NCBI GenBank assembly: GCA_001819605.1
Contig: MHNE01000015.1
Span: forward strand, 1-38,417
Source of the DNA: Candidatus Portnoybacteria bacterium RIFCSPLOWO2_01_FULL_43_11
GTDB lineage: Bacteria > Patescibacteriota > Minisyncoccia > Portnoybacterales > UBA2143
Length of the DNA: 38,417 nucleotides
Direction: 5' to 3'
Part shown: piece by piece, positions 1 through 38,417 of the stretch
Layout: every line of letters begins with the position of its first letter
Numbering within the stretch: the first letter of the stretch is position 1
The notes under the pieces: model-generated
Told to the model about the DNA's origin: nothing
Databases searched by the model: none
The model's input: the letters and a program-made list of their open reading frames with translations, nothing else
Translations under genes and position numbers: made by a program

Positions 1-2
1 CA

Positions 3-380
3 ATTAAAGACGGAGAGATAAAAAATGTCATCCAAGAATATTTTATAATCAAGGGACAACGGGAAAAAGACACGAAACGAATGGCGGAATTAAAAAAAAT
101 TATCAATCAATATTGCGATGAAAAAGGCATTGACAGGGTTTTTGGCGAAGATGGTTACATCACTCGCCTGCCCCAAAAACGATTTGAGTATGACGCTCTT
201 AAACTTAGAGAAATTTTAGAGCCGTTAGAAAAATGGGAGGAAATTTTAACCATAGATAAAAACAAATTTAAAAAGGTGATTTCTCAATTACCTTTTGACT
301 TAAGAAAAAAAATTGACGAGAGCAAAAAACTGGAAAAAGAGTTTAAGATAATTACAGCCAGTAAGACTACTAAAAAATGA
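3..380 (+). CDS. Partial CDS (C-terminal end of a protein running off the window edge); hypothetical, possibly the tail of a PD-(D/E)XK nuclease-family protein
   Basis: The frame of ORF 81..380 is open back to position 3 (IKDGEIKNVIQEYFIIKGQREKDTKR-M). The family guess is weak; no catalytic motif is visible in the window. Confidence 0.5.
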   Translation: MKDGEIKNVIQEYFIIKGQREKDTKRMAELKKIINQYCDEKGIDRVFGEDGYITRLPQKRFEYDALKLREILEPLEKWEEILTIDKNKFKKVISQLPFDLRKKIDESKKLEKEFKIITASKTTKK

Positions 381-389
381 CTTTAAACT

Positions 390-794
390 TTATTCTTGTC
401 TATAATCCGCCGGAGCTAATTTGTAGAAATTAGAGTCAGGTTTATAACCGGCGGCCTTGGCCTCGGCTTCGGAATTAAACCAGATTTGATTTTCCGGCTT
501 TATATTTTTAGCCGAAGGACACCAAGGCCAGTGGTATTTGTCGCTATTAATACTCCCGACAAACTTTCCTTGTTTCGCCGGCTCTGACTGATTATTCTCT
601 TTAACGCTCGCTCCTAACGATTGTTGAATTGAAGCAGTAGTCGCCGGATCCTGAATAGAAATCGGCTCTTTATTGGACTCAAAAACGGTTAATCTGCCGG
701 CTCCAAAACTAATTAAGGCAATTAAAATAATACCGATAACTAAAACAATATCTGGCTCATTTTTCTTGACAAAATTAATCAATTTTGTTAACAT
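390..794 (-). CDS. Membrane-anchored protein with C-terminal Ada-type metal-binding-like domain
   Basis: N-terminal hydrophobic helix (IVLVIGIILIALISFGAG), polar linker, then FVGSINSDKYHWPWCPSAKNIKPENQIWFNSEAEAKAAGYKP, which resembles the Ada_Zn_binding-like domain. Confidence 0.75.
   Translation of the reverse strand: MLTKLINFVKKNEPDIVLVIGIILIALISFGAGRLTVFESNKEPISIQDPATTASIQQSLGASVKENNQSEPAKQGKFVGSINSDKYHWPWCPSAKNIKPENQIWFNSEAEAKAAGYKPDSNFYKLAPADYRQE
766..794 (+). promoter_or_regulatory. Sigma70 promoter of rpmA (probably leaderless)
   Basis: TTGACA (766-771), 17-nt spacer ending in TGn, TAACAT (789-794), then 6 nt to the ATG at 801. Confidence 0.7.
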
Positions 795-800
795 AATCTC

Positions 801-1091
801 ATGGCGAAAACTAAATCAGCTGGTTCAACATCATTGGGCCGGGATTCCCGGCCAAAATATTTAGGAGTTAAATTATTTGACGGACAACCGGCCCAACCCG
901 GCAGTGTTATAATCCGCCAGCGCGGCAGTAAATTTGTCGCCGGCAAAAATGTCCGTCAAGGCAAAGATTATACCCTTTATTCCGTGGCTAAGGGCGTAGT
1001 CAAATTTGCCACTAAAAAAATCAAACATTTTGACGGCTCGCGGAGAATCGCCAAGGTGGTTAATGTTGTATCGGGGGCAGCCCCTGGGTAG
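801..1091 (+). CDS. rpmA: 50S ribosomal protein L27
   Basis: MAKTKSAGSTSLGRDSRPKYLGVK...IIRQRG...GKDYTLYS signature. Confidence 0.97.
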   Translation: MAKTKSAGSTSLGRDSRPKYLGVKLFDGQPAQPGSVIIRQRGSKFVAGKNVRQGKDYTLYSVAKGVVKFATKKIKHFDGSRRIAKVVNVVSGAAPG

Positions 1092-1120
1092 ACTCCAGTA
1101 GAAAGCTTTTCAAGAACCTT
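1076..1120 (+). repeat. 45-nt structured direct repeat, copy 1
   Basis: GGCAGC-nn-CTGG(loop)CCAG-T-nn-AAAG...TTTTCAAGAACCTT. The last 14 nt are identical to 1526-1539. Confidence 0.6.
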
Positions 1121-1143
1121 TAAAATTAGGGGAGGGATGGATA

Positions 1144-1455
1144 ATGTCTAAAATAACGGAACAAGCTATTGAAAAATTTAATCTCGAGTTCAGGGATATT
1201 ACCGGGCTCGACGGTAGTTTAGACGGATGGTTAAATTATTGTGCAATAAGAAAATATCTTATCAAAGAAGACCCTATAATGGGGAAATTCATTAGCGACC
1301 TCGTCGCAAATGATGAACCCTTTTCTTCTAAGATTTTATCTATTTTCAAGGTCTATGCGCTCATGAAAGTCCAAATGCACCTGAATAGACAGGCTAGATG
1401 CGATAAATTTTACCAGGAGGATCCAAGAGATAATGAGGGGTATTATAAGTGGTAA
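1144..1455 (+). CDS. Hypothetical protein (orphan-like)
   Basis: 103-aa ORF preceded by a strong SD-like GGGGAGG; no recognisable motif. Confidence 0.6.
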   Translation: MSKITEQAIEKFNLEFRDITGLDGSLDGWLNYCAIRKYLIKEDPIMGKFISDLVANDEPFSSKILSIFKVYALMKVQMHLNRQARCDKFYQEDPRDNEGYYKW

Positions 1456-1494
1456 TCAATCTATCAAGATTTTAGAGTTCAAACGGGAAAATGC

Positions 1495-1539
1495 GGCAGC
1501 GACTGATAGGTCAGTGCAAAGATGTTTTTCAAGAACCTT
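1495..1539 (+). repeat. 45-nt structured direct repeat, copy 2
   Basis: GGCAGC-GA-CTGA(TAGG)TCAG-T-GC-AAAG...TTTTCAAGAACCTT, 419 nt downstream of copy 1. Confidence 0.6.
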
Positions 1540-1562
1540 AACCTCTAAACCAAAACCTCTCT

Positions 1563-1593
1563 AAGGGACGCGTCAAATAACCGCGTCTCTTTT
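1563..1593 (+). terminator. Intrinsic terminator between convergent transcription units
   Basis: AAGGGACGCG / CGCGTCTCTT stem with one G.U pair, running into a T tract and abutting the pyrG stop. Confidence 0.6.
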
Positions 1594-3209
1594 CATTTCA
1601 ACCCGGCTTTCACAAATTCCCTAAACAAAGGATGGGGCCGAAGGGGTCGGGATTTGAATTCAGGGTGAAATTGGGTGGCGATAAAAAATGGGTGATTTTT
1701 AAGCTCAATGATTTCCACTAAATTGCGTTCAGGATTAAGGCCGGCTGTTACTAGTCCCCTACTTTCTAAAATGTCCCTAAAATCATTATTCACTTCGTAG
1801 CGATGACGATGTCTTTCAGAAATTGTGATTTGTCCATACGCTTTTTGGGCTTGCGTTCCTTTAGTTAATTCACAAAGATAAGCGCCCAAACGCATACTAG
1901 CGCCATAATCTTTTTTCTGAATTTTTATTTTCTGCTCGGGCAGTACATCTATAACCGGGTATTTTGTCCGGGGGTTGATTTCTGTGGTATGAGCCGCATT
2001 CATTTTACAGACATTTCTCGCGAATTCCACAACCGCCAATTGAAGACCGTAACATAGTCCCAAAAAAGGGATTTTATTTTTTCTCGCAAATTCAATGGCT
2101 TTGATTTTTCCCTCCACTCCCCTTTCGCCGTAGCCGCCCGGCACAATCAAGCCGTCAAAATTTTTTAATTCTTTAATCTTTTTGGGATTTTTTTCGTATT
2201 CTTCTGAATTAAGCCATTGGATCTCCGGTTTTCTTTTAAAATGCCAAGCCGCGTGCTTAATCGCCTCAATGACAGAAATATAAGCGTCAGCCAAAATAAA
2301 ATCGCCGGTGTTAAAATATTTGCCCACAATGCCGATTTTAATATTCTTATGATTATTTTTAATTATTTTTACCAAACTCCGCCAAGATTTTAAATCTTTT
2401 TTTCTTGCTCTTAAATTAAATTTGTTTAAAATTCTCTGGCCTAAATTGTCTTTTTCAAAATTTAAAGGCACTTCGTAAACGCTTTCAATGTCAGGCGCCG
2501 AGATAACATCTTCCGGAGAAATATTGCAGAAAATAGAAATTTTCTTTTTCCGGGGTTCGTCCAGAGAGTATTCGGAACGGGCCACGATGATATCCGGCTG
2601 AATGCCGGCTGAATTAAGGGTTCTGGCCGCGTATTGAGTCGGTTTGGTTTTCATCTCGCCGATTTTTTGAGGCACCGGCAAGTAGCTCACCAAAACAAAA
2701 AGAACATCTTTAAGATGCTCTAATTTCATCATTCTGGCCGCTTCCAAAAAAAGCATATTCTGATATTCGCCCACTGTGCCGCCTATCTCTATTAAAACAA
2801 AATCAGCTTTAGTTTGACGGGCCGCGCGATAAATTCTTCTGTTGACTTCTTCCGGAATATGAGGCACCACCTCAACGCATTTACCGTCATATTCCAAATT
2901 CCTTTCCCGATGAATTACGGTCTCATAAACCTTGCCGGTCGTCATGTAATTATCAGCCATAATGGTTCTGTCTAAAAATCTTTCGTAGTTGCCAATATCT
3001 TGGTCGGTTTCCATGCCGTCCTCCGTAACAAAAACTTCCCCATGTTCAATGGGGTTCATAGTGCCGGCGTCAACGTTAATGTAGGGGTCAATTTTAATGG
3101 CGGTTACTTCAAAACCCTTGCTCTGTAAAATCTTGCCAATGGAAGCCACGACTATCCCCTTGCCGATTCCGGACATCACACCGCCGGTGACAAAAATATA
3201 TTTAGCCAT
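1593..3209 (-). CDS. pyrG: CTP synthase
   Basis: KYIFVTGGVMSGIGKG, KIDPYINVDAGTM, KTKPTQ; glutaminase motifs GLCYG, ERHRHRYE and QFHPEF. Confidence 0.99.
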   Translation of the reverse strand: MAKYIFVTGGVMSGIGKGIVVASIGKILQSKGFEVTAIKIDPYINVDAGTMNPIEHGEVFVTEDGMETDQDIGNYERFLDRTIMADNYMTTGKVYETVIHRERNLEYDGKCVEVVPHIPEEVNRRIYRAARQTKADFVLIEIGGTVGEYQNMLFLEAARMMKLEHLKDVLFVLVSYLPVPQKIGEMKTKPTQYAARTLNSAGIQPDIIVARSEYSLDEPRKKKISIFCNISPEDVISAPDIESVYEVPLNFEKDNLGQRILNKFNLRARKKDLKSWRSLVKIIKNNHKNIKIGIVGKYFNTGDFILADAYISVIEAIKHAAWHFKRKPEIQWLNSEEYEKNPKKIKELKNFDGLIVPGGYGERGVEGKIKAIEFARKNKIPFLGLCYGLQLAVVEFARNVCKMNAAHTTEINPRTKYPVIDVLPEQKIKIQKKDYGASMRLGAYLCELTKGTQAQKAYGQITISERHRHRYEVNNDFRDILESRGLVTAGLNPERNLVEIIELKNHPFFIATQFHPEFKSRPLRPHPLFREFVKAGLK

Positions 3210-3210
3210 T

Positions 3211-3663
3211 TTATTTTCCTTGTTCCTCTGTCACAATTACTTTTATGGCCGCCTCTAAATTATGAGGAAATTCTATGGCAACTTCGCGCTCTCCTGTTTC
3301 CTTAATCGGCTCATTTAGCCTAATCTGCTCTTTTTTAATTTCAAATCCCCGCGTTTTTAATTCGCTGGCAATTTGAGAAGCGGTAACAGAGCCGAAAAGC
3401 TTTCCATCTTCTTTGATTTTAGCCGGTATTTCAATCTCTAAACCATCCAGCTGACCGGCTAAGTCTTGAGAAATTTTTAACTCTTCTTCGGCTTTTTCAG
3501 CGTCAATTTTCTTCTGCTCTTCCGTCTTTTTAAAATTAGACTGGTTGGCTAAAACCGCCATTTTTTTGGGAAACAAAAAATTTCTGGCGTAACCGTCAGC
3601 CACTCGTTTGATTTCGTGTTTTTTACCTAAGTTATTGATATCTTCTAATAAAATAATTTTCAT
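3211..3663 (-). CDS. rplI: 50S ribosomal protein L9
   Basis: MKIILLEDINNLGK...VADGYARNFLFP and GKLFGSVT. Confidence 0.98.
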   Translation of the reverse strand: MKIILLEDINNLGKKHEIKRVADGYARNFLFPKKMAVLANQSNFKKTEEQKKIDAEKAEEELKISQDLAGQLDGLEIEIPAKIKEDGKLFGSVTASQIASELKTRGFEIKKEQIRLNEPIKETGEREVAIEFPHNLEAAIKVIVTEEQGK

Positions 3664-3684
3664 AAAAAATAACTATAATTAATT

Positions 3685-3963
3685 TTACTCGTATCTTATC
3701 TTAAACCCCTTAAATTCCCCGGTTGACTCTCCCCACTCCGTATCCACTTTTTCCACCCGGGCCAGCATAGGTCCATTATAACACCAGTTAATTAATTCTT
3801 TCAACCCTCTTTCATCTCCTTCGGCCATAATTTTAACCGTCCCGTCTTTTTCATTTTTCACCCAGCCGCTAAGCCCAAATCTTTTTGCCCTTCTTCTGGT
3901 TGAGTCTCTAAAAAATACCATTTGAACCCGACCGTAAATTTTTAAGGTTATTCTTTTACTCAT
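3685..3963 (-). CDS. acyP: Acylphosphatase
   Basis: GRVQMVFFR...GWVKNEKDGTV...GP.ARV. Start moved to ATG 3963 because the ORF-track TTG at 4008 coincides with a -35 box. Confidence 0.9.
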   Translation of the reverse strand: MSKRITLKIYGRVQMVFFRDSTRRRAKRFGLSGWVKNEKDGTVKIMAEGDERGLKELINWCYNGPMLARVEKVDTEWGESTGEFKGFKIRYE

Positions 3964-3979
3964 AAAATATCTTATCAAT

Positions 3980-4008
3980 ATTTTACCATAAATGACCGTT
4001 TTTTTCAA
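3980..4008 (-). promoter_or_regulatory. Sigma70 promoter for acyP-rplI-pyrG
   Basis: TTGAAA-17 nt(TGn)-TAAAAT on the minus strand, 16 nt before ATG 3963. Confidence 0.6.
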
Positions 4009-4028
4009 ATGCCAATTGCTTTCCGCTT

Positions 4029-5588
4029 CTAATATTTATACTCGTCCGCTAAAAATCCGTTTTTGTCTTTGAGAATTAATTTATCGCTGTCGTTATCTAA
4101 AATATCTGTGGATTTATTAAGAAAAACCCGCCATTTGTCTTCAAGGAAATTCGTTTCCAGATAATTATTCTTATAACAATAATTATAATTGAATTTTTCA
4201 TTAAGAAAAGCGGTGCACTCGTTATCCGCGCTGATTTTCCAGTTGCCGGAATAATCAGGGATTTCACAGGAATCTAACCCTTTAATGAAGTCGCGGCAAG
4301 TTTTTTTCAAATGACCGTATTCTTCTTCCTCTATTTTAGGACAATTTTTGGGAAGAGAGGGGAAAAATTGTTTATCCCGATCCAGATAACCGGTACATTG
4401 ATTTAACCGGCAATTTACGCCTTCAGGGCTTTTCCCAAAAGAAATAAGAACCTCGCCGCGGGAGGGAACCCTGATATCAGCGGAATCTCCGGCTGAAAAA
4501 GGATATTTTAACTGATTAACGGCCTTAGGAACAGAAAAGCTGTCCGCTTTGCTTTTAAGAGTCCAGCCGCTTATGTTTATCTCTTCGCTTGAATTATTTT
4601 TTAAAATCAGGTAATCGTTTTCAAATTTCTTTTCTTTTGGATGAACGTTTATGATTTCCATTTTTTGATAAAAAGGAGAAACGCCGATTTGAAAAGTACG
4701 CGAGGCCGGGGTCGGATCAATATAACCTTCGTCGTTTTTGGCCCGCGCGTAAAAGGTGTAAATCTTAGCTTCGTTTGATAATTTAAAAGTCTGGACGGTT
4801 TTTGTTCGCTGGTCTTTCCAGTTTAAATCATAACCCTTTAAATAGGTCTCAAAAGATAAATTTTTTACTTCTCCCAAAGGATTATTCCCGGAATATTTAA
4901 AACTAATTTCATTGCTCTCCAAAAGCGCGTCTTCTTCAGGACCTTCAAGAATAAAGGTATTGGGATATTTATTAGATTCCTGCTTCGCGCTAATAATCGG
5001 GCCGCCGGTAAAATAACCGTAAAATTCCGTTTGATTGACCGGCGCGATTTTTGACCAGTCAAACCCGAGCTGATTAAAAATCTCGGCTGTTTCTATCCAC
5101 CTTTTCTGATTATTCTCTATTTTATAAACTTTATAATCCCCCATCAAACGAATCAGCTCTGAATCATTGTAAGCGTTGAGTTCGGTTTGGTTGACCTCAA
5201 TAATGTCTTCCCATTTATTGCCGTAAGAAAGAAAAACCTCTGAATTTAAAACATGCCTCTTAAGTCCGCTTTCCGTGATATAATAAACCTTGGAAGTATT
5301 GGCTAATTTTATGTGTTTGACTCTCGGATATTTATCTAAATCCGCTTGGCTGATAATCTGAATATTTCCCCATTTATAACCGGGATAAGAATTAAAAACC
5401 GCCGGCGTCGGAATCCAGTGTTTTTTCCCTTTAGTAATCGCGTAAACATCGGAAGTATCAGCGGTTTTTATTAAACCGCCCTCCGGCAAAGACAAAGCGG
5501 CCTCGCTTATTCCGAAACTGAAATATGTTACCCAAAAACCAAAAATCAAAAAAGTAAACAGGAAAGGCGCAAGGTTTATTTTTTTCAT
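4029..5588 (-). CDS. Exported/surface protein: three tandem ~50-aa repeats, a beta-sandwich-like domain, and a lamin-tail-like domain with a Cys-rich insert
   Basis: N-terminal signal/TM segment. Three repeats of LIK/R....VY.I..G.K..I....F...G..W..I..I/V. YTFYARAKNDEGYIDPTPA is FN3/Y_Y_Y-like. YLILKNNSSEEINISGWTLK and ILKDKNG are LTD-like. Confidence 0.65.
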   Translation of the reverse strand: MKKINLAPFLFTFLIFGFWVTYFSFGISEAALSLPEGGLIKTADTSDVYAITKGKKHWIPTPAVFNSYPGYKWGNIQIISQADLDKYPRVKHIKLANTSKVYYITESGLKRHVLNSEVFLSYGNKWEDIIEVNQTELNAYNDSELIRLMGDYKVYKIENNQKRWIETAEIFNQLGFDWSKIAPVNQTEFYGYFTGGPIISAKQESNKYPNTFILEGPEEDALLESNEISFKYSGNNPLGEVKNLSFETYLKGYDLNWKDQRTKTVQTFKLSNEAKIYTFYARAKNDEGYIDPTPASRTFQIGVSPFYQKMEIINVHPKEKKFENDYLILKNNSSEEINISGWTLKSKADSFSVPKAVNQLKYPFSAGDSADIRVPSRGEVLISFGKSPEGVNCRLNQCTGYLDRDKQFFPSLPKNCPKIEEEEYGHLKKTCRDFIKGLDSCEIPDYSGNWKISADNECTAFLNEKFNYNYCYKNNYLETNFLEDKWRVFLNKSTDILDNDSDKLILKDKNGFLADEYKY

Positions 5589-5634
5589 AATTTATAGTAA
5601 AATAATATCGCGGACTAATTTAGTCTATTCTAAT

Positions 5635-7125
5635 ATGAAAATTAAAAATCGTCAAACCGTTATCCTTATTTTCTTAATATTAATTTTAGCCTCTTTTTTC
5701 CGTCTCTGGCGGATTGATTCTGTTCCGCCCGGGCTTTATTCCGACGAAGCCATGAACGGAAATAACGCCTTAGCCACTCTTGAAACAGGCCAATTTAAAG
5801 TTTTTTATCCGGAGAATAACGGCCGGGAAGGACTCTTTATAAATATCATTGCGTTCTCAATAAAGATTTTTGGCAATCAGGCCTGGGCCATTCGCCTGCC
5901 TTCAGTGCTTTTTGGGATTCTTACGGTTTTGGGAATATTCTTTTTAACGAAAATATTATTTCAAAACGAAAGAGTCGCGCTTTTTACGAGTTTTTTTCTG
6001 GCCGCGAGCTTTTGGCATATTAATTTTTCCCGCATCAGCTTTCGAGCCATAATGGCGCCGGCGTTTTTAGTCTGGAGTTTGTATTTGTTATGGAGGATAA
6101 TAAAAAAAACCGAACGGCAAAAATTAAAACCGGAAACAAACTTTATGTTCCGCTCTTCTATTTTAGCGGTCTTTTCCGGATTTATTTACGGCCTCGGCTT
6201 TCATTCCTACATCGCCTACCGGATTACGCCGCTTTTAATTCTTGCGGCTTTACTCGCATTTTTCTTTAAAGCTCCGGCTTATTTAAGGAAAAAGATTTTA
6301 CTTCCGATTTTTCTTTTTCTTATTTTTGCTTTTATCGCTTTTCTGCCGCTCGGTTTTTATTTTTTGGAAAATCCTCAAGATTTTTTCGGCCGGACTTCCC
6401 AAATCTCTATCTTTGAATCAAGCCGGACGATTCTTAATCTCTTTAAAAATACTTTTATAACTTCGCAGATGTTTGTCTTTTTGGGCGATTTTAACTGGCG
6501 CCATAATTACGCCGGCGCGCCCCAACTCTGGCTTCCGGTCGCCTTATTATTCCTGCTCGGAATTTTTAAGAGTTTTAAAAAATTATTTTCAAAAATCAGT
6601 CAATTTCGTTTTGAAAATCTGATTCTGCTTCTCTGGTTTTTTCTTTTGCTCTTGCCGGTTATTGTTTCAAATGAGGGTTTGCCTCATTCGCTTAGGGCGA
6701 TTCTGGTCGCGCCGGCCGCGATGATTTTTGCCGGCCTCGGCCTTGAAGAAATTATTAAAAAAATTCCAGGAAAAAAAACAACCGTTCTCTTCATTGTTGT
6801 TTTTTTTATCCTTATTGCCGGCCAAAGCTATAATCGTTATTTTAGAGAGTGGGCGAAAAATCCAAACGTTTCTCTGGCCTTTAATGAAAATCTAAGCCGG
6901 GTAGCAGATGAACTAAATGACGCTCCGGAAAATATCCCAAAATATATTATAATGAAAAATACGGAAATATTTGATTACCGCGGCACGCCAATGTCGGCCC
7001 AGCCAATTATGTTTTTAACCAAAACCTTTCTGCCTCAATGGCAAAAAGAGAAAAACTTTTTTTATCTTCCCCAAAAAGAGGCGGTTAATCTGCCTTCTGG
7101 CGCAAAAATTATATGGATAGAATAA
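5635..7125 (+). CDS. GT-C fold glycosyltransferase (PMT/ArnT, family 39-like)
   Basis: RLWRIDSVPPGLYSDEA motif in the first loop, AIRLPS, WHINFSR, many TM helices. Confidence 0.9.
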   Translation: MKIKNRQTVILIFLILILASFFRLWRIDSVPPGLYSDEAMNGNNALATLETGQFKVFYPENNGREGLFINIIAFSIKIFGNQAWAIRLPSVLFGILTVLGIFFLTKILFQNERVALFTSFFLAASFWHINFSRISFRAIMAPAFLVWSLYLLWRIIKKTERQKLKPETNFMFRSSILAVFSGFIYGLGFHSYIAYRITPLLILAALLAFFFKAPAYLRKKILLPIFLFLIFAFIAFLPLGFYFLENPQDFFGRTSQISIFESSRTILNLFKNTFITSQMFVFLGDFNWRHNYAGAPQLWLPVALLFLLGIFKSFKKLFSKISQFRFENLILLLWFFLLLLPVIVSNEGLPHSLRAILVAPAAMIFAGLGLEEIIKKIPGKKTTVLFIVVFFILIAGQSYNRYFREWAKNPNVSLAFNENLSRVADELNDAPENIPKYIIMKNTEIFDYRGTPMSAQPIMFLTKTFLPQWQKEKNFFYLPQKEAVNLPSGAKIIWIE

Positions 7126-8855
7126 CAAAAATCTCGGCTCTTTTGATTTTGGTTTTTATGTTTTTTATTTTGGTTTTTTCTTCCTGGAATGATTCTCTTA
7201 CCTTTGATGAAGTTGCTCATATTCCGGCCGGTTATTCGTATCTTAAAAAACAGGATTACCGCTTAAACCCCGAGCATCCGCCGCTTATAAAAGATTTAGC
7301 CGCTTTCCCTCTTTTATTTTTAAATCTTAATTTAAGAACCGATACGCCGGCTTGGCATAAATCAACCAACGACAGACAATGGGAAGTCGGAAATGATTTT
7401 CTCTATGAATCCGGAAATAATCCCGACCAAATCCTTCATTTTTCAAGACTGCCGATGATACTTCTGTCAATCTTTTTTGGTTGGCTGGTTTTTTATTGGG
7501 TAAGAAAAAGATACGGCGATAAAGTCGGTCTTCTGACTTTATTTTTCTACGCGATGTCTCCGACAATCATCGCTCATTCCCGCTATGTGACAACTGACAT
7601 CGGCGCCGGCCTTGGATTTTTTATGGGACTGATTACTTTTCTTAATTTTTTAAAAAATCAGACGAAGAAAAATCTTGTGATGGCCGGCTTAACTTTAGGT
7701 CTGGCTTCTCTTTTAAAATTTTCGATCATTCTTTTAATTCCGACTTACTTTATTCTAGCTGTTTTTTGGTTTATTCTTGAAGATTATAAAAACCTAAAAA
7801 CAACATTTTCTAATTTCTTTAAGATTATTTATAAACTTTTGCTCATCGGCCTTATTTCTATTCTCGTTATCTGGCCGGTTTATCAATTTCATGTTCTAAA
7901 CTATCCGCCGGAAATTCAACTTGAACACGCTAAAAGTATCTTGGGATCGGCTGACGCGCCCGGGGTTAATTTTATAATCAAAATTTCCGATAAACCGTTA
8001 ATTAGAGGACTCGCGCAGTATTTTTTGGGAGTGGCTATGGTTATTCAGCGCTCCGGCGGCGGAAATAATTTTTACTTTTTAGGCAAAGTCTCGTCAGCCG
8101 CCACCCCCTTTTATTTCCCTTTGCTTTATTTGGTAAAAGAACTTTTACCGCTTCATATCTTAACGCTCATCGCTCTTGTTATTTCTTTAAAAAATATTAT
8201 CTCTTCTCCGCGAAAAAAAATCAGCTCAATTAAAGAATGGCTAAGAAAAAATTTCGTTTTAGCCGCCAGCTTAATCTTTGTTTCCATTTATCTGATTCAG
8301 GCCATCACTGGAAACCTTAATATCGGCGTGCGTCATGTTATTCCGGCGCTCCCTTTTATCTGTTTTTTAACGGCCAAACAAATTGTCAGTTGGCTTGAAA
8401 AATCTTTTTGGAAAAAGGCAGTGGTTTTTGTTCTGCTTTTATGGATTTTAATTGAGACTCTTTGGGTTTTCCCTTTTTATCTTTCCTACTACAATGAGCT
8501 GGCCAAGGGAACAAAAAATGGCTATAAAATAGCCACTGATTCCAATTACGATTGGGGACAAGACTTAAAAAGATTAAAAGATTGGATAGATAATTATAAT
8601 ATTGATAAAATTTACCTTGATTATTTCGGCGGCGGCTCGCCAAAATATTATTTAGGAGAAAAATATGAGCCGTGGTGGTCAGCCAAAGGACAGCCAACCA
8701 AAGGCTGGTTCGCGGTTTCAATAAATCAGCTTCAAGGAGCTATGGCAAAACCGGTTAAGGGATTTGAGATAAAGCAGGAAGATACCTATTTATGGCTCAA
8801 AGACAAACAGCCGTTTTTCCGAGTCGGCACTTCAATTTTTATTTATCGGTTTTAA
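7113..8855 (+). CDS. GT-C fold glycosyltransferase (PMT/ArnT, family 39-like)
   Basis: TFDEVAHIPAG...NPEHPPLIK, HSRYVTTD, DSNYDWGQD; polytopic membrane protein. Overlaps the previous gene by 13 nt. Confidence 0.9.
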   Translation: MDRITKISALLILVFMFFILVFSSWNDSLTFDEVAHIPAGYSYLKKQDYRLNPEHPPLIKDLAAFPLLFLNLNLRTDTPAWHKSTNDRQWEVGNDFLYESGNNPDQILHFSRLPMILLSIFFGWLVFYWVRKRYGDKVGLLTLFFYAMSPTIIAHSRYVTTDIGAGLGFFMGLITFLNFLKNQTKKNLVMAGLTLGLASLLKFSIILLIPTYFILAVFWFILEDYKNLKTTFSNFFKIIYKLLLIGLISILVIWPVYQFHVLNYPPEIQLEHAKSILGSADAPGVNFIIKISDKPLIRGLAQYFLGVAMVIQRSGGGNNFYFLGKVSSAATPFYFPLLYLVKELLPLHILTLIALVISLKNIISSPRKKISSIKEWLRKNFVLAASLIFVSIYLIQAITGNLNIGVRHVIPALPFICFLTAKQIVSWLEKSFWKKAVVFVLLLWILIETLWVFPFYLSYYNELAKGTKNGYKIATDSNYDWGQDLKRLKDWIDNYNIDKIYLDYFGGGSPKYYLGEKYEPWWSAKGQPTKGWFAVSINQLQGAMAKPVKGFEIKQEDTYLWLKDKQPFFRVGTSIFIYRF

Positions 8856-9798
8856 AATACGCCCTATTCTCTATTCTTAAATCTATATATTCTAAACCTT
8901 CCCGCGCTTCTTTAATTTCTTCTTCTAAAACCCGTTTTAAAACCTCAATTTGTTTATCAACCGGCTTTTGAGGATTAAAATAAATCCGCCAGCCAAGAGA
9001 AGTCATTATTCTCAAATCTTGAATTGAAATAATACTGAAATTAAGCCCTCTTATATTTAATATTTCCGGCAATTTTTCTTTAGCCGTTAAAATGAAATCC
9101 GTTAATTCCCGTGAAATCACTTGCTCTCCGATTCCGATATTCCGCTTTCTTAAATCATTGATAACTAAAATCAGACTGCCGTCCATAGCCGGCGATTCTT
9201 TATAAATAATTCCTTCTTTGTCAAGATAAAAACACTGGCCTCTTTCTTCCGTTTCAATAATTTCGGTAGTGGTATTATTCTCAATGCCGTTAAAAGCCGG
9301 CACCATCTTAATCTGACACCACACGCCGACAGATTCCCGTTCTTTAATTTTTATCTCTAAAATATTATTTGAGCCGTTGACTGAACTTTGTAAGTCTGTC
9401 TGACCCGAGTTAACCCATTTGATAAACATAGCGAGGCGGCCGAAAAAATCTAAATTAAATTTTTTATTGACCTCAACTGAAGCTATTTTTGGAAAAACTC
9501 CTAAAATATCCGCCTTTATTTCATGAACCGGGATTAAAATAAGACTCTTTAAGGGAATAATTCCTGAAAATTTTTCCGACAAAGAATTTTGAACGATATT
9601 TTCTATTTCTGAAACAGAAACGGATTCAGCTCCCTTTATCTCAATTTTTTCCACCCGTAAAAACGAAGAAAAAATAAAAAAGTAAATTAAACCGATAACC
9701 AAACAAAAAAATAACCCTCCGAAGATTATTATCTTAAGGCGGGATTTTTTTGTTTTAGAAGACCGTTTAACTTGATAAACTCCGCGCTTTTTCCTCAT
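8839..9798 (-). CDS. ftsQ: Cell division protein FtsQ/DivIB-like
   Basis: Basic N-terminal tail, one TM helix, POTRA-like VEKIEIKG, IKIKER, LDKEG, and C-terminal YIDLRIENRAYF. Confidence 0.85.
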   Translation of the reverse strand: MRKKRGVYQVKRSSKTKKSRLKIIIFGGLFFCLVIGLIYFFIFSSFLRVEKIEIKGAESVSVSEIENIVQNSLSEKFSGIIPLKSLILIPVHEIKADILGVFPKIASVEVNKKFNLDFFGRLAMFIKWVNSGQTDLQSSVNGSNNILEIKIKERESVGVWCQIKMVPAFNGIENNTTTEIIETEERGQCFYLDKEGIIYKESPAMDGSLILVINDLRKRNIGIGEQVISRELTDFILTAKEKLPEILNIRGLNFSIISIQDLRIMTSLGWRIYFNPQKPVDKQIEVLKRVLEEEIKEAREGLEYIDLRIENRAYFKTDK

Positions 9799-10154
9799 AA
9801 TGCTCTTCTTATAATTTTATACCAATCAGGATAATCAAAAATACCTTGAAAAATCACGCCAATAATCATTCCCTGAAAAATAGTCTCTTTTAAGACCGGC
9901 ACAATGTCAAAAATTCCTAAAAAAAATAAAGAAAGGCCAATCAACCAATGATGAAAATGAAGACGATATCGACCTATGTTTAATATTATTGATTTTATCC
10001 GGCCCGGTAAGCCGACTTTTTTGCCACCACCCCATCTGGCCAAAAAATAACCCGTCACTCCGGCAAGTGTAATCGGAAATGAAATAAAACTCAAAGCCCC
10101 TAATGAAGAAATTAAAAGTTTTTTATTTTTAAGTAATTTTATCTTTTCCCACAT
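9795..10154 (-). CDS. Hypothetical membrane protein with HFHHW motif
   Basis: Hydrophobic segments and RLHFHHWLIG. Overlaps the serS end and the ftsQ start. Confidence 0.7.
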   Translation of the reverse strand: MWEKIKLLKNKKLLISSLGALSFISFPITLAGVTGYFLARWGGGKKVGLPGRIKSIILNIGRYRLHFHHWLIGLSLFFLGIFDIVPVLKETIFQGMIIGVIFQGIFDYPDWYKIIRRAL

Positions 10155-11376
10155 ATTTTCTTAAAACTTTCGGCACCAGCACACTGCCGTCTTTTTGTTG
10201 ATAATTTTCTAAAATAGCGATAATTGTTCGGCCAATGGCCAAGGCAGTGGCGTTAAGCGTATGAACAAAAGATGTCTTATTTGTCTTTTGGTCCTTATAA
10301 CGAATATTAAGCCCTTGGGCTTGAAAATCAGAGGTATTTGAACAAGAATGCGTTTCCCGATACTGATTTTGGCCGGGCAGCCATGTCTCAATATCATACT
10401 GCTTTACGTCAATCCAGTCCATATCCCCGGCGCAAAGAAGCACCACTCTATAAGAAAGCCCTAATAACTGCATAATCATTTCTTCTTGAGCGAGTAAAAA
10501 ATCGTGCTCTTTTAAGGAATCTTTTGGCTTAGTAAACACAAACATCTCTACTTTATCAAATTGATGAACCCGTAAAATACCTTTAGTATCTTTACCATAA
10601 GAGCCGGCTTCGCGCCGAAAACAGGTGGAAAAACCCACATAACGCCGCGGCAGATCCTCTTCTTTAAAAATCTCATTCATATGCATCGGACCAACCGTAT
10701 GTTCGGCGCTGCCGATTAAATAAAGCTCGTCCTTGGGAATAAAATAACGTTCTTCTTCCATACCGGCTAAAAGACGGCCAGTTCCTCTATAAGGCCCGGG
10801 TTTAATCATCACCGGTGGCGCAATCGGAATAAATCCCTCTTTTATTAAAACATCAAAAGCTAATTGAATCAAAGCGAATTCCAATAAAACCGCTTCTCTT
10901 TTTAAATAACCGAAACGACTGCCCGAGACCTTAGCCGCTCTTTCTATGTCAATTAAATCTAATTTTTCCGCTATGGTCAAATAATCTTTTGGCTTAAAAT
11001 TAAACTTTGGCTTTTTGCCAACTTCACGCAAAACTTTATTGTCTTTTTCGTCTTTTCCTTCCGGCACCTCGTCAAGCGGCAAATTCGGCGCCTGCTGGAT
11101 TAAATTCTCCAGTTCTTTTTCGGTTTTTTCCAGTTCCGGCTCTAATGATTTTATTTGCTCTTTTATCTTTTTGGCATTTTTATGTTGTTCGCTGTTCGCT
11201 GTTCCTTGTTCGCTAATTCTATTCTGTTCTGCCCGCAGTTGCTCCACTTCCTGAAGCATTTCTCGCTTTTTTTTATCCAATTCCAAAAGCCAATCAATAT
11301 CAACCTTGACCTGTTTTTTCCGACAACCCTCTTTTACTTTCTCCGGATTTTCACGGATGAATTTGATGTCGAGCAT
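10129..11376 (-). CDS. serS: Serine--tRNA ligase
   Basis: MLDIKFIREN, coiled-coil arm, CFRREAGSYGKDTKGILRVHQFDKVE, ETHSCSN, HTLNAT. Start set at ATG 11376. Confidence 0.99.
   Translation of the reverse strand: MLDIKFIRENPEKVKEGCRKKQVKVDIDWLLELDKKKREMLQEVEQLRAEQNRISEQGTANSEQHKNAKKIKEQIKSLEPELEKTEKELENLIQQAPNLPLDEVPEGKDEKDNKVLREVGKKPKFNFKPKDYLTIAEKLDLIDIERAAKVSGSRFGYLKREAVLLEFALIQLAFDVLIKEGFIPIAPPVMIKPGPYRGTGRLLAGMEEERYFIPKDELYLIGSAEHTVGPMHMNEIFKEEDLPRRYVGFSTCFRREAGSYGKDTKGILRVHQFDKVEMFVFTKPKDSLKEHDFLLAQEEMIMQLLGLSYRVVLLCAGDMDWIDVKQYDIETWLPGQNQYRETHSCSNTSDFQAQGLNIRYKDQKTNKTSFVHTLNATALAIGRTIIAILENYQQKDGSVLVPKVLRKYVGKDKIT
11186..11213. repeat. Four tandem 7-mers (TGTTCGC) inside serS
   Basis: TGTTCGC TGTTCGC TGTTCCT TGTTCGC; encodes SEQGTANSEQ. 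Confidence 0.8.
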
Positions 11377-11387
11377 AATAATTTTCA

Positions 11388-11413
11388 ACAGCGAAGAAAT
11401 ATGTCTTCGCTGT
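11388..11413. other. 10-bp hairpin between lysS and serS
   Basis: ACAGCGAAGA-AATATG-TCTTCGCTGT; no convincing U tract. Confidence 0.55.
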
Positions 11414-11423
11414 CCGCTTCATT

Positions 11424-12899
11424 TTATTTCGGCCTCATCAAAGGAAATAAAATTATTTCCCGCAAGCTGTGCGAATCGGTTAAAAGAGCGGCTAAACGGT
11501 CCAAGCCCATGCCAAAGCCCGCCGCCGGCGGCATGCCGTATTCCAAGGCCTCAATAAAGTCTTTATCGTATCTTTGCGCTTCGTCGTCTCCGCCTTTCCT
11601 GTGTTTTTCCTGCTCTTTAAATCTTTTATCCTGCTCCAAAGGATCGTTTAATTCTGAAAAAGCGTTATTTAATTCAATTCCGCCGGCAATCAACTGAAAC
11701 CGGGCTGCCTTAGTCAAATCCCCCTCAACCGATTTAGCCAAAGGCGTCATTTCAATCGGATGATTAATCACAAAACACGGCTGAATTAATTTCGGCCTGA
11801 CTGTTTTTTTATACAACTCATCAATTATTTTACAACGCGGGTCTTTAGATTCTATTTTTAAGTCAAATTCTTTTACCTTTTGACGCAAGTCTTTTGTCTC
11901 TGTTTTTTCAATGTCTATCCGACATTCTTTTTTTATTAAGTCTTGAAATTTAATCCGCGGCCAAGGTCTTTCAAAGTTTATTTTATGATTTTGATAGTTA
12001 ATCGTTGTCTGTTGTTCGCTGTTTGCCAATATCTGCTTTAACAGATATTCAAACATCTCTTCAATCATCTCCATTAAATCCTCATAATCAGCGTAAGCCC
12101 AATAAAATTCAAGCATGGTAAAATCAGGGTTATGAGAAAAATCAACGCCTTCGTTTCTAAAACAACGGCCGATTTCATAGACTTTTTCAAAACCGCCGAC
12201 TAACAACCTTTTTAAAAAAAGCTCCGGCGCTACCCTAAGATACAAATCAAAATCCAAGGCATTGAGATATGTTTTAAAAGGTCTGGCCGAGGCGCCCCCG
12301 GGAATTAACTGAAGAATCGGCGTCTCTACTTCAATAAATCCCTGTTTTTCTAAAAATTCTCTGATAGATTTAATAATCTGGTTGCGGACTAAAAATTTTT
12401 CCCGGACATCTCTATTCATCGCTAAATCCAGATATCTTTTTCGAAATCTCTCCTCCACATCCTTTAGGCCGTGCCACTTCTCCGGCAAAGGTAAAAGAGT
12501 TTTGGTTAAAATCCGGTAATCTTTGACCAACAAAGTCCTCTCGCCTTTTTTAGTCAAAAAAACCTCGCCTTTGGCTTCAATAAAATCGCCAATGTCAAAA
12601 TTATCCAAAAAAAACTTATATTTTTTTTCGCCCAGCCGGTCTTTTTTAAAATAAAGCTGGAATTTGGCTGCGGCGTCTTCAATATGCGCGAAAGTTGAAC
12701 CGCCATGCTCACGAATATTTCTCAAGCGACTGGCCAAAACTACCTGACTCTTTTGACTGGATAAATTCTTAAAATCATCAAAAACTTCTCTGCAGGTATG
12801 AGTCCGTTTAGTTTTAGCCGGATAAGGATTTAAACCTTCTTGGCGGATATTTTCCAGTTTCTTTAAACGAGTTTTTCTAATAGATTGAACAGAAGACAT
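11424..12899 (-). CDS. lysS: Lysine--tRNA ligase (class II)
   Basis: PLPEKWHGLKD...RKRYLDL, GGASARPF, FRNEG...HNPDFTMLEFY, ALEYGMPPAAGFGMGLDR. Confidence 0.99.
   Translation of the reverse strand: MSSVQSIRKTRLKKLENIRQEGLNPYPAKTKRTHTCREVFDDFKNLSSQKSQVVLASRLRNIREHGGSTFAHIEDAAAKFQLYFKKDRLGEKKYKFFLDNFDIGDFIEAKGEVFLTKKGERTLLVKDYRILTKTLLPLPEKWHGLKDVEERFRKRYLDLAMNRDVREKFLVRNQIIKSIREFLEKQGFIEVETPILQLIPGGASARPFKTYLNALDFDLYLRVAPELFLKRLLVGGFEKVYEIGRCFRNEGVDFSHNPDFTMLEFYWAYADYEDLMEMIEEMFEYLLKQILANSEQQTTINYQNHKINFERPWPRIKFQDLIKKECRIDIEKTETKDLRQKVKEFDLKIESKDPRCKIIDELYKKTVRPKLIQPCFVINHPIEMTPLAKSVEGDLTKAARFQLIAGGIELNNAFSELNDPLEQDKRFKEQEKHRKGGDDEAQRYDKDFIEALEYGMPPAAGFGMGLDRLAALLTDSHSLREIILFPLMRPK
11992..12026. 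repeat. Degenerate period-7 tract inside lysS
   Basis: TGATAGT TAATCGT TGTCTGT TGTTCGC TGTTTGC. Shares TGTTGTTCGCTGTT with serS 11183-11196. Confidence 0.6.
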
Positions 12900-12909
12900 A
12901 TTATAGGAA

Positions 12910-13371
12910 TTATTTGATATTTACTATTTTATACCTAACTTTTTTTCCGGGTATTTCTACATCAACCACATCGCCGACCTCGTGACCCAAAAAGGCTTTG
13001 CCCAGAGGCGATTCGTTAGAAATTTTTCCCTGACTTGGTTCGGCCTCTTGGGAACCGACAATGTTAAATACGTGTTTTCTAAGACTTGACCTGACTTCAA
13101 TCACGGACCCCAGACCGACTTTCTTTTTAGAACCGGTGTCTTTGCCCGGCTGAATAACAATTATATTTCTAATCATATCTTCCAATTCTAAAATTCTTCC
13201 TTCATTAAATGACTGCGCTTCTTTCGCAGCCGAATATTCCGTATTTTCGCTTAAATCTCCTAATGACTTGGCTTCTTCCAATCTTTTAGCTATCTCTTGC
13301 CGTTTTTCAATTTTTCTCTCTTTTAATTCATTTTTTAACTTTTGAAGACCTTCTGGAGTAATGTATTTCAT
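12910..13371 (-). CDS. greA: Transcription elongation factor GreA
   Basis: YITPEGLQKL, GDLSENTEY, ISNESPLGKAFLG. Confidence 0.98.
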   Translation of the reverse strand: MKYITPEGLQKLKNELKERKIEKRQEIAKRLEEAKSLGDLSENTEYSAAKEAQSFNEGRILELEDMIRNIIVIQPGKDTGSKKKVGLGSVIEVRSSLRKHVFNIVGSQEAEPSQGKISNESPLGKAFLGHEVGDVVDVEIPGKKVRYKIVNIK

Positions 13372-13381
13372 CTTTTTAGTG

Positions 13382-13650
13382 TCTTATATATTGTAAGAAA
13401 TCCAACCGTTGTTTACATTTCTTGAGAAAAGAGCAGAAAATCTTTTCCCAACCAGCATATTGGAGCAATAGAGACAAATTACCGAAGCGAGCGAGAGGGA
13501 GACCGAAACTGCGGGAGCGAAGCGACCAAATTTCGGAGGGTTCCCCGAAGCGAGCGAGGATAATTTACCTATTGCGAAGATCCGGCTGGCGGGAAAAGAT
13601 TTTCTGCTGAATATAAAAATCTAAACAACACTCGTAATTCTTACATAAGA
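13382..13650 (+). repeat. ~270-nt imperfect palindromic element filling the mrdA-greA spacer
   Basis: Nested stems: TGTAAGAA/TTCTTACA, GTTGTTTA/TAAACAAC, a perfect 18-bp stem at 13432-13449/13591-13608, CCAGC/GCTGG, GCAATAG/CTATTGC, CCGAAA/TTTCGG. The apex is GG-GA-GC-GAA-GC-GA-CC. Confidence 0.9.
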
Positions 13651-13653
13651 ATT

Positions 13654-15654
13654 TTACCGACTAAACCACCATTCAAATACTTCCTTAGCTACCGGCACAG
13701 CCGCCCGGTGCCCTTCGCCGCCTCCTTCAACCACCACGGCTAAAGCGATTTCCGGGTTTTCATAAGGGGCAAACCCGGTAAACCAAGCATGAGTTTTATC
13801 AGAAACGCCAAATTGAGCTGTGCCGGTCTTTCCGGCCGCTCTTACGGGCAATGTCCCTAAAGCCTGAACTGAACCGGAAATAACCGATTCGCGCATTCCT
13901 TTTCGCACTATGGCTAAATTTTCTGAACTGATAAAATTTTCCCGGATAATTTTTGGCTCGATGTCTTTTATGGTATTTTTCTCTGAATCCATAATTTTGT
14001 CAACTATCTGCGGCTGATATAAAATCCCGTTGTTCGCAATGGCCGCGGTGGCCAAGGCCATCTGAAGCGGCGTAACCATTATGTCTCCCTGACCAATAGA
14101 GGCATGGTAAGTATCGCCGATATACCATTTTTCTTTCTTGGTTTCTTCTTTCCAGTTTTCGTCAGGAATCAAACCGTCTTCTTCAAAAGGCAAATCTATA
14201 TCAGTCAATTCACCCAAACCGAATAATTGAAGGTATTTTTTAATTCTATAAATGCCTAAACCATCTATATTTCCGTAGCCGCCTCCGACAGTGTAAAAAT
14301 AAACATTGCAGGATTCGGCGATTGCCTTTATTATATCAGTTAATCCGTGAATTTTCCAATCTGAAAAGGTATAGACGACTTGCGGATTATACGGATTGAC
14401 CACGGAAATTTCGCCCTGACTGTCATTGATTTTCTGACTGGGGCTGACTATTCTTTCTTCAAGAGCCGCGCTGCCGATTAAGGGCTTAATGATTGAACCG
14501 GGCGGATATTGTCCGGCTATTGCCCGGTTAAAAAGCGGTTGGTCGGGATTCTTAATCAAAGCGTCGTAATCAGCCGAAGAAATGCCTTGAGAAAAAATAT
14601 TATTATCAAAAGCGGGAAAACTTACCAAAGCGAGAATACCGCCATTTTTTACGTCAACAACTACGGCAGCCGCTTTTGTAACTTTTCCGCCCGGAGCGGA
14701 AATTTGACCAATTATTCTATTCAAACTCTGATAAAGTTTATCCTGCAGTCCTTTATCAATAAAAAGACCCAGACTTTGACCCGGCTCAGATGGCTTAAGC
14801 GCTAAGAATTTCCGGCTTTGTCCGAAAACATCCACCTCTATTTCTTCTTTTCCGGCCTCTCCTCTTAATAATTCCTCGTACTGAAGCTCTAAACCGGTTT
14901 TGCCGATCTCGTCATCCGGCCCGTATGAAAATTGAGACCCCAAATCAGCTGAATTAATCTCTCCCGTATAACCCAAAACATGAGAAAGAATCGGAGCTTC
15001 ATTTTCTCCTAAAATATATTGACGATGAATATTTCTGACCAGTCTCACGCCTGGCCACTCGCTGACCAAACTCTCCAGAACCAAAGCGGCTGACTGTTCT
15101 ATGTTTTTTACTAAAACTACCTGGGCTGTTTTGCCTTGAGCTTCTTTTATCTTTTTTTTAAACTCTTCTGATTTGTTGCCTGCTTTAGGAATTTTTTCTT
15201 CGCTCCGCGCTAAAGAATTTTTCTCCTGGTTTTCCCTTAAAATAACACTTATTTCTTTTAGAATCTCTTCTTGAACTGAAGCTGAATTTACCAGAAAATC
15301 CGCTAAATTAACCCTTAAATCAAAAGCCGGAACATTATAAACCAAAGGATCTCCGTAACGGTCATAAATAATGCCCCGGGGCGCGGCTAAAGAATATGTT
15401 TTAATTCTATTCCCTTCGGCTAAGTTCCTGTAATATTCACCCTTGATAATCTGAAGATACCCGGTCCGGATAAATAAAGCAAAAAGAGCGCTGACTATTA
15501 AAATATAAAAAAGGATAAAATTACGCGCTTTAATAGGCTGTTCTAATTTCCCTTTATCTTCCAAGGAACGAATGGCCTCGGCGTCTAAAAAAATCTCCTC
15601 GGCTTCAATGTTTTCATCTGAATTGTTTTTGATAGAATATTTTTTTAATCCCAT
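13654..15654 (-). CDS. mrdA: Penicillin-binding protein 2 (class B)
   Basis: APRGIIYDR, GKTGLE, PGSIIK (SxxK), SCN (SxN), KTGTAQ; downstream of mreCD. Confidence 0.97.
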   Translation of the reverse strand: MGLKKYSIKNNSDENIEAEEIFLDAEAIRSLEDKGKLEQPIKARNFILFYILIVSALFALFIRTGYLQIIKGEYYRNLAEGNRIKTYSLAAPRGIIYDRYGDPLVYNVPAFDLRVNLADFLVNSASVQEEILKEISVILRENQEKNSLARSEEKIPKAGNKSEEFKKKIKEAQGKTAQVVLVKNIEQSAALVLESLVSEWPGVRLVRNIHRQYILGENEAPILSHVLGYTGEINSADLGSQFSYGPDDEIGKTGLELQYEELLRGEAGKEEIEVDVFGQSRKFLALKPSEPGQSLGLFIDKGLQDKLYQSLNRIIGQISAPGGKVTKAAAVVVDVKNGGILALVSFPAFDNNIFSQGISSADYDALIKNPDQPLFNRAIAGQYPPGSIIKPLIGSAALEERIVSPSQKINDSQGEISVVNPYNPQVVYTFSDWKIHGLTDIIKAIAESCNVYFYTVGGGYGNIDGLGIYRIKKYLQLFGLGELTDIDLPFEEDGLIPDENWKEETKKEKWYIGDTYHASIGQGDIMVTPLQMALATAAIANNGILYQPQIVDKIMDSEKNTIKDIEPKIIRENFISSENLAIVRKGMRESVISGSVQALGTLPVRAAGKTGTAQFGVSDKTHAWFTGFAPYENPEIALAVVVEGGGEGHRAAVPVAKEVFEWWFSR

Positions 15655-16159
15655 AAAAAATCAAGGTAATTAGAATCGTGTTATAGACCGCTTCTAAAAG
15701 AATTGAATAAAATGAATACGGATTAACAGGCCAAGACCCGTCTTTAAAAGAGATTGAACCAAAAAGAACAGAAATCGGAATAAACAGTCTAATCAAAATA
15801 ATTAAAATCAGGTTATAAAAAAGAGTGGCCGCGAGCGATAAAAGAACTAAGCTCCCAAAATTTATCCGGCTGAAAATATTTTTAATCAGCCAATCAACTA
15901 AATATGTAAGACCGATAAAACTTAAACTGAACACCCCGAAGGGCAAACCGCTGAATAAATCTAAAAGCAAACCGGCCAATATAATCGGCCAGAATTTCCG
16001 GCTGTCGGACAAATCTTTCTGGAAAACCAAGATAACCCAAGCTAAAATAAAAACTAAAACTAAATTAGGCGCTGCCCCGTAAATACCCAAGGCCGGCCAA
16101 AAACTGGTTTGACTGATAACGGATATCAATAAAATCAGAACAATGCTTAAAGATTTCAT
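15614..16159 (-). CDS. mreD: Rod shape-determining protein MreD
   Basis: Polytopic; PNLVLV and GLLLDLFSGLPFG; lies between mreC and mrdA. Confidence 0.9.
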   Translation of the reverse strand: MKSLSIVLILLISVISQTSFWPALGIYGAAPNLVLVFILAWVILVFQKDLSDSRKFWPIILAGLLLDLFSGLPFGVFSLSFIGLTYLVDWLIKNIFSRINFGSLVLLSLAATLFYNLILIILIRLFIPISVLFGSISFKDGSWPVNPYSFYSILLEAVYNTILITLIFYGIKKIFYQKQFR

Positions 16160-16947
16160 CTTATTACAAAAACTCTGTCTATTTTCCCGAAATCCGCCGC
16201 GGGTCTGATAATCGCCTCTTTGAAAACCTGCGGCTGGCTGGAAATAACTTTTTCAATTTGACCAATAAAAATCCCTTTTGGAAAAAGATTAGCCAAGCCG
16301 GAAGTAATTACGGTTTGATTAGACTCAATTTTCTCGTCTTGAGCTATCCAATCCATAATTAAGCTGTTATAAGATCCCCCTCTGATAATCCCGCTGATTC
16401 CGGATTCCTGAATCAAAGCGTTAACCCGGCTGCCGGGATAAGTAATCAGCAAAACTTTGGCCGTTGAATTTGAAACTTGAGAAATCCTTCCCACTAAAAG
16501 ATTGCCGGCCGCGATCACTGTTTCTCCTGCCTTTAAGCCGTCTTTTTCTCCTTTATCAATTAAAATATACTCCCCTAAATTGGCCGGACTTTGTCCGATA
16601 ACATCGGCTAAAATCAATTGCCCTTTAATTTGTTCCGGTAAATCTATTTGCTGGCGAAGGAATTTATTTTCCCGGGCTGTTTCTTTTAATCCAGCCAATT
16701 CCCCCTTTAATTTCCTGTTTTCTTCCTGATATTCAATATTTTGAGAATTAAGCCGTTTGATATTTTTTAATAAATCAATAATATCCTTAAACTTCAGACT
16801 AATCTGATAAGTGGATTTTTGGAGAGGCGCCGTTATCCGAAAAAAAATATCTTTGGGCTGTTTTAATAATCCCTGACCGTTTATAAAAATTAAACCGATA
16901 ATCGTCAAAAGGGCTAAAATTACGGGTTTTTTAAATATTTTTTTCAT
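16156..16947 (-). CDS. mreC: Rod shape-determining protein MreC
   Basis: TM helix, coiled coil (ENKFLR), IDKGEKDG, LVGRI, VITSG...FPKGIFIG. Start set at ATG 16947, 7 nt after TGA-TAAACT. Confidence 0.95.
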   Translation of the reverse strand: MKKIFKKPVILALLTIIGLIFINGQGLLKQPKDIFFRITAPLQKSTYQISLKFKDIIDLLKNIKRLNSQNIEYQEENRKLKGELAGLKETARENKFLRQQIDLPEQIKGQLILADVIGQSPANLGEYILIDKGEKDGLKAGETVIAAGNLLVGRISQVSNSTAKVLLITYPGSRVNALIQESGISGIIRGGSYNSLIMDWIAQDEKIESNQTVITSGLANLFPKGIFIGQIEKVISSQPQVFKEAIIRPAADFGKIDRVFVIR

Positions 16948-17032
16948 CACAGGCAGTTTATCATAAATAAAAAATCCCAACAATACCAACTAATTTGTCA
17001 GGTTTAAAATTAAAAATAATAAAAATGTAAGA

Positions 17033-17194
17033 CTAAACTGACTTTTCTTCTTCGGATTCGGTCGGTTCTTCCTTGCTCATCGAAGACGTCTCGGTCCCGC
17101 CCATTTCTTCCTCTCCCTTTCCTTTTCTAGACATTGCCCACCAAATTATACCGATAATTACTACTGCCGCGATACCGATATAAACCCATGTCAT
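17033..17194 (-). CDS. Small (53-aa) single-pass membrane protein with acidic tail, below the ORF-track cutoff
   Basis: Translates as MTWVYIGIAAVVIIGIIWWAMSRKGKGEEEMGGTETSSMSKEEPTESEEEKSV*. AAGGAG lies 8 nt before the ATG, with a TTGGAA-16-TAAACT promoter candidate upstream. Confidence 0.8.
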   Translation of the reverse strand: MTWVYIGIAAVVIIGIIWWAMSRKGKGEEEMGGTETSSMSKEEPTESEEEKSV

Positions 17195-17261
17195 ATTACT
17201 TTCTCCTTTCTGTCGCTTAGGCGACTAAATTTAGTTTAGCATATTTTAATTATTTTCCAAA

Positions 17262-18569
17262 CTAGAACTCTGTGGATAACTTCCAAACATCCCCGGCGCC
17301 CATTGTTATAACTACATCATTTTTTTTAAGGTGTTTTTTTAAATAATTTGCCGTCTTGGGAATGTCAGGAATATAGTTCACCCTTGCTTGATGCTCAAGA
17401 ATTGATTTTACCAGGTCTTTTGAATGCACTCCCCCTCTTTTTTCCCGAGCCGAACCATAAATATCCAAAATTATCACTTCGTCGGCCATATTAAAAGAAC
17501 GGGCAAAATCATTTAAAAGAACTTTAGTTCTCGTAAAAGTATGAGGGTGGAAAACGCACCAAATTTTTCTATCAGGATAAAGTCGTTTAGCCGCCTTTAA
17601 AGTAACTCTCACTTCTGTTGGGTGATGAGCGTAATCGTCAATAATTAAAATTCCATTTTTGAGTTTTTTCCTAATTTCAAATCGCCGCGCTGTTCCCTTG
17701 AATCTTTCTAAAATCTCTTTAGCTTTTTTAACATCAAGACCTAACTCTCTGACTAAAGTTAAAACAGCCAAAGCGTTCAGCCGATTATGCTCGCCCGGCA
17801 ATTCTAAAAAAAGCTCGCCAAATTTTTTAAAATCTTCTTGACGATATAATAGAATTTTACAAGGCGTTTTCTCTATAACTTCTTTAATGGTTTTGTCGCC
17901 GCCCCAACCGATAAACAAGCCGTCCTTCGGCAGCCTGGAAATTAATTTTAAAAAAGATTCTTTATAATCCTTAAAACTTCTAAAAAAATCAGGGTGGTCG
18001 TATTCAATATTAGTTAAAATTAAAATTTTAGGCCGGTATTTTAAAAACTTATTTTGATATTCGTCTATTTCAGCCGCGAAGTATTTAGACCTGCCGACCC
18101 GGGCATTGCTTTTCCACTCTAAAACCTTACTTCCGACTATAACTGTCGGATCCAAACCCAACCCCTCTAAGACTCGGCCAAGCATTGCTGTCGTAGTGGT
18201 CTTGCCGTGGGTTCCCGCTACTCCCAAACCATAGCTCTCTTTAAAAAGTAAAGCTAAAATATCAGAATAAGAATAAACGAATTTTCCTTGTTTTTTAACA
18301 TATTTAATCTCCGGATGAGAATCTTTATAGGCGCTCGAAGCCACGATTAAATCCGCGTCTTTGGGAACATTTTTAACTTTAAACCCTTCAAAAACTTTTA
18401 TTTTCAATTTATTTAAAACTTCATCGGTAAAAAATTTCTCGTGGGTGTCAGAACCCGAAACTTCAATGCCCCGGCCCTTTAAAACTTGAGCCAAAGCAGT
18501 CATCCCCACTCCTTTAATCCCGATAAAATAAGCTTTTTTTGTTTTTGAGAGATTTATTATTTTTGTCAT
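17262..18569 (-). CDS. murC: UDP-N-acetylmuramate--L-alanine ligase
   Basis: FIGIKGVGM, GTHGKTTT, TNIEYDHPD, DDYAHHPTE, MGAGD. Start set at ATG 18569. Confidence 0.97.
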   Translation of the reverse strand: MTKIINLSKTKKAYFIGIKGVGMTALAQVLKGRGIEVSGSDTHEKFFTDEVLNKLKIKVFEGFKVKNVPKDADLIVASSAYKDSHPEIKYVKKQGKFVYSYSDILALLFKESYGLGVAGTHGKTTTTAMLGRVLEGLGLDPTVIVGSKVLEWKSNARVGRSKYFAAEIDEYQNKFLKYRPKILILTNIEYDHPDFFRSFKDYKESFLKLISRLPKDGLFIGWGGDKTIKEVIEKTPCKILLYRQEDFKKFGELFLELPGEHNRLNALAVLTLVRELGLDVKKAKEILERFKGTARRFEIRKKLKNGILIIDDYAHHPTEVRVTLKAAKRLYPDRKIWCVFHPHTFTRTKVLLNDFARSFNMADEVIILDIYGSAREKRGGVHSKDLVKSILEHQARVNYIPDIPKTANYLKKHLKKNDVVITMGAGDVWKLSTEF

Positions 18570-18622
18570 TTTATATTTAACTATTTCGTAAGCAAGCAAA
18601 TATACTTTAATATTTTTTCACT

Positions 18623-19315
18623 TTAATAAATTCTTGATTTAATCACCAACCAAGGAAATACCACAACGGCCTTAAAAATTCTTTTAACGCGCCGTGGCTC
18701 TTGAATCAATCGCCACAGCCATTCCAAACCAATAATCCTTAAAATCTTCGGCGCCCGGGGAATTTGCCCGGCTATAAAATCAAACGCGCCGCCAACGCCC
18801 ATCGCTAATTTAATTAAAGGCATTTTCCCTAAATTTTCAACTATCCATTTTTCCTGCTTTGGGGCGCCAAAAGCGACAAATAAAATACCTTGACTAAAAA
18901 GTACTTCCCGAGCCTCAAACGCCTTAATATTTAACAGGTAGTACTTCTTTTTTAAATTATTTACTACACTTTCCGCCACCCCCTCCCTGCCTCCTAATAA
19001 AAAAACCGGCCAATTTTTTCGGCTGGCCAAATTACAAATACTTTCAATTAAATCAACGCCGGTAATTCTCTGTTTTAAGGGCTGACCCAAAAACCAGGAA
19101 GCAAAAACCAAACCAACACCGTCCGCTACGGCCAAGTCCGCTTGATTCAAAATCTTTTTAAATTCATCGTCATTTTGAGCTTTAACTAAAAATTCCGGAT
19201 TAGCCGTGACAATATAATGCTGTTTTCCGTCCGTCATAAATCGCTCTACTTTTTTTAAGGCCTTGCTTGCGGTTAAATTATCAATTTTAACGTCAAGAAT
19301 CTTTATTTTAAGCAT
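18623..19315 (-). CDS. WecB/TagA/CpsF family glycosyltransferase
   Basis: VTANPE, VADGVG, RITGVDL, GAPKQEKW, GVGGAFD, GLEWLWRL. Confidence 0.95.
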   Translation of the reverse strand: MLKIKILDVKIDNLTASKALKKVERFMTDGKQHYIVTANPEFLVKAQNDDEFKKILNQADLAVADGVGLVFASWFLGQPLKQRITGVDLIESICNLASRKNWPVFLLGGREGVAESVVNNLKKKYYLLNIKAFEAREVLFSQGILFVAFGAPKQEKWIVENLGKMPLIKLAMGVGGAFDFIAGQIPRAPKILRIIGLEWLWRLIQEPRRVKRIFKAVVVFPWLVIKSRIY

Positions 19316-19331
19316 TAATAAATCAAAAGAA

Positions 19332-19514
19332 AGGATAGCTACTTACATTTTGCGAAATTGTGAAGTTTTGGAAACAGATAAACGAGTGGAGTCAGAAGGG
19401 GAGCCCGATGGAGGCCGCCTGAAAGGCGGCCGACATTGGAGGGGCATCCCCCTGACGGAACAAGTATTATCTGTCCAAAACGAAAGTATGAAGTAAAATG
19501 TAAGTAGCTATCCT
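19332..19514 (+). repeat. 183-nt palindromic element with perfect 20-bp terminal inverted repeats, overlapping the thpR stop
   Basis: AGGATAGCTACTTACATTTT (19332-19351) / AAAATGTAAGTAGCTATCCT (19495-19514). Inner stems: GTTTTGGA/TCCAAAAC, ACAGATAA/TTATCTGT, GTCAG/CTGAC, GGGGA/TCCCC. Apex GGCCGCC-TGAAA-GGCGGCC. Confidence 0.9.
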
Positions 19515-20074
19515 CCCAACGGTGTCGATTCTAAAACCACGTACTCCGCCCCATCTCTTAATAATCGGCTCTCCATTACTTCTATTGACTCAACTAAAAA
19601 AGACAAAGAAACTTCCTTTTCTATATTGGGCTTTGAGGGCATTAATCGCCACTCTCTCTGCCTGATTCTCGCCAAAGTAATGTGAGGACGAAAAGCCCGA
19701 ACTTCTTTACGATTGTAACCGCTCTGGTTTGAATCTAATAAATGACCTTCAAAATCATCTTTCAATTCAGCCAAAGCTAAATTTTCCTCCCCCTCCAGCC
19801 AAATTATCCGGGGAGAGCGGCCGGGCGGCCCAAAACAAATCCTTTTTAATTCAATTTCAAATGGTTGATGCCTCCTGCCTGTTTCTTTCGCTGTTTGACA
19901 AACCTCTAACATCTCTTCATCTCCGGCATAGCCGATAAAAACCAAAGTGATGTGAAGACTTTGCTTTTTAGTCCACCTGACCGGCAAGCTCGTCCACTCC
20001 TCTTGCCAATTTAATATTCTTTTCTTAATATATTCCGGCAAATTAATAGCCGCGAAGATCCGTCGTTTTTTCAT
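19508..20074 (-). CDS. thpR: RNA 2',3'-cyclic phosphodiesterase (2'-5' RNA ligase, 2H family)
   Basis: RIFAAI, two HxT motifs (LHITLVFIG, FRPHITLAR). Start set at ATG 20074; the upstream ORF-track extension overlaps the divergent gene. Confidence 0.95.
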   Translation of the reverse strand: MKKRRIFAAINLPEYIKKRILNWQEEWTSLPVRWTKKQSLHITLVFIGYAGDEEMLEVCQTAKETGRRHQPFEIELKRICFGPPGRSPRIIWLEGEENLALAELKDDFEGHLLDSNQSGYNRKEVRAFRPHITLARIRQREWRLMPSKPNIEKEVSLSFLVESIEVMESRLLRDGAEYVVLESTPLGG

Positions 20075-20125
20075 GTGTCGCCTTGTATTATACCTCTTTC
20101 TTGATATACTACAAGTATAATTACA

Positions 20126-20581
20126 ATGCCCAAGAAAAAAAATAAAAAACGGGGAATAAAAAAACAAAAAGAAACCGCAATCCAACAGATTGTTAATTAT
20201 TATTTCCATACCAAGGGTTTAAGTTTGAACCAGATTAAAAATAACGCTAAAAAAAGAAAGATAATTTATTCCCGATTCACTAGGCCGGCCAAACAGCTTT
20301 TGGAGCTGGCCGGGTCAATCAGAGCCGCGAAAAAAGCCGTCAGCAAAGTGGCTAAATGGGCCAAATCCAGAAATTTGGACTACGCCATTGAAACGGTCTT
20401 TAAAAAATGGCTGGAATTGGACAGATTAAAGCCAAAAGAAATCGTCAAGAAACCATTTTTTGACGATAATCCGATGATTTGGTCAGCGACTAAAAAGAAA
20501 TGGTATGTCATAAGAGACGATGGCCAATGGTTGGAATTCGCGGGCCAGGAATCAGAAATAGAATGGCGGATAATAAAATAA
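20126..20581 (+). CDS. Basic hypothetical protein
   Basis: 151-aa Lys/Arg-rich ORF divergent from thpR, followed by a terminator-like hairpin. Confidence 0.75.
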   Translation: MPKKKNKKRGIKKQKETAIQQIVNYYFHTKGLSLNQIKNNAKKRKIIYSRFTRPAKQLLELAGSIRAAKKAVSKVAKWAKSRNLDYAIETVFKKWLELDRLKPKEIVKKPFFDDNPMIWSATKKKWYVIRDDGQWLEFAGQESEIEWRIIK

Positions 20582-20606
20582 CCCTCAAGAAAATTACTCT
20601 TGAGGG
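20582..20606. terminator. Hairpin between convergent genes (likely terminator)
   Basis: CCCTCAAGA-AAATTAC-TCTTGAGGG, followed by TTATTTT on the minus strand. Confidence 0.65.
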
Positions 20607-20626
20607 CTAGAAAAAGATTTTAACCT

Positions 20627-20833
20627 TTAAGCCTTTTTAAAAATTATCATTATAGCCCCCACAAGAAGTGCAAACAACCAAAAAACTGTTAGAAGCGAAA
20701 GAAATAAGGATTTTTTAAGTTTGTTATTTATTTGAATACGACTTCCTCTTTCAAAGTCTTGGCAATATTCTTTTGCCACAATAAAAGAAAGAAAAAAACC
20801 CACTATTAAATACCCCATTATTAACCATTTCAT
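20627..20833 (-). CDS. Small two-TM hypothetical protein
   Basis: 68 aa, two hydrophobic segments, SD-like GAGGTG upstream. Confidence 0.65.
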   Translation of the reverse strand: MKWLIMGYLIVGFFLSFIVAKEYCQDFERGSRIQINNKLKKSLFLSLLTVFWLFALLVGAIMIIFKKA

Positions 20834-20876
20834 TTTATCTCACCTCTCTTTATTTTAAAAAGTTAAAAAAGAACAA

Positions 20877-21383
20877 ATGATTATCCCCATCCAAACTAAT
20901 CCTAATAATCCCATTTTACGGCAAAAAGCTAAAGAAGTCAAGGAAATTACCGCTGAAATTAAGCGGCTGATTTTAGATATGGAAGAAACCATGGAGAAAG
21001 CGGCCGGAGTCGGGCTGGCCGCGCCTCAAATTGGCCAATCGCTTCGGGTGCTCGTCGCCAAATCAAATGATGAACCCCGCACCTTTCGCGGACAAAGTAT
21101 TTTTGCGCGAAAACGCGGCCCGCAAAAGGTGCGGGGTGAAATCATCGCTCTGATTAATCCGGAAATTAAAAAATTTTCTCGGAAAAAAGTCGTGATGGAA
21201 GAAGGGTGTTTAAGCTTGCCTAAACAATTCTCTCTTATAGAGCGACCGGCTAAAATTAAAGTAAAAGGATTAACTGAAGAAGGCGAGAAAATTAAAATTA
21301 AAATAAACGGACTCTTAGCGCGGATTATCCAACACGAAATTGACCATTTGGACGGGATTTTAATTATAGATAGAATCAAATGA
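20877..21383 (+). CDS. def: Peptide deformylase
   Basis: GVGLAAPQIG, EGCLS, QHEIDHLDG. Confidence 0.98.
   Translation: MIIPIQTNPNNPILRQKAKEVKEITAEIKRLILDMEETMEKAAGVGLAAPQIGQSLRVLVAKSNDEPRTFRGQSIFARKRGPQKVRGEIIALINPEIKKFSRKKVVMEEGCLSLPKQFSLIERPAKIKVKGLTEEGEKIKIKINGLLARIIQHEIDHLDGILIIDRIK
21074..21137. repeat. Palindromic element inside def
   Basis: Perfect 13-bp inverted repeat ACCCCGCACCTTT / AAAGGTGCGGGGT, extended by GCGG/CCGC; encodes PRTFRGQSIFARKRGPQKVRG. Confidence 0.85.
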
Positions 21384-22342
21384 AAAAATTAAAAATTATA
21401 TTTATGGGCACCCCGGATTTTGCCGCGCCTGCTCTTAAGCAATTAGTCAGTAATAATTATGAAATTTCAGCGGTGATTACCGCGCCGGACAAACCGATCG
21501 GCAGAAAACAAGAAGTCACTCCCCCGCCCATTAAAAAACTGGCTCTTCAATATAAAATACCAGTTCTTCAGCCAGAAAAAATCTTAAACTCGTCTTGGCC
21601 GAAGCCAGATCTCAAATCTCAAATCTTAAATCTTAATCCTGATTTAATCGTGGTTTCCGCTTATGGAAAAATTATTCCAAAAGAAATTTTGGACATCCCC
21701 CAATACGGCTCTTTAAATATCCACCCTTCGCTTCTGCCTAAATATCGCGGCCCCTCGCCTATTCAATTCGCTATTTTAAACGGCGAAAAAATAACCGGCG
21801 CGACCATTATGCTCATGGACGAAAAAATGGATCACGGCCCGATTCTTGCTCAAGAAAAAATAGAAATTCCGTCAGACGAAACCAGCCAAACGCTTCATGA
21901 TAAATTAGCTCAATTAGGAGCTGATTTACTAATCAAAACTATTCCTCAATATGTTCAAGGCGAAATCAAACCAAAGCCGCAAGATGAAAAAAATGCCAGC
22001 TATACTAAAATATTAACCAGAGAAGACGGAAAAATTGACTGGCGAAAAAGCGCTGAAAGCATTGAACGGCAAATCAGGGCTTTTACTCCCTGGCCCGGGG
22101 CCTGGACCATTGACGGAAAAAGATTAAAAATCCTTAAGGCGAAAGTGGTGGATAAAAAAGACGGATTGACTTTTAAAACCAAAAGGGGTTATTTACTTTT
22201 AGAAATGGTCCAGCCCGAAGGCAAAAAAACAATGAGCGGCGAGGAATTCATAAGAGGTTATGGGCGAGGAAATATGCCCTTGAGCGACATAGAATTGCGA
22301 GCGGGCATGGTGCCGCCGAAGGCGGCGAGCGAGCAATTATAA
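21380..22342 (+). CDS. fmt: Methionyl-tRNA formyltransferase (C-terminus extended by a palindromic element)
   Basis: IFMGTPDFA, NIHPSLLPKYRGPSPIQ, MDHGPI, RAFTPWPGA, QPEGKK. Confidence 0.98.
   Translation: MKKLKIIFMGTPDFAAPALKQLVSNNYEISAVITAPDKPIGRKQEVTPPPIKKLALQYKIPVLQPEKILNSSWPKPDLKSQILNLNPDLIVVSAYGKIIPKEILDIPQYGSLNIHPSLLPKYRGPSPIQFAILNGEKITGATIMLMDEKMDHGPILAQEKIEIPSDETSQTLHDKLAQLGADLLIKTIPQYVQGEIKPKPQDEKNASYTKILTREDGKIDWRKSAESIERQIRAFTPWPGAWTIDGKRLKILKAKVVDKKDGLTFKTKRGYLLLEMVQPEGKKTMSGEEFIRGYGRGNMPLSDIELRAGMVPPKAASEQL
21579..21634 (+). repeat. Period-7 tract (AAATCTY) with embedded mini-hairpin inside fmt
   Basis: AAATCTT...TGGC-CGAA-GCCA, then AGATCTC AAATCTC AAATCTT AAATCTT (21607-21634). 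Confidence 0.75.
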
Positions 22343-22402
22343 CGAGCAAAAATTCTCGCTGGGAATTTTTGCGTTCGCTCAAGGGCATATTTCCTCGCCC
22401 AT
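22260..22402 (+). mobile_element. 143-bp MITE-like element with perfect 28-bp terminal inverted repeats
   Basis: ATGGGCGAGGAAATATGCCCTTGAGCGA (22260-22287) and its exact reverse complement (22375-22402). Internal hairpins GCCGCC-GAA-GGCGGC and GCAAAAATTC/GAATTTTTGC. Mobility is inferred. Confidence 0.75.
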
Positions 22403-22414
22403 TTGTCCAATATT

Positions 22415-23446
22415 ATGTCATTTTCAATCGGCATCATCGGCCTCCCTAATGTCGGCAAATCAACTTTATTCAAGGCCCTGACCAAACAGCCAGTGGATAT
22501 TTCCAATTACCCGTTTTGCACCATTGACCCGAATGTCGGCATAGTTAAAGTGCCTGATGAACGGCTTCTTAAAATAGCGGCCGTCATAAATCCCCAAAAA
22601 ATTACTCCCACTATCATAGAATTCGTTGATATTGCGGGCTTGGTTAAAAACGCTCACCTAGGCGAAGGATTGGGCAATCAATTTTTGGCCCGCATCCGGG
22701 AAACAGACGCAATCTGCCAAATTGCGCGGGCTTTTGAAAACGAAAATATAGTTCATACTGAAGGCCGGACCAACCCCAAAAGAGACATTGAAATTATTAA
22801 TAAAGAATTAATAATGAAAGACCTGGAAACAATAGAAAAAAGACTGGAAAAAACCAAAAAAGAAACTAAATCAGGCAATAAAGAAGCCACGCGAGAATTA
22901 GAAATCTTAAATAAAATTCATGAAATATTAAAAAGGGATAAAATGATATTAGAATATGAAACGGCTGAAATGAAACAAATAATTAAAGAACTTCAATTAC
23001 TGACCGCCAAGCCGATGATTTATGTTTTTAATGTCAGCGAACAGCCGATAAGCAGTGAAGAAAATATTGCGTCCATTAATCTTCAGCTTGAATCGGAACT
23101 TTCCGAGCTTGCGCCAGAAGAAATAAAAGAATTAGAACTGCCTCCTTCTAAACTCAATGAACTTATTAAAACTTGCTATCAGGCCCTAAATTTAATCACT
23201 TTCTATACGGTAACCGGCGGCAAAGAAACCCGGGCCTGGACACTTAAGAACGGCTTAAAAGCGCCTCAAGCCGGCGGGGTGGTTCATACTGATTTTGAAA
23301 AGAATTTTATCAGGGTTGAAGTAATTAACTGGCAAAAATTAGTTGAAGCCGGCGCTTGGTCTAAAGCCCGTGAAAAAGGCCGGCTCCAAACAGAAGGGAA
23401 AGATTATATTGTCAAAGACGGAGATGTTATTGAATTCAAGATATAA
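22415..23446 (+). CDS. ychF: Redox-regulated ATPase YchF
   Basis: GIIGLPNVGKST, NYPFCTIDPN, DIAGLV, GEGLGNQFL, EGKDYIVKDGD. Start set at ATG 22415. Confidence 0.98.
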   Translation: MSFSIGIIGLPNVGKSTLFKALTKQPVDISNYPFCTIDPNVGIVKVPDERLLKIAAVINPQKITPTIIEFVDIAGLVKNAHLGEGLGNQFLARIRETDAICQIARAFENENIVHTEGRTNPKRDIEIINKELIMKDLETIEKRLEKTKKETKSGNKEATRELEILNKIHEILKRDKMILEYETAEMKQIIKELQLLTAKPMIYVFNVSEQPISSEENIASINLQLESELSELAPEEIKELELPPSKLNELIKTCYQALNLITFYTVTGGKETRAWTLKNGLKAPQAGGVVHTDFEKNFIRVEVINWQKLVEAGAWSKAREKGRLQTEGKDYIVKDGDVIEFKI

Positions 23447-23450
23447 CCAC

Positions 23451-23479
23451 TTGACCCCGTTTATCTTCTTTGCTAACCT
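23451..23479 (+). promoter_or_regulatory. Sigma70 promoter of rpsF-ssb-rpsR (probably leaderless)
   Basis: TTGACC-17 nt(TGn)-TAACCT, then 6 nt to the ATG at 23486. Confidence 0.7.
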
Positions 23480-23485
23480 ATAACT

Positions 23486-23989
23486 ATGAATGACCAGCCA
23501 AAACTCTACCAACTCACCTATCTTCTTCCTCCTTCCTTAGATGAAAAAGGAGCAGTTGAAATTAGCCAAAAAATAAAAAAGTGGATTGAAGAAAAACAGG
23601 GAAAAACAGAAAAAGAAGAAACGGTCAATAAAAACTTGGCTTATCCGATTAAAAAATATCATCAAGCCGTCTATTCAAATTTATCTTTTCGAATAATCCC
23701 GGAGTTCATAAAAGAAATTCAAGAATATTTAAAATTAGAAAATAATATTTTACGATATGCGATTCAAAGAGAAATGCCCCGCCGTTCTCCGTCTAAGAGC
23801 GCGAAACCGGCCCGGGTAAAAATCGGACCGGCTAAAGTTTATCCGGACCGTGATTTATTCAGACAAGTTCACCTTAAAGAAGAAAAAACAAGGAAACCGA
23901 TAGAAAAACCGACCCCCGCCTCGCCGCAAAAAGAAAAAGTGAAATTAGAGGAGTTGGACAAAAAGCTGGAGGAAATATTAAAAGAGTAA
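23486..23989 (+). CDS. rpsF: 30S ribosomal protein S6 with long C-terminal extension
   Basis: YQLTYLLPP, LAYPIKK, ILRY; rpsF-ssb-rpsR synteny. Confidence 0.92.
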   Translation: MNDQPKLYQLTYLLPPSLDEKGAVEISQKIKKWIEEKQGKTEKEETVNKNLAYPIKKYHQAVYSNLSFRIIPEFIKEIQEYLKLENNILRYAIQREMPRRSPSKSAKPARVKIGPAKVYPDRDLFRQVHLKEEKTRKPIEKPTPASPQKEKVKLEELDKKLEEILKE

Positions 23990-24083
23990 TCACTAATCAA
24001 TCGCTAATTTTATCTCTAATAATCGCGAATAAAAAATTATTTATTAGAGGAAATTTGCGATAAAATTCGGGATTGATTAGGGA
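23990..24083. repeat. Inverted array of TCNCNAAT motifs (two 44-nt arms)
   Basis: Left arm 23990-24033 vs the reverse complement of 24040-24083 match at 34 of 44 positions by my manual alignment; four motif copies per arm. Confidence 0.8.
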
Positions 24084-24093
24084 TATAATACTT

Positions 24094-24624
24094 ATGAATT
24101 TCAATAAAGTCTTTATTGCCGGCAACCTGACTCGTGATCCCGAAGTAAGAGCCCTGCCTTCGGGCCAAACCGTGGTCTCGTTTGGGGTGGCGACTAACAG
24201 AGTCTGGACCAACCAAAGCGGGGAAAAACAGGAAGCGGCTGAATTCCATAATGTAGTCGCTTTTGGCAAATTAGCTGATATTTGTTCCCGTTATTTAAGT
24301 AAGGGGCGGCTGGTTTTAATTGAAGGCCGACTCCAAACTCGTTCCTGGCAGGGTCAAGACGGAATTAAAAAATACAAAACGGAAATTATTACCGATAATA
24401 TGCAGATGGGACCCCGCTTATCCGGCTCCTCCGGCGAAAACGACCAATTCAGAAAAAAAGAGAGAAGCGGCGATATGACCAAAGAAGAAATACCGGTTAT
24501 TGAAGCGGACGAACCGGCTTCGGAAGAATCATTCTCTTCTTACGAAAGCGATAAAGAAACCAAAGAAACTTTTACTGAAAGCGACGACAAAGGAGAGATA
24601 GAAGTAAAGGATATACCATTTTAA
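24094..24624 (+). CDS. ssb: Single-stranded DNA-binding protein
   Basis: NKVFIAGNLTRDPE, KGRLVLIEGRLQTRSW, acidic tail ending DIPF. Start set at ATG 24094. Confidence 0.98.
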   Translation: MNFNKVFIAGNLTRDPEVRALPSGQTVVSFGVATNRVWTNQSGEKQEAAEFHNVVAFGKLADICSRYLSKGRLVLIEGRLQTRSWQGQDGIKKYKTEIITDNMQMGPRLSGSSGENDQFRKKERSGDMTKEEIPVIEADEPASEESFSSYESDKETKETFTESDDKGEIEVKDIPF

Positions 24625-24628
24625 TATT

Positions 24629-24832
24629 ATGACAAAGTCTTGCTATTTTTGTCAGCAAAAAATCAGTGAAATCGATTATCAAAATACCGAACTTCTTCGG
24701 CAATTTATTTCTGGACAGGCAAAAATAATCTCGCCCAAAAGAACTGGCACCTGCGCCAAACATCAAAGAAAAATAGCTAATGCAATAAAAAGAGCCCGCG
24801 TTATGGGGCTATTGCCGTTTACGACTAGATAA
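24629..24832 (+). CDS. rpsR: 30S ribosomal protein S18 (Zn-binding form)
   Basis: CYFC...IDYQN...TGTCAKHQR...IKRARVMGLLPF. Confidence 0.97.
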   Translation: MTKSCYFCQQKISEIDYQNTELLRQFISGQAKIISPKRTGTCAKHQRKIANAIKRARVMGLLPFTTR

Positions 24833-24846
24833 TTTTATAATAAAAT

Positions 24847-25863
24847 CTATGCCTGCTCTTGAGCGGCTTTTTTTATTTTATTGGCGATTTCAGCGGCAAC
24901 TTTTGGATTTTCTTTAAGATAAACCTTTGAAGCTTCCATTCCTTGACCTAATTTCTGGTTTTCGTAATTAAACCAGGCGCCGCCTTTGTTTAATATTCCG
25001 TATTTAACGCCGGTATTTAATAAATCTCCGAGATATGAAATGCCCTGATTGTAAAAAATATCAAACTCGGCAGTTCTAAAAGGCGGAGCGACTTTGTTTT
25101 TAACTATCTTGGCCTTAACCCGATTGCCGATAATTTGCTCCCCTAATTTAATTTGAGCGGCTCGCTTAAGCTCTATTCTCACTGAAGAATAAAATTTCAG
25201 AGCCTTGCCGCCCGGCGTCGTTTCCGGATTCCCCCACATCACTCCTATTTTCGTTCTGATTTGATTGGTAAAAATAGTGGTGGTGCTGCTTTTAGCGGCG
25301 ATAGCGGTCAATTTTCTAAGCGCCTTTGACATTAAACGGGCCTGAAGTCCAATTTGCTGATCTCCCATCTCGCCCTCAATTTCCGCCCGCGGCGTTAAAG
25401 CGGCCACTGAATCCACAATCACCAAATCAACCACGCCGGATCTGACCAAACTCTCCACGATATCTAAGGCCTGCTCCCCGTTATCCGGCTGGGAAATTAA
25501 TAAATCATTTATTCTGACGCCGATTTTTTTAGCGTATTCTGGGTCTAAAGCATGTTCAGCGTCAATAAAAGCCGCCAAACCGCCTCTTTTTTGCGCTTCA
25601 GCCACGGTGTGTAAAACCACGCTTGTTTTTCCCGCGCTTTCCGGACCGAAAATTTCAATAATCCGGCCCTTTGGCATACCGCCCACGCCCAAAGCCAAAT
25701 CCAAAGAAATGGAACCAGTGGGAATAGCGTCTACTTCCACCCGTCTGGCTTCGCCTAATTTCATAATCGCGCCTTCGCCAAAACGATCTTTAATTTCAGC
25801 CACGGTCGCTTCTAAAATTTTTTGTTTTTCCTCTTTATCCTCCGCAGATTTATTCTTAACCAT
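24847..25863 (-). CDS. recA: Recombinase RecA
   Basis: [56 protein letters not shown]. Confidence 0.99.
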
Positions 25864-25867
25864 AAGT

Positions 25868-28021
25868 TTAGTCTATCCTCTCCTCTTCCGTTGTCAATAT
25901 TTCGCGCGGTTTGGCTCCTTCAGCCGGACCCACGACTCCGTTTTTTTCCAATATGTCAATCAGCCGCGCGGCCCTGGCATAACCAATTCGCAGACGCCTT
26001 TGAAGTAATGAAGCAGACGCTTTGCCGGCCTGAATAATCACCCCTTTGGCTTCTTCGTATAATTCGTCATCAGTTTCCAAAGAGGCAAAACTTCCTCCAT
26101 AACTCATTTCACTTCCGGCGCTGGCGCTTAAAATAGATTGGTTGTATTCCGGCTCCTGAACCTTTTTCAAATAATCAGCCACTTTTTTAATTTCTTTGTC
26201 TGAAACATAAGTGCCCTGAATCCGGCGGGGTTTGCCCGCGTCGCCGGCCAAATAAAGCATATCGCCGTGACCCAATAATTTGTCCGCCCCGGCCATATCC
26301 AAGATAGTTCTGGAATCTATTTGAGAAGCGACTTGAAAAGCAATCCGCGAGGTAATATTTGCTTTAATCAATCCGGTAATCACTTCAACCGAGGGACGTT
26401 GGGTAGAAACTACCAAGTGAATGCCAACCGCCCTGGCCATTTGAGCCAAACGAACAACAGCGGCCTCCACTTCCCGGCCCCGGGAAGTCATTAAATCAGC
26501 CAGTTCATCAATAACAACGACGATGTAGGGCAAAGTTTCGTGATTTCTGCCGTTATAAGCTAAAATATCCCGAGTCCCTCTTTCCTGTAAAACATCAAAT
26601 CTTCTTTCCATTTCGCTGATGGCCCAGCGCAAAGCGTTAACCGCTTTATCAGGATGAACGATAACCGGAGTTAATAAATGAGGAATATTATTATAAGGAG
26701 TAAACTCCACTCTTTTGGGGTCAATTAAAATAAGTCTTAAAGTAGACGGGGAATTCTGATAAAGTAGACTGATGATTAAGCCGTTAATGCCGATTGTTTT
26801 GCCGGCGCCGGTGGCTCCGGCGATTAAAAGATGGGGCATCCGGGCCAAATCGCCGTAAAAAGGCCGGCCAGCCACGCTCCGACCCAGGGCAAAAGACAAA
26901 CGGGACGGCAATTCCCTAAAAGTCGGATGCTCCAGAAGATTTCTCAAACGAACCAAGACCGTTGTTTTATTGGGAATTTCAATCCCGACTAAAGCCCGGC
27001 TGGGAATAGGCGCTTCTATACGAAGAGGATGAGCGGCCAAAGCCAAAGCCAAATCATTATGAAGAGCCGTAATCCTGGCCAATTTTACGCCCTGGGCCGG
27101 CCGAAGAGTGTATTGAGTAATTGTCGGCCCGATATTGACTTCAGCCATCTCCACTTCAATGCCGAAATTATGAAGAGTTCGTCTGATAATATTTTGGTTG
27201 GCTTTTATGTCGCCGCTCGTCGGCTGACCTTTATCTTTTTCCAAAAGATCGAGCGGCGGCAGTTTAAAATCAGCTAAACCAGCGGGGGCTTTAGCTTTTT
27301 GGTTTTTAGATAATTTAGCCGCGCCTTCCTCAAAATATTCGTCTTTTTTAACCGCTTCTTCTGCTCTTGGCTCTTCTCTTTCTGATTCTTCTTTTTTAGG
27401 ATTAGCTTTATTTTTAAATTTTTCCCATAAGCCCGGTTTCTTTTCCTCGGGCAAGGGAATTTCTTCTCTTATTTCTTTAATCTCCTCTTCTTTTTTTTCT
27501 TCTTTTTTAATTTCTTCAATCTCTTCTTTTTTCCTTCTTAAGGGCATATTAAAGGTTATTAAAATAGAAATTAATAAAAGAGCCGATAAAACCACCAAAC
27601 TGGCCCAGAAACCTAAAAATTTGGCCAATGGCCAGCCAATTAAAAAGCCAAAATATCCTCCTCTTTTATTTAATACTTCTTCTCCGCCAAAAATATGGAA
27701 AACTCCCAAGATACTTAAAATAAAAAGCGTCATTCCAATCAAAGTGGAACGATAAGCCGGCCGATGAAAAGACTTTAAAAAAGCCAGACCGGTCAAAATA
27801 AAACCAATGGGAATCAGAAAAAATCCCCGGCCAAAAAATATGCGGCTGATATCCGCAAAATACTGGCCGAAAGCGCCGGCTGCTTTAAAATAACTTAAAA
27901 AACTTAAGAGAGCCAGAGTAAAACAAACAACCACCGCTATCCCCTTCTTAGTTTCAGGATGAAGGGCCGGTTTTTTGGGCTTGATTTTTTTGTTTTTAGA
28001 AGATTTTTTAAGTTTAGCCAC
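25868..28021 (-). CDS. ftsK: DNA translocase FtsK/SpoIIIE
   Basis: N-terminal TM domain, [36 protein letters not shown], gamma domain [21 protein letters not shown] start. Confidence 0.98.
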
Positions 28022-28027
28022 AGAAAA

Positions 28028-28118
28028 AATTTTTAATTTCTAATTTTTAATTTATAAACTGTTTGAAAATTGGGTTATTGAAAATTTAATAGAAATTGAT
28101 AATTGAAAATTGAAAATT
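28028..28118. repeat. Inverted period-7 arrays filling the rpoC-ftsK spacer
   Basis: AATTTTT AATTTCT AATTTTT AATTTAT ... AGAAATT GATAATT GAAAATT GAAAATT. Confidence 0.75.
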
Positions 28119-31100
28119 ATTTGCGGAATCCCGTGCCAGCCGGAATCAGCTTTCCTATTATAACATTCTCCTTTAGTCCTTTCAATTTATCAATTTTTCC
28201 CTGAACAGCCGCGTCAATCAAAACTCTGGCCGTCTCCTGAAAAGAAGCGGCGGAAAGAAAACTGTCAGTACTTAAAGAAACTTTAGTAATACCCAAAAGC
28301 AAAGATTGAGCTTCGGCTGGTTTTAATCCCTTATTTTTGGCCCGGGCGTTTTCTTCCTGCAGACTGGCTTGTTCAACTACCTGTCCGGCTAGGAAATTTG
28401 TCTGACCCGGATCTATAATCAGGGCCCGCGAAAACATTTGCCGGATAATTATTTCTATGTGTTTATCGTTAATTTTTTCACCGGCAATGGCGTAAATAGA
28501 CTGAACGCCCTTGACAATATACCTCTGAACCGCTTCTTTCCCCGCTAATCTATATAAGTCCTTTAAATCAACATGGCCCTCGTTTAACTGCTGTCCCTTA
28601 GTTATTAAATCGCCTTTACTAATCCATGTTCCTGTATTCGTAGGCACAACATATTCTTTAATTTCTTCTTTCTTTTCTTTAAGTTTTTTAGAATTTTGGA
28701 TTTTAGATTTAGAATTTGTTTCGGATTTCGGATTTGGAATTTGGAATTTTATCTTAATTATCTTCTGATTTTCTTTTTCAAAAACATCTATCACCTGACC
28801 GTCAACTTCAGAAATAATAGCTTTGCCCTTTGGGGATCTGGCCTCAAAAATTTCGTCTACTCTGGGCAAACCTTGAGTAATATCCTGTCCGCCGGCCACG
28901 CCGCCGGTATGAAAAGTCCGAAGCGTTAATTGAGTGCCGGGTTCGCCAATGGCTTGGGCAGTAACAATACCCACTGCCTCGCCCAAATTAACCAATTGAT
29001 TGCGCCCCAAATCATAGCCATAGCATTTCTGGCAAACCCCGTTTATGGCTTTACAGGTAATGACTGATCTGACTTTAATCTTATCAAGACCGGCCTCCTC
29101 TATTTTATGAGCTATTTCTTTATCAACTAGTTGTCCGACTTTTATTTCTATTTCAGACCCGGGTATCTGGATTTTCTCAAGAATAACTCTCCCAATCACC
29201 CTCTCGGCTAAACTATGATTAAACTCTTCTTCATCTTCTTTGTAAATATAAATACCTTCTCTATCTCCGCAGTCATTTTCCCTGATTACGATATCTTGAG
29301 TAACATCAACCAACCGCCTGGTTAAATAACCAGCCGTGGCTGTTCTAAGAGCCGTATCAGCCAGTCCTTTTCTGCCTCCGTGAGTGGCGATAAAATATTC
29401 CAAAACGTCAAACCCTTCTTTATAAGAACTTCTGACCGGCAATTCAATGGTTTCGCCTGAAGGATTAACCACTAATCCTTTCATTCCCATCATTTGCGCG
29501 GTCTGTCCCCATGAACCGCGCGAACCGGAATCAATCATCATATAAACCGGGTTGGCCGGACTTAAAGATTGAGAAACCTGCTTAGCCATCTTTTCCGTTA
29601 CTCTTGACCAAACCTCAATTACCCGTCCTTTTCGCTCTGTATCGGTTAAGAGTCCGTCAAGATACTGGCTCTGAATAGTTTCAACTTCTTTATCCGCTTC
29701 TTTTAACCATTCTTTCTTTTGATGAGGCACCTCTAAATCATCCATTCCCCAACTAATGCCTGACACGGCGGCGTACTTAAATCCCATTCTTTTTATCTTA
29801 TCCAAAATTACCGCGGTTTTCTTTAAACCGCATTTATCAATTAATTCGCTTATGAGCTTGCGAAGCTCCCGCTGATTCATAATCCTGTTAATAAACCCGA
29901 CTTCTTCAGGCAGGTATTCGTTAAAAATCATCCGGCCCACGGAAGTTTCTAAAAGATTTCCGTCTAACCTGACCTTTATTTTCGCCTTTAAATCCACCTC
30001 CCCGAAATGCTTAGTCAAAAGAGCTTCTTCAACTGAACCAAAAATTTTTCCCTCTCCTTTTAAACCTTCTCCCATGCTAGTGAGCCAATAACATCCAAGA
30101 ACCACATCTTGAGTAGGGATGGCCACCGGATCGCCGGCTGCCGGCTTTAAAAGATTTTTTGAAGAAAGCATAATTTCCCTTGCTTCTTCTTGGGCTTTTT
30201 CAGTTAAAGGTAAATGAACGGCCATTTGGTCTCCGTCAAAATCAGCGTTAAAAGCCCGGCAAACCATTGGATGAACCTGAATGGCGTTTCCTTCAATCAG
30301 CTTTGGCTGGAAGGCCTGAATGCCCAAACGATGCAAAGTGGGAGCCCTATTTAAAAGAACATAACGATCCTTGATAACTTCTTCCAAAACGCTCCAAATA
30401 TCGTCTGATTCCTGATCAATCAAACGGCCGGCGCCGCGGATATTATGAACCAATCCCCTTTCAACTAATTTGTTAATGACAAAAGGCTTAAAAAGCTCCA
30501 AGGCCATATATTTGGGCAGACCGCACTCATGAAGCTTTAATTCCGGACCCACGACAATTACGGAGCGGCCGGAATAATCAACCCGTTTTCCTAAAAGATT
30601 CTGTCTGAACCGGCCTTGCTTGCCTTTGAGCATATCAGCCAAGGAACGGAGAACCCGTTTTTGGCCGGTCGTAGCCGACACGGCTGACTGGCCGCGCCGG
30701 GCCGTATTGTCAATTAAAGCGTCAACCGCTTCCTGAAGCATTCTTTTTTCGTTTCGGCAGATAACTTCCGGCGCCTTTAATTCCAATAAATGCTTTAAAC
30801 GATTGTTTCTGTTAATTACCCGGCGGTATAAATCATTAACGTCAGAAGTGGCGTAGCGGCCGCCGTCTAACTGAACCATAGGTCTTAAATCAGGCGGCAA
30901 AACAGGCAAAGCCGTTAAAAACATCCATTCTGGTCTGATTTGAGCCCTAATCAATCCCTTAATCAGCCGTAATCGTTTTTGTATTTTTTTCTGAAGTACC
31001 GGACTGGCCTCTTTGACCCGCGCTGTAAGTTTTTTGGCCAGCTCCTCTAAATTCATTTCTTCAAAAATTTTCCGCAGGGTTTCGGCCCCGGTCCCGGCTT

Positions 31101-31731
31101 CAAAAACTTGAGCGTATTTCAAGCTTAAATCCCGATATCCCAATTCGGGAAGAATCTGAAAACGATGCAAATCCCTCAATTCCCTCACTGCTCTATCCCG
31201 CTGTTCTTTTAATTGATTTTTTAAATTTGAAGGTTTTGAGTTTTGAGATTTGAGTTTTTGTTTATATTCTCTCTCTATTTCCTCAATTGATTTTTTTCTC
31301 GCTTCTTCATCAATCTTAGTAATAATATAACCGGCAAAATAAATAATTTTTTCCAAATTTTGAACGGAAACGTCTAAAAGCAGGCCAGTTTTAGAAGGCA
31401 CGCCTCTTAAAAACCAGATATGAGAAACCGGCACGGCTAATTTAATGTGTCCCATCCTTTCCCGTCTGACAATGGCCCTTGTCACTTCAACGCCGCATTT
31501 GTCGCAAACTACTCCTTTATAGCGAATCCGACGGTATTTGCCGCAGTAGCATTCCCAGTCTTTTTCCGGACCGAAAATTTTCTCACAAAACAAACCGTCT
31601 TTTTCCGGTCTCTGCGTCCGATAATTAATAGTCTCCGGCTTTGTAACTTCGCCTTTTGACCAATCTAAAATCTCATCCGGCGAAGCCACTCTTAAAACAA
31701 TCGATTCAAAATCTGAAACTTTAGTGCTCAT
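28117..31731 (-). CDS. rpoC: RNA polymerase beta' subunit
   Basis: KPETINYRT, Zn ribbon CYCGKY...[40 protein letters not shown]. Confidence 0.99.
28690..28749 (-). repeat. Eight 7-mers (60 nt, in frame) inside rpoC
   Basis: Coding strand: AAATTCC AAATTCC AAATCCG AAATCCG AAAC AAATTCT AAATCTA AAATCCA AAATTCT = [20 protein letters not shown]. Confidence 0.85.
31214..31258 (-). repeat. Second period-7 tract inside rpoC
   Basis: Coding strand: AAAACTC AAATCTC AAAACTC AAAACC...; encodes [14 protein letters not shown]. Confidence 0.65.
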
Positions 31732-31734
31732 AAT

Positions 31735-34700
31735 TTATTGCTCCCTTTTTAATCCCTTTAATTCCACATTCAGCCCCAGCGCTTTTAATTCGCTTATTAA
31801 AACATTAAACGAGGCCGGCACATTAGGGGCTTGAATCGGCTTGCCGCGAATAATGGCGTCATAGACATTAGCCCGACCCAAAACATCATCCGACTTAATT
31901 GTCAACATCTCCTGCAAGGTATAAGCCGCTCCATAACCCTCCAGGGCCCAGACTTCCATTTCGCCGAAACGTTGACCGCCGAATTGAGCTTTGCCGCCCA
32001 AGGGCTGCTGGGTAATCAGAGAATAAGGACCCACTGAACGCATATGGATTTTATCCTCAACTAAGTGAAGCAGTTTCATAATATAGATGTAACCGACCGT
32101 CACCGGCTGATCAAACGGCTCGCCGCTTCGGCCGTCGTATAAAATAACCTTGCCGTTTTCCGGCAATCCGGCTTTTCTTAATTGATCCTTAATGTCTTTT
32201 TCTTTAATCCCTGAAAGAGCCGGACTCAAAGCCGGCTGACCGAGATGTTTAGCGGCCCAGCCCAAATGGGTTTCTAAAATCTGCCCGATATTCATCCGTG
32301 AAGCCACGCCTAATGGATTAAGAATAATTTCTATCGGCGTCCCGTCGGCTAAGTAAGGCATCTCCTCTTCGGGTAAAACTTTGGCAATGACGCCTTTGTT
32401 GCCGTGGCGGCCGGCTAATTTGTCGCCCACCGCCACTTTGCGCAGCTGCGCCACTTCCACCTGAATGCTTTTAATTACGCCGGCCTGCAGTTTATCTCCC
32501 CGGTCGCGGGAAAAAATCTGGATGTTAACCACCCGGCCCCGCTTGCCGTGAGGCAGACGCAAAGAAGTATCTTTGACATCGCGGGCTTTCTCTCCAAAAA
32601 TAGCCCTTAATAATCTTTCTTCGGCCGTTAAATCCGTTTCGCCCTTAGGCGAAATTTTACCGACCAAAATATCATTGGGTCTTACCTCTGCCCCGATTCG
32701 GACAATTCCCTCTTCGTCCAAATCTTTTAATCTTTCTTCGCCAACATTAGGAATATCCGGAGTGGTGATTTCCGGACCCAGTTTTGTTTCCCGAACATCG
32801 CAGGTAAAGCTTTCAATGTGAATGGAAGTATAACGATCGTCTCTGACTAATTTCTCGGAAAGAATAATCGCGTCTTCAAAATTATTTCCCCGCCACGACA
32901 TAAAAGCCACCAAAACATTCTGGCCCAAAGCCAGTTTGCCGTGATCCGTGGCCGCCCCGTCGGCTAAAATGTCTCCCTTTTTTATTTTTTGTCCCTTTTT
33001 TACTATAGGATGCTGATTAATGCATGTGTATTGATTGGTCCGGCTAAAAGAATGGAAAAGATATTTTTTGGATTTCTTGTCAGTTTTTAGAATTACCTGA
33101 TCAGCGTCCACTTCTTCCACAAACCCGTCTTCTTCCGCGATAATTAACTGGCCTGAATCGCGAGCCGCTTTTTCTTCTATGCCCGTACCCACCAAAGGCG
33201 CTTCCGGATTAATACAGGCCACGGCCTGACGCTGCATATTTGAGCCCATTAGAGCCCGGTTCGCGTCATCGTGCTCCAAAAAGGGAATCAAAGAAGTGGC
33301 CACGCTGATGCATTGCTGGGGCGAAATATCTATGAAATGAACTTTAGAACGTTCAATAAGACCCGGCTGTCCTTGAATACGGGCTTCTACTCTTCTGTCT
33401 AAAAACTCGCCCTTCTTACTTAACTTTATTCCAGCATGAGCAATATTGTATTTTCCCTCTTCCCAGCCATCAAGATAAACAATCTCGTCTGTTATCCGCC
33501 AATTTTTTACTTTTCTATAAGGCGTCTCAATGAAACCATGTTCGTTCAACCGGGCATAAGTGGCTAAATGACCGACCAAACCGATATTCGGACCTTCCGG
33601 AGTTTCAATGGGACAAATCCGGCCGTAATAACTGGAATGCACATCCCTTACCTCAAAACCGGCCCGCTCTTTGGTGAGGCCGCCCGGCCCCATGGCTGAC
33701 AAACGGCGCTTATGCTCCAGTTCAGCCAAAGGATTAATTTGATCCATAAACTGGGACAATTGAGAAGAAGTAAAGAATTCCTTAATTGAAGCGATAAAAG
33801 GCCTGGCGTTAATCAACTGCCCGGGAGTTAAACCGTATATCTCCAAGGTAGACATCTTGTCGCGGATAATTCTTTCAGTCCTCGTCAAGCCGACCCTTAA
33901 CTTATTCTGAAGCAATTCGCCCAATGTCCTCACCCGGCGATTGCCCAAATGGTCAATATCGTCCGGTTTAGAATTGGGCGTATTATTCAGTCTGATAATT
34001 TCTTTAATAACGGCGATAATGTCTTCCAAATGTAAAATACGGTCTTCTTTGGTAATTTCCTTTTTTCCGCCGGACGCGCCTTTTATATCCTCTAATCTTT
34101 GATTAAACTTCCACCTGCCTACTTCTTTTAAATCATATCTTTCAAAACTAAACATGGCGGCAATAAAAGAACGGGCATTGTCCACTGTGGCCAAATCGCC
34201 CGGCCTGATTCTTTTGTAAACTTCAATAAAACCCTCGTCAGCGCTCTTTGACGAATCTTTAGCCAGAGTGGCTTCTATATAATCCGTTTCGCCTTTATTG
34301 ATATCGCTGAAAATATTTTTAATGTCCTCATTAGTTAATTTGTCATCCTGAGGGCGAAGCCCGAAGGATCCCGTAGATTTAGTATTTTTGCCGCGGGATT
34401 CTTCGCCCGCTGGCTGGCGGGCTTCAGAATGACGAAGTTTTTCTAAGGCCGCAAAAACTCTCAATAAAGCCGTGGCCGGGGCCTTTCTTTTCCGGTCAAT
34501 CTTTACGCCAATGGCGCCGTCTAAATCCGTTTCAAATTCCAGCCAGGCGCCGCGGTTGGGAATGACTTTTGCCCCGAACAATTGCCGGCCGCGGACAAAT
34601 TGAGAAGTAAAAAAAACCCCGAACGACCGAATCAATTGAGAAATGACCACTCTTTCCACGCCGTTAACGATAAAAGTGCCTCGTTTGGTCATTATGGGAA

Positions 34701-34995
34701 ATTCGCCCAAATAAATCTCCTGCTCTTTGACTTCTTTTGTTTTTTTATTTATTAACTTCAAACGGCAACGCAAAGAAGCCTCATAAGAAGCGTTATGGGC
34801 TTTAGCTCCAACTTCATCATATTTTGGCTCGTCTAAATGATAATCTAAAAAATAAAGCTCTAAGTCTTTGCCGCTCCAGTCTCTGATTGGACTTATCTCG
34901 TCAAAAAGCTCTCTTAATCCCTTCTCTAAAAACCACTTATATGAATGGAGTTGTGTTTCAATTAAATTAGGGAGCCGGAAACCTCCTTTGAGCAT
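31735..34995 (-). CDS. rpoB: RNA polymerase beta subunit
   Basis: [65 protein letters not shown]. Confidence 0.99.
34341..34434. repeat. Inverted pair of (C/T)GTC-tagged REP-like units in frame inside rpoB
   Basis: TGTCATCCTGA-GGGC-GAA-GCCC-GAAGGATCCCG ... CGGGATTCTTC-GCCCGC..GCGGGC-TTCAGAATGACG; encodes [31 protein letters not shown]. Confidence 0.9.
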
Positions 34996-35059
34996 AAAAA
35001 CAAAACCAAACTTCCCTACCTCTTTTTAGGGTTTATACGAAAATATTTCTGTTGTTTTA

Positions 35060-35087
35060 AGTATAAATGATTTTGAAAAAAAGTCAA
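35060..35087 (-). promoter_or_regulatory. Sigma70 promoter of rpoBC
   Basis: TTGACT-16 nt-TATACT on the minus strand, about 65 nt upstream of the rpoB ATG. Confidence 0.65.
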
Positions 35088-35090
35088 CCC

Positions 35091-37496
35091 CTACAAAGCG
35101 GGCCGACTAAGTTCGTTAATCTTTGCCTCAACTTCCGCGTTGCCCGGCGCAAGCTGATTAACAATCTGAAACTGAATTAAAGCTTCCTGATTTCTTCCTT
35201 TCATTTGATAAGACGCTCCTAATCCGTATCGGGCGTTAGCGTGCTGGGGCGTTACAATAACTGATTGTTCAAACAATTCAATGGCCCTGTCAAAATTCTT
35301 CAAGTTAAAATGCATCCGACCCATCTGAAAATAAATTTCCGTGGCCGCTCCGGCTAAGGCGGATCCCCTTTTAAAACTAATGCCCTTTAAACGATCCAAA
35401 GCTCCTTCCAACCGCTTAGCCGCTTCTTCCAAATTGCCTTTTCTTTCATAAACCATGGCTAATTGAATATGAGCGTCCAGGTAATTTGGTTTTAAGTCAA
35501 CCGCTCTCTGGCATTGATTTAAAATCTCGTTACTGATTTCCTGTTCCGTCATCAGATTAAGCCGACAGAGTTCTCTGTAGAAAAACGGGTTAGTTGGTTC
35601 CAGTTCTAAAGCCCGCTTAAATGAATCAACGGCAAAGGGCGAAATCCCGCTGACTAAATTACTTAAATCACGATAGATACCGCCTAAGTTCTCCCAGGTC
35701 ATAACTAATTTTGGACTTATTTCCGTCGCTTGTCTGGCTTGGTCAATGGCGCCGGCCGCGTAATTTTGTAAAAGCTGAATATCCCGCCCATCTTCCGGCT
35801 TTTGAACCTCTCTCCAGGCCATAACCAAATAAACTTGGGATAAGCTAAAACGATAATTAACCCGATATTTATTAAGATTAACCGCTTTTTCAAAATTAGG
35901 GAGCTTATTGTCTATATCGCTTTGATTCAAGCCCTTAAGATAATAAACGTCAGCCGCGTAAAATCTGGCGCTTAAATAAAATAATCCCAAAACAGCAAAA
36001 ACAAGAACAAGAAATATGGTGCCTAAAACTAAACCAAATTCCGGCCATTTTTTAAACGAGAAACTTATCTTTGAACGAGGAATACCAAGATTATCTCGCC
36101 AAGCCACGATACCCAAACCGGTAAACAGCCAAAAAGAAAATGATAAAACAGTATTTTCCAAGTAAATAAATTGGGCGATAAAAAAAGAAAGCCAGGGGAA
36201 AAAAATTGGTAAAATAACTGCTCCCGCCGTCATCCTGAGCGAAGCGAAAGATTCCGTATTAGAGCCATTTTCTTCGGAATTCTCCGGTAAAACTCCAGAA
36301 TGACGTTGTTTCCTTAAAAACATACCCATCACAAATAAAAACATTACGACAACTGCCAAATAACTTAAAATTCCCAATATGCCAATGGCGCTGACCAGTT
36401 CCATTAAATAACTTTGTCCTTTGTCAAACCTGATATTCCAAAATCTGTTATCGTTAAATTCCTCCTGTTTGAATTTAGAAAAGCCGTATAAGAAAGTGTC
36501 CGGCCCGGAGCCCAAAACCGGATAATTTTTAACAACCTCTTCCGTAATAAAGCCGGCGGTCTTGTAATCCAAAATAACTTCTTGAGGCAAGGGGTTATTT
36601 GTAAAAATAGAAGTCCCTTGTTTTGCTTTTAATACAACTCCGAAAAATCCGGCGGCTGAAATAACAATCAGAACAATCGGCAAAAGCAGAACATTAACTC
36701 GCTCCCTAAACAGCCGCGTCCAAAATGACGCGAGCAAAAGAATCAGCATCGTTATTCCCAAAACAACCCAAGCGGCCCGGAAATCAATCAGGAGTAATAA
36801 AATTATAGCGGCCAATAGAATTAAGTAATGAGTAATAAGTAACGGATAATGAGTAATTGATTCTTTATTCTTAATTCCGATTAAGACTCTTCCTACAACC
36901 AATCCAATCACAGCCGCTAAAAAAATCGCCAATCCCTCCAAACTTCCGGTCATCGGATTAAATGTTTTTAAACTCATTAAGCCCGGCAATCGCTCCCCTA
37001 ACCAGGGAATTTTCGTCCAAATTCCCAAAATAGAAAAATAAGCCGCGATAATAACCAAAAAACTTGAAGCTAAAAACCAATTCAATAAAGAATAAACATT
37101 ACTCTTTATTCTCCGTTCTTTATTCAGTGACGCATTATTAACCACCACAAAATACATTAAGAGTATTGTTAAAAATCCGGCCGTTGCGCCGCTAAACCGG
37201 CCGTAAAACCCCAGCCAGGAAGAAATGCCGTCTACGGAAAAAACAGCGCTTAAAATTATCACGAGCATTAAAACTAAAATTGGAATATCCAAAGCCGTCC
37301 TCTGCCAAACTATTTTTTTCCGGACAATAACCATTTTAAAAAGCCAGACTAAAAAAACAAGTCCGACTAAGAAAAATAATAAATACTGCTTATTAAACTC
37401 ATAGGCCTCTAAAGTAAAAGGCAGCCAAAATAACGGCGCTAAAAAAACAAGCAGACAAATAGATGTTCTGATAATAAAATTGCTTAATTTTAACAT
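35091..37496 (-). CDS. Polytopic membrane protein, O-antigen ligase (Wzy_C)-like core with C-terminal TPR repeats
   Basis: About 12 TM segments, PVLGSGPDTF loop motif, TPR-type repeats (FKRALELEPTN, AVDLKPNYLDAHIQLA, NARYGLGASY). Confidence 0.8.
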   Translation of the reverse strand: MLKLSNFIIRTSICLLVFLAPLFWLPFTLEAYEFNKQYLLFFLVGLVFLVWLFKMVIVRKKIVWQRTALDIPILVLMLVIILSAVFSVDGISSWLGFYGRFSGATAGFLTILLMYFVVVNNASLNKERRIKSNVYSLLNWFLASSFLVIIAAYFSILGIWTKIPWLGERLPGLMSLKTFNPMTGSLEGLAIFLAAVIGLVVGRVLIGIKNKESITHYPLLITHYLILLAAIILLLLIDFRAAWVVLGITMLILLLASFWTRLFRERVNVLLLPIVLIVISAAGFFGVVLKAKQGTSIFTNNPLPQEVILDYKTAGFITEEVVKNYPVLGSGPDTFLYGFSKFKQEEFNDNRFWNIRFDKGQSYLMELVSAIGILGILSYLAVVVMFLFVMGMFLRKQRHSGVLPENSEENGSNTESFASLRMTAGAVILPIFFPWLSFFIAQFIYLENTVLSFSFWLFTGLGIVAWRDNLGIPRSKISFSFKKWPEFGLVLGTIFLVLVFAVLGLFYLSARFYAADVYYLKGLNQSDIDNKLPNFEKAVNLNKYRVNYRFSLSQVYLVMAWREVQKPEDGRDIQLLQNYAAGAIDQARQATEISPKLVMTWENLGGIYRDLSNLVSGISPFAVDSFKRALELEPTNPFFYRELCRLNLMTEQEISNEILNQCQRAVDLKPNYLDAHIQLAMVYERKGNLEEAAKRLEGALDRLKGISFKRGSALAGAATEIYFQMGRMHFNLKNFDRAIELFEQSVIVTPQHANARYGLGASYQMKGRNQEALIQFQIVNQLAPGNAEVEAKINELSRPAL
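36228..36305. repeat. CGTC-tagged REP-like element (78 nt = 26 codons) in frame inside the TPR gene
   Basis: CGTCATCCTGA-GC-GAA-GC-GAAAGATTCCG ... CCAGAATGACG; encodes RHSGVLPENSEENGSNTESFASLRMT. Same termini as the rpoB element. Confidence 0.88.
36824..36879. repeat. Period-7 tract inside the TPR gene
   Basis: AGTAATG AGTAATA AGTAACG GATAATG AGTAATT GATTCTT TATTCTT AATTCCG; encodes GIKNKESITHYPLLITHY. Confidence 0.75.
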
Positions 37497-37549
37497 AAAT
37501 TTTTCCTTTCTTTTTTAAATTAATTCGTGTTTGAATTTTTGACCCCAAT

Positions 37550-37578
37550 ATTTTAACATTTTTAAAAATTAAATACAA
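37550..37578 (-). promoter_or_regulatory. Sigma70 promoter candidate for the TPR gene
   Basis: TTGTAT-17 nt(TGn)-TAAAAT on the minus strand. Confidence 0.5.
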
Positions 37579-37589
37579 CTAAAAAAATT

Positions 37590-38417
37590 CTAAGCTTGCG
37601 GTTCTGGTTCAGGCTCGGGTTCCGGAACAACTTCCTCTACAACTGGTTCAAAAACCGGCTCTTCCTCTGAAATCTCCGGAGCGGGTTCTTGCTCCTGACT
37701 AGGAACTTCTTCAATAGGAGTTTCCTGGATAGGAACTTCCTGACTCTGATAGCTTCCTTCAGCGCTCGTCTCGGCCGAAGCTGGACAAGCTCCTTGCGTT
37801 TTATTCCATTCTCCATTTGCGATGCTCACGCAGTAAATCTCTCCGGTCGCGCTGTCTTTCATTTCCAATTGCTCAAGAACCGCTTTTTTAGCCGTGATTT
37901 TATCAGCGATAAATTCTTTGGCGGAAACAATGCCATCCCAAAAAGAAACGCCGATATTTTCAAACCAAGCTAAAATTAAGCTGAACAAACCATTGTTATC
38001 AGTGTTATTTAAAGAATCATTAAAGGATTCGCTTGAAGTTGAAATTGGAGAAATTAACGCTTCTAAATCTTCAATTCTTAAAGTCAAATCATCAACCCTT
38101 TCCCCTTGAACTTTCACTCCGCTCTCACCCAAATTCACAAACATTAAAATCTTTCCGGTTCCGTCTTCTGAAACTTTAGTCTCGTCAAAATCTTCCAAAG
38201 CAATGCCAAGAGTCGTTGATGAACTAGTGGCTTTCATACCAATACCCGGAATAGAACTAACGGCGATTCTATCGCCCAACTTAATCTCTCCGCCTTCTAA
38301 ATTAACTCTAACCGGCACTCTTCCTGAAAGAGCGACAAATACGGGTCTGCCTAAGTTAATTGGCTCTGCTTCGCCTATGGCAAATCCCGGTTTCTCCGAG
38401 ACTACTCCCAGTATCGC
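37590..38417 (-). CDS. Partial CDS: C-terminus of a probably large surface/fibre protein with a peptidase-G2/chaperone-like domain and Pro/Glu-rich tail
   Basis: Frame is open to the window edge (AILGVVSEKPG...VALSGRVPVRV...IKLGDRIAVSSIPGIGMKA); ends EPEPEPEPQA. Confidence 0.65.
   Translation of the reverse strand, partial: AILGVVSEKPGFAIGEAEPINLGRPVFVALSGRVPVRVNLEGGEIKLGDRIAVSSIPGIGMKATSSSTTLGIALEDFDETKVSEDGTGKILMFVNLGESGVKVQGERVDDLTLRIEDLEALISPISTSSESFNDSLNNTDNNGLFSLILAWFENIGVSFWDGIVSAKEFIADKITAKKAVLEQLEMKDSATGEIYCVSIANGEWNKTQGACPASAETSAEGSYQSQEVPIQETPIEEVPSQEQEPAPEISEEEPVFEPVVEEVVPEPEPEPEPQA

Follow-up and report, generated by a model that had tools for sequence, protein, structure and literature searches.

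A 38,417-nt stretch of DNA from Candidatus Portnoybacteria bacterium RIFCSPLOWO2_01_FULL_43_11 (contig MHNE01000015.1; hereafter, the window) contains five palindromic elements in which a mini-hairpin is enclosed by two GA steps within an outer stem. Do elements of different sequence share a fold and, through it, a mobile system? The original prediction, made from the sequence of the window, took them for substrates or products of one fold-recognizing system whose enzyme lies elsewhere. All five modules are present exactly as it wrote them, each within a larger palindrome (Table 1), and the elements fall into four multi-copy families, A to D, in which both GA steps are retained and the stems co-vary. 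We propose, with a probability of about 70%, that they are copies of four selfish palindromic families: family A would be a gene-less derivative of a GIY-YIG nuclease cassette, and families B to D would be DNA-level palindromes. Hairpins and nucleases of the kind to which we assign family A were already described in 2025 in the main text on Ssn (PMC11893778); the GA-interrupted class is missed by the published pattern.

The GA module and its distribution

For a genome-wide count, the module was defined as an outer stem of at least 3 bp, GA, an inner stem of at least 2 bp, a loop of 3-8 nt, GA, and the returning outer stem. Both strands of the 702-kb genome hold 54 matches, against a mean of 24.9 in 15 dinucleotide shuffles (sd 5.8, maximum 33); in the shuffled-control scan that the original prediction called for, the module is thus commoner than chance. 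Other tandem mismatches in the same frame show little or no excess (AG, 21 observed vs 18.1 shuffled; AA, 167 vs 159.9; GG, 23 vs 14.7; AC, 12 vs 10.8; CA, 24 vs 17.1), and the clearest excess is that of G.A. Roughly half of the 54 matches are AT-rich and occur at the background rate; what exceeds chance is the set of G+C-rich copies whose loops are of the GAA type. On its own, the heptamer GCGAAGC shows no enrichment in the window (9 found vs 5.7 expected; 8/100 shuffles reach 9). Another repeat (C8:21159 and C8:58954) also carries the module, as do the long arms that enclose a serine recombinase gene (C3:9143 / 10762).

Two descriptive claims required revision. The elements had been called dissimilar in sequence apart from the rpoB/TPR pair, and this is partly true; a family A variant, GTCATTGC-GA-...-GA-AGCAAT, matches family B (the 22260 element) at ATTGC-GA-GC...GC-GA-GCAAT. 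The GA face had also been placed mostly on the plus strand, antisense to most genes. That bias disappears on wider comparison: the half-site pattern TCATYCTGA-N5-20-GAAGRAT is about equally frequent in forward and reverse orientation across 41 genomes, the rpoB element has its second GA half-site on the minus strand, and the 22260 element is sense to both fmt and ychF.

Table 1. Palindromic elements of the window and the open reading frames that contain them
Feature	Coordinates	Strand	Details
Outer inverted repeat around family D hairpin	13393..13644	.	arms 13393-13417 and 13620-13644
Family D long hairpin, greA / PBP2 gene spacer	13432..13608	+	18-bp perfect outer stem; z -7.0; module GG-GA-GC-GAA-GC-GA-CC at 13513-13527 (GGGAGCGAAGCGACC)
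Family C element, WecG-like / LigT-like gene spacer	19332..19514	+	20-bp perfect copy-specific outer stem; conserved core 19361-19486; module ATG-GA-GGCCGCC-TGAAA-GGCGGCC-GA-CAT at 19408-19436
def ORF	20877..21383	+	
In-frame palindromic insertion in def	21074..21137	.	arms ACCCCGCACCTTTCGCGG / CCGCAAAAGGTGCGGGGT
Family B element, fmt-ychF junction	22260..22402	+	28-bp perfect copy-specific outer stem; AATTGC-GA-GC ... GC-GA-GCAATT at 22293-22338, with GCCGCC-GAA-GGCGGC inside; variable hairpin 22312-22326
rpoB ORF	31735..34995	-	
Family A element in rpoB	34342..34433	.	two inverted half-sites, 34343-34369 (+) and 34398-34432 (-), ~20-nt spacer; module ATCCT-GA-GGGC-GAA-GCCC-GA-AGGAT at 34345-34369
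Membrane/TPR protein ORF	35091..37496	-	
Decayed family A element in membrane/TPR protein ORF	36229..36304	.	module ATCCT-GA-GC-GAA-GC-GA-AAGAT at 36232-36252, outer stem with one C.A mismatch; translated as ...RHSGVLPENSEENGSNTESFASLRMT...

Family A and single-domain GIY-YIG nucleases

Family A elements are tight inverted pairs, 71-111 bp long, of half-sites with the frame GTCAT-stem-GA-minihairpin-GA-stem-CCCG. The consensus comprises a 5' GTCAT, a 5-bp stem, tandem G.A, a mini-hairpin of 2-8 bp whose loop is mostly a GNA triloop, GA, the return stem, and a 3' CC-C/A-G. In the rpoB element, which is translated in frame, the half-site takes the form GTCAT-YCT-GA-minihairpin-GA-AGR-ATCCCG, and in isolation its predicted fold is the originally described module (-6.3 kcal/mol). 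The TPR-gene element has one stem mismatch in its left half-site and no GA steps in its right, and it folds no more stably than shuffled sequence (z -0.93 and -0.63). GTCAT precedes nine of the ten family A half-sites in this genome and ATCAT the other; half-sites in relatives are likewise preceded by GTCAT.

The further copies and empty orthologous sites that the original prediction asked for both exist. The half-site pattern is found in 29/41 related genomes, with a maximum of 126 (G028), and has no match in any of the 41 when read backwards. Ten of the 17 elements in G028 are near-identical 101-bp copies within 238 kb, a recent spread in the form of a copy-number burst, and four of the 17 lie in open frames of at least 150 codons; no consistent direct duplication (target-site duplication) was seen at the ends of the copies inspected. 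At the orthologous rpoB site, G005 and G028 have no insert, G001, a member of the same genus, has a different one, and G003 has one ATTGC-type half-site; def and the greA and wecG spacers also differ or are empty in relatives. The def insertion, whose ~20 residues are absent in G001, G005, and G008, has arms of the type found around this genome's only small GIY-YIG gene (C27:15330-15542). That gene is among five, all from a different GIY-YIG clade, that have CCCCNCAC-type arms at their flanks. Because copies are numerous, the module is enriched, and orthologous sites are empty, none of the outcomes that the original prediction had named as contrary to it was found.

Covariation supports the local hairpin. 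Among the matches listed, 183 half-sites from at least 120 contigs and many phyla pair Y with R as T-A in 95 cases, C-G in 86, T-G in two, and C-A in none; an inner stem of at least 2 bp is present in 141 of these 183, and 81 of the 141 have GNA loops (GAA, GCA, GTA, GGA). Within elements, 25/54 pairs join a C-G half-site with a T-A half-site, leaving the local hairpins intact and the long-range pairing broken. Whole family A single strands are predicted to fold into a four-way junction, not two separate hairpins. Both the d(GCGAAGC)-type DNA mini-hairpin and the tandem sheared G.A mismatch are established structures; family A, a set of natural genomic repeats, resembles them in its commonest apex, GC-GNA-GC, and in the 5'-GA-3' / 5'-GA-3' arrangement that forms sheared pairs, the conformation here being predicted. 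Covariation cannot separate DNA from RNA.

The search for copies beside GIY-YIG genes succeeded in relatives and not in this genome. Relatives carry a cassette of half-site, ~95-aa GIY-YIG ORF, and inverted half-site, which is full-length at loci L046, L047, L041, L082, L086, L087, L096, L098, and L078. Half-site-type hairpins occur on both sides in seven and on one side in one of the best 47 GIY-YIG loci by E-value rank; L046 and L047 are two extra loci chosen for coinciding coordinates. Strong flanking inverted repeats accompany 25/47 GIY-YIG ORFs vs 6/300 random windows. One clade of the nuclease tree (support 100/97) contains all 10 hairpin-flanked nucleases, and GA-interrupted hairpins pair with one sub-clade (99/92): they are found there in 6/6 cases, and perfect hairpins in 4/4 of its sister group. 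The ten nucleases are ORFs of 93-119 aa with a single GIY-YIG domain, identified by PF01541 matches; six are 93-96 aa, and those of L086, L087, and L096 are longer because the frame runs past the domain. Their best solved relatives are two UPF0213 proteins with weak E-values (0.007 and 0.014), and comparison with NCBIfam returned nothing informative.

Half-sites are present in 12/13 genomes that have the hairpin-linked nuclease clade (median 8) and in 17/28 that do not (median 1), a correlation (Spearman rho 0.43) drawn from relatives that are non-independent samples. Counting against the association, G005, G022, G001, G026, G019, and G017 each hold 16-28 half-sites without a nuclease of this clade. 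In diverse 8-kb loci, among the matches listed, a GIY-YIG ORF occurs in 5/120 and lies no more than 40 nt from a half-site in two. No nuclease of the clade was found in this 83.5%-complete assembly, so its family A copies look non-autonomous.

This arrangement recalls the Ssn system. As described in the main text of Chenal (2025, Nat Commun 16:2388, PMC11893778), Ssn is a one-domain GIY-YIG nuclease of ~94 aa that cuts NTS/SRM hairpins as single-stranded DNA, upstream of the hairpin, without action on double-stranded DNA or RNA; binding and cutting of the single strand, and not of the reverse strand, are reported for four Ssn/hairpin pairs. The gene is flanked by inverted hairpin repeats of 20-50 nt with a 5' GTCAT, called crucial, and a 3' ATCC-C/A-G. 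Copies that lack the gene are numerous and dispersed through the genome (2% of NTS lie inside genes in N. meningitidis), and nuclease and hairpin variants match up. Family A shares with the system so described the two terminal motifs, the flanked single-domain GIY-YIG gene in relatives, the gene-less copies, and the pairing of nuclease and hairpin type. It differs in a stem broken by tandem G.A with a mini-hairpin apex of 2-8 bp, mostly GNA; in its tight inverted pairs, reminiscent of miniature transposable elements and in frame in essential genes; and in its hosts, tiny genomes that go unmentioned in that main text, where Patescibacteria, Candidatus, triloop, and G-A are absent. The 5' flank (C)GTC(A/T)Y that precedes SRM hairpins is present in family A and absent in families B, C, and D. 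The published SRM pattern, HGTCWYN(0-2)YYVSBRHN(0-5)WNVSBRGN(0-2)RNCYNB, has no room for G.A steps and an inner mini-hairpin and matches 0/10 family A half-sites; its three matches in the whole genome include two near-consensus NTS copies (C8:60958 and C7:3224). Judged by sequence, family A hairpins are probably a divergent class of Ssn-related motifs that the SRM pattern misses.

Family A can therefore be pictured as a miniature of the small cassette of hairpin, ~95-aa nuclease gene, and inverted hairpin. By analogy with NTS and SsnA of Neisseria, from which both single-stranded action and cut position are taken, each hairpin would form on one strand when the DNA is single-stranded, and the nuclease would bind it and then cut just upstream. 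The inverted pair would offer an identical hairpin on both strands, and the nuclease would presumably drive the spread of elements. Like a MITE, family A is short and non-coding, has inverted repeats in common with an autonomous cassette, and includes near-identical copies. The elements also resemble the Rickettsia palindromic elements, which Ogata and colleagues reportedly described in 2000 as translated, in-frame inserts in coding genes of a reduced genome: in-frame palindromes occur in rpoB, def, and the membrane/TPR protein gene here and in secA in relatives. Unlike the Rickettsia elements, family A has an autonomous, nuclease-bearing relative. A link between the two is possible since Rickettsia is listed among SRM-rich genomes (Chenal et al., PMC11893778).

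Families B, C, and D

The core of family B is a conserved three-way junction that contains, besides its variable hairpin, a second hairpin with loop CTCGCTGG. The fmt frame enters the element and finds its stop codon there. Copies are present in 13/41 genomes, the highest count for a single genome being 13 matches, and an alignment of 18 has compensatory double changes in 28 of 40 predicted pairs, along with invariant GA columns, loop nucleotides, and junction nucleotides; the DNA fold is very stable (z -10.9 and -11.4). At the fmt-ychF junction, G001 has a different, AT-rich palindrome. Three genera (G005, G010, G023) have family B in frame at orthologous positions within secA, and it is also kept in one gene pair of two genomes. 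Relative to neighboring genes, 3 copies are sense, 11 antisense, and 1 unclear, and five are embedded in long open frames that continue across the copy.

Family C folds as DNA with -52.8 kcal/mol (z -12.6) and is found in 2/41 genomes only. G023 has three copies of the core on three contigs (80-84% identity); no two have the same outer stem, and their inner hairpins show compensatory changes. The orthologous site in G001, G003, and G005 bears other hairpins. Family D has no second copy in this genome or 40 relatives. Two distant members of the class, G418 (E 8e-29) and G070 (three pieces), carry it at nearly full length, with the modules CC-GA-GTTC-ATCA-GAAC-GA-GG and CT-GA-GTC-CTGTGA-GAC-GA-AG. 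Its left outer arm, GTAAGAAATCC...TTGTTTACA, is complementary to the right arm at 18/25 positions by eye, and the same arm pair elsewhere in this genome flanks a canonical NTS-like hairpin pair (C8:60923-61096). The greA and wecG spacers of relatives lack the same element and bear other, unrelated hairpins.

Families B to D are multi-copy and patchily distributed, and their conserved cores are enclosed by perfect outer stems that differ from copy to copy. They lack the 5' GTCAT and 3' CCCG, and no enzyme gene lies within any copy found. The idea of folded-DNA substrates with an enzyme outside the window is thus sustained for the rpoB/TPR family, by its Ssn-type frame, GIY-YIG cassettes, and clade-hairpin match, and not for the 13432, 19332, and 22260 families; a single system serving all five elements is unsupported. 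Since no copy with an enzyme gene was found, the proposed tie of families B to D to the nuclease system is solely the shared GA module, which they set in larger cores; a protein of that kind may recognize them too.

Alternative origins and significance

The original prediction looked to HUH-type enzymes. REP and REPIN elements are thought to be recognized as single-stranded hairpins, and family A resembles them in its numerous inverted pairs of imperfect palindromes and in a single-copy enzyme gene with its own flanking repeats. Y1_Tnp (PF01797) is present in 24/40 relatives, many in RAYT-sized frames of 200-250 aa. There is nevertheless only a very slight chance that a RAYT or IS200/IS605-type Y1 transposase mobilizes these repeats: neither this genome nor G028, with its 126 half-sites, has a Y1 match; half-site and Y1 copy numbers are not significantly correlated (rho 0.25, p 0.12); and 0/5 Y1 loci, of 36 listed matches, have a family A-type half-site, two having their own, different palindromes. 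Moreover, REPs are extragenic, whereas family A-type elements also lie in coding sequences, and the enzyme that accompanies them is a GIY-YIG nuclease rather than a Y1 transposase. A slim chance, somewhat better than this, falls to the reading that families B to D, possibly with A as well, act as structured RNAs, whether small RNAs, cis-regulatory elements, or ribozymes, with helices kept for an RNA role and G.A steps that are kink-turn-like or loop-E-like motifs. RNA often contains tandem G.A pairs, and the compensatory changes and invariant loops and junctions of family B, its retention at secA and in the shared gene pair, and the very stable folds (z -7 to -12.6) would all fit. C-G-closed GNA triloops, however, are a hallmark of DNA mini-hairpins and not of RNA; family B occurs in both orientations and within long open frames; distribution among close relatives is patchy, with empty same-genus sites; and neither strand of family A is special because the element is two-fold symmetric. 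Rfam has no match at gathering score in the window, nor any at E<=1 in 13300-22500 and eight family B loci.

It is doubtful, though far from implausible, that families B, C, and D are unrelated to Ssn-type nucleases and instead are independent miniature palindromes or expanded terminator hairpins between genes, on which the module converged. Hairpins built from tandem G.A and a GNA loop are unusually stable; the three families have neither the Ssn-type ends nor an enzyme gene; the same intergenic spacers in relatives bear unrelated hairpins; and the module recurs in the C8 repeat and the recombinase arms. Against convergence, the GA steps are invariant in three separate families while neighboring stems vary, G.A is the tandem mismatch that most clearly exceeds its shuffles, and family B has its ATTGC-GA-GC...GC-GA-GCAAT in common with the family A variant that flanks GIY-YIG genes. 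Rather unlikely, in our view, is the opposite extreme, in which one GIY-YIG sub-clade reads the sheared-G.A and GNA fold, not the sequence, so that one kind of enzyme, from an as yet undescribed branch of the Ssn nucleases, serves repeat families as different as A, B, C, D, and others in many phyla. Elements would then spread through single strands, tolerating or preferring in-frame insertion into essential genes, and families B to D would create or capture long copy-specific inverted duplications of their flanks; we know of no transposition mechanism that yields such duplications.

We therefore return to four selfish palindromic families, one of them derived from a nuclease cassette. To our knowledge, no site-specific nucleases other than the Ssn enzymes act solely on single-stranded DNA, and there is practical interest in how far their specificities range. 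Natural targets based on tandem G.A and GNA mini-hairpins would enlarge the catalogue of enzyme/target pairs and provide a clean test of fold recognition vs sequence recognition. For the hosts, even genomes of ~0.7 Mb carry several proliferating palindrome families, which lengthen essential proteins (RpoB, Def, SecA), supply stop codons (fmt), and, for annotation, explain why odd '...SEAKDL / ...FASLRMT'-type peptides recur in predicted proteins.

GA modules in the window and in the source genome

All five of the GA modules described in the original prediction (stem, GA, inner hairpin, GA, stem, mostly with GNA-type loops) were found at their coordinates, and each lies inside a larger palindrome. 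The window is contig C15 of an assembly that comprises 702,366 bases in 33 contigs at about 39% G+C and is 83.5% complete; by translation, the ORFs around the elements are ordinary housekeeping genes, with names read from the sequences.

Palindromic elements and surrounding ORFs of the window
Feature	Coordinates	Strand	Description
Family D palindrome	13432-13608		outer stem 18 bp, perfect
Family C palindrome	19332-19514		arms 41 nt, 20 bp of them perfect
Family B palindrome	22260-22402		outer stem 28 bp, perfect
Family A element in rpoB	34342-34433		related to TPR element
Family A element in TPR gene	36229-36304		related to rpoB element
Palindrome in def (ORF 20877-21383, +)	21074-21137		arms 18 nt, in frame
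Palindrome in rpsF-ssb spacer	23989-24084		AT-rich, arms 48 nt, ATCNCTAAT-like units
Inverted repeat pair in or beside ORF 5635-7125	6099-6364		25 nt, 84% complementary, 216 nt apart
greA, PBP2 gene, mreD, mreC, murC, WecG-like gene, LigT-like gene		-	ORFs, by translation
def, fmt, ychF, rpsF, ssb		+	ORFs, by translation
recA, rpoC, rpoB, membrane/TPR protein		-	ORFs, by translation

For single-stranded DNA, folding surpasses that of shuffles by a wide margin at 13432, 19332 and 22260 (z -7.0, -12.6 and about -11, respectively) and moderately for the rpoB element (z -3.9 and -3.5); the TPR element is no better than shuffles (z -0.9 and -0.6). With a module defined by an outer stem (3 bp or more), GA, an inner stem (2 bp or more), a loop of 3-8 nt, GA and the outer stem, the genome contains 54 matches. 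Fifteen dinucleotide shuffles, the control that the original prediction had proposed, gave 24.9 +/- 5.8 with a maximum of 33; roughly half of the 54 are AT-rich background. Modules with AG, AA, GG, AC or CA instead of GA show little or no excess over shuffles of the genome, and the heptamer GCGAAGC by itself is not enriched in the window. Given the excess over shuffles and its near absence for other tandem mismatches, the GA module is genuine and beyond chance, and the structural observation that started this work is correct.

Four repeat families and their conserved hairpins

A genome-wide BLAST with the elements as queries, and then searches of 40 relatives, resolved the five elements into four repeat families. 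Family A has more copies on contigs C2, C8, C9, C18, C19, C25 and C27 of the source genome (G000), and family B on C20, C8 and C1, so the additional genomic copies on which the idea of a repeat system depended do exist for both. Of 41 genomes, 13 contain family B, and a single genome has as many as 13 matches. For family C, one other genus has a core copy on each of three contigs (80-84% identity), and the remaining 39 relatives have none. For family D, none of the 40 relatives yielded a copy; a search of 401 genomes of the class returned near full-length copies in two distant genomes and merely short, weak matches in 13 more.

In every family, both GA steps are constant and the surrounding stems vary in a compensatory manner. 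In the 18 copies of family B, 28 of the 40 predicted pairs show double changes and no variation occurs in the GA columns; the family C inner stem reads either GGCCGCC/GGCGGCC or GTCGCC/GGCGAC; and the family D module takes the forms GG-GA-GC..GC-GA-CC, CC-GA-GTTC..GAAC-GA-GG and CT-GA-GTC..GAC-GA-AG. In families B, C and D, each copy has a perfect outer stem of its own. To trace the origin of these stems in B and C, fmt tails were compared and an empty secA site was sought; SecA of G000 lacks the entire variable region. A family B pseudoknot between loop CTCGCT and internal-loop AGCGAG was discarded because, by eye, copies with CACGCT retain AGCGAG and there is thus no covariation. Six family B copies seemed to lie between the same gene pairs, but only loci L009 and L011 are orthologous. 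The ychF start is more likely ATG 22415 (MSFSIG..., as in the same-genus genome G001) than the TTG 22403 given by the ORF tool, which would make the family B element fully intergenic on its 3' side.

A family A element is an inverted pair of half-sites, each a hairpin that reads GTCAT-YCT-GA-(mini-hairpin)-GA-AGR-ATC-CCG. As a search pattern, TCATYCTGA-N5-20-GAAGRAT occurs in 29 of 41 genomes, at up to 126 per genome and with similar forward and reverse counts; read backwards, it is found 0 times in all 41. A wider scan of one genome per species detected it in at least 120 contigs, and hosts among the matches listed include, by record title, Chloroflexota, Acidobacteriota, Bacteroidota, Nitrospirota, Omnitrophota, Verrucomicrobiota, Clostridia, several Patescibacteria groups and others. 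Among the matches listed, 183 half-sites in 120 loci pair their Y and R positions as T-A (95), C-G (86), T-G (2) or C-A (0); 141 of the 183 form an inner stem of 2 bp or more, and 81 of those 141 have loops GAA, GCA, GTA or GGA. These loci are uninformative on GA itself, since GA was fixed in the pattern that selected them; a relaxed pattern recovers GA/GA at 44 of 51 sites in 238 kb of the relative G028 and at 9 of 10 in G000.

The minimum-energy fold of the whole family A element is a four-way junction, but 25 of 54 within-element pairs join a C-G half-site to a T-A half-site and so break the long-range pairing. What is conserved is therefore the local hairpin of the original prediction, not the long junction. 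A hammerhead-like reading of CTGA...GAA was also rejected, as the core does not fit by eye.

A GIY-YIG nuclease clade and competing explanations

Pfam GIY-YIG matches coincide in coordinates with half-sites in relatives, and two loci of the relative G032 consist of a half-site, a GIY-YIG ORF of ~95 aa and an inverted half-site. Small GIY-YIG loci were then ranked by E-value. Of the top 47, 25 carry a strong flanking inverted repeat, versus 6 of 300 random windows, and 8 have GTCAT-type hairpins; the two G032 loci, selected for their coinciding coordinates, bring these to ten. These ten nucleases group as one clade (support 100/97) in a 49-protein tree; hairpins are GA-interrupted in 6/6 members of one sub-clade (99/92) and uninterrupted in 4/4 of its sister group. 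By a profile, the clade is present in 13 of 41 genomes, of which 12 contain half-sites (median 8), versus 17 of the 28 without it (median 1). The corresponding Spearman rho is 0.43 (p 0.005 across 41 genomes, which overstates the significance because the relatives are not independent).

A profile search of the 83.5%-complete G000 assembly found no member of this clade. Its sole small GIY-YIG gene (C27:15330-15542) falls in another clade and lies between arms of the ACCCCGCACC type, as found in the def palindrome. GIY-YIG adjacency is low among the 120 diverse loci listed (5/120). NCBIfam provided no informative name for the nucleases, and a PDB search returned weak UPF0213 matches only. Separately, a tRNA gene lies within 300 nt of the GIY-YIG ORF at 30 of 46 loci with an aragorn result (among L040-L109, small GIY-YIG genes of relatives). 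At L040 and L043, a duplicated piece of the tRNA gene borders the ORF on both sides, as if these nuclease genes were homing into tRNA genes.

The original prediction had named two kinds of enzyme, and the GIY-YIG option holds for the rpoB/TPR family; among the copies of families B, C and D, none was found to carry an enzyme gene. The other option, a RAYT/Y1 transposase of the HUH type, finds no support in genome distribution, copy numbers or loci: a Y1 match occurs in 24 of 40 relatives but in neither G000 nor G028, Y1 and half-site copy numbers correlate at rho 0.25, and family A hairpins are present at 0 of 5 Y1 loci examined. The GA module shared by B, C and D is possibly a convergence. These three families may also have an RNA role, with which their covariation is compatible, although Rfam gave no match at gathering or permissive thresholds and family B orientation is mixed (3 sense, 11 antisense, 1 unclear); family A, for its part, is symmetric.

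Occupied sites and relation to the Ssn system

Comparison of orthologous sites, as the original prediction had suggested, uncovered both empty and differently occupied positions. At the rpoB site, G005 and G028 have no insert, G003 has a single ATTGC-type half-site, and same-genus G001 (L066) has a different, AT-rich insert that codes for DVKDV.... Where G000 has family B, the fmt-ychF spacer of G001 (L237) has an AT-rich AGAATCTGGAAT palindrome after fmt. The rpoB and fmt-ychF sites are hot spots for unrelated palindromes. The def palindrome is missing from G001, G005 and G008, and its arm type recurs on C2, C4, C11 and C28 of G000. Other hairpins, not families D and C, are found between greA and PBP2 and between WecG and LigT in G001, G003 and G005; in G005 (L255 and L257), an identical palindrome (...CAAGGTACGGCCTCAAAATTACTACCC...) occupies both spacers and is yet another multi-copy family. 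G028 carries ten near-identical 101-bp copies within 238 kb. The frame reads through the rpoB, TPR and def copies of G000 and through family B in secA of three genera, and 4 of 17 elements in G028 lie inside open frames of at least 150 codons.

Several further repeats were seen in G000. The rpsF-ssb palindrome, with relatives on C29, C21, C11 (two) and C8 (two), is an additional repeat family without G.A modules. At C3:9143-10786, a 493-aa serine-recombinase-like ORF lies between inverted repeats of roughly 100 bp that contain TGCC-GA-GGCGC-GAA-GCGCC-GA-GGCA, and it directly adjoins an apparent tRNA gene (repeat length and tRNA gene by eye); this unit may be an integrated element. Two copies of palindrome GGAGTAGC ... 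GCTACTCC (C8:21150-21215 and C8:58930-58995) enclose two hairpins, one of which is GCGAAGC-GA-NC-NAA-GN-GA-GCTTCGC. Finally, a motif of ~25 nt (minus strand TGTAAACAACG..GGATTTCTTAC) is common to 13393-13417 of the window and C8:60923-60949. It sits equally far upstream of the greA and adk starts, in both cases also as the outer arm of a composite palindrome, and could be promoter-related.

A system of nuclease and hairpin repeat is already described. In their main text, Chenal et al. 2025 (PMC11893778) describe the Ssn proteins (cd10448), GIY-YIG nucleases with a single domain that bind a hairpin repeat, termed NTS in Neisseria and SRM more widely, and cut single-stranded DNA immediately upstream of it; they are inactive on double-stranded DNA, RNA and the reverse strand, and the nuclease gene typically has its own hairpins on its flanks. 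Family A half-sites have the same frame as NTS, whereas the published degenerate SRM pattern fits 0/10 family A half-sites of G000. Two near-consensus NTS copies occur in G000 (C8:60958 and C7:3224), and a nuclease in a relative (L078) is flanked by NTS with at most one mismatch from consensus, by eye. That main text has zero matches for Patescibacteria, Candidatus, triloop or G-A; its supplementary lists may already hold the GA variant or such phyla. In the library searched, SsnA together with GIY-YIG turns up in just one further paper, with a single mention of SsnA, and literature searches on GIY-YIG with palindromic/MITE repeats or with inverted repeats/Candidate Phyla Radiation found nothing closer. 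Overall, what appears to be new is threefold: three more families with the GA module and without a known enzyme, a class of G.A/GNA hairpins that has a nuclease sub-clade of its own, and miniature family A pairs inside essential genes of tiny genomes.

Follow-up and report, generated by a model that had tools for sequence, protein, structure and literature searches.

The locus described here raises the question of how a strong palindrome comes to lie, in frame, within the coding sequence of an RNA polymerase subunit, and of what becomes of it there. The host gene, rpoB, occupies 31735..34995 on the minus strand of the window (the whole 38,417-nt stretch of DNA that was analysed); its ORF translates into a beta subunit of 1086 aa, the first 400 of which match PDB RNA polymerase beta chains with an E value of 2e-94 (phmmer). 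Within it lies an insert of 31 codons (34342..34434, minus strand; RpoB residues 188-218) made up of a C and a 92-nt element running GTCAT...ATGAC, which on the coding strand starts CGT CAT and ends GAT GAC, the protein resuming downstream with KLTNEDI. The insert is 93 nt long and free of stop codons, and in the ORF translation the host frame is continuous on both sides.

The element is an inverted doublet of two hairpin units. Unit 1, which comes first on the coding strand (34397..34434, minus strand; reverse complement of 34397-34433, GTCATTCTGAAGCCCGCCAGCCAGCGGGCGAAGAATC), has a CGTC tag, the stem ATTCT/AGAAT, a tandem GA/AG and the inner hairpin GCCCGC-CAGCCA-GCGGGC. Unit 2 is inverted (34342..34370, plus strand, GTCATCCTGAGGGCGAAGCCCGAAGGATC) and has a TGTC tag, whose first T is position 34341, the stem ATCCT/AGGAT, a tandem GA/AG and the mini-hairpin GGGC-GAA-GCCC. 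The central part of the element (34362..34405) comprises the tails CCCGTAG and CCGCGG (reverse complement) and an A/T-rich spacer of 15 nt (34377-34391), and a repeat search finds two potentially pairing arms, 34362-34373 and 34394-34405, with 92% complementarity over 12 nt. The RNA fold of 34330-34445 has an energy of -45 kcal/mol against -25.4 +/- 3.4 for shuffled sequences (z -5.82; none of 200 shuffles as stable), and by 100-nt window energy the region ranks second among the hairpin regions of the window. Two other strong folds, at 30611-30710 and 33661-33760, were considered as further elements and rejected, both being ordinary conserved coding sequence. A sequence-only reading of this DNA had described two inverted units that add 31 in-frame codons ahead of KLTNEDI, which sequence and translation bear out; its coordinates, 34341-34434, gave the right location and were one base too wide, while the compensatory stems that it pointed out, ATCCT/AGGAT against ATTCT/AGAAT, and the differing inner hairpins are seen in both units.

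Judged from sequence comparison, the rpoB palindrome evidently belongs to a dispersed family of repeats and is not a local oddity. The family unit has the consensus [C/T]GTC-ATYCT-GA-[mini-hairpin]-GA-AGRAT-CCC, and its terminal motif GTCATYCTGARG, allowing at most one mismatch, occurs four times in the window against an expectation of 0.25, a number reached by none of 100 shuffles. A search of the 702,366-bp genome with the element, as the sequence-only reading had proposed, recovered about 12 type-A loci (8 doublets and 4 halves), in keeping with its suggestion that the peptide may derive from selfish DNA, together with three doublets of a second subtype (GTCATTCCCGCGAAAGCGGGAATCCAG...). The type-A doublets carry outward tags, and seven of the eight join an ATTCT unit to an ATCCT or ATCTT unit; loosely matched copies all begin their stem with A-T, T-A, and the tails read CCC or CTC followed by G(T/C)(A/G)G, or CCA in the second subtype. 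Doublet ends are inverted repeats and the flanks of the eight doublets are A/T-rich, with no target-site duplication evident by eye. A palindrome in the RF2 gene of the same genome (C2, about 21250-21335) was compared as well and is of another family.

Eight of the 12 type-A loci are in-frame copies inside Pfam-supported genes, namely rpoB, secA, cysS, tatD and those for a radical-SAM enzyme, an RsmI-like methylase, a histidine kinase and a TPR membrane protein. All eight are stop-free and preserve the host frame on both sides, although only one to three of the six frames of a doublet are open. One of them lies close by, at 36229..36304 (minus strand), where a second family doublet encodes RHSGVLPENSEENGSNTESFASLRMT in frame within the gene (35091..37496) for an 801-aa membrane protein assigned to TPR families by Pfam. 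Coding placement, taken to mean 60 aa or more of open frame on either side, applies to 5/9 strict units in this genome as against 20/185 in the wide sample listed (see below), a high share that may reflect a small, gene-dense genome together with selection purging disruptive insertions.

Beyond this genome, the family pattern was found in 21 of the 31 genomes of the relatives set (0-126 units per genome), the reversed-pattern control giving none in any of the 31. The largest number belongs to G022, 91% complete, with 126 units (63+63) and many identical doublets, and identical 29-mers are shared with other genomes (e.g. G029:C5:11093-11121). A wide search returned at least 120 stretches with the pattern from at least 27 named phyla, several candidate phyla among them; the pattern was also matched in one Rickettsiales MAG (L058). 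The sequence-only reading had held that structure is kept while sequence varies, and this is seen not only within the rpoB copy, where the Y/R stem position covaries, but also among the matches listed from the wide search (185 units at 120 loci), where that position is Watson-Crick in 182 units (T-A 94, C-G 88) and C-A in the other 3. The A-T/T-A stem start was built into the wide search pattern and is not independent evidence in that sample. The base 5' of GTC in the same 185 units is T in 135, C in 34, A in 10 and G in 6. Inner hairpins of seven nucleotides (n=79 among the matches listed) have Watson-Crick closing pairs in 75 and 72 cases and a GNA loop in 66; GCGNAGC is described as a DNA mini-hairpin far more stable than its RNA counterpart (PMC13037366, PMC3201870). 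The units may act as single-stranded DNA hairpins when they spread.

A search for a mobilising enzyme centred on the RAYT-like proteins with an HUH motif that the relatives hold. PF01797 matches are present in 18 of the 31 genomes, in 13/21 of those with units and 5/10 of those without, which gives no clear link among genomes that, being related, are not independent. There is no PF01797 match in G022 despite its 126 units, nor in the present genome, where at 83.5% completeness the result does not prove absence. None of the 13 RAYT-like genes inspected has a GTCAT unit within 350 bp, and across a wider set of 25 RAYT-like loci such units are few, at distances of roughly 1 kb upwards. A RAYT was rejected as mobiliser of the GTCAT family: most of the 13 genes carry other palindromes of their own as flanks.

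The insertion site falls, by alignment, between residues 213 and 339 of E. coli beta and between residues 199 and 212 of B. subtilis beta, the conserved blocks on either side aligning to E. coli beta 24-213 and 339-434. The E. coli gap is presumably that which holds the lineage-specific insertion SI1 (beta-i4) of the beta lobe, and the alignment agrees with the earlier placement of the insert at an insertion-tolerant position of this lobe. The segment is missing from 9/9 orthologue rows outside family f1, while all 14 f1 rows of the tree have extra residues there; the gap of about 31 aa that the sequence-only reading had expected in relatives is thus found in other families only, relatives of the same family having 6-36 additional residues. 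Some of these are recognisably the same element: a decayed copy occupies exactly the same codon boundary in G010, G003 has half a copy and the metagenome locus L211 a further decayed one, and such copies flank both sides of the deepest f1 split in the tree. Others are not. G001, of the same genus, carries an unrelated AT-rich palindrome at the site, other relatives have 6-19 residues unrelated to this insert, and metagenome relatives have three or more further repeat types there, likewise unrelated. Neither the insert peptide nor its DNA is conserved, so that a peptide maintained among relatives, which would have spoken against an origin from repeat DNA, was not what the comparison found. Decayed copies and unrelated palindromes in relatives of the same family mark the site as an old and recurrent landing place rather than the scene of one recent event. 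AlphaFold2 models residues 193-221 as coil, with mean pLDDT of 56, 43 and 55 over the 10-residue blocks of 191-220 against 82-88 for the flanks, although the low values may partly stem from the gap-rich alignment at this point. The insert, whose structure that reading had suggested predicting, is thus predicted to form an unstructured loop of low confidence.

Taken together, the insert is probably a non-autonomous REP-type palindromic element that is translated as a near-neutral passenger loop. Two [C/T]GTC-tagged hairpin units in inverted arrangement, of the kind of the CGTC REPs and of Rickettsia RPE-4/6/7, would have inserted into a linker at the surface of the RpoB beta lobe. As this copy is stop-free and a multiple of three in length, at a site where additional residues are tolerated, it would simply be expressed with the gene, that is transcribed and translated with rpoB into a 31-residue, hydrophilic and probably disordered loop, and would persist as a neutral or nearly neutral passenger. 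The peptide is accordingly expected to be made and to be harmless, its translation being judged solely from the frame and the absence of stops. There is, however, one tension with neutrality. The palindrome of the rpoB copy is still almost complete even though recognisable copies occur on both sides of the deepest f1 split, and old neutral DNA should decay; the copy is therefore either a recent re-insertion or maintained.

Maintenance is part of a broader reading that we hold to be possible and about four times out of five wrong. It takes the RpoB gap aligned to SI1 as a recurrent landing pad in which at least four unrelated palindromic or simple-repeat families have been made coding, the GTCAT unit as a pan-bacterial single-stranded DNA mini-hairpin (at least 27 phyla) with tandem G.A pairs and a GNA triloop that is moved by non-RAYT machinery, and the near-perfect rpoB palindrome as actively maintained, which could occur through selection on mRNA or DNA structure or through repeated conversion or re-insertion.

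A rather more doubtful proposal is that the element has been exapted, its hairpin (in mRNA or DNA) or the 31-residue loop being under selection as a translation pause, as a processing signal in the rpoB-rpoC message or as a lineage-specific beta-lobe module like E. coli SI1. Near-perfect pairing at a site occupied since early in f1 would fit such a role, as would the retention of some insert by every f1 relative and the large insertion that E. coli bears at the same site. What the relatives retain, however, is conserved neither as peptide nor as DNA, being an unrelated AT-rich palindrome in G001, 6-19 unrelated residues in others and at least three further repeat types in metagenome relatives, and the same element occurs in seven other genes of unrelated function. 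In favour of exaptation, both outer-stem changes of the G010 copy give G.U pairs on the sense strand, but this would happen by chance about one time in four.

That the element is removed or skipped, by RNA processing with religation or by translational bypass, and so is absent from the protein, is very improbable. A hairpin of -45 kcal/mol inside a coding region invites the idea, but the eight intragenic copies are all stop-free and in frame when only one to three of the six doublet frames are open, and none but translated copies would need to pass such a filter. Rfam gives no match for the element, with four unrelated sub-threshold matches elsewhere, all at E >= 3.4, and to our knowledge 93 nt is far below the size of any self-splicing intron and too small for any intein.

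Equally hard to credit is an assembly artefact, in which a highly repeated metagenomic k-mer would have led to a chimera within rpoB. Copies of the unit at 34342-34375 are indeed extremely abundant in metagenomes of the source type, with a summed contig depth of 1578-2784 in four runs, so that this stretch of unit 2 is heavily repeated there, and contigs break at it; none of the contigs covered spans the whole element. Against this, the insert is exactly 31 codons, stop-free and flanked by rpoB in frame on either side, other genomes hold copies at the same codon boundary, and contigs of four runs from four studies reproduce 34341/34344-34557 or beyond with no differences. Assembled independently from public groundwater or soil runs, possibly including the source sample, these contigs run through the 34433/34434 junction without a mismatch. 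The 34341/34342 junction is crossed by one contig of run X1 (34191-34368), which reaches 27 bases into the element where the bridging criterion is 31; the gap over 34240-34307 in runs X2, X3 and X5, for which no contig is listed, is a coverage hole and not evidence. Contig joints such as that from 33965 to 34525 were rejected as element-free alleles, since they have short sides and represent the conserved rpoB of other organisms, none excising the element exactly. The misassembly that the sequence-only reading had named as a danger is therefore countered in four runs at one junction, a single contig reaching 27 bases past the other, and as far as the contigs show it is not indicated. Least likely of all is that template switching or hairpin-primed repair at a fragile site created the palindrome locally. 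The several unrelated palindromes and simple repeats in relatives could mean a palindrome-prone site, but both units match a family found in this genome, in 21/31 relatives and in many phyla, and the match extends to identical 29-mers.

If the insert is such a translated passenger, in-frame protein-coding palindromes, initially held to be a peculiarity of Rickettsia, also occur in an unrelated, tiny and gene-dense lineage and in core genes such as rpoB, secA and cysS. The case supports the view that small genomes with scant spacer push REP-type elements into permissive protein loops. Since phylogenies and binning commonly use rpoB as a marker, the segment, which varies from 0 to about 36 residues and derives from repeats, ought to be masked when the gene is aligned.

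Among known systems, SI1 of E. coli shares with the insert the same inter-block gap of RpoB. It folds into a domain of some 120 residues and has no repeat-DNA signature, whereas here a 31-residue loop would derive from a mobile palindrome. REPIN-RAYT systems consist of GTAG-tagged REP doublets and a single-copy Y1 transposase. They resemble the present family in having an inverted hairpin doublet as the repeat unit, probably in the same single-stranded DNA hairpin logic, and in that RAYT-like genes exist in the relatives. They differ in the outer tag, which here is [C/T]GTC, GTAG occurring in the rpoB element solely within the inner tail CCCGTAG of one unit, and in that the RAYT-like genes of the relatives are flanked by different palindromes of their own, with none found in this genome.

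A closer likeness, which the sequence-only reading had recognised, is to the CGTC/TGTC-tagged REP superfamily and to the Rickettsia palindromic elements, with which tag and stem layout agree as far as the published descriptions go (PMC3733652, PMC3767692). The CGTC REPs are described as dimers with intragenic copies and no dedicated transposase, with a tag that is often TGTC or CCTC and an unpaired 3-nt tail of consensus CCA; the families CGTC-1 to -4, which include Neisseria dRS3, have stems of 8-9 bp and loops of 4-5 nt and come from five phyla (Di Nocera, De Gregorio and Rocco 2013, PMC3733652). The present units share the unpaired tag (CGTC-ATTCT and TGTC-ATCCT in the rpoB copy), the A-T, T-A stem start and the arrangement as mainly inverted dimers, often heterodimers, some of them intragenic and none, at the loci inspected, flanking a transposase gene; their short C-rich tails, CCC or CTC and in the second subtype CCA, may correspond to the published tail. 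They depart from that description in having five Watson-Crick pairs, G.A/A.G, a further two to six pairs and mostly 3-nt loops, outside the 8-9 bp and 4-5 nt criterion, although with the G.A pairs counted the commonest unit is a 9-position stem, and in occurring in at least 27 named phyla. Going by the text descriptions, the present family may still be one of the four. An exact 25-nt unit sequence matched no paper in the literature searched, and the main text of the 2013 paper mentions neither rpoB nor RNA polymerase, while its supplements, which list intragenic REP hosts, might hold related cases. Wide distribution, strict covariation and the lack of a linked transposase restate the question of 2013 in testable form, and genomes such as G022, with its 63+63 units, are places to seek the mobilising enzyme.

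The in-frame elements RPE-4 and RPE-6 are reported to belong to the same superfamily (PMC3733652), and RPE-4/6/7 have a common terminal ATGAC (PMC3767692). The rpoB element matches the descriptions of RPE-4/6/7 in its palindromic body and its GTCAT...ATGAC ends. As described, RPEs likewise lie in frame in the housekeeping genes of a small genome, give 20-50 hydrophilic residues on protein surfaces and have orthologues with different or decayed elements at the same sites. Because the host is not a Rickettsia the element is not an RPE by name; it differs also in its ultra-small groundwater bacterial host, its rpoB target and its tandem G.A/A.G pairs with a 3-nt GNA loop. No description of palindromic in-frame elements or RPEs in ultra-small bacteria or the Candidate Phyla Radiation was found in the literature searched. 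The element is of a known kind; the host lineage and the target gene are new.

The window corresponds to contig C15 of the study genome (G000; 702,366 bp in 33 contigs, 38.3% G+C, 83.5% complete), which derives from groundwater-type metagenomes; rpoB lies on the minus strand at 31735..34995, with rpoC (28117..31731) after it. The rpoB insert comprises 31 codons at 34342-34434, with KLTNEDI directly after, and its DNA is an inverted doublet of two hairpin units. Read along the coding strand, the doublet consists of a first unit, CGTC-ATTCT-GA-[GCCCGC CAGCCA GCGGGC]-GA-AGAAT-CCCGCGG, a 15-nt A/T-rich spacer and the inverted second unit, TGTC-ATCCT-GA-[GGGC GAA GCCC]-GA-AGGAT-CCCGTAG. Both the compensatory stem change (ATTCT/AGAAT against ATCCT/AGGAT) and the differing inner hairpins (in brackets) that a sequence-only reading had pointed out are seen here. 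The Y/R difference keeps Watson-Crick pairing in each unit's own stem, whereas the long-range outer stem then contains a G.U, so that the covariation is within units. Folding of the region yields -45 kcal/mol, compared with -25.4 +/- 3.4 for shuffled sequences (z -5.8; 0 of 200 shuffles as good). The in-frame palindrome reported in that reading is confirmed.

Misassembly is made unlikely by independently built contigs from four metagenome runs of four studies, in which upstream rpoB is joined to the element with 0 differences, although one of these runs may be the source sample. On the downstream rpoB side one contig extends 27 bases into the element, and none of the contigs of the checked runs skips it. 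The summed depth of the unit in these runs is 1578-2784, so the unit is massively repeated in the communities sampled.

Membership of a repeat family is borne out by kin elsewhere in the window and genome-wide. The window contains the end motif four times, where 0.25 occurrences would be expected; the remaining two matches belong to a second doublet (36229-36304), read in frame within the gene of an 801-aa membrane/TPR protein. Across the genome, units of this kind (type A, or GTCAT units) form 8 doublets and 4 half elements, and a second subtype (GTCATTCCCGCGAAAGCGGGAATCCAG...) forms 3 doublets. Eight of the 12 type-A loci are in frame within Pfam-supported genes: rpoB, cysS, secA, tatD, a radical-SAM/UPF0004 methylthiotransferase-like gene, and the genes of the TPR membrane protein, an RsmI-like methylase and a GAF histidine kinase. 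The cysS copy falls between the catalytic and DALR domains, that of secA between the scaffold domain and the SEC-C motif. Two further doublets are intergenic. The remaining two loci are of ambiguous placement, the first being at the extreme N-terminal end of a GT2 frame, the second in a 183-aa ORF without a family. A doublet has only one to three stop-free frames out of six, so the copies lying in frame represent a filtered set; by a crude measure, ORFs of at least 100 aa cover about 87.5% of the genome. Seven of the eight doublets combine an ATTCT-type unit (usually CGTC) with an ATCCT- or ATCTT-type unit (usually TGTC), so the doublet is a fixed heterodimer rather than a random pairing of units. 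The cysS element is confined to G000: the orthologue in G001, of the same genus (81% identical), has a different, shorter segment at the site, and the other 23 aligned rows are without the element. G000 has two cysS-like genes, 37% identical (G000:C18:3546-5012 and G000:C30:10650-12011), and the best matches of most relatives to the element-bearing one reach only 37-47% identity.

The sequence-only reading had expected a gap at the RpoB site in relatives, which holds outside the family of G000 (f1) and fails within it. In an alignment of 24 of 30 loci (fragments and second pieces L017, L023, L025, L026, L027 and L029 omitted; L024 aligned and left out of the tree), the site is empty in 9/9 rows outside f1, eight of them belonging to other families and the ninth being a second, divergent copy from G017, whereas 14/14 f1 tree rows carry 6-36 extra residues. 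This second copy (L028, on another contig, G017:C16; 67% identity) groups outside f1 and so may reflect bin contamination. Within f1, the element persists in decayed form in G010, at exactly the same codon boundary (CGTCGTTTTGAAG...CAGAATGAC); G003 has a half copy with the 3' boundary of G000, and G001 an unrelated AT-rich palindrome. In an RpoB tree without the insert columns, the deepest f1 split separates G000 and G001 from the remaining 12 rows (SH-aLRT 99 and 100), so that recognisable copies occur on either side of it; the G000 copy may be ancestral or a re-insertion. Among 80 metagenome relatives kept, 55 gave a 282-288-nt match (no insert) and 25 a match of 300-387 nt; 32 (25 long, 7 short) were aligned and the insert DNA of 12 was folded. 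These comprised one decayed GTCAT-type copy (L211), one palindrome equal to that of G001, two strong palindromes of unrelated sequence (L217 and L223, each with z -6.2), three simple repeats (L216, L221 and L222) and five with nothing clear. The sequences in L217, L223/L225, L216, L221 and L222 read in frame; the simple repeats include AAATCCC and CAAACAA, and one strong palindrome resembles that flanking a RAYT-like gene (REP-associated Y1 transposase) in G029 (GAAGTCGGACTTC). This varied filling makes the site a recurrent, permissive landing place, and different repeats have colonised the same RpoB gap repeatedly.

The conserved blocks flanking the insert align by phmmer to residues 24-213 and 339-434 of E. 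coli beta, and to 25-199 and 212-280 of B. subtilis beta. The insert thus falls within the gap where E. coli has a large lineage-specific insertion, SI1 of the beta lobe, in keeping with the proposed beta-lobe-region placement. An AlphaFold2 model of residues 1-440 (23-row alignment; mean pLDDT 73.7, pTM 0.52) predicts residues 193-221 as coil, with 10-residue block means over 191-220 of 56, 43 and 55 between flanks of 82-88; this low confidence may stem partly from the shallow, gapped alignment there.

Of the 31 related genomes, which hold 0 to 126 units each (G022 63+63, G008 22+21, G000 6+3), 21 contain the pattern GTCATYCTGAR-N4-30-GAAGRATC, while the reversed pattern gave none in all 31. 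The 1.1-Mb G022 contains numerous identical doublets, each about 101 nt long (GTCATTCTGAGGGTGAAGCCCGAAGAATC ... GTCATTCTGAACGAAGTGAAGAATC), and its unit abundance looks like a recent burst. A scan with one genome per species returned at least 120 stretches from at least 27 named phyla, those listed including cultured Bacteroidota (Lacinutrix, Pedobacter, Flavobacterium) and several candidate phyla. Among the 185 units listed, 94 have T-A at the Y/R stem position, 88 have C-G and 3 a mismatch. The 79 listed inner hairpins of seven nt form their two pairs by Watson-Crick rules in 75 and 72 cases, the first pair alternating between G-C (61) and A-T (14), and 66 have a GNA loop. GCGNAGC is described as a DNA mini-hairpin with far less stable RNA counterparts (PMC13037366, PMC3201870); this hints, without proving it, that the units act as single-stranded DNA. 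A frame that stays open for at least 60 aa on both sides encloses only 20 of the 185 units listed, against 5 of 9 in G000 under the same rule.

Matches to PF01797 (Y1 transposase) occur in 18 of the 31 genomes, with none in G000 or in G022, the genome richest in units. The 13 RAYT-like genes inspected have HUH-type motifs, and palindromes specific to their own lineages flank most of them; within 350 bp of these genes there is no GTCAT unit, and around a wider set of 25 loci the few GTCAT units are all about 1 kb or more from the gene. In two relatives a RAYT-like gene lies between rpoB and rpoC (L174, G001:C33; L169, G005:C1; 238 and 228 aa, HUH motif) with its own palindromes on either side, whereas the G000 gap contains no gene. 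Other palindromes exist in the window: one at 21061-21160 (ACCCCGCACCTTT...AAAGGTGCGGGGT; -45 kcal/mol over the 120-nt region 21051-21170), in frame in a 168-aa ORF (20877..21383), forms with an RF2 palindrome (G000:C2, ~21250-21335) a family distinct from that of the rpoB element. GC-rich palindromes in gene-to-gene gaps at 19371-19470 and 22301-22400 (-48 and -43.9 kcal/mol per 100 nt) are within the top five folds of the window.

The suggested parallel with CGTC-tagged REPs and in-frame Rickettsia palindromic elements (RPEs) holds in several features. As described by Di Nocera et al. (2013; PMC3733652), CGTC-tagged REPs have an unpaired CGTC tag, often TGTC, stems beginning A-T, T-A and 3-nt tails; they are mostly inverted dimers, their intragenic copies code for 20-30 residues, and they are reported from five phyla without a dedicated transposase, R. 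conorii CGTC-1 and CGTC-4 being RPE-6 and RPE-4 and Neisseria CGTC-1 being dRS3. The R. japonica paper (PMC3767692) describes ATGAC as common to RPE-4/6/7 and same-site insertions in orthologues, with different or no typical RPEs, for which it weighs a hotspot against a common origin. The rpoB element resembles these repeats in its tag, the start of its stem, its dimer form, its occurrence within genes and the absence of a linked transposase, the last in agreement with the 2013 conclusion. In stem and loop geometry it departs from the four published families as described in that text, though it may yet equal one of them. The range of the unit, at least 27 named phyla against five, is far wider than the published one, and the evidence supports the rpoB element as a protein-coding palindrome of REP/RPE type whose host lineage and target gene are both new.
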